In this document: piece by piece, positions 1 through 64,000 of the stretch
Layout of the letters: the number at the start of each line of letters is the position of its first letter
How positions within the stretch are numbered: the first letter of the stretch is position 1
DNA from: a virus
IMG/VR virus record: IMGVR_UViG_3300002144_000072
Location: 1-64,000 of that record
Strand: one strand, 5' to 3'
DNA length: 64,000 bases
Program-made: the position numbers and the translations under genes
Notes under the pieces: model-generated
Seen by the model: the letters and a program-made list of their open reading frames with translations, nothing else
What the model was told of the DNA's origin: nothing
Databases searched by the model: none

Positions 1-855
1 AAGATTGTTGGTGATGTTTATACCTCTGTTCTAAGAACAAGCGAAACAAAGATTGCACTTGGTGAAAATGCAGGTCTTACAACTCAAGGCGTCTATGCAG
101 TAGCAGTTGGAACAGATGCAGGTAAAACAACTCAAGGCACAGAAGCAGTAGCAATCGGTAATGATGCAGGTAACACAACTCAAGGCGCAGGTGCAGTGGC
201 AGTTGGTGGTTCGGCAGGCTACACAGGTCAAGGTGAATTTGCAGTAGCAGTTGGTAATGATGCAGGTAACACAACTCAAGGCTATGGTGCTACAGCAGTA
301 GGTAACTCCTCAGGTAGTAATACACAAGGCAATTTTGCAGTAGCAATTGGCTTTAATGCTGGAACTACATCGCAAGGCATAAGTGCAGTAGCAATTGGTG
401 ATACAGCAGGTAAAACTAATCAAGGTGAAGACTCAATAGCAATTGGTAAAGAAGCAGGTGAAACTAACCAAGCGGCAAACTCAATTGTACTTAACGCAAC
501 TGGCGCTGCGGTAGAAAATACAACAGCAAGTAGTTTAGTAATTAAACCAATTAGAGGTGCTGATGGTACATCTATATTACAATACAATTCTACCTCAGGC
601 GAGGTGACATATAGTTCTGCACTGGGATCAGTAAGTGGTACATTTACTGGTAATATTTTTACTACATTAATTGACAGTTCAGACAGTTCAGCAATTACTA
701 TTACTCCTGCTGTGTTTTTTAGCAGTGATATTATTGCGGAGAACGAAATAACAATTCAAGGCAGTAGAGTTATTAATCTAGCTGGATTAAAATCAGTGGT
801 AGCGGCAAGTACAGACTTTGCAGACTTCCAGATTAGAATTGCGGCATTGGTATAA
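1..855 (+). CDS. Tail fibre/adhesin protein with YadA-head-like 14-aa repeats (5'-truncated)
   Basis: Frame is open from base 1 (KIVGDVYTS...). About ten AVAIG-x-x-AG-x-T-x-QG repeats, typical of trimeric beta-roll adhesin heads. Confidence 0.75.
   Translation, partial: KIVGDVYTSVLRTSETKIALGENAGLTTQGVYAVAVGTDAGKTTQGTEAVAIGNDAGNTTQGAGAVAVGGSAGYTGQGEFAVAVGNDAGNTTQGYGATAVGNSSGSNTQGNFAVAIGFNAGTTSQGISAVAIGDTAGKTNQGEDSIAIGKEAGETNQAANSIVLNATGAAVENTTASSLVIKPIRGADGTSILQYNSTSGEVTYSSALGSVSGTFTGNIFTTLIDSSDSSAITITPAVFFSSDIIAENEITIQGSRVINLAGLKSVVAASTDFADFQIRIAALV
52..480 (+). repeat. Degenerate 42-nt coding tandem repeat
   Basis: Recurrent gcagtagca(a/g)ttggt...gcaggt...actcaagg units at 42-nt period. 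Confidence 0.85.
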
Positions 856-867
856 TTGGAGCGATAA

Positions 868-1092
868 ATGACACAACAAACAATCAACGTAGGCGCTTCG
901 GCAAATGACAAACAAGGTGATAGCCTACGTGCTGCCTTTACCAAAGTTAATGCAAATTTTACAGAACTATATGCTACAACATATACACCAACTACAGCAG
1001 GCGACTGGGCAGGAACTGCACCAACTACTGTAGGAGCAGCATTGGACAGATTAGCTGCCGCGGTTAAAGCGATAGATAGTACTGGTGCATAA
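868..1092 (+). CDS. Small virion protein with T4 gp9/gp10-like N-terminal motif
   Basis: QTINVG..ND..GDSLRAAFTKVNANFTEL. Confidence 0.65.
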   Translation: MTQQTINVGASANDKQGDSLRAAFTKVNANFTELYATTYTPTTAGDWAGTAPTTVGAALDRLAAAVKAIDSTGA

Positions 1093-1119
1093 CGGTAAAT
1101 ATACTAAAGAGAGCGCATA

Positions 1120-1695
1120 ATGACAGTACAAACAATTAATATCGGAAATGTAGTAAACGATGGCCTAGGTGATGATCTACGCACCGCCTTTCAAAAGGTT
1201 AACGCTAACTTTACATCATTGAGTACAGAATTAACCATTACAGCATCAAACGTAGGTATAACAGGATACGGAGTTTTTAAACAAAAAACTGGTGCTAATT
1301 TAGAATTCAAAACACTAGTGTCTGGTACTAAAATGTTGTTAGACGACACAAGTGACGCTATCATCTTTAATAATACTTCTCCGGATGCTTTTATTAGAAT
1401 TGACACAGATTCCGGTAGCATGTTAGCCAGCACACATCAACAGATCACATTTGGTGGTACTGCTGCTCCTGGTTCGGTGACTAGCAGAAAAGATATAGAA
1501 GTCACAACAACTGGTTCGACTGTTTCTTTTAAAACTATCATTCCAGTCACAGATATTCTAACATCGTATGATTTCGGTACCATTACCGGCGACTACGATA
1601 ATGCAATGCAAGTATTGTATCAATCATCAAACATAGACTTTGGCACCATAACTCTTCCAGGAAGACTAGCTCTAGACTGTGGTTCCATATTGTAA
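1120..1695 (+). CDS. Baseplate/fibre protein with gp9/gp10-like N-terminus
   Basis: QTINIG..NDGLGDDLRTAFQKVNANF; N-terminus paralogous to 868..1092. Confidence 0.65.
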   Translation: MTVQTINIGNVVNDGLGDDLRTAFQKVNANFTSLSTELTITASNVGITGYGVFKQKTGANLEFKTLVSGTKMLLDDTSDAIIFNNTSPDAFIRIDTDSGSMLASTHQQITFGGTAAPGSVTSRKDIEVTTTGSTVSFKTIIPVTDILTSYDFGTITGDYDNAMQVLYQSSNIDFGTITLPGRLALDCGSIL

Positions 1696-1707
1696 GGAGA
1701 TGTCCAG

Positions 1708-4173
1708 ATGATAACCTGGATAACACCAGCCGGAGACCTAGGACTACTAACTGAACGCATTTCAGTAGACGTTCCGTTGTCTGCAACTTCTAACGTCGGA
1801 GCAATAACATTTAGTTTGCTAGCAGGATCTCTTCCGAGAGGGTTGCGGTTATCAAACGGATCAATTATTGGCTCTCCCGTGGAAGTAAAAATTTACACAG
1901 AAAGCAAGTTTGTCATACGTGCCAGTGATGGTAGTGATGTAGAGGATAGAACATTTACTCTAGGAGTCGACGGCGCTGATGCACCATTATGGCTAACTAG
2001 AGAAGGGTTCCTTAATGTAGGTGCTGGCGATAACTATTTCGTTCTAGATAATGCCTATGTTGAATTTCAAGTGACTGCCACAGATACAGATCTAACCGCA
2101 GGAGATTTGTTGATCTATTATCTAGTGCCAAACGGCGGACTTCTTCCTCCGGGCTTGTCATTAAGCAACACTGGAGTAATTTCCGGATTCACTGATCCTA
2201 TTTTTGCGCTAGAGTATTCAACAGACACTTCCGGCGGGTATGATACTACACCGCTTGATATTATTCCTTTAGACTATCTCGAAGCACGCTCTAATGGTTT
2301 TGATACATTTTACTATGATACCGAAACATTCGATTACAATGAGCCTAATAGAACTCCAAGACGTTTGAGTAGAATTTACAACTTTGTAGTTGGCGTGACT
2401 GATGGAATTTACACCGAGAATAGACTTTTTAAGATCTATGTCGTCACTGAAGAATTTTTGCAAGCAGACAATAGTATTGTACAAGTAGATACAAATCTGT
2501 TCCAAGCTGACGCCTCAAGTAGCAGAACGCCTATTTGGATCACTGAAAGCAATCTAGGAAGATTCCGTGCTAACAACTATGTGACTATATTTTTAGATGT
2601 GTACGATCCTCCTAGTTTAGAAGGAACTATAACCTATTTCCTACTGCCATTAAATCCAGACACTAGTGCAAGCGAATTGCCTCCAGGAATGGAGTTAGAC
2701 AGCATCACTGGGGAAGTTGCAGGAAATGTTCCCTATCAAGCAAGAGTGTCTAAAACATACTCATTTACTCTGCGGGCTGTGAACTTTCCTGCAACGCTGG
2801 CATATACTACATATACTCTACGTGGCGACTGGAATGCATCAATTGCGTATGCTGTAAATGATGCAGTTATATATCTCGGTTTACTCTATATCTGTAATGT
2901 GAGCAATAGAAATGTATCGCCTACAGATACTGCATATTGGATTGCAGGTACTTCGTCTGCTGATAAAACATTCTCAGTTGAGATTGTTGGTGAGATCGAA
3001 AGTGCTGTAAGTTGGATTTCCGTAAGCGATCTAGGAACTATCAAACCTAATCAACCAAGTAAACTATATGTTGAGGCAGAAACTCTATTATATGGCGGTA
3101 GAGTAGGTTATGAATTCGTCAGCGGAGAATTGCCTCCAGGCCTTGAATTCCTACCAACTGGTAGCATACAAGGAAAAGTAAAGCAGTTTGCGGACAATGC
3201 AGGTCCTGGACTTACAAGATTTTTTGAAAGAACTGACAGCGCAGAAGATAGTTCTACTGCTTCTAGAGATTTTACTTCTACATACGATAGTGAAACCACA
3301 ACATACGACAAAAAGTTTACGTTTACAATTAAAGCCCGAGATAGTGTAAACTTTGCTGTATTGAATAAAATATTTACTATAACTGTTGTGTCTGAGCAGA
3401 CTAAAACATTTGCTAACTTATACCTTAAAGCCTTCCAAATAAAAAGTAAAAGACTAGAATGGTATAACTTTATTACCGATGCTACAATCTTTAAAAATTC
3501 AGAACTATATAGATACGGTGACATCAACTTCGGTATACAAACTGCTCTTAAGGTATTAGTATATGCCGGAATTGAAAGCACGGCGGCTGTAAATTATGTA
3601 CAGGCTATGAGCAGGAATCATTATAATAAGCGTCTAAAACTCGGAGACGTGTTATCTGCTAAAGCTAAAGATCTTACAACACAAGAAGTAATATACGAAA
3701 TAATATATGTAAATATCATCGACGATCTTGAAAAAAATGGTAAAAGCATTAGCAGCACTGTAGAATTAAGAAATGATATAAGCAGTAAGGTACTAATCAG
3801 CTATGATGCAATTAAAGTAGATAGCAATATACCGTTTGTAAGCGACAGCGATCATCAAAGAATATTCCCAAATAGTATAAAGAATATGCGAACCCAAATA
3901 GAAACAGTAGGCGACAGAGATCGTGAATTTTTGCCGCAATGGATGCGTAGTATTCAAGATTCTGCTTCATACGAGCTAGGATTTACCAAAGCTCTGCCCC
4001 TGTGCTACTGCTTGCCGGGTAAATCTGCAGGGATTATTTCTAGGATAAAGGCCTCTGGATTTGATTTTAAATCACTTGACTTCTTAGCAGATAGATATAT
4101 AATAGATATTATAGACGGCGAAATAGAGGATAAATACCTTGCGTTTCCACAACGGAGAGAAAAATTACCATGA
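1708..4173 (+). CDS. Large baseplate-type structural protein with Ig-like repeats
   Basis: Repeated G.LP.GL.L...G.I.G putative-Ig motifs; structural gene context. Confidence 0.65.
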   Translation: MITWITPAGDLGLLTERISVDVPLSATSNVGAITFSLLAGSLPRGLRLSNGSIIGSPVEVKIYTESKFVIRASDGSDVEDRTFTLGVDGADAPLWLTREGFLNVGAGDNYFVLDNAYVEFQVTATDTDLTAGDLLIYYLVPNGGLLPPGLSLSNTGVISGFTDPIFALEYSTDTSGGYDTTPLDIIPLDYLEARSNGFDTFYYDTETFDYNEPNRTPRRLSRIYNFVVGVTDGIYTENRLFKIYVVTEEFLQADNSIVQVDTNLFQADASSSRTPIWITESNLGRFRANNYVTIFLDVYDPPSLEGTITYFLLPLNPDTSASELPPGMELDSITGEVAGNVPYQARVSKTYSFTLRAVNFPATLAYTTYTLRGDWNASIAYAVNDAVIYLGLLYICNVSNRNVSPTDTAYWIAGTSSADKTFSVEIVGEIESAVSWISVSDLGTIKPNQPSKLYVEAETLLYGGRVGYEFVSGELPPGLEFLPTGSIQGKVKQFADNAGPGLTRFFERTDSAEDSSTASRDFTSTYDSETTTYDKKFTFTIKARDSVNFAVLNKIFTITVVSEQTKTFANLYLKAFQIKSKRLEWYNFITDATIFKNSELYRYGDINFGIQTALKVLVYAGIESTAAVNYVQAMSRNHYNKRLKLGDVLSAKAKDLTTQEVIYEIIYVNIIDDLEKNGKSISSTVELRNDISSKVLISYDAIKVDSNIPFVSDSDHQRIFPNSIKNMRTQIETVGDRDREFLPQWMRSIQDSASYELGFTKALPLCYCLPGKSAGIISRIKASGFDFKSLDFLADRYIIDIIDGEIEDKYLAFPQRREKLP

Positions 4174-4742
4174 CAAGCAACATTAATTCCGCAGCAATCA
4201 ACGAAAACTTTCCTGTAGCTGGACAGGACAACGATACACAAGTCTTCCGAGACAATTTTGATACAATCAAAACAAACTTTTCAGCAGCAAAAACTGAGAT
4301 TGAAGACCTGCAGGACAACGTAGTAAGAACAGATGTGGACAACGACCTAAACGGCAATCTTATCCATAATGCTACTTTACAAAATAACAGAGAAGTCTTA
4401 AATCCTGCACAGTCATTTGAAGTAGCGCAAGTGACATACACGCTAGACTTTGAGAATGGCGGCTACCAAGTGTTTACATTTGCTTCTGCTGCATTTACAT
4501 TTGATTTCTTAGGATTTCCTGCGGTAGGAACAGCAGTTGGCAAAATGACAATTGAACTATATAGTAGTACTTCAACCACTGTATCTTTCTCATTGTCCGG
4601 TAGTGGTGCTACTGCTGTTAAAACTAATGCAGATTATCCAGGAACACTAACAGTTGCTTCCGATGCTAACCCGATTATTTTAGAAATTTGGCGCCACAGC
4701 GAAGATAATTTCTTTATAAACTACCTAGGTACATTTAGCTAA
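4170..4742 (+). CDS. Virion structural protein
   Basis: NFPVAGQDNDTQVFRDNF N-terminus; upstream TAAATA motif; context. Confidence 0.5.
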   Translation: MTSNINSAAINENFPVAGQDNDTQVFRDNFDTIKTNFSAAKTEIEDLQDNVVRTDVDNDLNGNLIHNATLQNNREVLNPAQSFEVAQVTYTLDFENGGYQVFTFASAAFTFDFLGFPAVGTAVGKMTIELYSSTSTTVSFSLSGSGATAVKTNADYPGTLTVASDANPIILEIWRHSEDNFFINYLGTFS

Positions 4743-4972
4743 TGTTCCATCCACTTGAAGAAGATCTGTCCAATCTCAAAGACCAAGAGGTTGAGCAGAA
4801 GCTTCTAGAATTAACCAAAAAATATCACACAGTTGCACGTTTAGGCAACCAAGATCTCTTGACACAACTATCAACATTTGTTATAATATACAGAGAGGAG
4901 ATGTCTAAAAGACATACTCGTAGACTGAAAGATACAGATAGTGATATGGGTCAATTGATTAATGTGGACTAA
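4742..4972 (+). CDS. Hypothetical protein
   Basis: ORF translationally coupled to both neighbours. Confidence 0.55.
   Translation: MFHPLEEDLSNLKDQEVEQKLLELTKKYHTVARLGNQDLLTQLSTFVIIYREEMSKRHTRRLKDTDSDMGQLINVD
4859..4887 (+). promoter_or_regulatory. Sigma70-type promoter TTGACA-17-TATAAT
   Basis: Perfect consensus inside the upstream ORF, ahead of 4962. Confidence 0.75.
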
Positions 4973-5423
4973 TACAACAGAGCAGCTAATACAAGGTGTC
5001 ATAAAACATGGCCCTCAGATTCTTTCTGAATGTGTTTCTGCAGATGATTTAAGTCAATACATCAATCGACTACATGACGAGCATCTAAACTATCCAATCC
5101 CCAAAACTAAAATCAATCCAAGCAACTGGTTTATTCCAGACGAATATAAAAACATGGATATCGAAGAGTTAGTAGTCCAGGTATGTCCGGAAGAAAATTA
5201 TAATAGGATAATTACTGAGTTAGAGCTTTTTCGTAAAAACAATATGATTCCAGTGCTGTTAGCAATGAAATTTGTAGTAGATACCCTTAGAGCTAATAAC
5301 ATAGTTTGGGGTGTGGGCAGAGGTAGTAGTGTAGCAAGTTATGTGTTATACTTGATTGGTGTACACAAGGTAGACAGTGTTAAATACAATTTACCAATAG
5401 AAGAATTCTTTAAGGAGAAATAA
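4962..5423 (+). CDS. DNA polymerase III alpha (DnaE)-like fragment
   Basis: WGVGRGSSVASYVLYLIGVHKVDSVKYNLPIEEFF matches DnaE GPGRGSAAGSLVAY.LGIT..DP..Y.LLFERF. The ORF stops before the catalytic PDxDxD. Confidence 0.75.
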   Translation: MWTNTTEQLIQGVIKHGPQILSECVSADDLSQYINRLHDEHLNYPIPKTKINPSNWFIPDEYKNMDIEELVVQVCPEENYNRIITELELFRKNNMIPVLLAMKFVVDTLRANNIVWGVGRGSSVASYVLYLIGVHKVDSVKYNLPIEEFFKEK

Positions 5424-5424
5424 A

Positions 5425-5652
5425 ATGGGAAGAACATACACAAGTGTTAGAGGAAAAGAGATCGATATGGAGAAACTATTTCTCCGTAATGAACAAACTC
5501 CAGCAGTAGGCAACATGAGAGTTAATGCTCGTGGTGACGAAATTGGCGAAGGCGGAAAAGTCACTCGTACTAGAGAACAAGTTCTGCAAGATTTTTATGC
5601 AATCAATCCAGCCGCTTCAAAAGAAGAAGTTGTTTCACGCAAGAAAGGTTAA
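5425..5652 (+). CDS. Hypothetical protein
   Basis: Good SD (AAGGAG); TAAATA at 5381. Confidence 0.6.
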   Translation: MGRTYTSVRGKEIDMEKLFLRNEQTPAVGNMRVNARGDEIGEGGKVTRTREQVLQDFYAINPAASKEEVVSRKKG

Positions 5653-5654
5653 TT

Positions 5655-6077
5655 ATGAGTTTTGCATTTGAAGCTAAAAAAGTTAAAATCCGTGCCATGT
5701 CCAAGGATGTCCTTGTTATTAATATGGATATGGGTGAACAACTTACCAAAGGTGGTATTATCGTTGGCAGTGATGACGGTAAAGCACACGGAGTTAAACC
5801 TCGTTGGGCTGAAGTTTATAAAGTTGGCAGTGAGTGCGGAATTGATGTTAAGGTAGGGCAATGGGTATTAATTGAGCACGGTCGGTGGACTCGTAAGATT
5901 AAGATCGATGACGGCGATGGTGAGAAAGAGTTTCAAAAAGTAGAAATAAAATCTATCATAATTGTTGCCGACGAAAAGCCCAATGACTTTTATATCGGAA
6001 AAGAATACACTCACGGTAGCAGTATGGATATTAATCCAGAAGACTTCATGCCAGGCAACTTATCTAAAACAGGGTAA
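5655..6077 (+). CDS. GroES/Cpn10-like co-chaperonin
   Basis: TKGGII mobile-loop motif, then AEVYKVG and VKVGQWVL. Confidence 0.65.
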   Translation: MSFAFEAKKVKIRAMSKDVLVINMDMGEQLTKGGIIVGSDDGKAHGVKPRWAEVYKVGSECGIDVKVGQWVLIEHGRWTRKIKIDDGDGEKEFQKVEIKSIIIVADEKPNDFYIGKEYTHGSSMDINPEDFMPGNLSKTG

Positions 6078-6316
6078 TGGGTTTTAAAAAAGGCTGGGAC
6101 ATTCCTGAGATCATTTCTCAGATACATTCACTTGCTAGAGAATGTTCCAGTCCGCACAACGATGGATTTACTGCATTTGAATGTAAGAAAGATCTATATC
6201 AAATTCAGTCCATTATTAACGATACCTTAAAACGAGCACCTTCCTTCGGAAATGATGAAGAAGAGTGGTTGACAAAACAAGAACAACAGCGTATACTTAA
6301 GATATTAAAGTCTTAA
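6077..6316 (+). CDS. Hypothetical protein
   Basis: Coupled ORF. Confidence 0.55.
   Translation: MGFKKGWDIPEIISQIHSLARECSSPHNDGFTAFECKKDLYQIQSIINDTLKRAPSFGNDEEEWLTKQEQQRILKILKS
6269..6297 (+). promoter_or_regulatory. Sigma70-type promoter TTGACA-17-TATACT
   Basis: Near-consensus, ahead of the SD of 6327. Confidence 0.65.
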
Positions 6317-6326
6317 GGAGATACGA

Positions 6327-6692
6327 ATGACAAATCCATTTCGCGATCAAGCGAAGTTTATGACTGCCTGCGGTCAATCTGTAAGCGAAATCAATAATGC
6401 TCAATACGCAATGTATTTGGATCTAATTGATGAAGAGCGCGAAGAACTAAAAGAAGCTATTGTTGCAAGCGACCGTGTAGAACAATTAGATGCATTAATT
6501 GACATTCTAGTTGTGACTGTTGGAGCAATTCATTCAGGCGGATTCGATGCCGAAGCGGCATGGAACGAAGTAATGAAAACTAACTTTGCTAAAGTAGATC
6601 CGGAAACTGGACTAGTACGTAAACGTGAAGATGGTAAAGTTCTTAAGCCCGAAGGTTGGACTGCTCCTGAACTATCACCATTTGTAAAATGA
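6327..6692 (+). CDS. MazG-like/PRA-PH all-alpha NTP pyrophosphohydrolase
   Basis: LIDEEREEL, EQLDALID, NFAK..REDGKVLKP.GW motifs. Confidence 0.8.
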   Translation: MTNPFRDQAKFMTACGQSVSEINNAQYAMYLDLIDEEREELKEAIVASDRVEQLDALIDILVVTVGAIHSGGFDAEAAWNEVMKTNFAKVDPETGLVRKREDGKVLKPEGWTAPELSPFVK

Positions 6693-7111
6693 AAGTAGGA
6701 TTTACTGCATCAACTTTTGATTTACTTCATGCCGGGCATGTACAAATGCTGCGTGAAGCAAAAGAGCAGTGCGACTATCTTATCTGCGGATTACAAGTAG
6801 ATCCGTCCGTTGATCGTGCAAATAAAAATGCTCCTATACAAACTATTGTTGAACGTTATACACAACTTAAAGCAGTAGGATATGTAGATGAAATTATTCC
6901 GTATGGTACTGAACAAGATCTAGAAGATATCTTGACAATGTATCATATTGATGTTAGAATATTAGGAGAGGAGTATAGAGATAAAGATTTTACTGGTAAA
7001 GACATTTGCCGTAAACGAGATATCGAACTATACTTCAATAAACGAGATCATAGATTTAGTTCAAGTGATTTACGTAAACGAGTGGCAGGAAGAGAGCAAG
7101 CTATTGATTGA
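6689..7111 (+). CDS. TagD-like (glycerol-3-phosphate) cytidylyltransferase
   Basis: FDLLHAGH (HxGH), ER..L.AV.YVDE, FSSS.LR. Confidence 0.85.
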   Translation: MKVGFTASTFDLLHAGHVQMLREAKEQCDYLICGLQVDPSVDRANKNAPIQTIVERYTQLKAVGYVDEIIPYGTEQDLEDILTMYHIDVRILGEEYRDKDFTGKDICRKRDIELYFNKRDHRFSSSDLRKRVAGREQAID

Positions 7112-7292
7112 AAGTGAACGCAAGAAAAAAGCAGCAGAGGCTGCGGGAAAACTAGCGAATGAGGTAAGCGCATACTTTGAAAATGGCGGTACCGTGACAA
7201 CATACCCTAAGTACAAACGAAGCGAAGTCGTAGAGTACAAAAGAAAATGGGGTGCAGCAAAAGGAAAGAAGAAAAATGTCGAAACAAAATGA
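7104..7292 (+). CDS. Small basic protein with SutA-like motif (start uncertain, TTG)
   Basis: AYFENGGTVT motif, also seen in 36369..36557. Confidence 0.45.
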   Translation: MIESERKKKAAEAAGKLANEVSAYFENGGTVTTYPKYKRSEVVEYKRKWGAAKGKKKNVETK

Positions 7293-7467
7293 TGGACCAT
7301 TTACACAAGCATTTGAAAGCGATCTTTCAGGTGTAGTACGTAGAGAAATTACAACTTATCGATATCGTAGTGATGTGTTGATTAAAGAAACTGCAACACG
7401 CACATATCAGCAATCAGGCGATTATAATGATACAACATCGTCAATACCATTACCGGAGTTAAAATAA
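7252..7467 (+). CDS. Hypothetical protein (start probably MSKQ)
   Basis: Packed ORF in operon. Confidence 0.5.
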   Translation: MQQKERRKMSKQNDGPFTQAFESDLSGVVRREITTYRYRSDVLIKETATRTYQQSGDYNDTTSSIPLPELK

Positions 7468-7468
7468 C

Positions 7469-7672
7469 ATGCCTATTCCAGAAAAAGTATTTGTACCTGC
7501 GGCAAAAGATCCAAGCCGTGGCCATTTTTATGTCAGTCTTGTAAAGAGTGCTCTACGTATTGTAGCAGGTGTAGCATTTGCCGGAACAGCATTTGGTTGG
7601 GGCTCTGTATTTGCAGGTGGATGTTTGCTTATCCTAGCAGAACTGTTGGGAATTTTAGAGGAAGTAGTATAA
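7469..7672 (+). CDS. Small membrane protein
   Basis: Two hydrophobic segments. Confidence 0.55.
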   Translation: MPIPEKVFVPAAKDPSRGHFYVSLVKSALRIVAGVAFAGTAFGWGSVFAGGCLLILAELLGILEEVV

Positions 7673-7914
7673 TGGTATACAAAACTGTTTACACAGAAGT
7701 TGAAGTCGAGGTTGATATTAGCGACTTTGACACAGAAGACTTGTTAGACGAACTAGAATCACGCGGCGAGAAGCATATTGAAATTGCACCAATTTCGCGA
7801 TATGAAGCAGCATTTTTAAGAAGTTTGCTTGATCAAGCTCGTGCAACTGGTATAACAAATCCACCAGGTGTTAGCCTGTGGGATCTAGATGAGAAAATTA
7901 AGGAACTAACATGA
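7672..7914 (+). CDS. Hypothetical protein
   Basis: TAATG coupling places the start at 7672. Confidence 0.55.
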   Translation: MVYKTVYTEVEVEVDISDFDTEDLLDELESRGEKHIEIAPISRYEAAFLRSLLDQARATGITNPPGVSLWDLDEKIKELT

Positions 7915-8828
7915 AAGAACTATGGGTAGAGAAATACCGTCCTAAGAAGGTCGACGGATATGTGTTTAGAGATGCACATCAACGTAAACAAGTTGAAACT
8001 TGGATCAAAGATCAAAGCATTCCGCATCTGTTGTTAAGCGGAAGTGCAGGTATCGGTAAGACTACCCTTGCTAAAGTTCTTATTCAAGAACTAGGTATTG
8101 AAGATTTTGATTTACTAGAAATCAATGCGTCACGTACTAACAGTGTTGAAGATGTCCGTGATAAGATTACAAACTTCGTACAGATGATTCCGTTTGGTCC
8201 ATTTAAAGTTGTGCTACTTGACGAGGCTGATTACTTGAGTCCTAACGCACAGGCAGCGTTGCGTGGAGTTATGGAAGAGTATCATGCAACTTCGAGATTC
8301 ATTCTTACATGCAACTATCCTAACAGGATTATTCCAGCAATCCATAGTCGATGTCAAGGGTTCCACGTTGAACGAACTGATCATAATGAATTCACTGCCC
8401 GTGTTGCTACTATTCTTGTTGAAGAAAACATAGAGTTTGATCTTGATACACTTGACAACTATGTTAAAGTGACATATCCAGATCTCCGTAAGTGCATTAA
8501 CCTTGTGCAACAAAATGTCAATGAAGGCGTACTTGCGGCACCTAGCAAAGGTGATCAGGGTGCAGCTGACTGGAAGTTTGACATGGTCATGCTGTTTAAG
8601 GCAGGCAAAATTACAGAAGCACGTAAAATGCTATGTGGTAAAATTCGTGCAGAAGAAATGGAAGAAGTTTATCGTTGGTTGTATGACAACATCGAAATCT
8701 TCGGTACTGATGACAATCAAGATAAAGCTATACTTGTTATCAAGCAGGGCCTTGTAGATCATACAATTTGTGCAGATCCGGAAATCAACTTAGCAGCAAC
8801 ATTAGTGAGGTTAGCAAAACTTCTATGA
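7911..8828 (+). CDS. Clamp loader ATPase subunit (RFC small/T4 gp44-like)
   Basis: LWVEKYRP, Walker [18 protein letters not shown] motif. Confidence 0.93.
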
Positions 8829-9148
8829 CATATCTAGTCACTGATAATTGTATTAAGTGTAAACATACAGACTGTGTTAGTGTTTGTCCTGTAGACTGTT
8901 TCCACGAAGGTCCTAACTTCTTAGTAATTAATCCCGACGAGTGTATTGATTGCGGTGTATGTGTTCCTGAATGTCCGGTTGGGGCTATTGTAGCCGATAA
9001 CGATGCTAATACTGATATTGCTTTTTGGTTAGATATTAATACTAGACTAAGCAATAAATGGCCTGTTATTACTCAACAAAAAGATGCATTGCCTAACGCG
9101 GCAGAGTGGGATGGGGTACCTAACAAAATTAAACTTCTTGAAGAATGA
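8825..9148 (+). CDS. fdxA: 7Fe ferredoxin (FdxA type)
   Basis: [18 protein letters not shown]...[13 protein letters not shown]; ATGA overlap gives the start at 8825. Confidence 0.92.
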
Positions 9149-9618
9149 CCGATAAGAAAAAGTCTAATCTAGCCAAGGGACGACACAGCTTTGATGCCGA
9201 CGTTGGTGGTACGCTAATTCCATTTTTTAATAGGAATGTATCTAAATATCCCACCGAAGCAGGCGGCCCTAACTTTGACCTAGTCCCTGTGACTAAGCAG
9301 AAAGATCTAATGATCAATCATGCTAGGATGTATGCCCAGCAAGAATATGATCGTATCATGGAACTTGTTAGTGTATTAGAAAAGCAGGCTGCACAGATTA
9401 AACGTAGATTGGATATTACAGATGCAGTACATGCTGCTGAATATGAATTTCAGCCTGTGATGGGTAAAGAGTACTGGTTGGTTTGGGATACTCGCAAAGA
9501 AAAGATGAGGCTAGTACTAGGAGGTCCTACTGATTGGTCTAGTAGTCCCCCTGATTGGTACGACTATCAAACACAAGTAAAATATATGGGCGACCACACA
9601 TGGTTGGAAATAGAATGA
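9145..9618 (+). CDS. Hypothetical protein (DUF2452-like)
   Basis: Coiled coil followed by A.Y.FQPV.G..Y.L, recalled as DUF2452. Confidence 0.5.
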
Positions 9619-10142
9619 AAGAAAAGTTTGTAAAATTATATATGGACTGGGCAGGACGTACTGCCGAACTCAGTCATGCTGAGAGACTACAAGTAGGCGC
9701 TGTTATCGTCAAAGATGATACTGTAATCAGCTACGGCTACAATGGTATGCCTGCAGGCTGGGACAACAATTGTGAAAATGTAGAATGGTGCAGTGCAGGT
9801 GGGTGGCTTGATCCTGAAGAGATCGAAACAGGTTGGCCATTCGAAGGTACTTACTTAGATGCTGATGGTAATGAAATGCAAGGCCGGTATCGACTAAAAA
9901 CTAAACCTGAGGTGCTTCATGCGGAAAGCAATGCGATTGCAAAATTGGCTAAGTCTACTAACAGTGGTTTGGGTGCTAGCATGTTTATTACCCATGCTCC
10001 ATGTTTGGACTGTGCCAAACTTATATACCAAAGTGGTATTAGCAGTGTTCTATATAGGAACGCTTATAGGGATACTAGTGGTATTGCGTTTTTGCAAAAG
10101 TCCGGAGTGAATGTAAAACAATTCGGAGAAGAAGAAGAATGA
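9615..10142 (+). CDS. dCMP deaminase
   Basis: QVGAVIV, GYNG, HAESNAI, PCLDC zinc motifs. Confidence 0.92.
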   Translation: MKEKFVKLYMDWAGRTAELSHAERLQVGAVIVKDDTVISYGYNGMPAGWDNNCENVEWCSAGGWLDPEEIETGWPFEGTYLDADGNEMQGRYRLKTKPEVLHAESNAIAKLAKSTNSGLGASMFITHAPCLDCAKLIYQSGISSVLYRNAYRDTSGIAFLQKSGVNVKQFGEEEE

Positions 10143-10381
10143 GTGCAAGATATATGATCGTTAGCTATTATCAACAAGCCAACGGCAAATGGGACGAAAT
10201 CACTGAATTTAAAAACAGCATAAAGATGAAGCACACTCAGACCGCCAAGGTCATCTTAGACTTCAAAGAAAAGAAATGTGTTAAAAACTTACTTAACCCC
10301 AATGCTGGCTATGAGGATATGCTCGAATTTTACAAGCGGATGATAGGGGATCGGTTGACCCCCCATCTCCCTAAAGATTAA
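10139..10381 (+). CDS. Hypothetical protein
   Basis: Coupled ORF converging on phoH. Confidence 0.55.
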   Translation: MSARYMIVSYYQQANGKWDEITEFKNSIKMKHTQTAKVILDFKEKKCVKNLLNPNAGYEDMLEFYKRMIGDRLTPHLPKD

Positions 10382-11118
10382 GTGTCGCCGTAGATTGCTA
10401 GTATCTCCTTTACTGCTTCATGACGTTCTACATCCTGTACATCAAATTGTACTAGGTCAACGTATTGATGTCCTTCAAAATTACGATAAAGTCCTAAAAA
10501 CTCTAACAGTCCATTATTGCTAGGACGATCAGCTTGTTGTAGGTCTCCTGTGACTACCATCTTGCTGTCTGTTCCTAGACGAGTTAACAACATCTTCATC
10601 TGGCTAGGTGTTGTGTTTTGCATCTCGTCTGCAATAACTACTGCATTTTTAAATGTTCTACCACGCATATATGCTAAAGGACTGGTTTCGATTACTCCTT
10701 CTCTTACAAAGTTTTCGATTTCTCTAGCATTAAAGTTTTCGGCGAGTACATCAAAAATTGGTCTCGTCCATGGCGCCATCTTTTCATTTAAGTCGCCTGG
10801 TAGGAAACCGTGTTCCTCGTCTACTGATACAGCTGGTCGCGTTATGATGATTTTTTCAGCTGCGCCACTCTTTAATTGATCCACTGCCCACTGAACAGCC
10901 AACATGGTTTTGCCGGTACCCGCGGGCCCTATTGCAAATACTATCATTTTATTGGGATCATTCAGTTTGAATAAGTAAGTCTCTTGACTTAAATTCTTAG
11001 GATAGATTTGAACTCGTTTTCTTTTATCGTTCAATCTGCGGTCAATATTTATAACGTTGCTGTCAAAACGTGGGTCATATTGCTCTTTTCGCTGCACTTG
11101 CGCTCTTTTTCGCTTCAT
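10378..11118 (-). CDS. phoH: PhoH-like ATPase
   Basis: GPAGTGKT, RPAV, GFLPG, YMRGRT, DEMQN, GDLQQ.D. Confidence 0.95.
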   Translation of the reverse strand: MKRKRAQVQRKEQYDPRFDSNVINIDRRLNDKRKRVQIYPKNLSQETYLFKLNDPNKMIVFAIGPAGTGKTMLAVQWAVDQLKSGAAEKIIITRPAVSVDEEHGFLPGDLNEKMAPWTRPIFDVLAENFNAREIENFVREGVIETSPLAYMRGRTFKNAVVIADEMQNTTPSQMKMLLTRLGTDSKMVVTGDLQQADRPSNNGLLEFLGLYRNFEGHQYVDLVQFDVQDVERHEAVKEILAIYGDT

Positions 11119-11139
11119 ATAAGGCTTTCCCTCCTAGTA

Positions 11140-11198
11140 TTGTGCTGGATCGGACCCTAAGTTCACTAGTGTCCGATACCCGAACACAACTGTATTTA
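11140..11198 (-). promoter_or_regulatory. TAAATA promoter plus structured leader of phoH
   Basis: TATTTA at 11193-11198 on +; nested inverted repeats TTGTG/CACAA and ATCGGAC/GTCCGAT. Confidence 0.5.
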
Positions 11199-11264
11199 AC
11201 AGTCTAGAGGAAATGATATATGTTATGTTTAAATTTCCGCGATAAATACAAATGGAGATTAATC

Positions 11265-11795
11265 ATGGCAGATATTAAAGATATTATTACAAACATCGAA
11301 CAAATTTACGGCTCTAATAACAGCCTAGGTTTGCTCAAAGATTTCGAACGTGTTATCGACGAACTAGATGTGTACGTCTACGATAACTGGCTGGACGGCG
11401 AACTAGTTAGTGGTCCGTACGAAAGCCGGTACTTTGTTGAATGTACTTTTATGTGGCCTGAAGATAAGATGCCTGAACCCAAAGGTGGTCAGCGTCTATT
11501 AGAATACGGATGTAAAGTACAAGTCGCTGAAGACATGTTGTCAGTTGTAAGGAAAATTAAGAAGCCAGAAGACATACGTCCTGGCACTAAAAAAGGAAAG
11601 ATTGATCACAAGAAAGTTTGGATGATCAAAATCAAGATGCCAAAGAAGTTAATGAAAGATATTAACCGTGGCTACACAGAATTAGATAAGAACAAGATTG
11701 AAGATATTGTTAGCTCATCCGGAGTTAACGCACATATTGATCCAGCAGAACAACAAGCACAGGAGATGGCAAATGCAGAACAACCAGCAGCTTGA
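11265..11795 (+). CDS. Hypothetical phage protein
   Basis: SD GGAG ahead of ATG 11265; TAAATA at 11243. Confidence 0.65.
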   Translation: MADIKDIITNIEQIYGSNNSLGLLKDFERVIDELDVYVYDNWLDGELVSGPYESRYFVECTFMWPEDKMPEPKGGQRLLEYGCKVQVAEDMLSVVRKIKKPEDIRPGTKKGKIDHKKVWMIKIKMPKKLMKDINRGYTELDKNKIEDIVSSSGVNAHIDPAEQQAQEMANAEQPAA

Positions 11796-12510
11796 TGAAG
11801 GACTTCGTCCTATGGACCTACAAGAAATGGTCCACTCCGTTTTTGAAATTGACAGCTTTAAGTCCAAGATGGGCGAAGACCGAGATGTTTGTGTTGTAAG
11901 TTTCAAAGTTAAAGATCGTAGTCCTGCCAAGGACATGATGGAATTCATTGAGAAAGGATATCCGTTTGTTTTAGATGCTGATATTAGTTCAGGTGAGGAC
12001 AACAAAGGTGAATATTCTGTTTTCGTTGAAATGTCTAGGACTCCGCAGTTATCAGAAAACATCAAAGACTTGATGTACGGTGTGACTAAGTTAACTGGTA
12101 TCGAGGGTTTCAAATTTAAATATTATAAAGAGTCTCAAGTACACGAAGCAACAGGTGAAAATCTTTCACAACATATTCCTTCCACAGCCAATGCTTACGA
12201 TGGATTTGTTAATAAAATGAAAGTTGAAAGTGTTAAATCATTTTTCAATAAAACATTAATGGACAGTCTAAGTCTAGATAACGATATTATTACTATTCAC
12301 AAACCGTTTGACAAACAAGTTAAGCTGCGGTGGCTAAGTGAGCAGGATCCTCAGGCAGTGGTAGAAGGTGCCATGGACTTAGACGAAACAGCTACCGCTG
12401 AAATGTTTTGGTTAACTAAAGTATTAGGTGACTACAACATTAGCAAGTTTGGAAATAAGTTTCTATTCACAAACGGTGATAGAGCTATGTTATTACAAAG
12501 GACAGAATAA
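11773..12510 (+). CDS. Hypothetical phage protein, possibly virion-associated
   Basis: AGGAG upstream; N-terminal QLDEG resembles the Glu-cleavage motifs of 19334-25005. Confidence 0.6.
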   Translation: MQNNQQLDEGLRPMDLQEMVHSVFEIDSFKSKMGEDRDVCVVSFKVKDRSPAKDMMEFIEKGYPFVLDADISSGEDNKGEYSVFVEMSRTPQLSENIKDLMYGVTKLTGIEGFKFKYYKESQVHEATGENLSQHIPSTANAYDGFVNKMKVESVKSFFNKTLMDSLSLDNDIITIHKPFDKQVKLRWLSEQDPQAVVEGAMDLDETATAEMFWLTKVLGDYNISKFGNKFLFTNGDRAMLLQRTE

Positions 12511-13358
12511 TGAGTGCAGAACATTTTAAATTTACATTCACAAAAGACCAAATCAGAGATCTAATCAAAACAGAATCAGATGCTTGGTATGAAGCAATGT
12601 GTGAGGTGTTGCCACTGTGGCAAATTGATACACCTGCTCGTGTTGCAGGATTCATCGCACAATGCGGCCACGAAAGTGCTGGGTTTAAAGTTTTAACAGA
12701 AAACTTAAATTATAGTGCTGACGGGTTAAACAAAATATTTCCAAAGTATTTTGTTAAAGCAGGGCGTGATGCTCAAGCATACAATCGTCAACCAGAAAAG
12801 ATTGCCAATGTAGTTTATGCAGGACGCATGGACAACGGTGATGAAGCAAGTGGTGATGGTTGGAGATTCCGTGGCGGCGGCTTGATCCAATTAACTGGTC
12901 GTCACAACTATACAAAATTCGCTGCTGCTATGAAGATGAACTTAGAAGAAGCCTGTGAATATGTTCGTACTAAGAAAGGCGCACTTGACAGTGCTTGCTG
13001 GTTCTGGGACGAGAACAATATCAATCAGTACTGCGATAGTGGCGACATTATTACTATGACCAAGCGTATCAATGGTGGTACTATTGGATTAGAAGATCGT
13101 AAGCAACATTGGGAACATGCTCTGCATGTGTTTGATCCTCATTGGACTGCGCCTGCAGAACCTGCATTAGTTTTAGAAACTGTTCGTAAAGGATCTAAGG
13201 GCCCCGTAGTAAAAAAGATGCAAGAGGCTTTGGGCTTGAACGCAGATGGAGATTTTGGTCCTGGAACCGAAAAAGCACTGATGGCGTGGCAAACAGCACA
13301 AGGCCTAACAGCCGATGGTATAGCTGGTCCAAAGACTCTGGGAAAACTACTAGGATAA
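12510..13358 (+). CDS. Endolysin: GH19 domain plus C-terminal peptidoglycan-binding domain
   Basis: FIAQCGHES, ENLNYS, FRGGGLIQLTG..NY, INGG..GLEDR; DGDFGPGT, DGIAGPKT. Confidence 0.93.
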   Translation: MSAEHFKFTFTKDQIRDLIKTESDAWYEAMCEVLPLWQIDTPARVAGFIAQCGHESAGFKVLTENLNYSADGLNKIFPKYFVKAGRDAQAYNRQPEKIANVVYAGRMDNGDEASGDGWRFRGGGLIQLTGRHNYTKFAAAMKMNLEEACEYVRTKKGALDSACWFWDENNINQYCDSGDIITMTKRINGGTIGLEDRKQHWEHALHVFDPHWTAPAEPALVLETVRKGSKGPVVKKMQEALGLNADGDFGPGTEKALMAWQTAQGLTADGIAGPKTLGKLLG

Positions 13359-13360
13359 CA

Positions 13361-13783
13361 ATGTTTAGCTCTATTAAAATCGCATTGGCGTTATTTGTTC
13401 TTGCATCTGCAGGAGCAGGATATATGTATGTAAAAAAGATTGAGGGTGACTTACAGACTGCAAGAGAAAACGTTGCTAAGATGGAAGTTGCTATACAAGT
13501 TAGCGAAGCAAGTATTAAGATGATGGAAACAGATATCAAGCGTACAAGCGAGCTTAACATGCAGTTGCAAGGCGATTTACAGAAAGCAGAGAAGTATGGG
13601 GATGAACTTCGTGCTACTCTACAGAAGCACAACCTAACTATGCTGGCTCTAAAAAAGCCTGCTATGATCGAACAAAGGATGCAAGATGCAACTACTAAGA
13701 TTTGGGCTGACATCACTACTGATACTGACCCTAGCAGGGTGCAGTCTCCTGCGCCCGGAAGCAAAAGTAATAACGGTAACTAA
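13361..13783 (+). CDS. Inner-membrane spanin (Rz-like)
   Basis: N-terminal TM helix and coiled coil, directly after the endolysin. Confidence 0.75.
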   Translation: MFSSIKIALALFVLASAGAGYMYVKKIEGDLQTARENVAKMEVAIQVSEASIKMMETDIKRTSELNMQLQGDLQKAEKYGDELRATLQKHNLTMLALKKPAMIEQRMQDATTKIWADITTDTDPSRVQSPAPGSKSNNGN

Positions 13784-14063
13784 TACTGTAAAAACTACAG
13801 TGCCTCCGGCTGCAAGGCCTAAGCCTGTACAGATGAACAATATTAAAATCTATGTTGTTAATAAAGACAACTATGATCTGTTCGTTGAAGAATTCACTAA
13901 GAAAAATGGTGAACTAGTATATATTGCTATTAGTGTTAAAGACTATGAAAATTTATCGTTAAACATAGCAGAGCTAAGAAGATATCTTAATCAACAAAAA
14001 GAAATAATTGTTTATTACGAAGAAGCAACTAAAGCAGAAGACATAAAACCAATATCTAAATAA
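13686..14063 (+). CDS. Outer-membrane lipoprotein spanin (Rz1-like)
   Basis: Lipobox LTLAG/C, Pro-rich linker, overlaps the i-spanin 3' end in another frame. Confidence 0.78.
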   Translation: MQLLRFGLTSLLILTLAGCSLLRPEAKVITVTNTVKTTVPPAARPKPVQMNNIKIYVVNKDNYDLFVEEFTKKNGELVYIAISVKDYENLSLNIAELRRYLNQQKEIIVYYEEATKAEDIKPISK

Positions 14064-14091
14064 ATATTTAAGTTAGCATAGGAGCGAAGTT

Positions 14092-14499
14092 ATGCCTAGA
14101 TTAGATCCTTCAGATTTACAAAGTCCAACACCGGTAGCTGCACCTGCGGCGGCGGCCTCTCCTGTAGCAACATCGCAAACAGGAGCGTTATCACAAATGA
14201 GCATTCAAATACCAGAAACCCCAACAGCAGGCGATAGTCCGTTAAACTCGTCAGCTGTAATGAAAGACGTCGAAGGCAACCCATTTAAAAAATGGATTTA
14301 TCTAGCAGCAGCAGTTGATAGCTGGAGGATTTGGCCAAGGGCATTTATGAGTATATACATTATTTTAGTATACAAAGTTGTGACTTGGTTTATGACTGTA
14401 CCAACACCTAATCTAGAACAATCTGGATTAGTATCAATTATTGTTGGTGCTGGTGCAGCATGGTTTGGTTTATACTTAGGTAGTTCACCAAGAAAATAA
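14092..14499 (+). CDS. Holin-like two-TM membrane protein
   Basis: Two TM helices, basic C-terminus, position in the lysis cassette. Confidence 0.5.
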   Translation: MPRLDPSDLQSPTPVAAPAAAASPVATSQTGALSQMSIQIPETPTAGDSPLNSSAVMKDVEGNPFKKWIYLAAAVDSWRIWPRAFMSIYIILVYKVVTWFMTVPTPNLEQSGLVSIIVGAGAAWFGLYLGSSPRK

Positions 14500-14531
14500 A
14501 AATTTTTACTGAGTTAAAAATAAACTTAAAT

Positions 14532-14561
14532 AAAAGGACTGCTTGACACAGTCCTTTTTTT
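14532..14561 (+). terminator. Intrinsic terminator
   Basis: AAAAGGACTG-cttgaca-CAGTCCTTTT followed by a T run. Confidence 0.8.
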
Positions 14562-14571
14562 ATTGTATAAT
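14543..14571 (+). promoter_or_regulatory. Sigma70 promoter TTGACA-17-TATAAT overlapping the terminator
   Basis: Perfect consensus with TG extension; the -35 box sits in the hairpin loop. Confidence 0.8.
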
Positions 14572-14577
14572 GATACT

Positions 14578-15417
14578 ATGGATTATTACTCTACACTCGG
14601 ATTAACACGTGGCGCATCAGACGCCGATATCAAGAAAGCATATCGCACTATGGCGATGAAGCATCATCCCGACAGGGGTGGTGATGAACAAAAATTTAAA
14701 GAAATTGCAACGGCATACGAAGCATTAACTGATCCCCAGAAAAGACATATCATTGATATGGGTGGTGATCCTAATGCACAACCCGGTCGAAACAATCCCA
14801 ATCAAGGCAATCCATTTGAATTTCACTTTGGCACAGGTAATATGGAAGACATATTCAACAACTTTGGCTTTAGTGGGTTCAATCGAAATCTTCGTAAGAA
14901 TAAATCATTGAATATTTCTGTAGAAATTACTCTAGAAGAAGTATTAACTGGCAAAGACATTGCAGCAGAGCTAGGGCTTCCGACCGGTAGGAAGAAGATG
15001 ATTAATATTCAAATACCCCCGGGTATAGAACACGGTCAACAAATTCGATATGAAGGTATGGGAGATAATGCAATACCTAATCTGATGCCAGGAGATCTTA
15101 TAGTTAATGTGAATGTGCTTCCTCATAGATCTTTTAAAAGAGAGGGCACGTCATTAACTATCGATAAAGAAATCAATGCATGGGATGCTATTCTCGGAAC
15201 ATCCATAGAGATAAAAACACTGGGCGGAAAATCACTGTCGGTTAACTTACCGCAAGGCACACAGCCTGATACTACATTTAGAATACCAGACGAAGGATTG
15301 CCAGATATGAGAACTAGACGAAGAGGTAATCTTCTTATTAAAATTAAAGTTAAAATCCCGAAAGATTTAACTCAAGCACAGTTAGAAAAAATTCAACAGG
15401 TGCAACATGGAATTTAA
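14578..15417 (+). CDS. dnaJ: DnaJ/CbpA-type co-chaperone without zinc finger
   Basis: DYY..LG, HPD motif, G/F region, DnaJ C-terminal domains. Confidence 0.9.
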   Translation: MDYYSTLGLTRGASDADIKKAYRTMAMKHHPDRGGDEQKFKEIATAYEALTDPQKRHIIDMGGDPNAQPGRNNPNQGNPFEFHFGTGNMEDIFNNFGFSGFNRNLRKNKSLNISVEITLEEVLTGKDIAAELGLPTGRKKMINIQIPPGIEHGQQIRYEGMGDNAIPNLMPGDLIVNVNVLPHRSFKREGTSLTIDKEINAWDAILGTSIEIKTLGGKSLSVNLPQGTQPDTTFRIPDEGLPDMRTRRRGNLLIKIKVKIPKDLTQAQLEKIQQVQHGI

Positions 15418-15901
15418 ACTAGGACCGCACAATTCTTTAGTAGAACAAAGTACTCCTTGGGACTTTGCAAGTGATATCGGTGCAAAAGATCTAGAAAAAC
15501 AAATGTGTTCTTTTATGATCGAAGCAAAAGGCATAGGGCTTGCTGCTAATCAATTAGGATTAACTAAGCAAGTATTCGTTATGGGCAGCTATAGTATAGC
15601 GGGCTTTCCAGAACCGTTCGCCTTGTTTAATCCTAAGATACTAGAAGCAAGCAAAGAAGAAGTTCTAGACGAAGAAGGTTGTCTTAGCTATCCGGGATTG
15701 TTTTTAAAAGTAAAACGTCCTAGCTGGATAATTGTAGAATATCAAAACAGCAACGGTGATACTATCGAAGCCAAGTTTGATGGATACTTAGCAAAGTGCT
15801 TTCAGCATGAGTTAGATCACCTAAACGGCATCTGCTTTGTTGACAAAGTAGGTCAAGTGAAGTTAAAATTAGCTATGAAGAAACTTAGGAAAAACAAATA
15901 A
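15407..15901 (+). CDS. def: Peptide deformylase
   Basis: GIGLAANQ, EGCLS, QHELDHLNG. Confidence 0.95.
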   Translation: MEFKLGPHNSLVEQSTPWDFASDIGAKDLEKQMCSFMIEAKGIGLAANQLGLTKQVFVMGSYSIAGFPEPFALFNPKILEASKEEVLDEEGCLSYPGLFLKVKRPSWIIVEYQNSNGDTIEAKFDGYLAKCFQHELDHLNGICFVDKVGQVKLKLAMKKLRKNK

Positions 15902-15902
15902 T

Positions 15903-18272
15903 ATGATCGAACCAAGCAAAGATTTACAAGAAATATTTGAAGGTGCAGTAGAGCATTCTAAAGCACTTGACCACGAATACATTACTATCGAGCATATCGT
16001 CTTCGGCATTTTGAGTGACAAGAATTCCTTTGAACTTCTAAAGTCATACGGGGCAGATGCTGTTTTTATTAAAACAAATTTAGAGCATTATCTAAAAAAC
16101 AATCTCAATGACATTAAAACTAGTAATCCTAATGTCAAACCTAAAAAGACTAACAGTGTTGAGCGTGTGCTTAACCGTTGCTTTACGCAGGTATTGTTCA
16201 GTGGACGGCAGCGTATGGAAGTTGCTGATGTTATTATCAGCGTACTCAGTGAAAAAAATAGTTTCGCTTACTATTTCCTTACCAAGGGAGGAGTGACAAA
16301 AGAAAAGTTTGTTAAGTATTTCCAAGAAAATGTAATGCCGCAGCCCGAAGAAGAAGAAGATCATCAAGTGTCAGAAAACCGAGTAGCTAATGTAAGTCAA
16401 GCCGATAGGATTTTAAATCAGTTCTGCACAAATCTTTCATTGAAAGCCAAGCAGCGTAAAATTGATCCGGTTATTGGACGTGAAGAAGAAATTGAAAAAA
16501 TTCAGCTAGTTCTTGCTCGTCGAAATAAGAGCAATGTATTAATGGTAGGTGATCCAGGTGTTGGTAAAACTGCTATTGCTGAAGGTATTGCACTTAAGAT
16601 TCTTAATAAAAAAGTACCTAAGTTTATCCAAGACCACCAAGTATACACACTTGATATTAGTTCGTTGCTAGCAGGTTCTAAATATCGCGGTGACTTTGAA
16701 GAACGTGTTAAGGGTGTACTTGCTGCACTTGAGCGTAAGGGCAATATTATTTTGTTTATCGACGAAGCACACATGATGAATGGTGCAGGCGCAGGCGGTG
16801 GTAATAGTTCAAACGATATGGCTAATATGTTAAAGCCTATCCTTACCAAGGGTGTTATTAAACTAATTGCATCAACTACTTGGGAAGAATATCGCAAGCA
16901 CTTTGAAAGTGATCGTGCATTAATGCGTCGATTCCAGCGTGTTAACATCGACGAGCCTAGTGCAGAAATGACTGTTAAGATTCTCAAAGGTCTTAAGAAG
17001 CATTATGAACAACATCACAATGTTAAGATCAGCGATGCTGCTATCGAACAAGCAGTTAAGTTGTCTATTAAGTATATGGCTGACAAGAAACTTCCAGACA
17101 AAGCTATTGACATCATAGACTGTGCTTCTGCAAGATACAAGTTGAAAGACGATGTAGAGATGGAAGGCGTAGAACAAATTGTTGACATCGAACAAGTCAC
17201 TTACGAACTTAGTAAGATGATTAACATGCCTTTGGAAACTGTAGCTCAAAAAGAAAGCAAAAATCTTGCTTCATTAGAGAAACAAATGAAAGGAGTTGTG
17301 TACGGACAAGATACTGCTGTAGAAACATTACTTGATAAAATCTTTGTTGCACAAGCAGGTATGAAATCACCTAACAAGCCTATCGGTAGCTTCCTATTAT
17401 CTGGCCCAACTGGAACAGGTAAAACAGAAACTGCTAAAACTCTAGCAGAAAAGATGGGCATGGAGTTAATACGATTTGATATGGGCGAGTATCAAGAAAA
17501 GCACAGCGTTTCACGTTTGATTGGTGCTCCTCCTGGATATGTCGGCTACGAAGACAATGCAGGTATGTTGATCACTAAGCTGCAAGAACATCCTAATGCT
17601 GTACTATTGCTTGACGAAGTTGAGAAAGCACACCCAGATGTTATGAATATCCTATTAGCATTTATGGACAATGGCTTTGTCACTGGTTCAAACGGAAAAC
17701 AAGCAGACGGAAGAAACTGTATTCTGCTTATGACATCAAACCTAGGTGCCCGTGATAACGAGAATAACAATATCGGATTTGGTGAAATGGAGAGAGACGG
17801 AGAAGATGACAAAGCAGTTAAGAAGTTCTTTGCTCCAGAATTCCGTAATCGCTTAGATGCTGTTATCAAGTTTACTAAACTAGGCACTGAAGTTATACAT
17901 CAGATTGTTAGAAAGTTTGTAGGCGAACTTAATACTCAGCTTAAAGACAAAGGCATTGAAATCGTTCTTACAGACGCATCTACTAAGTGGTTAGCAGACA
18001 AGGGCTATGATAAAAAGATGGGTGCTCGTCCGCTAGCACGGTTGATTGACAATGAAGTTAAAAGTCCGTTAAGCCGTAGAGTATTGTTTGGTGATCTTAT
18101 CGAAGGTGGGCGTGTGACCATCGATATTGTTGAAGGTAAACTCGACTTTATAATTTCTGAAATTCCTAAGCCATTAACTAAAGAAGAGAAAAAAGCAATG
18201 AAAGCTCAGAGAGCGTTAGATGCTGCACAGTCCAAGGAACAAGATGTTATCAACGAAAACCAAGACAACTAA
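15903..18272 (+). CDS. clpA: ClpA-type AAA+ unfoldase
   Basis: Clp N domain, two Walker A motifs (GDPGVGKT, GPTGTGKT), IGF ClpP-binding loop, no ClpB middle domain. Confidence 0.92.
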   Translation: MIEPSKDLQEIFEGAVEHSKALDHEYITIEHIVFGILSDKNSFELLKSYGADAVFIKTNLEHYLKNNLNDIKTSNPNVKPKKTNSVERVLNRCFTQVLFSGRQRMEVADVIISVLSEKNSFAYYFLTKGGVTKEKFVKYFQENVMPQPEEEEDHQVSENRVANVSQADRILNQFCTNLSLKAKQRKIDPVIGREEEIEKIQLVLARRNKSNVLMVGDPGVGKTAIAEGIALKILNKKVPKFIQDHQVYTLDISSLLAGSKYRGDFEERVKGVLAALERKGNIILFIDEAHMMNGAGAGGGNSSNDMANMLKPILTKGVIKLIASTTWEEYRKHFESDRALMRRFQRVNIDEPSAEMTVKILKGLKKHYEQHHNVKISDAAIEQAVKLSIKYMADKKLPDKAIDIIDCASARYKLKDDVEMEGVEQIVDIEQVTYELSKMINMPLETVAQKESKNLASLEKQMKGVVYGQDTAVETLLDKIFVAQAGMKSPNKPIGSFLLSGPTGTGKTETAKTLAEKMGMELIRFDMGEYQEKHSVSRLIGAPPGYVGYEDNAGMLITKLQEHPNAVLLLDEVEKAHPDVMNILLAFMDNGFVTGSNGKQADGRNCILLMTSNLGARDNENNNIGFGEMERDGEDDKAVKKFFAPEFRNRLDAVIKFTKLGTEVIHQIVRKFVGELNTQLKDKGIEIVLTDASTKWLADKGYDKKMGARPLARLIDNEVKSPLSRRVLFGDLIEGGRVTIDIVEGKLDFIISEIPKPLTKEEKKAMKAQRALDAAQSKEQDVINENQDN

Positions 18273-18909
18273 TAAGAAGTTCTACAATAAGTGGCTTTAT
18301 AAGACTACTCTACAAGTTAGTGGTGCTGGTATCTTTAGAATGGCGGCGTTAGGAGACATAAAACTATTATGTAATCTTACAGAGGCGCCCTTACATGCGT
18401 TTCGTCAATCAGTATGGCATAATAAAGAGTTGATAGACAACATCTGCAACTTTTTATTGCCATACAACAAAAGCGACTACGCTACTAGGATAGAAAGTAG
18501 ACAGATCGACTATTATACAAACGATAAATTGTTCTATGATGCTATATCTGAAAAATTTGAATCGTATGTTGTTCATAGATTCGAACCAGGTGCAAACATC
18601 GACTTGTTAGATGCATCTACTATTATGGTTAAAAAGCTACCTAAGAATCAGTATCAGTACAGAGCTTATCTCCTTCCACATAAAATGGCAGGAGATAAAG
18701 AGGCTAAACAAAAGTATCTCGATTGGATCAAGTCGCAATCTACTAGAATTACCTGTACTGAGTCGTTGCAGTCATGGTTTATGCACACTGACTGGAATTG
18801 GGATAGAAGATATGTATTGGTGCAAGATGAAGCAACATTGCTTATGCTAAAGTTGCGTGATTCAACAGTTTTAGGGCGGATATACAAGTTTGTAGTTTCC
18901 GATAAATAA
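18220..18909 (+). CDS. Hypothetical protein (start uncertain)
   Basis: Long ORF in operon. Confidence 0.6.
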   Translation: MLHSPRNKMLSTKTKTTNKKFYNKWLYKTTLQVSGAGIFRMAALGDIKLLCNLTEAPLHAFRQSVWHNKELIDNICNFLLPYNKSDYATRIESRQIDYYTNDKLFYDAISEKFESYVVHRFEPGANIDLLDASTIMVKKLPKNQYQYRAYLLPHKMAGDKEAKQKYLDWIKSQSTRITCTESLQSWFMHTDWNWDRRYVLVQDEATLLMLKLRDSTVLGRIYKFVVSDK

Positions 18910-18913
18910 TAAT

Positions 18914-19288
18914 ATGGGCTTCGAAACATTAAAATTATTAGAAAATATCACTGTATCGTCTGCATACGGTAGAGACTATCAAGCTGGGTCTGACGCAGAC
19001 ACTGTATTTTACTCCGATAAAAACAGAGGAGCAGGATATTATAAAAACGGCGATGGTATACACACCTTGTTATTCCACGCAGAAGGCTTGCTAGGAACTA
19101 TCACTATACAAGCTACACTAGAACTTTATCCGGGTGACAGTGACTGGGTTGACGTACATACAGAAACATTTGATGTAGATAGCTCAAACTCCAGCAGAAG
19201 CACAACAATCACAGGCAAGTTTGTGTTTATACGTGCTGCATACCACATCGAAGACGGTGAAATCATCAGTGTCCGTTATAATTCCTAA
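18914..19288 (+). CDS. Hypothetical late protein, beta-rich
   Basis: TAAATA 5 nt ahead of the ATG. Confidence 0.6.
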   Translation: MGFETLKLLENITVSSAYGRDYQAGSDADTVFYSDKNRGAGYYKNGDGIHTLLFHAEGLLGTITIQATLELYPGDSDWVDVHTETFDVDSSNSSRSTTITGKFVFIRAAYHIEDGEIISVRYNS

Positions 19289-19333
19289 GTTGCGTTAAAC
19301 GATAAATATAGTATCAACTTATGGAAGATACGT

Positions 19334-20164
19334 ATGAGAGATATTTTATCAAAATTAGATGCTATCGTTAGCGAAACTGCACTAACAGACAACGACACCA
19401 TACAAGCAAAGCGCAACACTGATTTAGAACAGTTTGAAATCGGTGACGAGTTTGGCATCAGCTTTTCAGAAGATCACGAAATTGCCACTACTATTGTAGA
19501 CATGCTGGAAGACGGCATTGTTATCGAACTAGACGATCATGCTTTAGAAATGTTAACCAACGAAGGCCTACAGTTTTTAGAAGGCGAACTAGTAGAAGGC
19601 GTTGCCGGTCCACAAAAATGTTGGAAGGGCTACAGAAAAACTGGAACACAAGCAGGAACTGGTAAAAACGCAGGGAAGCGTGTAAACGACTGCGAAAAAA
19701 TTGGGGAAGGTTCTAATCCTGAATACGACGACGAAGCAGGAATGGCTGACAATAACCTAGAAACGATGAAACGTGCTGTTCAAGGTATCGACAACATCAT
19801 TCATGCAGGCGATAATCTCCCAGAATGGGTCCAAGAAAAGATTGCAGTCGCAAAATCCATGCTAGTCACCGTTTGGGATTACATGGCTTCTGAAGAATCT
19901 AGAAACAACGAAAGCATTAAAACAGAAGCTGAGTATCAAGGACGCAAGGTACAACTAGGCAAAAAAATGGCAGGCGATGTTAAAAAATCAAAAGTATATG
20001 TAAAGAATCCACAGGGCAATGTGGTCAAAGTAAATTTTGGCGACAAGAAGATGCGCATTAAAAAATCCAATCCAGCACGTAGAAAGAGTTTCCGTGCCAG
20101 ACATAACTGCTCTAATCCAGGGCCAAGACATAAAGCAAGATATTGGTCTTGTAGGAGCTGGTAA
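19334..20164 (+). CDS. Modular putative internal head protein
   Basis: Modules CWKGY, LPEWVQEKI and KVNFGD..RRKSFRARHNC..YWSC, separated by xxE-G/A motifs. Confidence 0.55.
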   Translation: MRDILSKLDAIVSETALTDNDTIQAKRNTDLEQFEIGDEFGISFSEDHEIATTIVDMLEDGIVIELDDHALEMLTNEGLQFLEGELVEGVAGPQKCWKGYRKTGTQAGTGKNAGKRVNDCEKIGEGSNPEYDDEAGMADNNLETMKRAVQGIDNIIHAGDNLPEWVQEKIAVAKSMLVTVWDYMASEESRNNESIKTEAEYQGRKVQLGKKMAGDVKKSKVYVKNPQGNVVKVNFGDKKMRIKKSNPARRKSFRARHNCSNPGPRHKARYWSCRSW

Positions 20165-20499
20165 TGCTATTACGTGAAATGTTTTCGCCTATTGGCGCAC
20201 CTAAAGATGAGACCGAAGAAATAAACTGGCTCGACGATTTAAAGTTTTATATCGACAACGATGATAAAATGTTAAATCGATATTTCTTTCCAGCAGTAAA
20301 GCGACATAAAGAACACAAGGGAAATCCCAATGCATTCAAGGTTTATATTAGACCTATCGAACATTGCCTAGATCATTACTGTCAAAAATATGACATTGAC
20401 GACCGTGAAAAAAAGTTTCCTAAAGAAAAACTAATAGACCTTGCTAGGCACTTCGCTGAAGATCAAGAAAAGTTTATTGGTAAAGGCGATTACGAATAA
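20164..20499 (+). CDS. Putative internal head protein
   Basis: MLLREMF N-terminus shared with 20499. Confidence 0.55.
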   Translation: MLLREMFSPIGAPKDETEEINWLDDLKFYIDNDDKMLNRYFFPAVKRHKEHKGNPNAFKVYIRPIEHCLDHYCQKYDIDDREKKFPKEKLIDLARHFAEDQEKFIGKGDYE

Positions 20500-22175
20500 T
20501 GCTGTTAAGAGAACTATTTGAAGGTGGCAGCAAGCATGTCACATTTTGCTTTGGTAGATTTAATCCACCAACACTAGGTCACGACCAGGTTTTCAAAACT
20601 ATGAAAAGCCAAGGTGGTGAGATGCGAATCTTCACCAGCATGAGCCAAGATAAGAAAAAGAATCCATTAGATTATCCTACTAAAGTAAACTTTTTAAGAA
20701 AACTATTTCCACAGTATGCAGAGAGTATTGTTCAAGACACTAGTCTCAACACTATTGTAAAAGTTGCTACCTATCTTTATGAGCGTGGCTACAGAGATGC
20801 TACGTTTGTAGCGGGTAGCGATCGCATAGACGATATGAGTAAGCTATTAAAAGATTATAATGGTGTGGAAGGCAAGAGTCACGGATACTATAAGTTTGAT
20901 GTACTAGACTTTAAGTCAAGTGGTGAAAGAGAAGACGGGGCTGAAGGCGTTGCTGGTATTAGTGGAACTCTTGCTAGAGAAGATGCTGCTAACAACGACT
21001 TGAAAAAATTTGCAGAACATACAGGTGCAGGCGAGTTAGCTAAACCGTTGTTTGACGCTGTACGCAAAGGATTGGGTATTAGCGACAGCGTAGAGGAAAA
21101 TACTATGAGAGCTAAAGAATTTGAAGTTAAGCCAAGAAACTTTGTGGCAAAGAACGCTAAGATGGGCGGCGCTGGCGCACATAGAGATAAAAAGAAGGCA
21201 GAGAAGCAAGGTGACCTTAAGCATAAAGCTAAACAGATTCCTATGGAAGGCATTAGTTTAGATGAAGCATACATTAACACTAGCAATGATGCTGTTGAAG
21301 TGTTAGCTAATCTACGTAAGATTGGTAAGTCGATCGAACGAGGCCAAGGCAGTTATAAAGGCAACTTAGCAAACGAATATGCTAACGATGTTTGGGACGT
21401 ATACAGTTTTATTGAAGCAAGGACTAAAGGCTTTAGAGACGTTGACAAAAATGCAATGGCTGCAATTGATGCAATGATGGACCTACGTAAAGAAGCAAAA
21501 GGCATGGAAATGACCCCAGGTTCAGGTAGTAATGCAAGATTCGGAAATCAAATTGCAACTGTGTTATACTCCGTAATGGAGTATCTATATAAAACTAAGT
21601 TTGATAGAACTAAAGAAGAAAGTATAGCAGAAGGCCCCAACGACGGAAAAGAAGATAACTTTACAATTGATGATATTAAAAAATTAGAAAGAATTCGAGA
21701 TCTTGAAACACTTAAGGCACAGGCTAAAGAATTGGTCAAGGGCAAGCCTGCTCGTAGAATGAAGGCGGAAAAAATTAGATGGTTCTACAATCATATTGAT
21801 ACTCTTAAAAACCCGTCAGCCGTTATTAGAATGATGTATGACTTGATGCTTGCAGGCGAAGGACATAAAGTTATTGGAAGCAGAAACAGTACATCCTCTA
21901 ATTCTTATCGAACAAGATTTGGAGAGCAAGGTGTGGCGGAAAGAGTAAGAGATCCAGAAGATTGGGACGAAGGTAATACTGAGCCAGGTAATAATTTTGC
22001 AGTATACATTAATGGTAAGAAATGGAAAGTACTTCCAGGGCCAGCAGGTGCATATGCAGATAGTCCGGAAGAGCGTAGAGAGTTTGCTAGATTGCAAGCT
22101 ATGGCGCAACGTAAGTCTCAAGAGTCTGGCAAGAAGTGGGAAGTACATATTACTGGTGAACCGGCAACAAAATGA
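20499..22175 (+). CDS. HxGH-type nucleotidyltransferase (cytidylyl/NMNAT-like) domain fused to several small modules
   Basis: FGRFNPPTLGH, KNPL, VAGSDR, ISGT.AR; MLLRELFE N-terminus. Confidence 0.75.
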   Translation: MLLRELFEGGSKHVTFCFGRFNPPTLGHDQVFKTMKSQGGEMRIFTSMSQDKKKNPLDYPTKVNFLRKLFPQYAESIVQDTSLNTIVKVATYLYERGYRDATFVAGSDRIDDMSKLLKDYNGVEGKSHGYYKFDVLDFKSSGEREDGAEGVAGISGTLAREDAANNDLKKFAEHTGAGELAKPLFDAVRKGLGISDSVEENTMRAKEFEVKPRNFVAKNAKMGGAGAHRDKKKAEKQGDLKHKAKQIPMEGISLDEAYINTSNDAVEVLANLRKIGKSIERGQGSYKGNLANEYANDVWDVYSFIEARTKGFRDVDKNAMAAIDAMMDLRKEAKGMEMTPGSGSNARFGNQIATVLYSVMEYLYKTKFDRTKEESIAEGPNDGKEDNFTIDDIKKLERIRDLETLKAQAKELVKGKPARRMKAEKIRWFYNHIDTLKNPSAVIRMMYDLMLAGEGHKVIGSRNSTSSNSYRTRFGEQGVAERVRDPEDWDEGNTEPGNNFAVYINGKKWKVLPGPAGAYADSPEERREFARLQAMAQRKSQESGKKWEVHITGEPATK

Positions 22176-22375
22176 TAGACGAACTTGCTGATATTAGACG
22201 CCTAGCAGGCATTACTGAGTTTAAAGGTCTACAGCCCTACGGCGGTAGTAATATTAGCGTCACTGGAAACGAAAAAGGCGAGTTAATGAAAAAGCACAAC
22301 ATCAAGCCCGGAACGCCCGAATGGTTTAAGTTGTGGTTTAGCAAGCCATATCTAACAGGAGAGAAGCCTGTATGA
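22172..22375 (+). CDS. Small putative head protein
   Basis: ELADIRRLAGI.E and NIKPGTPEWFKLWF. Confidence 0.55.
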   Translation: MIDELADIRRLAGITEFKGLQPYGGSNISVTGNEKGELMKKHNIKPGTPEWFKLWFSKPYLTGEKPV

Positions 22376-23340
22376 AATCTAGTGAATTTGTAATAGAAAA
22401 GAAAAAACGCAAAAAGCGTAAGGCTCGCGGTGCTGCATGGGGTCCAGGTCCTTACGGCGGCTACGGCTTTGCTACAGGATACAGCGGAGATGGTAGTGGG
22501 GCCGCTGCAGGTGGCGACGGAGGCGGTGGTGGCGAAAGCATCGAGTTTGACGAAGGCATTAAAGATACTTTAATAAATTTAGGCATCAGTGCTGCTATAG
22601 CAGGTGGTGCAATGGGCGGTTTAACTATTAAGCAAGCTCTAACTAGTCCAACTATTCCTACTGCAACAAAGATTGAAATTGTACAGCAGGCTAAACTAGA
22701 ACAGCCCGCCATTGAAAAACTAATCGGCGAGATAAAACAAGAACAACAACAAATTAAACAGCAGTCTAAACTTGCTCCCAAGACTAGCATTAAACCAAAG
22801 TCTCGTCCAAAAGACCTAGGCCAACCTAAAATTGTTAGTGCTACAGGCACACCTGCAGAAGCACTGCTAATGAAAACTGCAAGAGCTGCTGGCATTAAAA
22901 GTACAGAGCTTGCTGCGTTCTTAGCACAGTGCGCACACGAGTCGCATGACTTTAAGACTATGGTAGAATACGGTGGCAGTTTAGACTTCCGTAAGTATGA
23001 TCCCAAGTATGCTCCTAAGAAAGCTAAAACACTGGGCAACACCAAAGTAGGTGATGGTGCTAGATTCAAAGGCAGAGGCTTTATACAAATCACAGGTCGC
23101 TACAACTACGGCATTGCAGGTAAAGCGATCGGTATGGATTTAATCAAGAATCCCGAACTAGCAGAAAAACCAGAAGTTGCTGCTAAGATTGCAGTATGGT
23201 TTTGGCAACATCGTGTACAGCCGAGAGTAGATAACTTCAAAGATGTTGAAGCAGTCACTAAGCCTATTAATCCTAGAATGAACGGTCTAGCTGATCGTAA
23301 AGATAACTTCAATAATTATATGCAGGTAGCTATGAGATGA
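22372..23340 (+). CDS. Second GH19 lysozyme with long N-terminal extension, likely virion-associated
   Basis: AAFLAQCAHES, FKGRGFIQITGRYNY, IN....GL.DR; N-terminus MKSSEFVIE. Confidence 0.85.
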   Translation: MKSSEFVIEKKKRKKRKARGAAWGPGPYGGYGFATGYSGDGSGAAAGGDGGGGGESIEFDEGIKDTLINLGISAAIAGGAMGGLTIKQALTSPTIPTATKIEIVQQAKLEQPAIEKLIGEIKQEQQQIKQQSKLAPKTSIKPKSRPKDLGQPKIVSATGTPAEALLMKTARAAGIKSTELAAFLAQCAHESHDFKTMVEYGGSLDFRKYDPKYAPKKAKTLGNTKVGDGARFKGRGFIQITGRYNYGIAGKAIGMDLIKNPELAEKPEVAAKIAVWFWQHRVQPRVDNFKDVEAVTKPINPRMNGLADRKDNFNNYMQVAMR

Positions 23341-23537
23341 AAGCTCATGAGTTTATTACCGAAAACTTTGCGGATGGTAAGAAGCCAGGCCGTAAGGGTC
23401 TAGCAAAACGCAGTGGTGTAAATACTAAAGCAAGTGTTGGCAGTTTAAGAAAGACTGCTAAAAGTTCAAGTGGTGAAAAGCAAAGGATGGCACACTGGCT
23501 TGCTAATATGAAAGCAGGAAAAGCTAAGAAAAAATGA
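23337..23537 (+). CDS. Small basic putative internal protein
   Basis: MKAHEFITE resembles the T4 capsid-targeting sequence. Confidence 0.6.
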   Translation: MKAHEFITENFADGKKPGRKGLAKRSGVNTKASVGSLRKTAKSSSGEKQRMAHWLANMKAGKAKKK

Positions 23538-23686
23538 CTCAAGCAGATCTAATTCATTATATAAAAAAATATAAAGAGCACGAAGCACGTAGAGCAAGTA
23601 CCAATGAGCGCAATGCTTATTGGCAACAACATGCAGAACGTAAAGACTATGTACCGCAATCACAAGCAAGATTTGAACACGGATAA
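23534..23686 (+). CDS. 50-aa small ORF missing from the ORF track
   Basis: ATGA overlap with the previous stop; MTQADLIHYIKKYKEHEARR...FEHG fills the gap. Confidence 0.55.
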   Translation: MTQADLIHYIKKYKEHEARRASTNERNAYWQQHAERKDYVPQSQARFEHG

Positions 23687-23701
23687 TATAAATAATACAC
23701 T

Positions 23702-23935
23702 ATGAGAATACATGAATTATTAGAAACAGCTACAACAGGTGCAACGTCCGCAGGCAATATTGCAACGGGACCTGTCGCTGCCTTTAAAGCTGATAAATCA
23801 TACACAGGCTCACCTGGCAAGCCTGGAACAAAAGCACCTAAACAAGGTAAAGTGAAGATGCAAAAGCCAACAGATAACGCACTTAACAGCAAAACCGGCC
23901 TCATGACAGGGCAAGGTAATATTATCAAAAGATAA
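23702..23935 (+). CDS. Small basic putative internal protein
   Basis: MRIHELLE then TATTGATSAGNIA; TAAATA at 23689. Confidence 0.6.
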   Translation: MRIHELLETATTGATSAGNIATGPVAAFKADKSYTGSPGKPGTKAPKQGKVKMQKPTDNALNSKTGLMTGQGNIIKR

Positions 23936-23964
23936 ATACATTATAGACCATTAGGAATCAAAAA

Positions 23965-25005
23965 ATGAACTTCAAGTCATTACTTAACAAATTAGACAGT
24001 ATGGAAGCGCCAAAATCGACACCAGCTGCGCCGCAATTAGATAAAGCTGTACAGCTTAACGAAGACGCTCAATTACGTGTTTTAAGCGGACGTACTACTT
24101 ACGTTGCTGAAGCTAAGAAAAAAGCCGATGAAGAAGTTGCTGAAGAAATGAAAGTGGGAGATAAGAAAAAGTCTGCTACTGGTGGCACTATTGAAAAAAC
24201 TGCTACAGGAATTAAGCACACTGCGGGCAAGAACTACAGTGGTAAAGCTGCTGAAAAAGACGAAAAGAAGAAAGACGAAGCAGTTAAAGAAAGTTCCGAT
24301 GCACAAAAAGCTGCTCGTTCTAAGTTCATGGACATGGTAAAAAGCAAAAAAGGTCAAGCTGCTCTATCCACTGCCAAAGCACAACCTAAAGAGAAAGTTT
24401 CACTTAAGAAAGCTCCTTGGGATGACAAGAAAGATGAGTCTGTTAAAGAAAGTAAGAAAGAAGCTGACGGCAAATTACCATCAATGGCACACATTAAGAA
24501 AATGTGCCAGGATGGAAAATCTGTAGCAGAAATTTGTAAAATGCATCCCGATTGCAACCAAAAAGAATTAAAACAGATGATTTCTGATTGCAAAAGCAAA
24601 TTGGAAGAAGGGGCTAAGCCAGACTTCCTAGACATGGACAAAGACGGCGACAAGAAAGAGCCAATGAAGAAAGCAGTTGCTGATAAAAAAGCAGGTCCTA
24701 AGAAAGGTGTTAACCCATTTGCTAAGAAAACTGAAAGTGCAATGATGCCAAAAGGTAAAAAGCGTCCAGTTAAAGAAAGCGTAGAACAAAAACTATCTTT
24801 CAAACAAATGATTCAACTAGTACAAGAAAGCGGTGGCCAACAACAAATCGATCCAATGGACAAAGCATTGTTCAACTGGGCCGAGCGTGTTGCTAAATCT
24901 AAATTAGGTGAAGGCATGAAAGCAGAATTGTTTGCAGGTTTGATCTACGAGCGCAACGGTGGCGTATTTGAAATGTACGATGTACTAAGCGAAGACTCAA
25001 AGTAA
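23965..25005 (+). CDS. Lys/Glu-rich putative head core/scaffold-like protein
   Basis: Repeated VKES/LEEG/VAEE motifs; DFLDMDKDGDKKEPM; TAAATA at 23933. Confidence 0.6.
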   Translation: MNFKSLLNKLDSMEAPKSTPAAPQLDKAVQLNEDAQLRVLSGRTTYVAEAKKKADEEVAEEMKVGDKKKSATGGTIEKTATGIKHTAGKNYSGKAAEKDEKKKDEAVKESSDAQKAARSKFMDMVKSKKGQAALSTAKAQPKEKVSLKKAPWDDKKDESVKESKKEADGKLPSMAHIKKMCQDGKSVAEICKMHPDCNQKELKQMISDCKSKLEEGAKPDFLDMDKDGDKKEPMKKAVADKKAGPKKGVNPFAKKTESAMMPKGKKRPVKESVEQKLSFKQMIQLVQESGGQQQIDPMDKALFNWAERVAKSKLGEGMKAELFAGLIYERNGGVFEMYDVLSEDSK

Positions 25006-25020
25006 TTCCTCCAATTACTA

Positions 25021-25057
25021 ATAAAAAGCCAGTCATAGGTTGACTGGCTTTTTTTAT
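25021..25057 (+). terminator. Intrinsic terminator, probably bidirectional
   Basis: AAAAAGCCAGTCA-taggt-TGACTGGCTTTTTTT. Confidence 0.85.
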
Positions 25058-25068
25058 GGCTGTATAAT
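25040..25068 (+). promoter_or_regulatory. Sigma70 promoter TTGACT-17-TATAAT overlapping the terminator
   Basis: -35 in the 3' arm of the stem; TG-extended -10. Confidence 0.75.
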
Positions 25069-25095
25069 ATAGATTAACCCTAAGGAGATTATTAT

Positions 25096-25362
25096 ATGGC
25101 AAAGATGTACGGACCTGAAGAAAAAGCAAAGTTGGAACGACTTATTAACGAGGGTTCTAATGTATTGCGAGAAGTTGAAGACCTAACTGAAGGTCTTAAA
25201 GAAACTGTTAAAGCAGTTGCCGAAGAACTTCAAATTAAACCTAGCTGGATTAACAAAGCAATTAGAATTGCCCGTAAGGACAATTGGGCATCGCATGAAG
25301 AAGAGTGGAACGAAATTGAAATGATTCTAGGTGTCACTAAGAATCTTCCAGAGTCTGAATGA
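25096..25362 (+). CDS. Small dsDNA-binding protein (T4 DsbA/GapR-like)
   Basis: Size, helical pattern LERLINE..LREVEDL...KE..K, position before the polymerase. Confidence 0.5.
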   Translation: MAKMYGPEEKAKLERLINEGSNVLREVEDLTEGLKETVKAVAEELQIKPSWINKAIRIARKDNWASHEEEWNEIEMILGVTKNLPESE

Positions 25363-25649
25363 TAGAACTATTTTCTGGAACATATCGTTGGGCTAAACGA
25401 GATTACAAAGAATGGCCGCTAAGGTTTATTTTAGAAATCTCAGCTTGGTTTATGAGCATTGTTTGCGCAGTGTGGATGGGATTAACTTTACCTAATCCTC
25501 CGTTTCTAATTTTATATCCGTTGTTTATTATGCAATGTGCTGTATTTGGATGGGCTGCTTGGACTCGTAAAAGTACAGGAATGGTTGCTAACTACTTACT
25601 GCTAGTCACTATTGATATTATAGCATTGATTCGCTTGATAAGTATGTAA
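25359..25649 (+). CDS. Small three-TM membrane protein
   Basis: Three hydrophobic segments. Confidence 0.6.
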   Translation: MIELFSGTYRWAKRDYKEWPLRFILEISAWFMSIVCAVWMGLTLPNPPFLILYPLFIMQCAVFGWAAWTRKSTGMVANYLLLVTIDIIALIRLISM

Positions 25650-25660
25650 GAGAAAGGTTT

Positions 25661-25707
25661 GATCAGCCACAATTGATTGTATTGGTATTTGCGAGCCGCA
25701 ATTCGCA
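25661..25707 (+). promoter_or_regulatory. Tandem hairpins with GCCRCAAT loops ahead of the polymerase SD (candidate translational operator)
   Basis: GATCA-GCCACAAT-TGATT and TGCGA-GCCGCAAT-TCGCA. Confidence 0.6.
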
Positions 25708-25719
25708 TAAAGGAGAAAT

Positions 25720-28389
25720 ATGAGCTACGTTGACGCATTCTATGATCGCGACGAGGACATTATACGTGTCGTCGAGCGCAATGACAAAGGTGAAAGGCAT
25801 TATAAAGATTATCCTGCCAGACACATCTTTTATTATAAAGACCCCAAGGGCAAGTTCCTTTCAATTAAAGGTGAACCATTAACTAGAGTGACTTCTAGGA
25901 ATGTTAAAGAACACCGCAAAGAACTTGCAATTTATTCAAACAAAAAACTATATGAATCAGACATTAAGCCTGTATTCCGTTGTCTAGAAGACAACTATCT
26001 TAATCAAGATGCCCCCAAGCTAAACGTAGCATGGTTCGACATTGAGGTAGACTTTGATCCAGAACGTGGCTATGCTTCACCAGAAGATGCATTCATGCCA
26101 ATTACTGCTATCGCTGTCTACCTACAATGGATGCAGACTATGGTATGTTTAGCAATTCCTCCTAAGACATTATCAATGGAAGAAGCTGAAAAGCAAGTAG
26201 CAGAGTTTCCCAACACAATGCTTTTTAAGAACGAAGCAGATATGTTAGATACGTTCTTAGACTTAATTCAAGATGCAGACGTACTAAGTGGCTGGAACAG
26301 TGAAGGATTCGATATTCCGTATACTGTTAACCGTGTCACTAAAGTTCTAAGCAAAGAAGATACTAGACGATTCTGCTTGTGGAATCAGTTGCCGAAGAAA
26401 CGTGAATACGAAAAGTACGGCAAGACTGCTATTACATACGACTTCGTGGGTCGTGTACACTTGGATAGTTTGAACTTGTATCGTAAGTACACCTATGAAG
26501 AACGTCACAGCTATCGACTAGATGCTATTGGTGAGATCGAAGTAGGTGAGAACAAGACCGTCTACGAAGGCTCACTTGATCAGTTATACAACAATGACTT
26601 TAAAAAGTTTATTGAATATAACAGACAGGATACTATGCTTCTTGAGAAACTTGACAAGAAGTTAAAGTTTATGGATCTTGCTAACACACTAGCACATGAG
26701 TGTACTGTGTTGCTAATGACTACCATGGGTGCTGTGGCTGTGACCGAGCAGGCTATTATTAACGAAGCTCACAAGCGTGGCATGATTGTTCCTAATCGTA
26801 TTAGCCGTGATGAGAACGTTGATACACAGGCTGCGGGTGCATATGTTGCGTTTCCTAAGAAAGGAATTCACGAGTGGATTGGCTCACTGGATATTAATTC
26901 ACTGTATCCATCTGCGATTCGTGCATTAAACATGGGTCCAGAGACTATTGTTGGACAGTTGCGACAAGATGGTACTAACGACTTTGTTGCTGCTCAAATG
27001 GGCAAGGGTAAGTCATTCGCAGGTGCTTGGGAAGGTATCTTCGGAAGTTTAGAATATACTGCTGTAATGGAACGAAATGTCAGTCGAGATATTACAATTG
27101 ATTGGGAAGATGGTGGAAGCGATACATTAAGTGCTGCACAAGCATACGACTTGATATTTGAAAGCAACCAACCTTGGATGATTAGTGCTAACGGTACTAT
27201 CTTTACCTACGAAAAGGAAGGTATTATTCCTGGCTTGCTCAAGCGTTGGTATGCTGAACGTAAAGACATGCAGAAAAAACTCAAAGAATGTATTGCTGCC
27301 GGCAACAAGATTGAAGAAGAGTATTGGGACAAGCGTCAGTTAGTTAAGAAGATTAACTTGAATAGTTTGTACGGTGCTATCCTTAATGCTGGTTGCAGAT
27401 TCTTTGATAACCGTATTGGACAATCAACTACACTAACTGGTCGTGCTATTGCACAACACATGGCTGGAAAAGTAAATGAAATTATCACAGGCGAATTTGA
27501 TCACACAGGTAAAGCAATTATCTATGGTGATACAGACTCCTGTTATTTCTCAGCGTATGCCACGCTAAGAAAAGAAATTGACAAGGGCGCACTGCCTTGG
27601 ACAAGAGAGAGTGTAATTGAACTTTACGATACTATAGGAGAAACTGTAAATGACACATTCCCAAAATTTATGCAAGATGCTTTCCACTGCCCCAAGACTC
27701 GAGGAGAGGTCATTAAGGCAGGTCGCGAGATTGTTGCTTCCAAGGGACTATTCATCACCAAGAAGCGATACGCAGTTCTCTACTACGACAAAGAAGGTAA
27801 GCGAGCAGACAAAGAAGGACACGGCGGAAAGATCAAGGCAATGGGACTCGATCTCAAGCGGTCAGATACCCCTGTTGTTATCCAAGACTTTTTAAGTGAA
27901 GTATTGACTCGTGTACTAAACGGTGAGACTAAAGAATCTATTCTAGAGTACATTACTGAGTTTAGAACTGAGTTTAAACTTCGTCCAGGTTGGGAGAAAG
28001 GCAGTCCTAAACGTGCAAACAAGATTTCAGAGTATCGAGACAAAGAAAAGAAAGCAGGCAAGACTAACATGCCCGGGCATGTCCGTGCTAGTTTGAACTG
28101 GAACACTTTGAAACGGTTAAACTCTGACAAGTATTCTGTGGCTATTATAGATGGTGCTAAAGTTATTGTCTGTAAGGTCAAAGATAATCCAATGGGGTAT
28201 ACTAGTGTTGCATACCCTGTAGATGAACTACGGTTGCCGCAATGGTTTAAAGACTTACCATTCAATGATGCAGAAATGGAAACTGCTGTCATTGATGAAA
28301 AGCTAGGAAACTTGATTGGAGTACTAGAATGGGATATCAGTTCTACAAGAAATGATAATACCTTCGGTAAACTATTTGACTTTGAGTAA
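25720..28389 (+). CDS. Family B DNA polymerase (T4 gp43-like)
   Basis: Exo FDIE, GWNS..FD, YN..D; polymerase DINSLYP, K...NSLYG, YGDTDS, KKRY. Confidence 0.97.
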   Translation: MSYVDAFYDRDEDIIRVVERNDKGERHYKDYPARHIFYYKDPKGKFLSIKGEPLTRVTSRNVKEHRKELAIYSNKKLYESDIKPVFRCLEDNYLNQDAPKLNVAWFDIEVDFDPERGYASPEDAFMPITAIAVYLQWMQTMVCLAIPPKTLSMEEAEKQVAEFPNTMLFKNEADMLDTFLDLIQDADVLSGWNSEGFDIPYTVNRVTKVLSKEDTRRFCLWNQLPKKREYEKYGKTAITYDFVGRVHLDSLNLYRKYTYEERHSYRLDAIGEIEVGENKTVYEGSLDQLYNNDFKKFIEYNRQDTMLLEKLDKKLKFMDLANTLAHECTVLLMTTMGAVAVTEQAIINEAHKRGMIVPNRISRDENVDTQAAGAYVAFPKKGIHEWIGSLDINSLYPSAIRALNMGPETIVGQLRQDGTNDFVAAQMGKGKSFAGAWEGIFGSLEYTAVMERNVSRDITIDWEDGGSDTLSAAQAYDLIFESNQPWMISANGTIFTYEKEGIIPGLLKRWYAERKDMQKKLKECIAAGNKIEEEYWDKRQLVKKINLNSLYGAILNAGCRFFDNRIGQSTTLTGRAIAQHMAGKVNEIITGEFDHTGKAIIYGDTDSCYFSAYATLRKEIDKGALPWTRESVIELYDTIGETVNDTFPKFMQDAFHCPKTRGEVIKAGREIVASKGLFITKKRYAVLYYDKEGKRADKEGHGGKIKAMGLDLKRSDTPVVIQDFLSEVLTRVLNGETKESILEYITEFRTEFKLRPGWEKGSPKRANKISEYRDKEKKAGKTNMPGHVRASLNWNTLKRLNSDKYSVAIIDGAKVIVCKVKDNPMGYTSVAYPVDELRLPQWFKDLPFNDAEMETAVIDEKLGNLIGVLEWDISSTRNDNTFGKLFDFE

Positions 28390-28397
28390 ATTCATGG

Positions 28398-28426
28398 TTG
28401 ACATTCACATCAAGTCCAATTATAAT
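28398..28426 (+). promoter_or_regulatory. Sigma70 promoter TTGACA-17-TATAAT
   Basis: Perfect consensus, intergenic. Confidence 0.85.
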
Positions 28427-28450
28427 ATTAACATACATGGAGATTTCTAA

Positions 28451-29188
28451 ATGAAAGATATTTTGCAAGACATTGTGTCGCATACACAAAACCTAGGCTT
28501 CTTAACTACAGTTAAAGTCACAGGCACAGAAAGCGGTACATCTATTAACTCAATGGCAGACGATCGTTCTGTTATTATGGAAGCTACTACTGCTGGTCCG
28601 TATCCAGATATGATCGGTGTCTTTGGTATGCCGCAACTTAACAAGTTGAAGTATTTGCTAGACGGCGCTGAGTATAAAGACAACGCTAAGATTACAATTA
28701 CTACAGCAGAACGTAATGGCGACACATTGCCAGTGGGTTTACACTTTGAAAACAAAGACGGCGACTTTAAAAACGACTACCGTTTTATGAATACAGAAAT
28801 TATCAACGAAAAGATGAAGACTGTCAAGTTCCGTGGTGTTAAGTGGGATGTAGAGATTGAGCCTACAGTTAGTTCAGTACAACGCTTTAACTTTCAAGCA
28901 GGCGCTAACAACGAACATCCTACGTTCTTAGCTAAGACAGATAGCGGCAACTTAAAGTTTATCTTTGGTGATGCTAGCACACATGGTGGTGAGTTTGTAT
29001 TTGCTACGGGTGTTGACGGTAAGTTGGATCGTGGTTGGACTTGGCCAGTGATGCCGATCTTGAGTATTCTTAAGATTGCCGATGTTAATAACACTAAGAT
29101 GTCGTTGAGTAATGAAGGTGCTATCCAGATTACTTTAGACAGTGGTCTAGCAACTTACAAATATATCATTCCAGCACAAGCGGCCTAA
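28451..29188 (+). CDS. Probable sliding clamp (gp45/PCNA-like)
   Basis: 245 aa, two-domain alpha/beta pattern, follows the polymerase, clamp loader present; no diagnostic motif. Confidence 0.55.
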   Translation: MKDILQDIVSHTQNLGFLTTVKVTGTESGTSINSMADDRSVIMEATTAGPYPDMIGVFGMPQLNKLKYLLDGAEYKDNAKITITTAERNGDTLPVGLHFENKDGDFKNDYRFMNTEIINEKMKTVKFRGVKWDVEIEPTVSSVQRFNFQAGANNEHPTFLAKTDSGNLKFIFGDASTHGGEFVFATGVDGKLDRGWTWPVMPILSILKIADVNNTKMSLSNEGAIQITLDSGLATYKYIIPAQAA

Positions 29189-29196
29189 ATATTAAT

Positions 29197-30732
29197 ATGA
29201 AAAAACCAGTTGACTTAACACCCTTACAGAAAGACTACGCAGTCTACTTGCCTGCGATTAGTTCTTTTTACTCAACATACATTGCCAAGCAACGTAAAGG
29301 AGAGTTTGTACCCAAGGATCGAATCCCAGCGGGGTTTGATCGCGGAATTGAAGGCATGAACTTCTTAAACCCAGAAGAAGGATACTTCTATTACAAGTTT
29401 GGTTTGTATTCAGCTGGTCATGCACAGTTAGACCTTAACAAGACTATGGATCATGATGCTATGGTACAGCAACGTGATCGTAGCAAGACTATGATCTTAG
29501 GCGACTCAGGCGGATATCAGATCGGTAAAGGCATTCTTAAGTTTGATTGGCTTGACTTTGAAGGCAAAGCAGCTAATAAGACACGTGATGATATTCTTAA
29601 CTGGCTTGAACTAACTGCTGACTGGTCCATGATGCTAGACGTTCCGACTTGGGCATGTGATCATATTCACAGTCCTAAGACCGGATTGAAGTCATTTGAA
29701 GACTGCCTGGATAAAACTCGTCACAACAACAAGTACTTCTTAGAAAATCGCTTAGGTGCTACTAAGTTCTTAAACGTTTTACAAGGAAGCAACTGGGATA
29801 CTGCGGAAGCGTGGTACGAAGGTGTTAAAGAGTTCAGTGACACTAAAGTTTGGGGCGAAAAAGCCGCTGAAGGTTGGGCAATGGGTGGTGCTAATATGTG
29901 CAAGATGCATATTACTCTACGTCGATTAATCACTATGCGCTTTGATGGTATGTTAGAAGGCAAGGATTGGATGCACTTCTTGGGTACTGCACAGTTAGAT
30001 TGGTCGTGCTACTTGACTAGTATTCAACGTCAGGTCCGTAAACATATTAATCCTAACTTTACAATCAGCTTTGACTGTGCGTCACCGTTCATTGCAACTG
30101 CACACGGACTTGTTTACACTAATAGTCAGCATACAGCCAAGCGATGGAGTGTTATCATGGACAAGGCTCCGGACAATAAAGCACTTGCATCACGTCCAGA
30201 CATTCCGTTTCCATTCGAAAGCGAAATTGGTCGTAGACTAAACATCTCTGATATCTGTCATTACAAGCCAGGAATGTTAAACAAGATTGGCAAAGAAGGC
30301 AAGACATCGTGGGATAGCTTTGGTTATGCTCTAATGATGGGTCATAATGTGTATCAACACATTGTTGCTGTACAACGTGCTAACAATTTGGCAGATATCG
30401 AGCTTGCTAAGATTCGTCCAGACTGGAGACAGTGGAAGAAGAACAAAGATCGTGATATGAGCGATGAGTACAGTGATTGGGTTCCACGGAACATCTTGTA
30501 CTTTGATCGCTTTGTTGAAGAACTGTTTGACTGCCCGGACAAAGAATCTGCATTTGATATGATTAAAGAAGCTGAAACTAGAGGCTTTATGCAGAATTTG
30601 GAAGGCTCACGCTTGCGTGGTGGTGTCACTAATATCTCAAATGACTTGTTCTACGAAGAAGGTGAAGAAGATAAAGATTCGTGGAATGACGATCGAGAAG
30701 ATACCGAATTGGATAAACTTGTAGCCGAATAA
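29197..30732 (+). CDS. dpdA: TGT-fold guanine transglycosylase (DpdA-like, DNA 7-deazaguanine insertion)
   Basis: GDSGGYQ, MMLDVP, VLQG, WAMGG, HFLG, SFDCAS motifs; clustered with folE and queE. Confidence 0.82.
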   Translation: MKKPVDLTPLQKDYAVYLPAISSFYSTYIAKQRKGEFVPKDRIPAGFDRGIEGMNFLNPEEGYFYYKFGLYSAGHAQLDLNKTMDHDAMVQQRDRSKTMILGDSGGYQIGKGILKFDWLDFEGKAANKTRDDILNWLELTADWSMMLDVPTWACDHIHSPKTGLKSFEDCLDKTRHNNKYFLENRLGATKFLNVLQGSNWDTAEAWYEGVKEFSDTKVWGEKAAEGWAMGGANMCKMHITLRRLITMRFDGMLEGKDWMHFLGTAQLDWSCYLTSIQRQVRKHINPNFTISFDCASPFIATAHGLVYTNSQHTAKRWSVIMDKAPDNKALASRPDIPFPFESEIGRRLNISDICHYKPGMLNKIGKEGKTSWDSFGYALMMGHNVYQHIVAVQRANNLADIELAKIRPDWRQWKKNKDRDMSDEYSDWVPRNILYFDRFVEELFDCPDKESAFDMIKEAETRGFMQNLEGSRLRGGVTNISNDLFYEEGEEDKDSWNDDREDTELDKLVAE

Positions 30733-30743
30733 GGAAACTTACT

Positions 30744-30926
30744 ATGTACGAAAGAAGAATTGCGTTCTTAGAAGAAACACATCGAGTGTTGGATAAACAA
30801 ATTATCTCTTTAGAAAAAAGCGGTGATGCTACTAGCGAGAGAATCACCGATTTGAAGAAAAAGAAGTTGACAATGAAAGATGAACTTGCTATACTAATAC
30901 ATAAGCAAAACAACACCCTGAACTAA
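30744..30926 (+). CDS. DUF465/YdcH-like small coiled-coil protein
   Basis: H..LDKQI...LKKKKL.MKDEL. Confidence 0.6.
   Translation: MYERRIAFLEETHRVLDKQIISLEKSGDATSERITDLKKKKLTMKDELAILIHKQNNTLN
30867..30895 (+). promoter_or_regulatory. Sigma70 promoter TTGACA-17-TATACT
   Basis: Near-consensus, inside ORF 30744. Confidence 0.6.
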
Positions 30927-30933
30927 GGCAACT

Positions 30934-31140
30934 ATGTCCTCTACATTTACACTCAATCGAACACAAGTTGAAAAACTTGCTAAGATGACTCAACACTTCA
31001 AAGAAGTAGAATGGTTTACTTTGGAAGAAACACGTTGTAGCGGCATTGGCCCTACGGTCACTGTTAAATTCAACCTTTTCAACGATAATGACAAAGATAA
31101 CGACACTACCGTTGATATTACAGATGTGAGTACATGGTAA
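30934..31140 (+). CDS. Hypothetical protein
   Basis: ORF with SD-like AAGG. Confidence 0.55.
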   Translation: MSSTFTLNRTQVEKLAKMTQHFKEVEWFTLEETRCSGIGPTVTVKFNLFNDNDKDNDTTVDITDVSTW

Positions 31141-31571
31141 TGAGTGAAGATCAAGAATACGAACAATTTACTAAAAACATGGAAGAACGTTTTCCAAAAA
31201 TGTTTAGTAGTCCATACGGTGGATTTGCTGTAGGTGCTGGCTGGTATCCCATTTTAGAAAAGCTGTGTGATAACATTCAAAATCATGTTGATTGGAAGAA
31301 CAGAGAAACTCTAGTTGTGCCACAAGTTGTCGTAGCACAGATTAAAGAAAAGTTTGGTGGTTTGCGATTTTACTACGATGGCGGCGATGACTACATTCGC
31401 GGACTAGTTAGCATGGCAGAATCGTGGGCAGACCGTGCTTGTGAAACATGCGGTGGCGCTGGTAAAAAGCGTAATAGTGGTTGGATTCGTACGCTGTGCG
31501 ATCTCCATGAAGAAGAACTGCAAGAACGTAAACGTACACAAGAAATGAAAGTATCGGGGTTAGAAGAATGA
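31140..31571 (+). CDS. Conserved phage protein (QIKEKFGGLRFY / CxxCG family)
   Basis: GW..IL, QIKEKFGGLRFY, CETCG, W..TLC..H. Confidence 0.7.
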   Translation: MSEDQEYEQFTKNMEERFPKMFSSPYGGFAVGAGWYPILEKLCDNIQNHVDWKNRETLVVPQVVVAQIKEKFGGLRFYYDGGDDYIRGLVSMAESWADRACETCGGAGKKRNSGWIRTLCDLHEEELQERKRTQEMKVSGLEE

Positions 31572-32101
31572 AACGTAATTATGAAACAGGTGTTGCTGAT
31601 AGTATTAGCTTCTTTACAGGTATTGAAATCGAAACAACTCCTGCTTACGGAAAGAAAACTCTTTTCGTAGTAGGTGTACATGATCCTTATCAAGTCATGG
31701 CAGAAGCTAATAAACACAATTGCACTCATATATACTTTGGTGCTAATCAAAGTTTTCCTAAACTCGAAACCAACGATGCAGCAGGTTGGGCACTGTGGGA
31801 AAACATGATCTATGTATGTTTAGATGCAGATGACGAGTTTTGGTGTACACTAGACCTCGATGTATCACAAGTTGAAGGACTACTAGAAAGTGGTCTTACA
31901 GAAAAACGTCAGTTCATTCCGCAACTTAGTGTTAAGATCCCATACATTCAGCAACTAGGATACAATGCTACAATTAAAATTGACGATACCGGTTTTAAAG
32001 CATCTAATCCCGGTGTGTGGTGTCACTTGATTGCAGACATGATGGATCGTGAAAGATTCACTAGCTGGGATCAATATGGCAAAGATGAGATTATCAAATA
32101 A
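31568..32101 (+). CDS. Hypothetical protein in the DNA-modification locus
   Basis: Enzyme-like motifs (GIEIE.TP..G..TLFV, HIYFGANQSF, KIDD..F..SNPGVW); function unknown. Confidence 0.65.
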   Translation: MKRNYETGVADSISFFTGIEIETTPAYGKKTLFVVGVHDPYQVMAEANKHNCTHIYFGANQSFPKLETNDAAGWALWENMIYVCLDADDEFWCTLDLDVSQVEGLLESGLTEKRQFIPQLSVKIPYIQQLGYNATIKIDDTGFKASNPGVWCHLIADMMDRERFTSWDQYGKDEIIK

Positions 32102-32493
32102 TGGGAACACACGGTCCAGCATACGCAACTGCTTCTAGTAGAGCGTCAACTCGTATATCACGTGGAATAGGCATTCCACTTCAATCCCGTAAAGCAATTA
32201 AAAAAGTAAAAACTATGAAATTAACATTTAGACAACGATTCCTCAACTGGCTTTTTGAAGAAAAAGCAGAAGCTGATGACTACAGTAATCACTCTGTCTC
32301 AGTTGATGAGTCTAAGCTTCATTCCGAAGGCATGCGTTTACAAATATATTCAGCGTCGGGCGGATTTGTTATTGAAACTAGAAAATATGATCGCCGTAAA
32401 GATGAGAACATTACCTCAATGTATGTTATTACAGAAGAAATGGATCTTGGAAACGAAATCGGAAAGATTCTCACTATGGAAAGTTTGAAGTAA
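32101..32493 (+). CDS. Hypothetical protein
   Basis: Coupled ORF. Confidence 0.55.
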   Translation: MGTHGPAYATASSRASTRISRGIGIPLQSRKAIKKVKTMKLTFRQRFLNWLFEEKAEADDYSNHSVSVDESKLHSEGMRLQIYSASGGFVIETRKYDRRKDENITSMYVITEEMDLGNEIGKILTMESLK

Positions 32494-32568
32494 ATGTCAC
32501 TTGACAACGATGAACAAGAGTCGTATTATAAGTATATACAACGTAGATCTAAAGAAGAAGATAATAAA

Positions 32569-32958
32569 ATGATTATTAAGCAAGACGTTCGCCCTAACAA
32601 AATGATTTGGGTGACATTTCGAAAAGAGGGTATGCACAAGTATCCTGCCGCACTAACTGATCCTGCTCTAGCTACAGGCGATGAGTATGATGTAAGTTTT
32701 CTAGGCTATCCGCATCGTCATATCTTCCACTTTAAAGTGTGGATTGGTATTACGCACGATGATCGCGATATTGAGTTCATTCAATTTAAACGCTGGTTGG
32801 AAAATCTGTACAAAGAAGGTACACTCCAACTTGATTTTAAGAGTTGCGAAATGATGTCAGGTGATTTATACGACAGCATTTCACAAAAGTATCCAGGCCG
32901 TGAGGTTTGGATTGAGGTCTCCGAAGACGGAGAAAATGGTTCATTTATTAAGTACTAA
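32569..32958 (+). CDS. QueD-like T-fold protein, DpdL type (predicted CDG decarboxylase)
   Basis: FLGYPHRHIFHF (LxxxHRHxF rather than QueD CxxxHGH), DRDIEFIQFK, SCEM, EDGENG. The start is inferred from the promoter-like TTGACA-17-TATTAT at 32501-32529. Confidence 0.7.
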   Translation: MIIKQDVRPNKMIWVTFRKEGMHKYPAALTDPALATGDEYDVSFLGYPHRHIFHFKVWIGITHDDRDIEFIQFKRWLENLYKEGTLQLDFKSCEMMSGDLYDSISQKYPGREVWIEVSEDGENGSFIKY

Positions 32959-32970
32959 AGGAAAGCTATA

Positions 32971-33264
32971 ATGGCTAAGAACTACAAGGATTATTCCTAT
33001 TTCGCAAATCGCCCAGACGTTGTTAAAGTGTGGGAGGATCTCGAAGCGTATCTAGATTGGTGTAGATTCGAACTCCGAGAGTTCAATCCTGCGGACCTCT
33101 ATCGTAGAGATTCACAGAACTATGGTGCGTATCTGGCAAGTAAACGACCACGTCGCCCTTACCAAGGCAACAAGCCAAGGTTTGATAACAACAAGCCAAG
33201 GTTTGATAACAACAAGCCAAGGTTTGATAACAACAGTCCACGCTTTGAACGAGGTACTCGATAA
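32971..33264 (+). CDS. Hypothetical protein with NKPRFDN repeats
   Basis: ORF with SD; C-terminal repeat tail. Confidence 0.65.
   Translation: MAKNYKDYSYFANRPDVVKVWEDLEAYLDWCRFELREFNPADLYRRDSQNYGAYLASKRPRRPYQGNKPRFDNNKPRFDNNKPRFDNNSPRFERGTR
33169..33252 (+). repeat. 21-nt tandem repeat (3 perfect + 1 degenerate)
   Basis: AACAAGCCAAGGTTTGATAAC x3 at 33169-33231. Confidence 0.95.
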
Positions 33265-34335
33265 ATGGCAAGAGTTTTCCTTATTGACCTAGAAGCAGTT
33301 GAAACTCGCTATACGGGCCAGTGGAAAACTCACTTGCCTTTACTTCTTGAAAGGAACAAACACGATGTTCATGTTATATCAGGGCCTACGGATATCCCTA
33401 GTGCGACTACGCCTGGGGCTTTCCTTAACTTTGGCGGCACTAATATATATAAGGCTAGCCAAGTTGAGCAGATGGGTCGGCTTTTTTGCAACGGAGCCGT
33501 TCGCCCCGGCGATCATTTTATTTTTACTGATGCTTGGCACCCGGGTATTATCAACTTAAAGTACATGAGTGAATTGCTGGGCATTCCAGTAGTCACACAC
33601 GGCTTATGGCATGCTGGTAGTTATGATCCACAAGACTTCTTAGGACGTCTTGTTGGAGATAAGCCTTGGGTTAGACATGCTGAGAAGAGTTTCTTTTACG
33701 CATTTGACCACAACTACTTTGCCACAGACTTTCACATTGAAATGTTTTGCGAAGAACTTTTAGGCTGTATTGTTGGCTTACGTGAGAATCACGCCAATAA
33801 CAAAATTGTACGCACAGGTTGGCCTATGGAGTATATGCAGAATACACTAGCAATGTATAAGAACATGCCCAAGCGTGATCTTATTTTGTTTCCGCATCGT
33901 ATTGCTCCAGAGAAGCAGGTTGAAATCTTCCGTGACTTAAAAGAACACTTGCCGCAGTATGAGTTTGTTGTGTGCCAGGATCAACAGCTAACAAAGAATG
34001 AATATCATAATTTGTTAGGTGAAGCTAAACTTGTGTTCAGTGCTAACCTACAAGAAACACTGGGTATTAGTTGGTATGAAGGTGCAATAGTTGATGCTAT
34101 TCCTATGGTGCCAGATAGACTAAGCTACAGCGAAATGGCGTTTGAGGCGTTTAAGTACCCTAGCGAATGGGCCGAATCGTTTGAGTCTTATATAAAGTAT
34201 CGTCCGTTGGTAATCGAAAAGATCATCGACTATATGGAAAATTATAAAGATTACTTACCTCGCCTAAATAAACAAGTAAAGTTATTAACAGAAGATTATT
34301 TTAGTTGCAATCAGCTGTTAAAGATGTTAAACTAA
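33265..34335 (+). CDS. GT-B fold glycosyltransferase
   Basis: FPHRIAPEKQ and QETLGIS..EG....PMVPDRLSY.EM (ExxG-x4-E GT4-like motif). Confidence 0.75.
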   Translation: MARVFLIDLEAVETRYTGQWKTHLPLLLERNKHDVHVISGPTDIPSATTPGAFLNFGGTNIYKASQVEQMGRLFCNGAVRPGDHFIFTDAWHPGIINLKYMSELLGIPVVTHGLWHAGSYDPQDFLGRLVGDKPWVRHAEKSFFYAFDHNYFATDFHIEMFCEELLGCIVGLRENHANNKIVRTGWPMEYMQNTLAMYKNMPKRDLILFPHRIAPEKQVEIFRDLKEHLPQYEFVVCQDQQLTKNEYHNLLGEAKLVFSANLQETLGISWYEGAIVDAIPMVPDRLSYSEMAFEAFKYPSEWAESFESYIKYRPLVIEKIIDYMENYKDYLPRLNKQVKLLTEDYFSCNQLLKMLN

Positions 34336-34373
34336 TTATAACAGGTCATCCTCGACCTTAACTCGGAGAAAAA

Positions 34374-34766
34374 ATGCAATTAGTCAAAATACTAGAAGAC
34401 CTTACTTCTAATCAAGACGAATACAATGAGCTGTATAATACCGATCATTTATTTGTTATCAAAGGAAAAGACCTCGACGATCACGGTCTAATTGATGTCA
34501 TCAACGACATCGATCATCACGAGTGGTTTAGAAAACTGCGAGGTATGGGATTCGGTCCTGCAAAACTACACAACATCCATAACAATAAAGACTGGGTACA
34601 CGGATACATTATTGCTGTATCTAATCAAAATCTAACCAACTTTGAAAAGTTAGCTGTATTAGTTGGAATGAAACACGGGTATACATTTTCAAAAATAGAC
34701 ATCTTTCAATCTAAGAAAGAAAAAGTAGACACTCACTTTGATTCGCTATTTGAGGTAATTCAATGA
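34374..34766 (+). CDS. Hypothetical protein
   Basis: SD GGAG; overlaps the folE start. Confidence 0.55.
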   Translation: MQLVKILEDLTSNQDEYNELYNTDHLFVIKGKDLDDHGLIDVINDIDHHEWFRKLRGMGFGPAKLHNIHNNKDWVHGYIIAVSNQNLTNFEKLAVLVGMKHGYTFSKIDIFQSKKEKVDTHFDSLFEVIQ

Positions 34767-35509
34767 CAGATAAAAAAGAAACAGGACTAGACGCTATGGC
34801 AGGTGATGGTGGCTATAGTGAAGGATATCTAGGCGATAACATTCGTGCTAGAATGAAACGTGATAAAAAGCGTTTCTGGGCAGGCGACAACATCAGCGAG
34901 TATGTACATTTTACAGATTTTGATAGACTTGTTGACGAAGCTACCGTCGCCTTTGAAGGCGTACTTGATGCACTGTTAATCGATCGTGAGAATGATCCTA
35001 ACTCGCAAGGTACTGCACGTAGACTTGCCAAGATGTACTTTAACGAAATTATGGCAGGGCGTTATGAATCTGCACCAGACGCAACAGCGTTTCCAAATGA
35101 CACCGAGGACAGATATGAAGGCATGTTGGTTGTACGTAGTGAGTTGCGTAGTATGTGTAGTCATCACCATCAGCCTGTCGCTGGGGTTGCCTACATTGGA
35201 ATTATTGCTGCTCAAAAGTTAATTGGTCTTAGCAAATATACTCGCATTGCACAGTGGTGTGCTAGACGAGGTACACTACAAGAAGAACTCTGCAACGACA
35301 TTGCTCGTGAGATCAGTAAGGCAACTGATAGTGAAAATGTAGCAGTTTACATTCAAGCAGTACACGGATGTTGTGAGAATCGTGGAATTATGGCGCATAG
35401 TAGTCTAACACAAACTACAGTATTGAAAGGTGCGTTCAATACAGATCAAAGCACAAAGAAAGAGTTCTTTGACAACATTAAACTACAACAGGAGTTTGCC
35501 TCAAGATGA
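34763..35509 (+). CDS. folE: GTP cyclohydrolase I
   Basis: T.RR.AKMY, SMCSHH, GLSKY.R, LQE, H.C...RG. Confidence 0.95.
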   Translation: MTDKKETGLDAMAGDGGYSEGYLGDNIRARMKRDKKRFWAGDNISEYVHFTDFDRLVDEATVAFEGVLDALLIDRENDPNSQGTARRLAKMYFNEIMAGRYESAPDATAFPNDTEDRYEGMLVVRSELRSMCSHHHQPVAGVAYIGIIAAQKLIGLSKYTRIAQWCARRGTLQEELCNDIAREISKATDSENVAVYIQAVHGCCENRGIMAHSSLTQTTVLKGAFNTDQSTKKEFFDNIKLQQEFASR

Positions 35510-35931
35510 GTACTTGGTTTGCGCCGCTTAAAGATAATCTAATGGTACAACAGCAGATCGACGGCGCATGGCAACACATGGTTGGTGTGATTATGTTAAA
35601 TCAAACAGGAAGGAAGGCAGTGAAACTAACACTGCCCGAATTCTTATATTGGTTTCCTATGCCACAAAATCTGCTAGATGCTGACGAAGAGTTTGTTAAG
35701 AGTATTATCGCCCCGTTAGGAATGGTGAATGTTCGCTATACTCGTTTGTTTAGAATGACCCAAGACTTCTTGACATGGGACAGAAATGATGCTACAATAT
35801 TGTATGGCATTGGAAAGTATGGTTCTGATAGTTATGAAATCTTTTTTAAGAACAACTATAATGTAGAACCTACTGACAAAGAACTAAAACGTTATTTAGA
35901 AGAAGAGGTGTATTATATCTATGCTGCTTAA
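35506..35931 (+). CDS. MBD4-like HhH DNA glycosylase
   Basis: W..MVGVIMLNQT, PLG...R, LYGIGKYGSDSYEIF, closely resembling the MBD4 catalytic domain. Confidence 0.75.
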   Translation: MSTWFAPLKDNLMVQQQIDGAWQHMVGVIMLNQTGRKAVKLTLPEFLYWFPMPQNLLDADEEFVKSIIAPLGMVNVRYTRLFRMTQDFLTWDRNDATILYGIGKYGSDSYEIFFKNNYNVEPTDKELKRYLEEEVYYIYAA

Positions 35932-36385
35932 ACTTTTAGAAAGAGTCGGTCGAAAGCGTATCATCTACGACCGTGTGCATAATGAACCTTACTTAGAACG
36001 CTACTACCTCTTTCTTAAAGAGCGTAAGAGTTTTCCTTTTAACGTATTCTTACACAAGTTCTTAAAAGGTGATCCGGACGATGTTCACGATCATCCTTGG
36101 CCTTATGCTACACTAATATTACGTGGGGGCTACTGGGAATACACTCCAGTGTTTACAGACGATGGCACAATGGTCGGGGAAGAAAAACACTGGCGTGGCC
36201 CTGGACATTTTAGAACGTGCCAACCAAACAGCTATCATAGAATTGAATTAGAACCAGGTATCACTGCTTGGACACTGTTCATGCCTGGTCCTCACAAACG
36301 TGAGTGGGGATTTTTAGTTAAGGATAAATGGGTACACAATGAACAGTATCTAGAAGGAAGAAGAATACATGGCAATGAATCATGA
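35921..36385 (+). CDS. Cupin-fold protein
   Basis: HDHPW...ILRGGYWE...YHRIEL...WTLF. Confidence 0.75.
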   Translation: MLLKLLERVGRKRIIYDRVHNEPYLERYYLFLKERKSFPFNVFLHKFLKGDPDDVHDHPWPYATLILRGGYWEYTPVFTDDGTMVGEEKHWRGPGHFRTCQPNSYHRIELEPGITAWTLFMPGPHKREWGFLVKDKWVHNEQYLEGRRIHGNES

Positions 36386-36557
36386 TGCAAAATCTAAAGA
36401 CGCAGAAACAGAACGACTGATGGCTGAATTTTTAGCCAAGGGCGGTGCGGTCACTAAAGGCAAAACTAAGCCCATGGCAAATGAATTAGGCATTAGCAAC
36501 TACACTTGGAATAATAAACTTACTAAAGCGGAGAAATCCGCAAAGGATGGAAAATGA
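36369..36557 (+). CDS. Small protein with SutA-like motif
   Basis: LMAEFLAKGGAVT. Confidence 0.5.
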   Translation: MAMNHDAKSKDAETERLMAEFLAKGGAVTKGKTKPMANELGISNYTWNNKLTKAEKSAKDGK

Positions 36558-37111
36558 TTAAAAAACATTATTACAGCTGGCAAGACGTAGAAACAATGTG
36601 TACTGATATATCGTTGCAGATGTATCAAGACAACTGGCGTCCTAATTATATTGTAGGTATTACTCGTGGTGGTAATGTTCCTGCTACTATTCTCAGCAAT
36701 ATGCTCGGCGTTCGATGCGAAGCACTTAAAGTTAGCCTACGTGACGACGAACAAGGGCCAGAAAGCAATTTATGGATGGCCGAAGATGCATTTGGATATA
36801 ACGATCCTCCCAAGAATGGCATCACAGGATCACGTTGGGATATTTCGCTGCGTAAGAATATTCTTATTGTAGATGATATTAACGATAGCGGTGCTACATT
36901 TAACTGGATTAAAGAAGATTGGCAGGGTAGTTGTTTGCCCGACGAAGCAGCTTGGAACACTGTTTGGGGCAACAATGTTCGGTTTGCAGTATTAACTGAA
37001 AACGGATCTAGTTCTTTTGATGATGTTTCGTACTATTCACACGCTGTAAACAAGTTAGAAGAAGATACTTGGTTAGTTTACCCGTGGGAGAAGGTAGGTC
37101 AATATGATTGA
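36554..37111 (+). CDS. Type I purine phosphoribosyltransferase (Gpt-like)
   Basis: VGITRGG, ILIVDDINDSGAT PRPP loop, WLVYPWE. Confidence 0.88.
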   Translation: MIKKHYYSWQDVETMCTDISLQMYQDNWRPNYIVGITRGGNVPATILSNMLGVRCEALKVSLRDDEQGPESNLWMAEDAFGYNDPPKNGITGSRWDISLRKNILIVDDINDSGATFNWIKEDWQGSCLPDEAAWNTVWGNNVRFAVLTENGSSSFDDVSYYSHAVNKLEEDTWLVYPWEKVGQYD

Positions 37112-37337
37112 TACACGCATTGATGTGTACTGCACAGATAAAAATAAAAATGTTGACGGATATATTATAAATGTCAATAGGGGAAAGTTTCTAGAAATTG
37201 CCATTAACACTGTGAAAGTTAAGATGGCATTTGAAGCTAAACATGCTCACTATGTAGGCAATATGGCTGGCTACGAGTTTATCGTAAAGGACCGTGACTT
37301 GCCAGACGAACAACGAGAATATGCGAGAAAGCGATGA
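37104..37337 (+). CDS. Hypothetical protein
   Basis: Coupled ORF. Confidence 0.55.
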   Translation: MIDTRIDVYCTDKNKNVDGYIINVNRGKFLEIAINTVKVKMAFEAKHAHYVGNMAGYEFIVKDRDLPDEQREYARKR

Positions 37338-37723
37338 AAAAAGTTATTTTTTCAGAAGTAATGGACAAGGAAGATAGCAACGGTGCTCCTTGGACAGAAT
37401 TAGAGTACGACGACTTTCATGTTGCTGTGTACAAAGACAGCTATCCGGTCACAGAAGGTCACAGACTGTTTGTACCTAAGTATAATAATGTTGATGTTCT
37501 AAAAGATGCGTTTAACGATGCAGTTGATCGAGGTCTTAAAGGAATGTTAGACGGAGAGTGGGACGGCTTTAATATCGGTCTCAACGTTGGCGAAGTTGCA
37601 GGACAAACTTGCTCTTGGCCACATGTTCACTTAATTCCAAGAAGGAAAGGTGACATGGAAGACCCTCGTGGCGGGGTACGTCACGTTATACCAGAAAGAG
37701 GAAATTATAAATTATGGAAATGA
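37334..37723 (+). CDS. HIT-family nucleotide hydrolase
   Basis: YPVTEGH.LFVP, GFNIGLN.G..AGQ, HVHLIPR (first His of the triad replaced by W). Confidence 0.85.
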   Translation: MKKVIFSEVMDKEDSNGAPWTELEYDDFHVAVYKDSYPVTEGHRLFVPKYNNVDVLKDAFNDAVDRGLKGMLDGEWDGFNIGLNVGEVAGQTCSWPHVHLIPRRKGDMEDPRGGVRHVIPERGNYKLWK

Positions 37724-37923
37724 GAGAAACTCTATTACAAGCTGTGCGTAATCATGCGTGGGGTCTTATTGAAAAACATCGTGCTAACGTAGAAGTATAT
37801 CTTGCTAATCCCGTTGGTATTGGCGAGCATTCTGATATTATTGAAGCCATCGAACACGAGCTTAAAGCTATAGCCGATTATCACGATCAGATCGAAGTAC
37901 TTGATAAATTTTTTAAAGACTAA
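37714..37923 (+). CDS. Hypothetical protein
   Basis: NVEVYL.NPVGIGEH.D motif. Confidence 0.65.
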   Translation: MEMRETLLQAVRNHAWGLIEKHRANVEVYLANPVGIGEHSDIIEAIEHELKAIADYHDQIEVLDKFFKD

Positions 37924-38115
37924 ATGAATACAGTACATATTCGCTGGACTTCTAGTATAAACTGGAACGAATTGTGTATTAGGGTATTAGAACATTACGG
38001 ACTTCCAGGCGGCAAGTATACTACTAAACTAGATACTAATTGGATGGAATTTATTTTTAAAGATGAAAAGGATGCTTTTTTATGCAAGATAATGCTCAGC
38101 GAACATGGACAATAA
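37924..38115 (+). CDS. Hypothetical protein
   Basis: ORF in operon. Confidence 0.5.
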   Translation: MNTVHIRWTSSINWNELCIRVLEHYGLPGGKYTTKLDTNWMEFIFKDEKDAFLCKIMLSEHGQ

Positions 38116-38282
38116 AACTCGAGGAAGATCCAGATACCGGTGATTTGGTTCTTCCATTTCCTCCAGACCTGCTAGCACAAGTAGGTTGGGATTTTGGAGA
38201 TACCCTAATTTGGGATGAAGGTAAAGACGGCACATTTATATTGTCAAAAAAGGTTGACAACGATTCAGAAAAGAGTGTATAA
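38082..38282 (+). CDS. AbrB/MazE-like small protein
   Basis: GDLVLPFP.DLL...GW..GD.L.W swapped-hairpin pattern. Confidence 0.6.
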   Translation: MQDNAQRTWTIKLEEDPDTGDLVLPFPPDLLAQVGWDFGDTLIWDEGKDGTFILSKKVDNDSEKSV

Positions 38283-38283
38283 T
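38254..38283 (+). promoter_or_regulatory. Sigma70 promoter TTGACA-18-TATAAT for queE
   Basis: -10 ends 6 nt before ATG 38290; -35 lies in a TTGTCAA/TTGACAA inverted repeat. Confidence 0.65.
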
Positions 38284-38289
38284 AATAAC

Positions 38290-39135
38290 ATGAGCAAATT
38301 AAAAATAGCAGAGCTGTTCTACAGCATTCAAGGTGAAGGACGCTACATGGGCGTTCCTTCTGTTTTCCTACGTGTCTTCGGATGCAATTTTAAATGTGCT
38401 GGATTCGGCATGCCTCGAGGAGAACTTTCAAACGAACTTGAGGCAATAGTATCTCGTGTTGCAGACTTTAAAGATTATAAAGAACTGCCACTAGTAAGTA
38501 CAGGATGTGACAGCTATGCTAGTTGGGATCCTCGTTTTAAACATTTAAGTCCAATGCTTACTAGTGAAGCTATTGTAGATCGTATTATGGAAATTCTTCC
38601 GCAAGATCACTGGAAGGACGAGCACCTGGTTATTACAGGCGGTGAGCCTTTACTAGGATGGCAACGTGCTTATCCAGATTTACTAAACAATCCTAAGATG
38701 CGTGACTTGAAAGAGATTACATTTGAAACAAATGGTACTCAGAAACTTACTCCGGAATTTAAAGGCTGGTTAGCTAAGTGGAACAGTACAGTTGGACATG
38801 AAGTCACATTTAGTGTAAGTGCTAAACTTCCATGTAGTGGCGAGAAGTGGGAAGAAGCGATCCTTCCAGAAGTTGTTTGTGAGTACGAAGAAGTAGGTAC
38901 AGCATACTTGAAGTTTGTTATTGCTACAGAACAAGACTTTGCTGATGCAGAACGTGCTGTTGAGGAATATCGTGCAGCAGGATTTAAAGGACACGTTTAC
39001 TTAATGCCAGTGGGTGGTGTAGAAAGCGTCTATGCATTAAACAATAAGAATGTAGCATTGTTAGCAATGAAGCATGGTTTGCGATATAGTGATAGATTGC
39101 AGGTACCCTTATTTAAAAACGAATGGGGTACTTAA
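38290..39135 (+). CDS. queE: 7-carboxy-7-deazaguanine synthase (radical SAM)
   Basis: ELFYSIQGEG...G.PSVFLR.FGCNFKC...CDS, VITGGEP, FETNGT, RLQ. Confidence 0.92.
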   Translation: MSKLKIAELFYSIQGEGRYMGVPSVFLRVFGCNFKCAGFGMPRGELSNELEAIVSRVADFKDYKELPLVSTGCDSYASWDPRFKHLSPMLTSEAIVDRIMEILPQDHWKDEHLVITGGEPLLGWQRAYPDLLNNPKMRDLKEITFETNGTQKLTPEFKGWLAKWNSTVGHEVTFSVSAKLPCSGEKWEEAILPEVVCEYEEVGTAYLKFVIATEQDFADAERAVEEYRAAGFKGHVYLMPVGGVESVYALNNKNVALLAMKHGLRYSDRLQVPLFKNEWGT

Positions 39136-39767
39136 TGAACGAAGATATTATAATACATAACGAAAACGAATATTGGAAGGCAGTTTATAAAAAACAAATA
39201 AAATTTGTATCTAAAAAAGATCCTACAGTAATACCATGGGAAATAAAAACATTTGATCCCAATTTAAAAGAAATTTTAGATTATTATAAATTAGATACGG
39301 GAAAACTTCTAGAATTAGGATGCGGGCGAGGAGACGATTGTAAATATCTTGCTGATAGAGGGTTCGATGTTACAGGCATAGATGTTTCTCCCGATGTGAT
39401 ACAGATTGCTAAAAATAATTCAACTAATGTTAAATTTATAGAAGGTGATATTTTTACAGAAGTATTTAATACACAATTTGATATTATATTTGACAGAGGT
39501 TTCTTACATAACTACGAAAATCAATTGTTTGAAATATTTGAAATATGTAGCAATGTAATAAAACAAGGCGGAAAGTTCATTATTATTTCAGGTAATGCTA
39601 ATCAACCGCCGATCGATAGCTGTACACCGCCTCCAATAAATATAGGTCAAATAGAATATCATTCGTTTCCATGGTTTAAAATACTCTACGCTAAAGAAAT
39701 AACATTTTACACAGATGAAAATTATTTGAATTGCCTAGGTTATATATTTGTATTAGAAAAAAAATAA
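39135..39767 (+). CDS. Class I SAM-dependent methyltransferase (TPMT-like)
   Basis: LLELGCGRG, VTGIDVS, FDIIFDRG.LH; markedly AT-rich. Confidence 0.82.
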   Translation: MNEDIIIHNENEYWKAVYKKQIKFVSKKDPTVIPWEIKTFDPNLKEILDYYKLDTGKLLELGCGRGDDCKYLADRGFDVTGIDVSPDVIQIAKNNSTNVKFIEGDIFTEVFNTQFDIIFDRGFLHNYENQLFEIFEICSNVIKQGGKFIIISGNANQPPIDSCTPPPINIGQIEYHSFPWFKILYAKEITFYTDENYLNCLGYIFVLEKK

Positions 39768-39776
39768 GGAAACTTA

Positions 39777-40217
39777 ATGCGTAAGTGGATTGAAAAATTA
39801 TTTGGTATTGATAAAGTTCGAGCAGAAGTAGAACGTTCAATAGTAATAGCGGCTGAAGCGACTGAAAGAGCAAAACTATCAACAGCGGAGGCGGATCGTG
39901 CTAAGGAAGCAGAAGAACTAGCAAAGCTAGATCCAAAAGCTCGTGCTACACGTAAAAAAGAAGCGTGGGTTGGTGTTGTTAATACTCACGTAAACAAAGA
40001 AAATGTTAGAAACGGCTTCTTTGAACTTGACTGGAACCCACAGTTTGTGCTACAATTAAGGCAAGAAGGATACGGCGAAGAAGGCGATCTAGAGGAAGAA
40101 ATTGTAGATCGTTGGTTCCGTGAACTCTGTGCTAACGTAGTTGTTGACGGCGACTTTGGTGGTCCGATTAAGACTGGTTCACTTGACATTAACGAAATTA
40201 AAAAGAAGAACACATGA
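39777..40217 (+). CDS. Hypothetical protein
   Basis: GFFELDWN..F...L motif; SD AAGGA. Confidence 0.6.
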   Translation: MRKWIEKLFGIDKVRAEVERSIVIAAEATERAKLSTAEADRAKEAEELAKLDPKARATRKKEAWVGVVNTHVNKENVRNGFFELDWNPQFVLQLRQEGYGEEGDLEEEIVDRWFRELCANVVVDGDFGGPIKTGSLDINEIKKKNT

Positions 40218-41200
40218 CATATATTTTAGTTGATACGGCAAATACATTCTTCCGTGCAAGGCACGTTATTAACGGCGATGCTGATATCAAACTAGGCATG
40301 GCTTTTCATATTACACTCAACAGTGTAAAGAAGGCTTGGCAAGACTTTAACGGCAGTCACGTTATCTTCTGTTTAGAAGGGCGTAGCTGGCGCAAAGATT
40401 ACTATGCTCCTTACAAAGCTCAACGTGCAGCCGCCCGTGCTGCGCATACAGAAAAAGAAGCAGACGAAGAAAAAATCTTCTGGGAAGCATTTGACACGTT
40501 TAAAGACTTTATTGCAGATAAAACAAACTGTACAGTTTTGCAAAATTCTCGCTTAGAAGCAGACGACTTAATTGCTGGCTGGATTCAGAGTCATCCTAAT
40601 GACGATCATGTTATTATCAGCACAGACACAGATTTCGTACAGCTAATTGCACCTAATGTGAAACAGTACAACGGTGTAATGGAAACTACTATTACACACG
40701 AAGGTATCTTTGATGCAAAAGGTAAACGTGTGATCGATAAGAAAACACAAGAGCCTAAAGCAATCCCAAATCCAGAATGGCTGTTGTTTGAAAAATGTAT
40801 GCGTGGCGACACGAGCGATAATGTGTTTAGTGCATATCCCGGTGTTCGCACTAAAGGCACTAGCAAGAAAGTTGGCCTTACTGAAGCATTTGAAGATCGT
40901 AATACTAAAGGCTTCAACTGGAATAACTTAATGTTGCAACGGTGGACTGATCATAACGGGCTTGAACATCGAGTATTAGAAGATTACGAACGTAATCGTC
41001 GTTTGATTGATCTTGCACATCAGCCCGAGGACGTTAAACAAATCATGTTTGAAACAATTGCACATGCTACTGGCGCTAATAAAAATATTAGTCAGGTTGG
41101 TATTAGACTTATTAAATTCTGTAATCTATACGATCTTAAAAAGATTTCGGATCAAGCACAGGCTTATGCAGAACCACTTAATGCGAGGTACACACAATGA
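40214..41200 (+). CDS. T4 RNase H-like 5'-3' exonuclease/flap nuclease
   Basis: ILVD, YK..R, EADD, STDTDF.QL, GDTSDNV. Confidence 0.92.
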   Translation: MTYILVDTANTFFRARHVINGDADIKLGMAFHITLNSVKKAWQDFNGSHVIFCLEGRSWRKDYYAPYKAQRAAARAAHTEKEADEEKIFWEAFDTFKDFIADKTNCTVLQNSRLEADDLIAGWIQSHPNDDHVIISTDTDFVQLIAPNVKQYNGVMETTITHEGIFDAKGKRVIDKKTQEPKAIPNPEWLLFEKCMRGDTSDNVFSAYPGVRTKGTSKKVGLTEAFEDRNTKGFNWNNLMLQRWTDHNGLEHRVLEDYERNRRLIDLAHQPEDVKQIMFETIAHATGANKNISQVGIRLIKFCNLYDLKKISDQAQAYAEPLNARYTQ

Positions 41201-41673
41201 CAGACTTTTTAGCTAAACCAATTATTGCAGATAAATTCTGGATTATTGAACAAGACGGAATTAAAATTGCTACACTAAGAAAGAACGAAGATAATCGTTT
41301 TGTAATGAGCAATGAAGATGGTGTTAAAATTTACGATACTAAAGAAAGCCTAACTCGAGAGTTTGGTAAAACATTTTTCACTGTTAAGATTGTTAAAGAA
41401 GCAAATACTGCACTACCTAACGAAGTTCACGGTTATCCTACAAGTACCGAACCGCATAACGCTATGTTTGATATTCGCAAGAAGCTTCCACTGTTTACAA
41501 AGAGCAGTGATTCAAAAAGTTTATACTGCGCTGGATATTATACAATTAAGTTTGATAAAGGTTGGGTAAAGAGTTTTTGTCCTAAAAAGATTACACTCGA
41601 ACGATATCCGTTTAAAGGCCCTTTTAAAACTGACATTGAGATGAAACAGGTACTAGCAAATGTCTCAAAATAA
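41197..41673 (+). CDS. Hypothetical protein
   Basis: Coupled ORF. Confidence 0.6.
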   Translation: MTDFLAKPIIADKFWIIEQDGIKIATLRKNEDNRFVMSNEDGVKIYDTKESLTREFGKTFFTVKIVKEANTALPNEVHGYPTSTEPHNAMFDIRKKLPLFTKSSDSKSLYCAGYYTIKFDKGWVKSFCPKKITLERYPFKGPFKTDIEMKQVLANVSK

Positions 41674-41908
41674 TTTGCCTGCTACATTACCTACAGTTGA
41701 AAAACTAATTCAACGTATTTCTATTGCCGACAGAAGTCAACAGAAAGAAATACGCATTACTATACAAGAAGCTAGAGATCTAACTGCTGAACTAGCTATC
41801 TTAACTGCTAGACTAGGCCGTACTGTAGGTGAAATACATCAATACCTAGCAGAGATTAAAGAATCTACTACCAATATCGACGTTAAATTCGACGGCGGGA
41901 ACTTCTAA
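41660..41908 (+). CDS. Hypothetical protein
   Basis: Coupled ORF ending DGGNF. Confidence 0.55.
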   Translation: MSQNNLPATLPTVEKLIQRISIADRSQQKEIRITIQEARDLTAELAILTARLGRTVGEIHQYLAEIKESTTNIDVKFDGGNF

Positions 41909-41950
41909 ATCATATAAATATATACGTGGTTAATTAGGAAACACGTATAT

Positions 41951-42235
41951 ATGAGCAGACCGAAACCAAAAATTATTTTAGAGCACGCCAATAAAGATAC
42001 CTATAAGATAGAACAAATCTTAGAGTCCGATGCTATCTGGGCTGTGTTTTATAAAGGTCAACCGTTTAATCTAAAGAGCGGTAGTCTAATTGCTAGCTAT
42101 CCCGGGCCAAAGTATAAAAAAGTATCTTTTTCAAATCCCGGACATGCACACAATTTAGCTAAAAAGTTAAATCAGTTGTTTAAGTGTACCGACTTCTCTG
42201 TGTTTAAACTAACAAATGGCGAAGAGATTCAATGA
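41951..42235 (+). CDS. Hypothetical late protein
   Basis: TATAAATA at 41913; SD AGGA. Confidence 0.65.
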   Translation: MSRPKPKIILEHANKDTYKIEQILESDAIWAVFYKGQPFNLKSGSLIASYPGPKYKKVSFSNPGHAHNLAKKLNQLFKCTDFSVFKLTNGEEIQ

Positions 42236-42636
42236 CCAATGCAAAGGATGCTTACACTAAAGTATTCTTGCGAGCAGCAAACTTAGAAACAGATCAAGAA
42301 ACACTAAACAAGTATAACGTAGTTTGGTGGTGGAACTTTAGACAAAAAGAAACAGGCGGGCTACGCCTTACTGAACACGCATTGCAATTCATAGAAGAAC
42401 ATGCTAAAATAAAAACATACAAAGTAGAATTTCCAAAAGATTTTGCAATAACTCCACAAGTTTTGATATGGTTAGATCAGTTTATTGATTCACCATTCTT
42501 TATAACCAAGAAGTATATCATTGTAATGAAAGAAAAAGCAGCATTTGAACTTTATCTATTTTCAGGCGATATAAGGAAAATAGGGTATAACAAAGCATTA
42601 TCTAAAAGATTAAGCCAAGAATCACTCCCAGAATAA
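42232..42636 (+). CDS. Hypothetical protein
   Basis: Coupled ORF. Confidence 0.6.
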   Translation: MTNAKDAYTKVFLRAANLETDQETLNKYNVVWWWNFRQKETGGLRLTEHALQFIEEHAKIKTYKVEFPKDFAITPQVLIWLDQFIDSPFFITKKYIIVMKEKAAFELYLFSGDIRKIGYNKALSKRLSQESLPE

Positions 42637-42657
42637 ACTACATATATAAATATTTTC

Positions 42658-42933
42658 ATGATGTTCGATCTAAACCCAATAGACGTTTTAAAACAACGAA
42701 AACTAAGTACTACTCCTCCGCACTTTAAAAAAGCTGAAGTGCCAGAGTCTACTATTTTCGACAGCAGCATTGACGACTGGATTAGGAATAAATTAAAAGG
42801 TAGATATTATCTTTTAAGACAACCTGGTATAGATCGTACAGGTCGTGTGCGATCAGCTACAGTTGTCGGGTTTGAAGATTCAAAAGAACTAACATACTTT
42901 ATGCTAGCATGTCCATTATTAAGGAGAAACTAA
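42658..42933 (+). CDS. Hypothetical protein
   Basis: TAAATA 5 nt before the ATG. Confidence 0.6.
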   Translation: MMFDLNPIDVLKQRKLSTTPPHFKKAEVPESTIFDSSIDDWIRNKLKGRYYLLRQPGIDRTGRVRSATVVGFEDSKELTYFMLACPLLRRN

Positions 42934-43178
42934 TGACTGAAGAAATTAAAGAAACAGAAATTGCTGAACAAGCAGCACCCGAATCTACTCAGGCAACAAA
43001 TGCTGCGCCGCAGCCAGGTCCTGCAGATTTAAATATCAGCGATTTAACTGCTCTAAAGAGCATTATCGAAGTTGCAACATCACGTGGAGCGTTTAAAGCA
43101 GCCGAATACGAAGCAGTTGGTAAGACATTCAACAAACTAAGTGCTTTCTTAGAAGCTGTCGCTAAAAAGGAGGGCTAA
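42933..43178 (+). CDS. Hypothetical protein
   Basis: SD AAGGAG and TAATG coupling; A..RGAF.A.E...VG motif. Confidence 0.6.
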   Translation: MTEEIKETEIAEQAAPESTQATNAAPQPGPADLNISDLTALKSIIEVATSRGAFKAAEYEAVGKTFNKLSAFLEAVAKKEG

Positions 43179-43181
43179 ATC

Positions 43182-43835
43182 ATGGCCGGAACATTAAAAC
43201 ACATTGGTAGAATTAACAACACAGGCGTAAAAGTATTGGTTGTTTTTAGAACACTACCGGGCGAATCGAATATGGCATTGGTATTACCAGTTCACAACTT
43301 GCCAGACGTATATCATGATTCTATCATGACTACAGTAGAAAGTGATCAATCACAAGAAGCGTTTGAATTTGGTGAGATTATGTTCATCAGACCGTTTCCA
43401 GATGGACGACCTATGCTTCAAGCAATGCAAGCAGATGGAAGATTGCAGAAAGTTGCAACTGATGCTATCACAATGACTCCAACTACTAACGATACTATTT
43501 TACTATCTCAGTTAAACGTGCTTATTGCTGAACAGAAGAATTGCACAGTTGATGATCTTACTACATTTGTTAAAGGTGCTCCTAAGAAAGATCCAAATGC
43601 CCCTGTAGTTGCTAATGCAGAAGCACAACCGTTAGTTGATCCAGATGTTCCTGCACCAGTAAGAGCACAAGCATCAAGTGCAGAAGCATTATCTGATAAG
43701 GATATTGCTAAATCGTATCGCAGTCAAGCTGATGCTATGTACAAAGAAGCAGCACGTTTACGTAAAGAAGCAGACCTTTTAGATCCTGCAGTTAAGAAAG
43801 CATCTAAAAAAGTAGAAGAACCTGCTGATGCCTAA
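43182..43835 (+). CDS. Hypothetical phage protein
   Basis: SD AGGAGG; KHIGR...VVFRTLPG. Confidence 0.65.
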   Translation: MAGTLKHIGRINNTGVKVLVVFRTLPGESNMALVLPVHNLPDVYHDSIMTTVESDQSQEAFEFGEIMFIRPFPDGRPMLQAMQADGRLQKVATDAITMTPTTNDTILLSQLNVLIAEQKNCTVDDLTTFVKGAPKKDPNAPVVANAEAQPLVDPDVPAPVRAQASSAEALSDKDIAKSYRSQADAMYKEAARLRKEADLLDPAVKKASKKVEEPADA

Positions 43836-44133
43836 TCCACTGTTTAAACCTCCGCGTCATCTTGTAAAAGAATGGCCGGAGGTTTTTGATGATCTCTATA
43901 TGAATACCATGCCTGTAGCATATCTAGACTTTATACATCTAGTATTTGAAGACGGCAGGGTGTGGGAGATTGATATTAAAACAGAACTAACTAAGAAAGA
44001 TCCAGAATCTATCGCAGATACACTGCTTAACACACTAACAGAATATAAAGACGAAATAGTTAAAATAGATTTTAAAGTTAATATAAATCGTCTTAAATCT
44101 GATATTAAAGATTCAACAGATACTATTTTTTAA
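43828..44133 (+). CDS. Hypothetical protein
   Basis: Last plus-strand gene; converges on 44113. Confidence 0.6.
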   Translation: MPNPLFKPPRHLVKEWPEVFDDLYMNTMPVAYLDFIHLVFEDGRVWEIDIKTELTKKDPESIADTLLNTLTEYKDEIVKIDFKVNINRLKSDIKDSTDTIF

Positions 44134-44871
44134 TTTTGAATAAATGATTTCTGCATTGTGGTTGTTAGATTCAGCACCACAATGCATTAAATCTCTTGCT
44201 GTATTTGTAAAATATAGTTTGTCAACCTCGCAATATTGTACAGTATCGTCAAACCAAGACGCATTAAAAGATTTAGCATCTTTCCACATATACTGTATTT
44301 GCTGAGAATCCAATATTCCCTTTATCAGAGAATTATGAATAGTTTTCATGTGGCCTTTCCAATAGTCATCACTTTCTGACCACAATCCTTTAAACTCCAT
44401 ATGTGTTTCATTGAATGTGACTAGCCTATTGATATTAGAAAATACATTTACAACAGCCCATGGTGTTGGATAATTTTTCTTAAGAAGAAAGTTATTATAC
44501 AATGCAAAATCAATACCTGCCGCAGGTACTCCTAAGTTGATAACAGGACGACCTGATAATTTTTCTAAGTAGTGACTTATAGTTTCGTCTTCAGCAACGC
44601 CAACTCCTGCTACCATTGAACATCCTATAATAACAATAGACTCTTTCCAATAGATATCAGCAAACTCTCTAGTTCGATATCCAAGAGAATTCACTTTATA
44701 TTCAATCTTTTTAGTTCTATAATGCCATGTGTCTGGTTGACTGATCAAGTTTCTAGCTAGAGCAGCTTCATCATCTGTTCCAGAGAATCGATTGTTGCCA
44801 AGTGTTAACCAATTTACTTTAAACAGATTATCTTCGGAAAAGTAGCCTGGCATGTGCGATCTAGAGTTCAT
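44113..44871 (-). CDS. SGNH/GDSL-like hydrolase or acyltransferase
   Basis: Y..NSLGYR, IGCSMVAG.G, INLG..A.G, D.MHCG. Confidence 0.65.
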   Translation of the reverse strand: MNSRSHMPGYFSEDNLFKVNWLTLGNNRFSGTDDEAALARNLISQPDTWHYRTKKIEYKVNSLGYRTREFADIYWKESIVIIGCSMVAGVGVAEDETISHYLEKLSGRPVINLGVPAAGIDFALYNNFLLKKNYPTPWAVVNVFSNINRLVTFNETHMEFKGLWSESDDYWKGHMKTIHNSLIKGILDSQQIQYMWKDAKSFNASWFDDTVQYCEVDKLYFTNTARDLMHCGAESNNHNAEIIYSKLKNSIC

Positions 44872-45884
44872 TTGTGTATATCCTTGATGTGCTTGTGCAA
44901 TTCGCTAGCAAATAAGTCGTGAGCTTTTGCACTAGGGTGACAACATACTGTTATCCAATTATTTTCTGTTCCTACTCCATTAAAATCCCAGAACCCAACG
45001 TTAGATATATTCTCTTGTTTTAAACACAGGTCTATAAATGTAGGACACTGTTGTGGAAGAAACATACTATCCCATGGCCATTGATCTACCATCATTTCTA
45101 AGTGTTTAACTTGATCTTTCGATACATCGGCCTTGTTAGAAATAAGAGTTTGATCTATATCACGTTCAAAGCCTTGTTTTAAAAATGCTTTGAAATAATC
45201 ACGAGTATACGTTTTATCAAATGCTGGAGTTATCACAAGTTTAGCGTTATGTACTTTACACCAGTTGATTAATTCTTGGACATGCAATAGCTGTTCTATT
45301 GCAGCTGATTTAGTAGAGTAAACTGCCTCTCCGTATCCTTGCCATAACATCCTACGAGGTGTATTCTCTAGTTGATCTTTCCAGTGAGGCCACATACATT
45401 GAAACTGATTAAAATCATTAAATTGATCCGATACTAAATCAAACCTCTCTTGGCCGCTGGGGACATACAACACCATCAATTCTTCTATATCTCCCCAATT
45501 TAACTGCGGCCATGTATACAAACTTTTAATAGTTGCTCGATTGCCCCTACCTGCTCTACCTAGATTAATTGGAGTATATTCTCCGTCAAAATATTTTTTA
45601 CAAAGAACATTCACAAATGCATTGTTGTGTTGCATGTGTGTCCAATTTATTTTATTATGTTCTATATACAGTTCAGGATATTGTTTTACAATATCAATCA
45701 TATCGCTACGACTAAGATTAGGTTCCATAGGAACTCCTGTACGCTCCATTGTCCACTCTAACCTATCATATAATTCCTGATCAATTGCGCCTTGACCTTC
45801 GACAAACGAACACCCGAGACTTATAATAGCTTTCTTAGTTCTTTTTAAACTTTGATTTATTTCTTTAATTTGGTTGTAATACAT
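44868..45884 (-). CDS. SGNH/GDSL-like hydrolase or acyltransferase
   Basis: LGCSFVEG.G, INLG..G.GN, HPS..AH..FA. Confidence 0.65.
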   Translation of the reverse strand: MYYNQIKEINQSLKRTKKAIISLGCSFVEGQGAIDQELYDRLEWTMERTGVPMEPNLSRSDMIDIVKQYPELYIEHNKINWTHMQHNNAFVNVLCKKYFDGEYTPINLGRAGRGNRATIKSLYTWPQLNWGDIEELMVLYVPSGQERFDLVSDQFNDFNQFQCMWPHWKDQLENTPRRMLWQGYGEAVYSTKSAAIEQLLHVQELINWCKVHNAKLVITPAFDKTYTRDYFKAFLKQGFERDIDQTLISNKADVSKDQVKHLEMMVDQWPWDSMFLPQQCPTFIDLCLKQENISNVGFWDFNGVGTENNWITVCCHPSAKAHDLFASELHKHIKDIHK

Positions 45885-47157
45885 ATTCTCGTACCTTTGA
45901 AACTGAGCTAGGCTGCTTTATTGAATTATTTTTTAAAACTTCAAAGTTGTAATCTAAGATAGCTCTCATCGATTCGAACCATTCTATTTTTTTACTGTGA
46001 GACATATTTTTTATTATTTGTATCTGTTTAATGATAGCGTCTAATCGTTCCCAAGAATCTAACTCGTCATATGATTCGTCAATAACACCATCAAAAGTTT
46101 TGTATCCTAGTTCTCGAATATATCTCAGACTATGTTTATTACCGTATAATATAAAAGGGTGTCTAGCAGCGATCGGTTTAAATGTTTTCTCACTTATAAA
46201 GCATGTGCGTTCTGCAAAAGATGCTTCACTTACTATACTCACCCAAGAATTACGTGTTTCTATATGATATAAATCTCTTACAAACGAGTCGGCTGATGTG
46301 CCTTTGAAATCTTGTTTTAATGTATCATCCATATTAGATCTAGGAAACATAGGCAACAACTTAACCATTTGCTCGTAATCTTCATCAGTTATTGATTTTT
46401 CTTCATAGTATGAATTATTTTTAAAAAAACTATTCATACTATTAATACCATCTGAAAGTAAATTGTTTTTCCATAATGCATGAAATAACCAGATCCTGTG
46501 AGGCCTTGCACGTTTTTGAAAACAGTTATATGTTAATAAGGTTGACTCATTAGCTGTCTTATAACGTATATGTTCACTAACTGTTGGCAATATCTTTAGT
46601 TGCTGTGTGACCGAATCATAGGTAAATCTTTCAAACTGTATATGGGGTATAACACACATACGTTCTGATGTATTATTACGTTTGCACCAATCTGCATATT
46701 GTGTTTCTACTGACAAGTTTCCAGTGACATATATTATCTGACTAACAGGAATTTTATAAACTGTACAACAATAATGAAACCAATAAAACAACCATTCTTC
46801 ATGGTACCCTTCGTGACTTTGATCTAAAAGTAAGTATGCTTTCTTTGACTGTAAATCAGTTAGTAGTTCTTGATCTATATAAAAGAATACACTATTTCTA
46901 TTAGACGTCATATAATTTTTTTCTAGTTCTGCATGGCCTGCCCAATCCCAGGGCGAATGCGTCACTCCAGATGGAACAATATAACTTTTGTACTTTGTTC
47001 TGTTATTGAATGAATCAAATGTTGCAGACTTTGAAAAACTATATCTTAAAGTTGATACAAGAGGACTAGCAGTAAATCGATTGATTCCAGACGAATTAAC
47101 ATCATCACAATTAGAAAAATTTGTTAATTCTTTTTTATTTTGAAATAGAAAAATCAT
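45865..47157 (-). CDS. Putative glycosyltransferase-like protein
   Basis: R.HR..L, IVSE...FISEKTFKPI...HPFILYG...L..LGYKTF; SEK motif reminiscent of GT10-type enzymes. Confidence 0.5.
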   Translation of the reverse strand: MIFLFQNKKELTNFSNCDDVNSSGINRFTASPLVSTLRYSFSKSATFDSFNNRTKYKSYIVPSGVTHSPWDWAGHAELEKNYMTSNRNSVFFYIDQELLTDLQSKKAYLLLDQSHEGYHEEWLFYWFHYCCTVYKIPVSQIIYVTGNLSVETQYADWCKRNNTSERMCVIPHIQFERFTYDSVTQQLKILPTVSEHIRYKTANESTLLTYNCFQKRARPHRIWLFHALWKNNLLSDGINSMNSFFKNNSYYEEKSITDEDYEQMVKLLPMFPRSNMDDTLKQDFKGTSADSFVRDLYHIETRNSWVSIVSEASFAERTCFISEKTFKPIAARHPFILYGNKHSLRYIRELGYKTFDGVIDESYDELDSWERLDAIIKQIQIIKNMSHSKKIEWFESMRAILDYNFEVLKNNSIKQPSSVSKVREYVLQPN

Positions 47158-48527
47158 AGCATCTCACTGTTGCAGCTTTCAAAGAAATTTGCTAGTCTTG
47201 GAAAAGTCTTAGAGAAATCGGTATTACGACGGCGGTCATGTTCAGTGAACCAATTAAAGAAGTCTAGTTTGCCTTCTTTAATCTTCTCTGGGGCATAGAT
47301 AGCTGATTCCATGTATTTAACGACTCTTTCAAATTTAGCATACTCTAAGTCGTTGAATTTAAAGCGGTTTTTATCGTCTAAATTGGCTAGAATGAAGTCT
47401 AGGTGACTTTGCATGTATGGCATAAACTCCTCTTTAGGCAATATATTCATATCATATTGCAACGGTTCTTTTAGGAACGGTGTATCAAAGCGTACACGCT
47501 GCCATTTGCTTTGCGTAGATCCATTGTACTTCTCACGCCATTCTAAAATCTTTTCTAGCAGACTTTGAAAGTTTGTCACTGATAGTATGTTAAACGTTAT
47601 CATGAATGTAATAGGTAGAGATGTTCTTGTTAGATATGTATCTAAATTCTGTTCCCATACATTCAAGTCTAGGCCAGTACGTATGTACTCTGCTGCTGGA
47701 CCCCATGTATCAATGCTCGTGAAAACTTTAAAGTCTTTGATCTTTCCGTTGTTAACTAGATTGTTTACCTTTTCAACCAATCGTTCTACTAGTACTGGCT
47801 TAACTCCGAAATTAGTATTGATATTAAGTTCTAAGTTAGGCAGAGGATTCTGTTCAAGATCTTCTAATAGCTTCCATGTTGATTTTTGAAGCAACGGTTC
47901 GCCTCCGGTGATACGAAGGATGGTTAAAGTTTTCTTTACTTCGGGCCACCAACGCCACCAGGCATCAACATAAGGGTTGTTATCTTCTTCATAAATCTTA
48001 AACCAGTCAATGTCGTTGCGGTGATTCTTAACCATGTCGTAGGGGCCGTGATCTTTAATCTCTTTGTAGTACGAGCTACTGTGCTTAGGATGGCAGTACC
48101 CGCATTTAAAATTACATTCGTTGCCAAAGCTAACTTCAATGTATTGCGGGTTTATATTCTGATCCCAGTCACCGTCTCGAATTTGTTCAAATCTTTCTGG
48201 AGTATAAATTGTACTATTGCGTTCCTTGCGATCACTAACGTAGCTATCGCCCATTGCTTCGATTTTCCAGCAGTAGTTGCAACCAGCGGGCTTACCACCG
48301 TTGAGCATTTCTAGTCGTTCAAGTTTTTTCTGTTCAGTATTATGTAGCGCACTAGGATCAATAAAGATTTCCTGCATAGGAATCTTGTGCGGGGCGGGAT
48401 GATAACAACTATGTGTTTCTCCTGTACCTAAGTAAATTGTCGTGTGATGCCATTTAGCCATACAGAACGTAGGCGAAACTTCATTCATAATAGGAATGAA
48501 CTTTTTAATTCTTTCTAAGTCGTCCAT
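47154..48527 (-). CDS. Radical SAM enzyme with N-terminal SPASM/twitch-like Cys cluster
   Basis: CNFKCGYC (CxxxCxxC), TGGEP, NTN, SID; N-terminal C..KW, SC.H, C..CW. Confidence 0.88.
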   Translation of the reverse strand: MDDLERIKKFIPIMNEVSPTFCMAKWHHTTIYLGTGETHSCYHPAPHKIPMQEIFIDPSALHNTEQKKLERLEMLNGGKPAGCNYCWKIEAMGDSYVSDRKERNSTIYTPERFEQIRDGDWDQNINPQYIEVSFGNECNFKCGYCHPKHSSSYYKEIKDHGPYDMVKNHRNDIDWFKIYEEDNNPYVDAWWRWWPEVKKTLTILRITGGEPLLQKSTWKLLEDLEQNPLPNLELNINTNFGVKPVLVERLVEKVNNLVNNGKIKDFKVFTSIDTWGPAAEYIRTGLDLNVWEQNLDTYLTRTSLPITFMITFNILSVTNFQSLLEKILEWREKYNGSTQSKWQRVRFDTPFLKEPLQYDMNILPKEEFMPYMQSHLDFILANLDDKNRFKFNDLEYAKFERVVKYMESAIYAPEKIKEGKLDFFNWFTEHDRRRNTDFSKTFPRLANFFESCNSEML

Positions 48528-49557
48528 CGAACTGTTCCTTTAACCAAGCAAAGTCGTTGATTTTTTTAAGTGTTTCTAAATCTGTCTTGTGTTTAATACC
48601 GTATTCTTTTCCAGCATTGGCACCATCGATTGCATTTTCGTCACTTGAGTCTTCACACCATACTTTTAATCTATACTGCGTTTCTTCGTCTTGTTGTCGC
48701 TCAATCACACGACTAGCTAGCTTGGCACATTCTCTAAATGCACTTTTCCAAGTATTAAACGGATCAGTATTAAATCCGTTTATGTTAGATACTGATTGCA
48801 TAGGCCTAAACCATTTACTAATACTTGTAGTCATATCTGGTTTAGATAAATCCATGTCTATAGTTAGTTGTCTAGGTAATAGTTTAACTCCACCATTACC
48901 ATATTCTAAACCGTTAACCGGGTTTCTACTTTGCCATACATGCACTGTTTGCTTTGCATTAAAGTCATAGTGCGGAATGTAGTGATCAAACTTAAACGTA
49001 TTCTCAATAATCGCATCTGCATCAACTACATAAAACATGTCAGTAGTAGCTGTCTTTGCTGCTTCAATGTGTGCTTGATGTATACCTTTAATATCTTTAA
49101 TCCAGAAGATTTTATTTCCTCTTAATCTAGGAACCAGATCTGCAAATCGTTCAACTGCAAACGGTTCGTGATAGGATATAAACACAACATCAGACATCTG
49201 CGGTATGCTGGCTTGATATTCTATTTCTTTCTTTTTAGTAAAAAATCTATAATCCCATTCACGTTGTAGTATACGTGCGGCTTTAGGAAATATACAAATA
49301 CCATCATAATAATCACCATTTTTAAAAACATGAATGTATTCTTCGTCCCATTTAGGAATACGATAATCTAAATTAAAAACTTCTTTAAGATTAACATAAT
49401 CCCACACTACCCAGAAAAATTTAGTAAATGCCTTAGATTTAACTTCTTCAAATGTTTTTATATTTTCAAGTTTCTGTGCATTAGGAAACCGATGTTTGAA
49501 TCTTTCCCAAGCATCGTTATCTACTGATCCTTTTCCGACATAAAAAATATCATACAT
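48505..49557 (-). CDS. GT-A-like glycosyltransferase with duplicated domain
   Basis: VVDAD DxD motif, GI..AH..AA, YGNGGVKL, W.SAFRE..KL; N-terminal degenerate copy. Confidence 0.65.
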   Translation of the reverse strand: MYDIFYVGKGSVDNDAWERFKHRFPNAQKLENIKTFEEVKSKAFTKFFWVVWDYVNLKEVFNLDYRIPKWDEEYIHVFKNGDYYDGICIFPKAARILQREWDYRFFTKKKEIEYQASIPQMSDVVFISYHEPFAVERFADLVPRLRGNKIFWIKDIKGIHQAHIEAAKTATTDMFYVVDADAIIENTFKFDHYIPHYDFNAKQTVHVWQSRNPVNGLEYGNGGVKLLPRQLTIDMDLSKPDMTTSISKWFRPMQSVSNINGFNTDPFNTWKSAFRECAKLASRVIERQQDEETQYRLKVWCEDSSDENAIDGANAGKEYGIKHKTDLETLKKINDFAWLKEQFDGRLRKN

Positions 49558-50443
49558 TATCGGGCATCCGATAATACGTTAAGCCTAGATTAATTGTTTC
49601 GTCATACAGATCTAAAATATATTTGCTCTGTTGTGAATCAAAGTTAGGCCAGTCTAGTCCAAGTTGCTGTTTAAGTTGTACGCCTAACGCTCGTGCATCA
49701 GCTTCGGGATTAGTATGATTAACTTTTTCTTCGTAGATGTCTCTTAATATTTCAAAGTCTCTAACGTCAATGTAATTCCAATCTGTACAATTAGTCATGT
49801 ACGTTCCCATACGGGCGCCAAGGATTGCATACACTCCGTTTTCTTCATGCATGCCTACAGTTGACCACATACGTAATCTATGGATATTGTGCCACCATAT
49901 ACTCTCTTTAATTTCCTGAGGTGGAACTTTAACTCCGTCAAGTAGAGTCATTTTAACACCTTCACGGAATCCAGCACGCCAGGCTTGGAACGGACTTCCT
50001 GTAATAATACTTTCGCTATAAACTCTAGGAAAGTTTTTATAGCCATCTTCCCAACAGAAGTCTACTTGACCTCTATCACTGTCCGAATTTTCGTGTGTAC
50101 GCATATCGAGTACAAAATCTTTCTTCCAGATTTTCACGCCGCCGTTGCCATATCGCAATCCGTTAATAGTATTGCGGCCGCACCATCCATAGACTTGTAT
50201 CTTAGGATCGCTCATGTCTAATTCTAGATTAAAGAAAGCAGGATCAACAATGTTATCAGCGTCAACAGTAATAAACCATTCAGTATCGCTGAGTTCAGCT
50301 GCGGCTTTGTGTGCATGATCACTGCCTTTGACGCCGTGAACTCGTTTTGCCCATGGTACTTTATTACACAAGTCAGCATAATGCAGATCAGCATTAGGCT
50401 CATCATAACTTAAAAATATAACGTCAAATTCTACTGTTTTCAT
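49550..50443 (-). CDS. GT-A-like glycosyltransferase, paralog of 48505..49557
   Basis: FLSYDEP, VDADN, YGNGGVK, AWRAGFREGVK. Confidence 0.65.
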   Translation of the reverse strand: MKTVEFDVIFLSYDEPNADLHYADLCNKVPWAKRVHGVKGSDHAHKAAAELSDTEWFITVDADNIVDPAFFNLELDMSDPKIQVYGWCGRNTINGLRYGNGGVKIWKKDFVLDMRTHENSDSDRGQVDFCWEDGYKNFPRVYSESIITGSPFQAWRAGFREGVKMTLLDGVKVPPQEIKESIWWHNIHRLRMWSTVGMHEENGVYAILGARMGTYMTNCTDWNYIDVRDFEILRDIYEEKVNHTNPEADARALGVQLKQQLGLDWPNFDSQQSKYILDLYDETINLGLTYYRMPDNV

Positions 50444-51057
50444 TTATACTCTATTACATAATTTTTAAATAAGCGTCTAGTATACACACTGAAATTTTCA
50501 TAATCAATATCTTTTAATGTTTTAGTTTTACCTACTAGTTCATTAATTTTAACAGAAAACATCTCAAAGATCAAGTTCGGATCGTTGTATTCGGTAATTA
50601 AAAAATTCATTTCAGTGTCACCATCCCAAACAATTTTTCTTTTTTTGATATCACCTTTTACTTTTTTAGTTCCGCCTAGTTCTGCTGACAATTGAATTTT
50701 TAGAGTTTTATTTTTTGATGAGTATGCCAAATAAACATCAGGTTTTATAATATCCGAAAATTCAATTGACGAGATTCTATGTAAAACATCATCAATTTTA
50801 AAAATGCTTTTTGTTTCAGCTATTTCTAAACTACTCGAATCTATGTCAACAAAGCATTTATGAATCATAATTTCGCTGTTGATAATAGATTCTGCAGTTT
50901 CTGTATCTAAAGAAATCTTATTTTTCTCTGTTGTAAAAGCATGATCCGGGCCAACTGATTTTACTGCGCCTGTTTCAGGATCAAACACTGCAACATACTT
51001 GGTTGGCTCAGGAATATAATTAGCTAACCATTCGTCAAAGTCTATCATTTTTTCCAT
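50440..51057 (-). CDS. Hypothetical protein
   Basis: Coupled ORF in the glycosyltransferase operon. Confidence 0.6.
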   Translation of the reverse strand: MEKMIDFDEWLANYIPEPTKYVAVFDPETGAVKSVGPDHAFTTEKNKISLDTETAESIINSEIMIHKCFVDIDSSSLEIAETKSIFKIDDVLHRISSIEFSDIIKPDVYLAYSSKNKTLKIQLSAELGGTKKVKGDIKKRKIVWDGDTEMNFLITEYNDPNLIFEMFSVKINELVGKTKTLKDIDYENFSVYTRRLFKNYVIEYK

Positions 51058-51884
51058 GCTATTTCCTCTAACACACTTATAACTTCATCTGTAATTTTAT
51101 CTTTTTCTACATAATGAACGATGTCGTGCTGTTGATAATTTCCAATTTTCAATTGTCCGCCCTTACCAAAATAAAATCCAACATGGTCGCTCCACTTAGT
51201 GGCAGGCCAGGGCCAATTTTGTACTAGCGGTTTCATATGTACTACTCTAGGAAATTCTAAAGGATATGCAATATCATCTTGAATATCTAGAATTTTTGCC
51301 GATAAACTAAATGCTTCGTCTGTTCCTATAACTTTAGGCTTGCCTGCTGACAAAAACATATTAGAGAATTCAATAGGGTTTTTAATAATTTCTCTGCCAA
51401 GATTAAAAAACTCTTTTACTAGCTTGCTATCTTTCTTAAAAAATGTATAAAATGAATATAGATTAGGCAACTCGTTTCTGACGAATGTTTTTCTATAATC
51501 AGTGCCTGTAATTAGCTCACCCCTGTAAGTGTACGCTTTGTTAGCAACGTACAATTCACTATTCTCAATAAAATATTCTGCCCAGTGGCTATAATCTCTT
51601 GTAAACAACATATCAACATCTAGACATACTGTATGCTCAAAAGGTGTTAGTTCATCCATCCAACTACGACCATCCCAGAATGTTTCTTGATCCCATTCAA
51701 TAACATGATCAAATACCCAAGGACTCTTTAACTTAGCTAGCTTGTCTTTGCTATCAATTACCAATGCAACTTTGTCGTAGCCTTCTCTTTGTGTATTCTT
51801 AATACTTAATGCTAATGCATACGCTAATTGTAGATAATCTACAGACTTGTGTTCGGCAACAATTAAAAGATATCCAAAGTTCAT
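51045..51884 (-). CDS. GT8-like glycosyltransferase
   Basis: AYALALSIK, LTPFEHTVCLDVDM (DxD), VHMK, HY..K. Confidence 0.65.
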   Translation of the reverse strand: MNFGYLLIVAEHKSVDYLQLAYALALSIKNTQREGYDKVALVIDSKDKLAKLKSPWVFDHVIEWDQETFWDGRSWMDELTPFEHTVCLDVDMLFTRDYSHWAEYFIENSELYVANKAYTYRGELITGTDYRKTFVRNELPNLYSFYTFFKKDSKLVKEFFNLGREIIKNPIEFSNMFLSAGKPKVIGTDEAFSLSAKILDIQDDIAYPLEFPRVVHMKPLVQNWPWPATKWSDHVGFYFGKGGQLKIGNYQQHDIVHYVEKDKITDEVISVLEEIAWKK

Positions 51885-52741
51885 ATTAGCTCCAGTAATT
51901 TATCTTTATTACGAATAATACTTTGCTTATTCATTACATGAACATCAACTCCTGATAATGCTGCTGCACAATAATCAGATCCTAACCTGGAACTAACTAA
52001 CACCGTTAGGCGATCTCCAATAACCTCATGTAGTACATCCTTATCTAATAAAGACAATACAGGGGGTAATATTCCATTTTCGTCTTCTTCAAATCCACCT
52101 AGTATATGTTTGGCTACACTAAATGCAATATCGTTTCTAAACTGTCTGCTGTCAAATCTAAAAATATCAGCATAGTACTGATAGTGGTCTTTAACAAAAT
52201 TTACTGTGTCAAATAATAACTTAGCGTCACTTGTTTTACTAAACATAACTGTAGTGGCCCAGTAAAGTTTTACTCCAACTTCTGAAATATAAACATCGTT
52301 ATATCCTAATCGTTCTTGACCATATATATCATTTATCGATTCGCCGATTAGTACGTCAGCATCAACATTCCAATATTCACTTAGTCTATTAGAAAAAATT
52401 AAAAAGTCACTGTCAATTAACAGTGTACGATCATACGGAGTTAGGTCCCATGCTGATCCCCTGTTTGAATTTATGAACGGCACAACCATATTAGATTCAC
52501 CATCGTGTAATCTTCGTTGATTGTCTGTTTGTGGACGATCTACAACTATGATGTTTTCAAATACAGCTGATGCTGTGTCTAACATATTAGATTCAGCTAA
52601 CCAATCAACTGTCGATTGGTCAGTCACTAAAGATGCAGGTACCATTAACTGTTTTTTTGCAAGGCCGCCTGATATAATAGCCATCAGCGCATAATCAACT
52701 GTTCGATTGTTATGAGCATAGATTAAAATTCCACGTGTCAT
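51881..52741 (-). CDS. GT8-like glycosyltransferase, paralog of 51045..51884
   Basis: LTPYDRTLLIDSDF (DxD), RND.AFS.A, H.MNK. Confidence 0.65.
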   Translation of the reverse strand: MTRGILIYAHNNRTVDYALMAIISGGLAKKQLMVPASLVTDQSTVDWLAESNMLDTASAVFENIIVVDRPQTDNQRRLHDGESNMVVPFINSNRGSAWDLTPYDRTLLIDSDFLIFSNRLSEYWNVDADVLIGESINDIYGQERLGYNDVYISEVGVKLYWATTVMFSKTSDAKLLFDTVNFVKDHYQYYADIFRFDSRQFRNDIAFSVAKHILGGFEEDENGILPPVLSLLDKDVLHEVIGDRLTVLVSSRLGSDYCAAALSGVDVHVMNKQSIIRNKDKLLELI

Positions 52742-53088
52742 TGTTCTAGCATCTTCTCTACAGAACGACTCTTCTTTAATTTTTGATAATGCTCGAAGTA
52801 TTCATTTGTAGCTTCAAAATATCTACTAAACACTTCATCTTTAAACGCTTCTACATCTTCTATAAGAATAGGATTATCATTTACATCTAGCAGTACAACG
52901 CCGCTAGTGCGGCCTTTATTACACAACATTTCGACAAATGTTAAAAGAGTTTGGTCAATGTGAAACAAGCCGCCATTAAACCCGTAGGTTAATCTAGCTT
53001 CTGCTTTTTCTTTAAGAGTTTTACGTTGGATTGAAAATGTTTGCTTGTAATTAGCAAACTCCAGAGCTCGTTTGAGTTGCTCTTGCAT
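52738..53088 (-). CDS. Hypothetical protein, first gene of the GT operon
   Basis: SD AAGGAG; TAAATA on the minus strand at 53116-53121. Confidence 0.6.
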   Translation of the reverse strand: MQEQLKRALEFANYKQTFSIQRKTLKEKAEARLTYGFNGGLFHIDQTLLTFVEMLCNKGRTSGVVLLDVNDNPILIEDVEAFKDEVFSRYFEATNEYFEHYQKLKKSRSVEKMLEQ

Positions 53089-53146
53089 GTTTTCTCCTTA
53101 ATTAACTGCGCTGTTTATTTAGCGGCCAGCTGTTTCAAGGAAAAAT

Positions 53147-54037
53147 TTATCCGCCTATATTGGCTACAGTTAACGAAGTAGGAACATACTGTAGCCAGGT
53201 GCTCGAAGCAGGCAACAACGTTCCAGTTGGATATTTATAAGATGCTGATATTGTTAGTATACCGTCAACAGTATCTGGGCCAGCGCCCGTAGCAGTATGG
53301 CCATCTTGCAAATCAACAAAAATTTCTAGGCTTGATGCAGTTGATCTAGCTGAAAGAGAATATGTGTTTGATCCGTACGGGCTGGAGGCAGAGGTTGAAT
53401 AAAATGTTCTATAATTACTATCTGTCCTATACCAATTAGTACCGTCTGTCGGTGATGTGCCTGCGCCTGGATTGTTGCCGCCAATGCCTTGTGTGCCCGC
53501 AGAACTTAATAGCGACGACCAACTTGTATTTTGAGATGTAGCAGTTCCACCAGCTCTAGCAGCACTTATTAATATTTGGCCGCCTGCATTGAAGAAGTAT
53601 CTTGCAGCATTAGCATCTGCCCAAATAGCTGTCACTGTTGTCCTTAATTGCACCGACCAAGCACTAGTAAATGTTTTTGGAACGGCGGTGGCAACTCCAA
53701 ATTGACCAGATCCGACATTAAATCTGTTAGATGCAAGAGTCGCTGCTAACGTACTATAATAAGTGACTGGTTCGGTAGATGCATTAAATGCAACTGTTTG
53801 ACCTTCGGTTTTACTAGGAACTGTTGCATAGCTACCATTCTGATGCAATGAAGCATTTAAAATGTCGTATCTTAAATTACTCCATTCGTTGACTGTGACT
53901 TTATTTCCTATAGCAACACTTGCACTTATCGGAGTTTGTCCATACCCATAAGTTGCTGAGCCTGCACCGAGTACTTCAATGACAGCATTTCTAATGTTAT
54001 TGTAGTCAGTGTACTTAATTGTGTCGTTAACGGCCAT
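53147..54037 (-). CDS. Virion structural protein (tail/baseplate-associated)
   Basis: G.G..GYGQ, W..LRYD, ARYFFN.GG; paralog of 54074..54970. Confidence 0.65.
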   Translation of the reverse strand: MAVNDTIKYTDYNNIRNAVIEVLGAGSATYGYGQTPISASVAIGNKVTVNEWSNLRYDILNASLHQNGSYATVPSKTEGQTVAFNASTEPVTYYSTLAATLASNRFNVGSGQFGVATAVPKTFTSAWSVQLRTTVTAIWADANAARYFFNAGGQILISAARAGGTATSQNTSWSSLLSSAGTQGIGGNNPGAGTSPTDGTNWYRTDSNYRTFYSTSASSPYGSNTYSLSARSTASSLEIFVDLQDGHTATGAGPDTVDGILTISASYKYPTGTLLPASSTWLQYVPTSLTVANIGG

Positions 54038-54073
54038 GAATATATTCTTCTATATGAGTTTCTATTTAATATC

Positions 54074-54970
54074 TTACGATGCTATAATACTCGAAAGTGA
54101 GTACGAAGGACTAGTTATAGCAAACGTTCCGCTAGGAAATAATGATCCAGCGGCTTTGACTTCGGCAACTGAAACTGTTAATGTTCCGTCTACACTATCG
54201 CCTGGGGGATCTATATGTGGATCAACATAGCTATCATTTAATGTAATCTTTATAGTCAACACTGTTGCTGTTCCAGATGAATTATCTGCAACATCAGTTT
54301 TAGCCTCTAGTACGTAGTTGTTCGCAGAATAAGGCGTAGACAATGAGTTTTGATAATATGTTTGATATGCGTTAGTAAGTGTATAATAGTTAATAGCCGG
54401 ATCAGTATTAGCTCCAAACGCTCTAGTTCCTACACTAGATAAAAATGTTTTCCACGCATTGACTTGTGCAGTTGTCGACCCCCCGGATATAATAGAATTA
54501 ATCCTAACAGTGCCTCCACTATTAAAAAAGTATCTAGCTTCAGTAGGAGTGGAAAATGTCACAGTTAACTCAGATGTAGCTGTTAACGACCAAGTAGACG
54601 AATACGAAGTAGATGCTGCATTTGCAACAATAGATTGATTATTTGCTAGTACAAACCTGTTTGCAATAGCCTGATCTAATAAAGTGTCATAGTTGCTATT
54701 AGGTGATGATCCGCCATAGCCTATTGGATCTCCAACATTAACAGTGACAATAGCTGGCATAACTCCGTCTTGATGATATCGAATACTAGTGACATCATAT
54801 CTCAATAGATCCCATTGAGCTTTAGTGATATTATTACCTGTAAAAACGTCAGCTGATTGTACGGTTTGACCATAACCTCGGGTGCCAGTACCTGTTCCTA
54901 ACAAAGACTGAGCTTTATCCTGAATAGTAATATAGTCGGCTGCTGTTATTTGAGATCCTGAAGACGCCAT
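54074..54970 (-). CDS. Virion structural protein (tail/baseplate-associated)
   Basis: Same motifs as 53147..54037. Confidence 0.65.
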   Translation of the reverse strand: MASSGSQITAADYITIQDKAQSLLGTGTGTRGYGQTVQSADVFTGNNITKAQWDLLRYDVTSIRYHQDGVMPAIVTVNVGDPIGYGGSSPNSNYDTLLDQAIANRFVLANNQSIVANAASTSYSSTWSLTATSELTVTFSTPTEARYFFNSGGTVRINSIISGGSTTAQVNAWKTFLSSVGTRAFGANTDPAINYYTLTNAYQTYYQNSLSTPYSANNYVLEAKTDVADNSSGTATVLTIKITLNDSYVDPHIDPPGDSVDGTLTVSVAEVKAAGSLFPSGTFAITSPSYSLSSIIAS

Positions 54971-54979
54971 TTGTTATCC

Positions 54980-56782
54980 TTAAACTTTAAGTACACACTC
55001 AACTAACTTTTCAGCGTCGTCTGCGTTTGATTCTAATGCAACACCAACCATTGCAGTTGTTGCTACTGTTGTGCATACGCCGTCGATCCAAGCATACACA
55101 ACTTGACCTTTTTTAACAGCACCTTTAACACGCACAGGAACACGACCTGTAAGTGCAATATATTGCCCTTCGGCATCACTATTCATCATAATTGCTGGGT
55201 TTGTTGAAACAACACCAATACAATGATTACTTGCAGTTGCTGGCTCTACTTCATGCTCTTCACACGTACATACTGCCACTGCTGTACCTGGCACTAGTTC
55301 AATTGCTGTTGTGTATTTTTCTGCTAAGTCAGCATAGCGAGCTGCGGTTGCAGTTCCGTTGAATAAATTAGCAGTAATATTTCCACTAGAATCTCTAGCA
55401 GCAATACTATATGCAGTTGCACTTAGTCTAGCCGTTCTGTATTTGGTACTCGTTGTACCATCATTCCACGTTGGGTCTGATAATGCATCAGTTTTATCTA
55501 TAAATGTTCTATCTACTTTGTCAGCAATACCAATAAATTGAGTTGCATATATGTTGCCAGTAGCATCACGCACCGGAATCGTAGCAACTGCTGACCCCGG
55601 AACTGCCACTGACGGTTCTAAGTCGTTTAACTTACCAGAGTTTGTTGCTGTTGCTGCTGATCCTGTCACAGAACCAGTGAGTGTACCAACAATGTTTGCT
55701 CCGGCATACCCAATTTGCTTAGTTGTTCCGTCAATCATTATCTGACTGTCAGACGAATAAACATTACCGTAATGACTACCTGTAGTAGTACCAGTAGCAT
55801 TGCCTGTTAGATTACCAGTAAACACAGTAGAATAAACGTTGCTCCACTTAGATAGTGACGATCCTAATGTATAAGCATTGTTATCTGCTGGTACTACTCC
55901 TGTAGAGGTAATAACTGCAATGTCTCGCTCGTCTGTTGTTTCTGCAACAGAAATTCTAAATGTAATCGAATTGCCTAATCGGTTCTCGAAAATAGCTTCG
56001 TCACCATTTTCAATACGGATTCGTATGTCGTTGCCGTCACCAATTTGTATGCCCGTATCTGCAAACGATACTTCTTCAGTGAACGCATTGTCGCCCTTTC
56101 TCAAGAACTGGTCAGCGCCAACACCTCCTAGTTGAATTGCATTTTGTGTTGTGCCCCACATGATGTAATCATCAGTAGAAACACCTGTTTGAGATTTAGC
56201 AAGGGTAAACCCTTTCTTAATAACTGAAAAGTCTTCAATTGTATTCTGTGCATTATCAAGTGTAAATGCAGTTTTGCTAAAGATACCAATTACTTTGCTA
56301 TCTGCAATAATTTTTAAAATAGTGTGAGGGCCAACTGTGGTCGACACTGTACCTTTTACAGTATCCGGGCTCACCGTCGATGTGCCTAGATCCGGGCTCG
56401 AAACTGGACCAACAAGAGTAAAGTCTACACCGTTCCATGCATATAACTGTTTTGCAGAACTATCCCACCAAAAATCACCTGACGCTAATCCGCTTGGAGC
56501 AGTAGCACTAACTTCAGCGCCGCCGGCTAGTTTAAATCTAGAACCGTTATAAAATTTTAGCTTTTGATTTGCAGAATCGTACCATATCTGACCAGTCACA
56601 ACCTTGGGTGGTGCTGTAGTATTTGAAAAAGATTCTAGTAAGTGCAAGAAATTTTCGTTCTGTACTTCGCCATAACCGGCGTAGTTTTTACCCACAAATC
56701 TAAGATCTGTTGTAGTATCAATAGTGCCATCCGCTACTGATACTAGGAATGTTCCGTTAAATTTATCTACTTGATATGCCAT
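54980..56782 (-). CDS. Tail fibre protein with C-terminal intramolecular chaperone/autocleavage-like domain
   Basis: Shared N-terminal module; ARYADLAEKY...GVVST.P..MN..IALTGRVPV.V.G. Confidence 0.7.
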   Translation of the reverse strand: MAYQVDKFNGTFLVSVADGTIDTTTDLRFVGKNYAGYGEVQNENFLHLLESFSNTTAPPKVVTGQIWYDSANQKLKFYNGSRFKLAGGAEVSATAPSGLASGDFWWDSSAKQLYAWNGVDFTLVGPVSSPDLGTSTVSPDTVKGTVSTTVGPHTILKIIADSKVIGIFSKTAFTLDNAQNTIEDFSVIKKGFTLAKSQTGVSTDDYIMWGTTQNAIQLGGVGADQFLRKGDNAFTEEVSFADTGIQIGDGNDIRIRIENGDEAIFENRLGNSITFRISVAETTDERDIAVITSTGVVPADNNAYTLGSSLSKWSNVYSTVFTGNLTGNATGTTTGSHYGNVYSSDSQIMIDGTTKQIGYAGANIVGTLTGSVTGSAATATNSGKLNDLEPSVAVPGSAVATIPVRDATGNIYATQFIGIADKVDRTFIDKTDALSDPTWNDGTTSTKYRTARLSATAYSIAARDSSGNITANLFNGTATAARYADLAEKYTTAIELVPGTAVAVCTCEEHEVEPATASNHCIGVVSTNPAIMMNSDAEGQYIALTGRVPVRVKGAVKKGQVVYAWIDGVCTTVATTAMVGVALESNADDAEKLVECVLKV

Positions 56783-56815
56783 TCTGTTAGCCCCTAATGT
56801 CTATTATTTATTGTA

Positions 56816-57172
56816 TTAAACTATACGAGCAGCAGCGTCTTCTCGCTGTTGTTCGAGTGTTAAATATTCTTCTTCTGTTAAACTAGTTGTAATACCCAAT
56901 GCTTTTTGTCTAATATGACGTAGCACTTTCCAGTCTGTACTGTTTAAATATTCTCGTTCTGTGCCGTTTGCTAGCTCAGTTTCTTTCTGTGCAGTTATTT
57001 CAGACGACATCAGTAAAACACTATTTGATGCAACATCAAAATAGTGCGTTTGACCTTCTATACTAGTATACTCTTCATCAGTGATCGGTGAAACTGTCAC
57101 TGTTGCAGGAACCGACGGTTCGTAGTTTAATATACTAATTACTGTGTTATTTTCTATACATACGTAGTGCAT
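56816..57172 (-). CDS. Tail fibre assembly chaperone-like protein
   Basis: REYLNSTDWKVLR...R..A motif, directly after a fibre gene. Confidence 0.6.
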   Translation of the reverse strand: MHYVCIENNTVISILNYEPSVPATVTVSPITDEEYTSIEGQTHYFDVASNSVLLMSSEITAQKETELANGTEREYLNSTDWKVLRHIRQKALGITTSLTEEEYLTLEQQREDAAARIV

Positions 57173-57174
57173 TA

Positions 57175-59448
57175 TTAGCTCCAAATTGCCATGTAGTTTG
57201 CCGCTGGTGTAGAGCGTTGTTCGGTGTTCTGTACATAAACTCTAACCCTATCTGCTAGTTGACTCCAGGTACAACGTAGCGAGTCGTTGCCATCAACTCC
57301 GCCTGCATAATGTATCACTGCAATCGACGGAACAAATGCTACTAGGTTGCCCATTGTTTTGCCGGCCGGTGGAAAAACGTCAAAATAGTTAGCACCGTTA
57401 TTAAACGAGCCAACTTGATTAGTGAATCCTGTTGTGCTGTAAACAGTATTGCCGTATGTAAATGTATACTGTGGTAGTCGACCGTCAACATATGTTTTAG
57501 TAGCAGCATGGTTAGCAGCAGTAGGTGCTCCAACTAGTGTTAAATACCCTGACATTGTTCCGCCAGCTAACGGAACTTTTGTAGTGTCAGATGCTGTCAC
57601 AGTTATGTCAGCACTTCCGTTAAAGCTAACTCCGTTGATACTTCTAGCAGTTTGTAATGTTGTTGCTGTTGTAGCATTACCACTAACATTACCAGTTAAA
57701 CTTGCAGTGATAGTACCTGCTACAAAATTACCACTACTGTCTCTAGCAACTACTTTACTTGCTGTGTTTGCTGAAGTAGCATCAACTGAAATTGTGACTC
57801 CGACTGTTGAACTAAACGAATCAACACTACCGCTAGTAGAAGTGTTAATCATATTAACATAACTACCCTTGGTTAACTGTTCAAGTGTTAACGATTCCCA
57901 AGATGGGCCACTAGCCCTTGCTCGTAGTACATAGTTGTCTGCTCCTAATCCTAGCATCGATGTTGTACCGGCTGCTGTCTGATAAGGTATTGCACCTAGG
58001 CCGCCGCCTACAATGTTAGTTGCAGTTGTTGCCAGTGTCGATGTATCAGCATTTCCAACTAAGCTGTTAGCATAGATGTTGTTAAACTTATATCCTACGA
58101 TACCTAAGTTTGTTGTATTGTCTCCAATAATTGCAGGAGCACTTGGGCCGCCTAACGATAAGGAAGTTGCAGAATCTACAAACGAAATATCAGGACCAGT
58201 TGACCCCATATCAAAATTCAATGTACCGGTTTGCGATCTAATAGTAGGAATTGACGAATCAACTTGTAATCTAAGTTGTCCTGAGCTACCTATGCTAATT
58301 CCGCTGTCTGCAACTGATACATCAATTAATGTACCTACTCGTTGTAAACTAGATACTGTGACTGTAGAATTGAGTGTTGTTCCGGTAATTGTGCTTGCTG
58401 CTGCTGGAACTGTTATATCACTAGTTCCGTTAAAACTTACCCCATTGATAGATCTAGTTGTTTCTAGTTGTGATGCACTAAATGCATTTCCACTTAGTGT
58501 TGCGCCAACAAAGTTAGTAGCCCGTACTTCATTAAATGTAGATACGCCGCTGTCTGCTGTCACATTCCCTGATAAGTTTCCTGAGAATGATGCAGTAATT
58601 AATCCTGCAGAAAAGCCGCCTTGAGCATTACGTGCAACGAGCTTGCCTATTACATTCGAGGATGTAGCATCAACTGACCACGTTTGTTGAGTAGTACCAT
58701 CAAAATTACTTCCAGTAATATAATCACCCTTTATAAGTGAATTAGTTGTGGATGCTCTAATTGTTATATTTTGTTGACCATCAAATGCAACATTGTTGAT
58801 AAACCGGCTATTTGTTAATTTTTCAGCGCTAGCTGCACTACCAGTCACATCGCCGTTAATCTTTTTACCGTCAGCAAGGTTAATACCTGCAATTAAATTA
58901 TTACTAATACCTAAAATTGAAAATGCAGGATTGATTGTAAATGCTTCTGCTGTTATAACAGCAACCGCAGTATCGTTGGTTTCTATAATTATAACTGGCT
59001 TAGGATTTCCTAGATAGTCATCAACTGATGCTGACCTAGCTCTAGTATTACCGAATCCGTCAACTGCTTCTGGACCAATAAATCTCCACTCAGTTCCTGT
59101 CCACACATTTAGTGTATTAACAGGAGTCTTCAACCATAATGCGCCCGGTTTTGGATCTGTTAACGGTATATCAGATAATGCTGCGGATCCAACAATCGCC
59201 CAACTAGTACCATCATATACATTAAGCACTCCGTTGGCTGAATCAAACCATAGCTGACCTTGCATCGGCCGGGACGGAGCAGATTCGTTAGCGAAGTTTT
59301 CTAATAGGTATACAAAATTTTCATTTTGCGTTTCGCCGTATCCTACATAGTTTCTGCCTACAAGGCCGAGACTAGTTGAGGTATTAATAGTTCCATCTTC
59401 AAGAACTATTAATTGTTCTCCGCTGTATTTGTTAATTATATAGGCCAT
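57175..59448 (-). CDS. Tail fibre protein
   Basis: Shared N-terminal module; three L.T.R.IN.V.F.G..DI repeats; HAATKTYVD. Confidence 0.75.
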   Translation of the reverse strand: MAYIINKYSGEQLIVLEDGTINTSTSLGLVGRNYVGYGETQNENFVYLLENFANESAPSRPMQGQLWFDSANGVLNVYDGTSWAIVGSAALSDIPLTDPKPGALWLKTPVNTLNVWTGTEWRFIGPEAVDGFGNTRARSASVDDYLGNPKPVIIIETNDTAVAVITAEAFTINPAFSILGISNNLIAGINLADGKKINGDVTGSAASAEKLTNSRFINNVAFDGQQNITIRASTTNSLIKGDYITGSNFDGTTQQTWSVDATSSNVIGKLVARNAQGGFSAGLITASFSGNLSGNVTADSGVSTFNEVRATNFVGATLSGNAFSASQLETTRSINGVSFNGTSDITVPAAASTITGTTLNSTVTVSSLQRVGTLIDVSVADSGISIGSSGQLRLQVDSSIPTIRSQTGTLNFDMGSTGPDISFVDSATSLSLGGPSAPAIIGDNTTNLGIVGYKFNNIYANSLVGNADTSTLATTATNIVGGGLGAIPYQTAAGTTSMLGLGADNYVLRARASGPSWESLTLEQLTKGSYVNMINTSTSGSVDSFSSTVGVTISVDATSANTASKVVARDSSGNFVAGTITASLTGNVSGNATTATTLQTARSINGVSFNGSADITVTASDTTKVPLAGGTMSGYLTLVGAPTAANHAATKTYVDGRLPQYTFTYGNTVYSTTGFTNQVGSFNNGANYFDVFPPAGKTMGNLVAFVPSIAVIHYAGGVDGNDSLRCTWSQLADRVRVYVQNTEQRSTPAANYMAIWS

Positions 59449-59468
59449 CTATGCCGCTCCTGAATTCA

Positions 59469-61298
59469 TTATGCTGGTAAAATTATATCGCTATCATGTT
59501 GCCAATATCTAGATCCTGCAAGACCTGCTATTGAAAACTGTTTAACAATTCTCGTGGTCGATACCGACTGCCCTGGAATAGTAGCTGTTGGGAACGAGAT
59601 ATTAGTGACTGCCGGAGCAGTTGCGCCGCCTAGGTTTGTTAAGAACTGTGCCGTTGACTGTGATGGAGGTAAAGAGTTAATAGCTAAGTTTACGCTTGAA
59701 TTACTAATCAAATTACACAACACTCTTGCAACAGTTCCTGTTCTAAACTCTGTAGGGGGAGCAAGATTATTTAAAATATTTGCAATAATGTATGTGTTTG
59801 GTTTACCGTCTGATAAATCAATACTGAATACTAAAGGTCTGCTTTCTATACGATTGTCAGTATATTCTTTTGTTGCTGCATCTTGTTCAGCTGCAGGATC
59901 TGCAAGACCTGTAATTTTCGGACTACCAATTAGTGCAACATTGCCAGCACCGTCTGGTGCTAACTCAATGTCTAAATCGCTAGACAATGTAGAAATCCTG
60001 TTATCTGCTAATCTCAAATAAGCAGGATCTAAGGCACCACCTGGGCCAACGTTAACCACAGTTTGCTTACCAAAAGACGTCACACCCGGAATACTAGTAA
60101 TTGCAGAACCTAAACTATTTCCGTTAATAACTAATGTATCTCCGATATATAGTGCTTTTCCCGATGCTAAATTTATTGTTTCTGAAATATCTAGCCAATT
60201 GTCTGATGTAGAATAAGCAATTGTTTTATCAGTGGCGCCTTTGATTGTAAGGCCTGCGCCGTTTGCGGTGTCATCAGTTGGAGATGCTACGTTAGCAATA
60301 ATGATATTAGTATCTTCAACAGTTAGTGTTTCGGTATTAAGTACCGTCTGTGTTCCCTCAACAGTTAAGTTGCCTATAACTGTTAAATCGCCGCCGATAG
60401 TGGTCACACTATCAGTAAAGCCATCATATATATCAACTGTTCTATTAACTGCACTAATAGAAATAGCATCTTCTTGATCGATACCTTTTCTAACGTTTAG
60501 TACTAATTTTTTATCAGTTGATGCATTAGACATGTAAACATCACCTGCCGTCACATACAAGTTTAACTGACCTGCACTACCTACAACTAGACCAAGGTCT
60601 GTAGTAATACGTAGTTGGCCCTCAAGAGCATTTGACGTATCTCTTCGAATATAAATTGTTGCTGCGGCGCCACCTAACTGCTCTGCATTGGTACAGGTCA
60701 CATCAAACTTAATTCCTGCTAATGTACCAGCATTAAATCCTGGTCCAATGCTTCCACTGTATCCAATGATGTCATTTTTAGGTGTAAAACTATCTTTAGC
60801 AAATATTCCTAGTAGGATACCGTTATTATAAAGATATGTGACTACTCGAGTTTGGTTAAGTGTATCAAGAATACTATCTACCTTTAGTCCGCTTAATCCT
60901 TGTGTATTTGAATAAGCAGGACCAATCAAGATCGGAGTAGTACCGTCAAAGAAATATAGCTGGCCGCCTACGTCGTCCCACCACAAATCTCCAATTGCCA
61001 ATGTACTAGGCTGTGTGTTTGAAATTGTAGCAGAACTTACAGGAATAAAACTACTGCCGTTATAGACCTTTAGTTTTAACTCGCTGGTATCATACCAAAT
61101 TTGACCTTTGATAGGATGTGTCGGAGCTGACGTACTAGAAAAGTTTTCTAGTAGCTTGATTAAATTCTCATTAAATGCTTCGCCGAATCCGCTGTAATTT
61201 TTACCAATAAGAGTAAGGTCAGTGGATAAATTATCTACTTGACCGTCTGCTACCGTTGCTACAATAGTTCCGTCTGTCTTGTTTATTTGATATGCCAT
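59469..61298 (-). CDS. Tail fibre/baseplate protein
   Basis: Shared N-terminal module; GNLTVEG, DAATKEY.D. Confidence 0.7.
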   Translation of the reverse strand: MAYQINKTDGTIVATVADGQVDNLSTDLTLIGKNYSGFGEAFNENLIKLLENFSSTSAPTHPIKGQIWYDTSELKLKVYNGSSFIPVSSATISNTQPSTLAIGDLWWDDVGGQLYFFDGTTPILIGPAYSNTQGLSGLKVDSILDTLNQTRVVTYLYNNGILLGIFAKDSFTPKNDIIGYSGSIGPGFNAGTLAGIKFDVTCTNAEQLGGAAATIYIRRDTSNALEGQLRITTDLGLVVGSAGQLNLYVTAGDVYMSNASTDKKLVLNVRKGIDQEDAISISAVNRTVDIYDGFTDSVTTIGGDLTVIGNLTVEGTQTVLNTETLTVEDTNIIIANVASPTDDTANGAGLTIKGATDKTIAYSTSDNWLDISETINLASGKALYIGDTLVINGNSLGSAITSIPGVTSFGKQTVVNVGPGGALDPAYLRLADNRISTLSSDLDIELAPDGAGNVALIGSPKITGLADPAAEQDAATKEYTDNRIESRPLVFSIDLSDGKPNTYIIANILNNLAPPTEFRTGTVARVLCNLISNSSVNLAINSLPPSQSTAQFLTNLGGATAPAVTNISFPTATIPGQSVSTTRIVKQFSIAGLAGSRYWQHDSDIILPA

Positions 61299-61314
61299 AT
61301 TTCCATCGACCTAA

Positions 61315-63426
61315 TTAGAATGCGGGTGGTCCAGATCTAATGATATAATTAATCGTTAGATATGGGTTCATAATACCAACAGCAGTGCTTAATGTTGTTC
61401 CTGAAGGCTTTTTAATTCCTCCAGAATCTTTCAGATACTGTGCCTGACCCGGAGCAGTAGGACCTAGTCCTGTCACTGCGTCTGGATCAATTGTTGTTGT
61501 GACTGCTACTGCTGCGTAGTCTTGTCTTGCAGAACTTAATGAGTGACTATGTTCTGGAAGATTTGCTAGTGTTAGTGTAGTCGAGCTCTGTCCTGCATCA
61601 CCACCTAGTGTTTGGGCTTTGATGTCTGGAACTCGACTTGCCGTGCCGCCACCGGCATCGACATAGCCACCTGATGCAATAGGAACAGTTCCAGCATTAT
61701 CCATGTTATCACGTCCCAGTGGAAATCTTCCTCTAAGATCTGGTAATCTAAACGTACCTACACCTACAAGTGCAGTTATTCCGTTGTATGCTGTTCCGAT
61801 TGTATCATATAAAGAGGAATACTTTGTTCTTTCTACTTCGGATCCGTCGCAGAATAAAAACCCGTAAGGTGCAGATGATCCTGCATACGGAAGTATAGCT
61901 CCCATTGGAATTCCTAAGTCTCCAACAAATGTGTCTCTTGTTTGTTTTAATAGACCTGAGGAAGTTGACGCCGCTTCGCTAGCTCTATAAGTTAGAATAA
62001 AGTCTGAAGTTTTAGATACGTTAGGAAACGGAGTGTCTTTTCCAGAAATAATATTAGCTGTAAGAGACGTGTTGAATACTTTTGTATAGCTACCTACTTG
62101 TCCGTCAAACTGTACTGCAGGAGAAATAACATCTCCTGATAGCTGAAAACTTGTGACATTGCGTAAGCTAGTAGCTGTATTAGAATTTCCGCTGATGTTG
62201 CCTTCTAGCACACCTTGAATAGTGTCAGCAATAATAGTTTTTGCTCTAACAGTATCCCAGCGTTTTAAACTTGTTCCTAGATCATAAGTGTCGGTAGTTT
62301 TAGGCTGAATGTTGTTGACCTGCAATGTACCAGTTATGTCGGCGCCGTCACCAACTAATAGATTCTTTGTTATCGATGCGCCACCTGCTGTTCGAATACT
62401 ACCGTTATTAAGATTAGTGCTAGAAGTGGTACTAGTGACAATAACTGCACCAGTTAATGTAATATTACCATCTATGTCTAATGTTTCAGTTGGATCTGCT
62501 TTGTTGATACCAATTCTATTATCAACAACTTTCAAAACAGTTGACGGAATGCCATTTCTGTTTGTCTGAATATCAATCGAACTACCTGCTGCAGAGTTGT
62601 AAATTTTAGCAGCAGTAGTTGTATTAGAAATATTAAATGTTCCGTCAACTCCTAGGGTAATACCATTGTTATTCCTAACGTTAAATCCGTAGTCAGTTGT
62701 ATTGATAACATCGGATCTTAAAAATTTACCGGCAGCAACAGCAACACCTGCAACATTCAGTGCGTCTGAATTTTTTGCTGTGCCATATAGTGTTGGCAAA
62801 AAGCCGCCAACAAATTCTGCAATTTCAGTACCAGTTGCTGGGGATGAAACGTTAATGCCGGATCTAATGATATCAAATCCGGAAATTAAAACTTTAGGCG
62901 TAAAGCTGTCTTTTGAGAAAACAATTATAGGAATGTCTGCAATATAAAATGTTAAAATATATTTTGTTAAGTTGTCAGAGTCAGCAATGCTTTCGACCAC
63001 TGGGCCGTATCGCAGACCGTCAACTGAACTTTCACTCGGACCAACTAATAACCATCGAGTTCCGGTAAAAATACGCAGTTGTTGATTAGTAGTATCAACC
63101 CATAACTCTCCAACTTTACTATCAGACACTGCTGGTTCTGATGGGCCTTTTTGGATACCCGATGCTGCTTTCCATGCAGTATTGTCCCATAGCATTAGTA
63201 CGCCGTTCGTACTGTCATACCAGATTTGACCTTCGATAGGATTAATTGGTTGAGTTGAGCTAGCAAAATTTTCCAATAATGCTAAAAAGTTTTCTGCAAT
63301 AATTTGACCATAACCTGTGACATTTCTGCCAGGAAATGTTAAACTTGTATCTGTACTCGAAGTATTATCAAATACAGTAATTGGAGTTTTATTATCGCTG
63401 TCTGTAAAATTAACGGTATATGGCAT
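61315..63426 (-). CDS. Short tail fibre-like protein with tail-collar domain
   Basis: PMGAILPYAG..AP.GFLFCDG...F.LPDLRGRFP.G; LPEHSH; NPYL..NYII. Confidence 0.8.
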   Translation of the reverse strand: MPYTVNFTDSDNKTPITVFDNTSSTDTSLTFPGRNVTGYGQIIAENFLALLENFASSTQPINPIEGQIWYDSTNGVLMLWDNTAWKAASGIQKGPSEPAVSDSKVGELWVDTTNQQLRIFTGTRWLLVGPSESSVDGLRYGPVVESIADSDNLTKYILTFYIADIPIIVFSKDSFTPKVLISGFDIIRSGINVSSPATGTEIAEFVGGFLPTLYGTAKNSDALNVAGVAVAAGKFLRSDVINTTDYGFNVRNNNGITLGVDGTFNISNTTTAAKIYNSAAGSSIDIQTNRNGIPSTVLKVVDNRIGINKADPTETLDIDGNITLTGAVIVTSTTSSTNLNNGSIRTAGGASITKNLLVGDGADITGTLQVNNIQPKTTDTYDLGTSLKRWDTVRAKTIIADTIQGVLEGNISGNSNTATSLRNVTSFQLSGDVISPAVQFDGQVGSYTKVFNTSLTANIISGKDTPFPNVSKTSDFILTYRASEAASTSSGLLKQTRDTFVGDLGIPMGAILPYAGSSAPYGFLFCDGSEVERTKYSSLYDTIGTAYNGITALVGVGTFRLPDLRGRFPLGRDNMDNAGTVPIASGGYVDAGGGTASRVPDIKAQTLGGDAGQSSTTLTLANLPEHSHSLSSARQDYAAVAVTTTIDPDAVTGLGPTAPGQAQYLKDSGGIKKPSGTTLSTAVGIMNPYLTINYIIRSGPPAF

Positions 63427-63429
63427 CTA

Positions 63430-63999
63430 TTAAACCTCCGTGAAACCAGTTAAGCTCTGTACACGGATTGTGTAATCGATCTGTAGTAATCTGTTCAATG
63501 ACTTTTGCACAGGGTGGAAAATAACGTGAGTTAATAGTTTGCCTGTTCCATTGGGATTATAACCTACTAAGCCTAATTCATCAAAAACAAAGTTTCCATT
63601 CATATCGACAGAGTTGTCAAACGCCTGTTGATCAAGTGGCTCACCGTAATCTAACAAACAACTAATTAAGATGTCACTATATGTTGCACCACTAATATGA
63701 CGTATTTCCATTTTATTTCGAATAGGATCTACGTTTTCAATTGCGTTTTGATCTACAACTTTTGTATATGTTTGATTATATAAACTAGAATTTATACCCA
63801 CGGTGTTTGGAGTTAGATATGTAATTAATCCAGTAGGATCAACAATTGTACCTCCTGTACCAAACGCCATTTGATAAACAGTGCCTTGCCCTTGATTACT
63901 CAAGCTCTGCACCATTGCTACGCTCATGTTTTCATAATGAATTGCATTACGTTTGTCGATGTAAATTTCTTTAGATTCCGGATCAAATATTTTAATATG
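63430..63999 (-). CDS. Baseplate-type structural protein (5'-truncated by window end)
   Basis: Frame open to the window end (HIKIFDPESKEIYIDKRNAIHYENMS...); FDELGL, LLTHVIFHPVQKS. Confidence 0.65.
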   Translation of the reverse strand, partial: HIKIFDPESKEIYIDKRNAIHYENMSVAMVQSLSNQGQGTVYQMAFGTGGTIVDPTGLITYLTPNTVGINSSLYNQTYTKVVDQNAIENVDPIRNKMEIRHISGATYSDILISCLLDYGEPLDQQAFDNSVDMNGNFVFDELGLVGYNPNGTGKLLTHVIFHPVQKSLNRLLQIDYTIRVQSLTGFTEV

Positions 64000-64000
64000 C

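Follow-up and report, generated by a model that had tools for sequence, protein, structure and literature searches.

Near-complete loss of the word GTWAC from an uncultured giant T4-like phage suggests escape from a restriction endonuclease carried by some host strains

The Type II restriction enzymes MaeIII (GTNAC) and Tsp45I (GTSAC) recognize five-base GT-N-AC palindromes that differ in their central base. In a survey of viral genomes, near-complete or complete elimination of restriction sites was found in about one tenth of them, avoidance being directed mainly at the sites of orthodox Type II systems and occurring in non-temperate dsDNA phages (Rusinov et al. 2018, BMC Genomics 19:885; PMC6286503). 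Methylation of both GTWAC and GTNAC, with no REBASE match, has been reported in marine MAGs (Hiraoka et al. 2022, NAR 50:1531; PMC8919816). Known DpdA enzymes, which protect phage DNA against restriction enzymes, modify G only in particular contexts, the published targets being GA in phage iggy (PMC10484667) and GA together with GGC in phage CAjan (PMC7544227), so that sites such as GTWAC would stay exposed under a modification of this kind.

Here we analyzed an uncultured giant T4-like phage (IMG/VR record IMGVR_UViG_3300002144_000072), represented by a 97,111-base contig that covers about 27% of a genome; positions 1 to 64,000 of this record are referred to as the window. The phage carries T4-like replication and structural genes, the cultured phages most closely related to it (≤51% polymerase identity) are lytic jumbo myoviruses, and no integrase was found among the ~70 scanned proteins of the contig. 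As in the surveyed phages (PMC6286503), a short palindrome has been nearly eliminated by silent recoding and other palindromes are under-represented too. Unlike the surveyed cases, the word lacks a described enzyme of matching specificity. The two word classes methylated in marine MAGs (PMC8919816), GTWAC and GTNAC, are the same two that are avoided (GTWAC alone, or all of GTNAC) by this phage and its purged relatives, but those motifs denote methylation rather than cutting, and their carriers are not named in the main text of that study, any link to these phages or their hosts being conjectural.

An exact count placed GTAAC at 170, 266, 302 and 13776 of the window and GTTAC at 39369, with no others, which are precisely the five positions picked out by eye in the original prediction. 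Dinucleotide shuffles of the window (n = 100) gave an expectation of 131.8 ± 11.6 GTWAC, with at least 5 in every shuffle and a maximum of 173, and a maximal-order Markov model gave 101.6 (z = −9.6), the next most depleted 5-mer reaching only z = −3.3. The rough estimate of the order of a hundred sites made beforehand therefore agrees with the 102–132 expected from these nulls, and the window-wide avoidance was borne out. Over the whole contig, 6 sites were observed against 154.6 expected (z = −11.95), the sixth lying beyond the window at 67332. In coding DNA, a synonymous-codon shuffle that left all proteins and the codon usage of individual genes unchanged gave 168.8 ± 9.5 sites against 3 observed, the lowest count among 300 shuffles being 129. 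The observed/expected ratio (O/E) of GTWAC is thus 0.04–0.05, nowhere near 1, corresponding to a ~25-fold depletion with ~96% of the sites gone. Since the depletion survives both the Markov and the synonymous-codon nulls, it is not explained by codon usage or by shorter k-mers. At the codon level, Val was encoded by GTG or GTC in 69 of 70 Val-Thr pairs, while GTA and GTT account for 78% of all Val codons, and GGT-AAC was counted once and GGT-TAC not at all, in line with the Val-Thr and Gly-Asn usage described earlier.

The avoided word is exactly delimited. All one-mismatch neighbours of GTWAC had O/E values between 0.95 and 1.51, and GTAC, GTTAAC and other GT..AC words occurred at normal frequency; GTAAC and GTTAC were each depleted in all codon phases where they can occur, symmetrically between strands and independently of frame. 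The 170 occurrences of GTSAC exceed the 90 given by the codon null, an enrichment that replacement of GTW by GTS codons would produce. The specificities of MaeIII and Tsp45I resemble the GTWAC and GTNAC avoidance states of this clade but differ from the word lost here in that neither is restricted to GTWAC, GTSAC being moreover in excess in this genome. Selection against a single 5-mer, as originally proposed, is strong and acts at the DNA level, but GTWAC is not the only avoided word: GTGCAC is absent (0 vs ~13 sites expected), and GTGCAC, AAGCTT, CGCG and AGCGCT are avoided clade-wide. Such avoidance of several 6-bp palindromes is a general signature of restriction avoidance and agrees with what the survey found for orthodox Type II sites (PMC6286503). 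The words cited as controls (GATC and others) were all present as stated, but two of them, AAGCTT (O/E 0.26) and GGATCC (O/E 0.31), were themselves depleted.

Table 1. Features of the contig discussed in the text, in order of position.
Feature	Coordinates	Strand	Remarks
48-bp (16-residue) tandem repeat array, 8.2 copies	68..459	+	in fibre/adhesin-like ORF 1-855
Residual GTAAC in spanin overlap	13776..13780	+	overlap = 13686-13783
Family B DNA polymerase, gp43-like	25720..28389	+	marker for relatives
DpdA-like protein, 511 aa, TGT (tRNA-guanine transglycosylase) fold	29197..30732	+	adjoins DNA polymerase gene
GTP cyclohydrolase I (FolE), first step of 7-deazaguanine precursor pathway	34763..35509	+	PF01227, E 4e-40
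HhH-GPD glycosylase-like gene of modification locus	35506-35931		
QueE-like radical-SAM protein	38215..39135	+	several QueE models, all under curated cut-offs
Class I SAM methyltransferase gene, small-molecule type	39123..39767	+	Methyltransf_31/25/11, TPMT-like

The residual sites had been read as marking constrained or newly acquired sequence, and this applies to two of them. The site in the spanin overlap (Table 1) lies where an i-spanin-like ORF (13286/13361–13783) overlaps an o-spanin-like lipoprotein ORF (13686–14063) whose signal peptide contains an LAGC lipobox; translated in one of these frames the site is GGT-AAC, in the second GTA-ACT, and the single-base changes considered at 13777, 13778 and 13780, each silent in one frame, all alter the protein of the other. 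The GTTAC at 39369–39373 falls in the small-molecule methyltransferase gene, which lies outside the DNA methyltransferase families, has a GC content of 28.7% (vs 38.6% for the genome) and lacked any homologue among 80 IMG/VR relatives and five whole relative contigs; this gene was probably acquired recently. For the remaining three sites (GTAAC at 170–174, 266–270 and 302–306), the same reading is plausible, as they sit in the 48-bp repeat array of a 5′-truncated ORF with a weak YadA-head repeat match under the Pfam cut-off. Each encodes Gly-Asn as GGT-AAC and could be abolished by one silent C>T change, and the repeat copies at 164 and 260 have an identical 23-nt stretch in common.

The purge was followed over ~160 close relatives, gathered and placed with the family B DNA polymerase as marker. 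Among the ~118 that could be classified, ~10 were purged of GTWAC. A tree of the DpdA-like proteins required at least seven independent changes in purge state, with clustering no greater than for shuffled labels, and the polymerase tree agreed with this scattered pattern; beyond what was described in the survey of viral genomes (PMC6286503), the purge has thus been repeatedly gained or lost among relatives, with intermediate and GTNAC-wide states. The nearest relatives, with 95–96% protein identity, had normal GTWAC counts (O/E of 1.03 in G005; 23 vs 24 expected in L184; 19 vs 25 in L185). In alignments with near relatives, 0 of 47 and 0 of 52 of their GTWAC sites were kept in this phage against ~14 and ~17 expected from background divergence, while control words were kept at 30–50%. 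Substitutions that destroyed GTWAC involved its positions 1, 2, 3 and 5; where a single base had changed, the change was mostly synonymous. Two relatives were partly purged (G001, O/E 0.25; G002, O/E 0.26), the residual sites of G001 clustering in two places, an insertion that relatives lack and a stretch 99–100% identical to a non-avoider. Two lineages, G002 (GTSAC 0.16) and L069/L027, avoid the whole GTNAC class. The same purge was also seen in independent assemblies from other samples (L025, L007, G001, L241, L244 and L258).

The modification locus offers a possible reason why site loss was needed. The DpdA-like protein is found throughout the clade, carries an invariant DSGGYQ motif (D103–Q108), which aligns with the equivalent motif in TGT, and an invariant D293, and gave no direct match in Pfam, PHROG or NCBIfam. 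Its AlphaFold2 model (pLDDT 91, pTM 0.90) retrieved TGT/QTRT1 structures as the top seven Foldseek matches (E 2e-8 to 2e-6, probability 1.00), and on this model it is a member of the TGT superfamily at the level of fold. As in known DpdA systems, the TGT-fold enzyme adjoins FolE and QueE-like genes; unlike them, the protein is too divergent for the Pfam TGT family, and no match to QueC or QueD was obtained among the contig proteins scanned. Palindromes containing GA were never strongly avoided in the clade, GGATCC being moderately so, and their O/E exceeded that of the remaining palindromes with a G (Mann-Whitney p = 6e-4, the words being non-independent; Fisher p = 0.15 in a threshold test). 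The earlier suggestion that a G modification spares sites with G in a GT context is therefore plausible from the TGT fold, the GA and GGC targets of known DpdAs and the sparing of GA palindromes, the context itself being predicted by analogy.

Taken together, these observations make it probable that the GTWAC purge reflects escape from a restriction endonuclease of some host strains, likely of orthodox Type II. We infer an enzyme, probably a symmetric dimer, that cuts GTWAC and would be carried by part of the host strains, each unmethylated GTWAC in entering phage DNA offering one chance of cleavage. Variants that lost sites, mainly by silent codon changes, would have been favoured until ~96% of the sites had gone. 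The phage appears to have no DNA methylase of its own, since searches of 686 kb of clade DNA, run with positive controls, turned up no DNA methyltransferase of the N6_N4, D12 or C5 type, but it would possess a 7-deazaguanine-type system (DpdA-like, FolE and QueE-like proteins). If this modification were GA-directed like that of known DpdAs, the G of GTWAC would be out of its reach on both strands, leaving site loss as the only protection available. Sites would then persist where silent removal is impossible (the spanin overlap) or where they arrived recently (the acquired gene, repeat turnover). The host restriction system of the original prediction fits the comparative pattern (unpurged near relatives, at least seven changes, partial purges and GTNAC avoiders), which is as expected if such a system occurs in only some host strains; no GTWAC-specific enzyme or methylase came to light, and the literature yielded GTWAC/GTNAC methylation in marine MAGs but no description of a restriction enzyme with this specificity.

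The other source of selection considered from the outset was a phage-encoded nuclease that cuts host DNA at GTWAC. In the form examined here it would cut host or rival-phage DNA without an accompanying methylase, the phage's own genome being safe through lack of sites. The scattered gains of the purge on the tree would suit a mobile gene, which could lie elsewhere in the genome, given that ~27% of it was sampled. However, no restriction-like nuclease was recognized among the ~70 contig proteins with Pfam, PHROGs or NCBIfam (many restriction enzymes match no family), no RE_ApaLI or HincII-family match was obtained in the 686 kb of clade DNA (the HincII search having no positive control), and in the sampled regions no accessory gene was common to independent avoiders yet missing from 108 non-avoiders. 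The single candidate, of L007/L069, bore an SGNH/GDSL esterase signature. Moreover, 6 sites remain in the 97 kb and ~25% of those expected remain in G001 and G002; such remnants would be cleaved by a cutter of the phage's own, but against an external enzyme even an incomplete purge brings a benefit, so that the partial purges fit this proposal poorly and, with no candidate found, we regard it as improbable. Hardly more probable is a cutter that belongs neither to this phage nor to a classical restriction-modification system on the host chromosome. A GTWAC-specific nuclease might instead reside on a mobile element, in a prophage or satellite, or in a competing phage; alternatively, GTWAC might serve as the mark of a defence system. 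The very labile, strain-like distribution would suit a highly mobile element, and Hiraoka et al. report that in marine MAGs the methylases are mostly unlinked to endonuclease genes; against this, nothing in the present data separates such a cutter from an ordinary mobile Type II restriction-modification system, and orthodox Type II enzymes typically recognize short palindromes, avoidance being rare for other systems (PMC6286503).

Two further explanations dispense with selection by a cutter. A site-specific mutational process at GTWAC, for example damage or repair tied to the modification locus, could draw on the glycosylase-like protein and the base-exchanging TGT-fold enzyme encoded there. 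It is very unlikely, as the changes fall at four positions of the word and run in many directions, the one-base changes being mostly silent, relatives whose DpdA-like gene is 95–96% identical have normal GTWAC counts, and one site has persisted precisely where it cannot be removed silently, which points to selection within coding constraints. A sequencing or assembly artefact might be suspected from the position of three of the six residual sites in a repeat array ≤306 bases from the contig end, the least reliable region of an assembly, but its probability is negligible given intact reading frames, 95% coding density, synonymous replacement codons and the recurrence of the purge in the independent assemblies.

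Escape from an external restriction enzyme thus remains the preferred explanation, and although this type of phenomenon is well known and no new principle is involved, the gain lies in its resolution and in a testable prediction. A 25-fold purge of a word without a described enzyme predicts that uncultured aquatic bacteria harbour a GTWAC-specific family yet to be discovered, the members of which may vary in the central base they accept, to judge from the avoidance of GTNAC by sister lineages. A bolder version, which we put forward as doubtful, is that GA-directed modification shields GA-containing sites and forces the deletion of sites with Gs elsewhere, and that an uncharacterised GTWAC/GTNAC Type II family is common and highly mobile in aquatic bacteria. 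Phage genomes of this kind are a record of defences met. As purged and unpurged genomes otherwise differ little, the clade constitutes a natural experiment on the speed of avoidance and its erosion by recombination, and it allows one to ask which restriction sites context-specific DNA hypermodification leaves uncovered. The only hint at a host is that phage contigs of the clade were repeatedly binned into one Crocinitomicaceae MAG, in which 64 kb of host-like DNA showed no more than a mild under-representation of GTWAC (O/E 0.79).

GTWAC (GTAAC/GTTAC) is strongly depleted in this genome. Exact counting returned five sites in the window (GTAAC four times, GTTAC once), so that the original by-eye list proved complete, whereas dinucleotide-preserving shuffles of the window gave 131.8 ± 11.6 and a maximal-order Markov model 101.6 (z = −9.6), with GTWAC the extreme outlier among all 5-mers in the latter (next z = −3.3). 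Over the whole 97,111-base contig the count was 6, with 154.6 expected (z = −12). When synonymous codons were shuffled inside each gene, retaining all proteins and the per-gene codon usage, 168.8 ± 9.5 GTWAC sites were expected in coding DNA against 3 observed, and GTSAC (GTCAC/GTGAC) rose from 90 expected to 170 observed. Because the depletion survives this codon-preserving null, codon usage and shorter k-mer biases, the explanations under which the original prediction would fail, do not account for it. The accompanying remarks on codon pairs were also accurate: Val-Thr was encoded with GTG or GTC in 69 of 70 pairs, although GTA and GTT make up 78% of Val codons, while the pair GGT-AAC occurred once and GGT-TAC never.

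This avoidance does not extend beyond GTWAC. All of its one-mismatch neighbours showed observed/expected (O/E) ratios of 0.95–1.51, these being the sinks for mutated GTWAC sites, and GTAC, GTTAAC, GTATAC and other GT...AC words occurred at normal frequency. Both sense-strand words were depleted in each codon phase able to hold them, which, together with the exactness of the word, indicates that selection acts on double-stranded DNA rather than translation. A further group of words was also short in this genome, with no GTGCAC (the ApaLI word) against about 13 sites expected and depletion of AAGCTT, CGCG, GGATCC and AGCGCT. GTGCAC was nearly absent clade-wide and AAGCTT, CGCG and AGCGCT were likewise avoided across the clade, including the relative contigs G001–G005, forming an older, shared layer beneath the lineage-specific GTWAC purge. 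TAAATA/TATTTA stood at about half its expected frequency over the whole contig (54 against 103, z = −4.8), and was low in G003 and G005 as well; if TAAATA is the late-promoter core, stray promoters may be selected against.

The comparison with relatives covered 80 IMG/VR loci around the family B DNA polymerase gene, 80 metagenome loci around the gene adjoining it and five whole relative contigs. Most relatives had normal GTWAC counts, the nearest ones included, as shown for the contig G005 (polymerase identity 91%, O/E 1.03) and for the loci L184 and L185 (both 95% identical in the neighbouring protein), with 23 sites against 24 expected and 19 against 25, respectively. About 10 of 118 classifiable relatives were purged. 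Specifically, locus L025 had 0 sites against 20 expected (its sister L037 had 27 against 34) and L007 had 2 against 15, G001 was partly purged (34 against 135 over 87.5 kb), and L241, L244 and L258 were further cases. G002 (O/E 0.26 for GTWAC and 0.16 for GTSAC) and L069/L027 were short of GTSAC too, so that the whole GTNAC class is avoided there. Avoiders were polyphyletic in the polymerase tree, and the tree of the neighbouring gene required at least seven changes for nine avoiders, which clustered no more than with shuffled labels.

Alignment with these relatives showed how sites were lost. None of 47 G005 sites aligned to this genome was kept, against about 14 expected at 78% identity, and none of 52 aligned occurrences from seven near relatives, against about 17 expected, while the control words GTSAC and GTWAT were kept in 30–50% of cases in the same near-relative comparison. 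The destroying substitutions fell at word positions 1, 2, 3 and 5 and in many directions, and the one-base fixes were mostly synonymous, which argues for selection for any site-destroying change and against a base-specific mutational process. In G001, seven of the 34 residual sites lay within 2 kb that had no counterpart in relatives and bore a class-3 lipase gene, and another lay inside a block 99–100% identical to the non-avoider locus L032, so that recombination and gene gain appear to re-import sites. The latter block, itself 2 kb long (G001, L084–L085, at about 82,000–84,000), has flanks only 76–88% identical to any relative, and is either a chimera of the assembly or the product of very recent recombination between phages of the purged and unpurged kinds.

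The few survivors in this genome largely agree with the proposal that exceptions mark constrained or recently acquired sequence. The site at 13776 falls in two reading frames, as GGT-AAC and as GTA-ACT, and each of the silent single-base fixes worked through, at 13777, 13778 and 13780, alters the protein in the other frame; the ORF starting at 13686 has an N-terminal lipoprotein signal and a LAGC lipobox, a combination typical of o-spanins. Low GC and the absence of homologues from all sampled relatives make the methyltransferase gene holding the site at 39369 look recently acquired; as a member of small-molecule methyltransferase families, it was rejected as a DNA methylase guarding GTWAC. 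For the three array sites, recent repeat duplication or conversion (two array copies have an identical 23-nt stretch in common) or assembly noise can provide the explanation; the sixth site, at 67332, lies in a fibre-like ORF beyond the window. Clustering of residual sites was only marginally significant (variance/mean 1.7; p = 0.03–0.04). GGTAAC made up four of the six survivors, with no symmetric context, and no flanking-base rule is proposed.

The purge is probably restriction-site avoidance against a putative GTWAC-specific enzyme carried by some host strains. Restriction-site avoidance is a well-known kind of phenomenon (Rusinov et al. 2018, PMC6286503), to which this case adds evolutionary detail at fine grain (seven or more independent changes, partly purged genomes, GTNAC variants and recombinational re-import of sites) and a clear instance of dual coding preserving a site. 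The alternative originally put forward, a phage-encoded nuclease cutting at GTWAC, fits poorly with partly purged genomes and six surviving sites, which fit an external enzyme since against such an enzyme each lost site improves the odds. Among about 70 contig proteins scanned against Pfam, PHROGs or NCBIfam, neither a restriction-like nuclease nor a DNA methyltransferase was found. When 686 kb of clade DNA was searched in six frames, no RE_ApaLI or HincII-family nuclease turned up (the HincII search lacking a positive control) and, with positive controls included, no N6_N4, D12 or C5 DNA methyltransferase; these negatives come from incomplete genomes, and restriction enzymes match known families poorly. 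No accessory gene was common to independent avoiders and missing from non-avoiders, in a gene-content contrast whose contig coverage was uneven enough for core genes (clamp loader, PhoH) to come out as "avoider-only". Its sole candidate, an ORF confined to two avoider contigs among the 160 relatives, bears an SGNH/GDSL esterase signature.

On the side of an external enzyme, the literature search turned up no GTWAC restriction enzyme, and GTWAC and GTNAC are listed among methylated motifs of marine MAGs without a REBASE match in a text that names no organism (Hiraoka et al. 2022, PMC8919816), these being the same two word classes as those avoided by the present phages. The only host hint found, a weak one, is repeated co-binning with a Crocinitomicaceae (Bacteroidota) MAG, G006, whose contigs C167, C155 and C340 derive from at least two phages of the clade with polymerases 88% and 69% identical to that of this phage. 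In the 64 kb of host-like DNA sampled from this fragmented MAG, GTWAC was not strongly depleted (O/E 0.79). The same host-like contigs had one GTGCAC site against about 5 expected.

A further gain from this case is a link to context-specific hypermodification that can be put to the test. For the 511-residue protein adjoining the polymerase gene, sequence searches of Pfam, PHROG, NCBIfam and, directly, the PDB gave no match, but the motif DSGGYQ and the Asp at position 293 are invariant throughout its family (896 representatives), the family profile matched TGT structures almost exclusively, if weakly (E about 0.5), and the only high-significance matches of an AlphaFold2 model (pLDDT 91) were tRNA-guanine transglycosylases (top seven E 2e-8 to 2e-6). 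FolE and a QueE-like gene lie nearby, and together these findings give good fold-level support to a DpdA-like DNA guanine transglycosylase. DpdAs in the literature act in defined contexts, GA in phage iggy (PMC10484667) and GA plus GGC in CAjan (PMC7544227). Across 727 kb of clade DNA that was pooled, strong avoidance affected none of 18 GA-containing four- and six-base palindromes (lowest O/E 0.58 for GGATCC, the rest 0.87–1.23), and the strongly avoided ones (O/E: AGCGCT 0.13, GTGCAC 0.16, AAGCTT 0.29, CGCG 0.43, GGGCCC 0.48) have their Gs exclusively in GC, GT or GG contexts. The contrast was significant by Mann-Whitney (p = 6e-4) but not by a threshold Fisher test (p = 0.15). The palindromes agree, as indirect evidence, with the earlier suggestion that the putative G modification misses GT-context sites; that it might leave sites such as GTWAC uncovered is a tentative reading, and a somewhat doubtful one.

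Surviving GTWAC sites and other features of the contig and its relatives
Feature	Position	Remarks
GTAAC, three sites	window 170, 266, 302	Gly-Asn as GGT-AAC; 48-bp tandem array (8.2 copies) at the contig's very end; weak YadA-head-like match
GTAAC	window 13776	overlap of i-spanin-like ORF (end 13783) with ORF starting 13686
GTTAC	window 39369	small-molecule-type SAM methyltransferase gene; GC 28.7% (genome 38.6%)
GTWAC, sixth site	contig 67332	beyond window; inside the 4930-residue fibre-like ORF
153-residue ORF	window 4962-5423	sole match NTPase domain of bacterial DNA polymerase III alpha (PF07733, E 3e-13)
GroES-like Cpn10	window 5655-6077	chaperone/protein-maturation set
MazG-like pyrophosphohydrolase	window 6327-6692	
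dCMP deaminase	window 9600-10142	
DnaJ	window 14578-15417	full length; chaperone/protein-maturation set
Peptide deformylase	window 15407-15901	chaperone/protein-maturation set
ClpB	window 15903-18272	789 residues; chaperone/protein-maturation set
4930-residue single ORF	contig 64109-78901 (L101:109-14901)	minus strand; partly beyond window; FG-GAP repeat, CBM_5_12 and T7 tail-fibre N-terminal matches
2OG-Fe(II) oxygenase	contig 93099-93683 (L102:9099-9683)	
SGNH/GDSL accessory ORF	L007:5930-6589; L069:7344-8036	GDSFS...GGASN; directly downstream of DpdA-like gene

The contig comes from an uncultured, T4-related jumbo phage and represents part of its genome: CheckV put its completeness at 27%, and that of a 280-kb relative at 79%, the latter implying a full genome of about 350 kb. 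No near-identical public phage record was found, and the closest cultured relatives are jumbo T4-related phages of 350–490 kb (Phosso, Atu_ph07, GAP32/121Q group) with polymerase identity of at most 51%. Metagenomes are very rich in this clade: the polymerase gave over 599 matches in IMG/VR, and a protein encoded next to it has about 8000 homologues. The window held no tRNAs; the relative G001 has two. In addition to the chaperone set, the contig proteins include a clamp loader, PhoH, a Mre11/Rad50-like pair and a FEN-like exonuclease, and the 4930-residue ORF is a giant fibre or adhesin. The dCMP deaminase, MazG-like protein and 2OG-Fe(II) oxygenase together could point to nucleotide-pool editing beyond the deazaguanine locus. 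Contigs of 5 kb in Bacteroidota MAG bins, probably mis-binned phage fragments, carry genes 80% and 72% identical to the ClpB gene product here, and the isolated DNA polymerase III alpha fragment is odd beside the phage's own family B polymerase.
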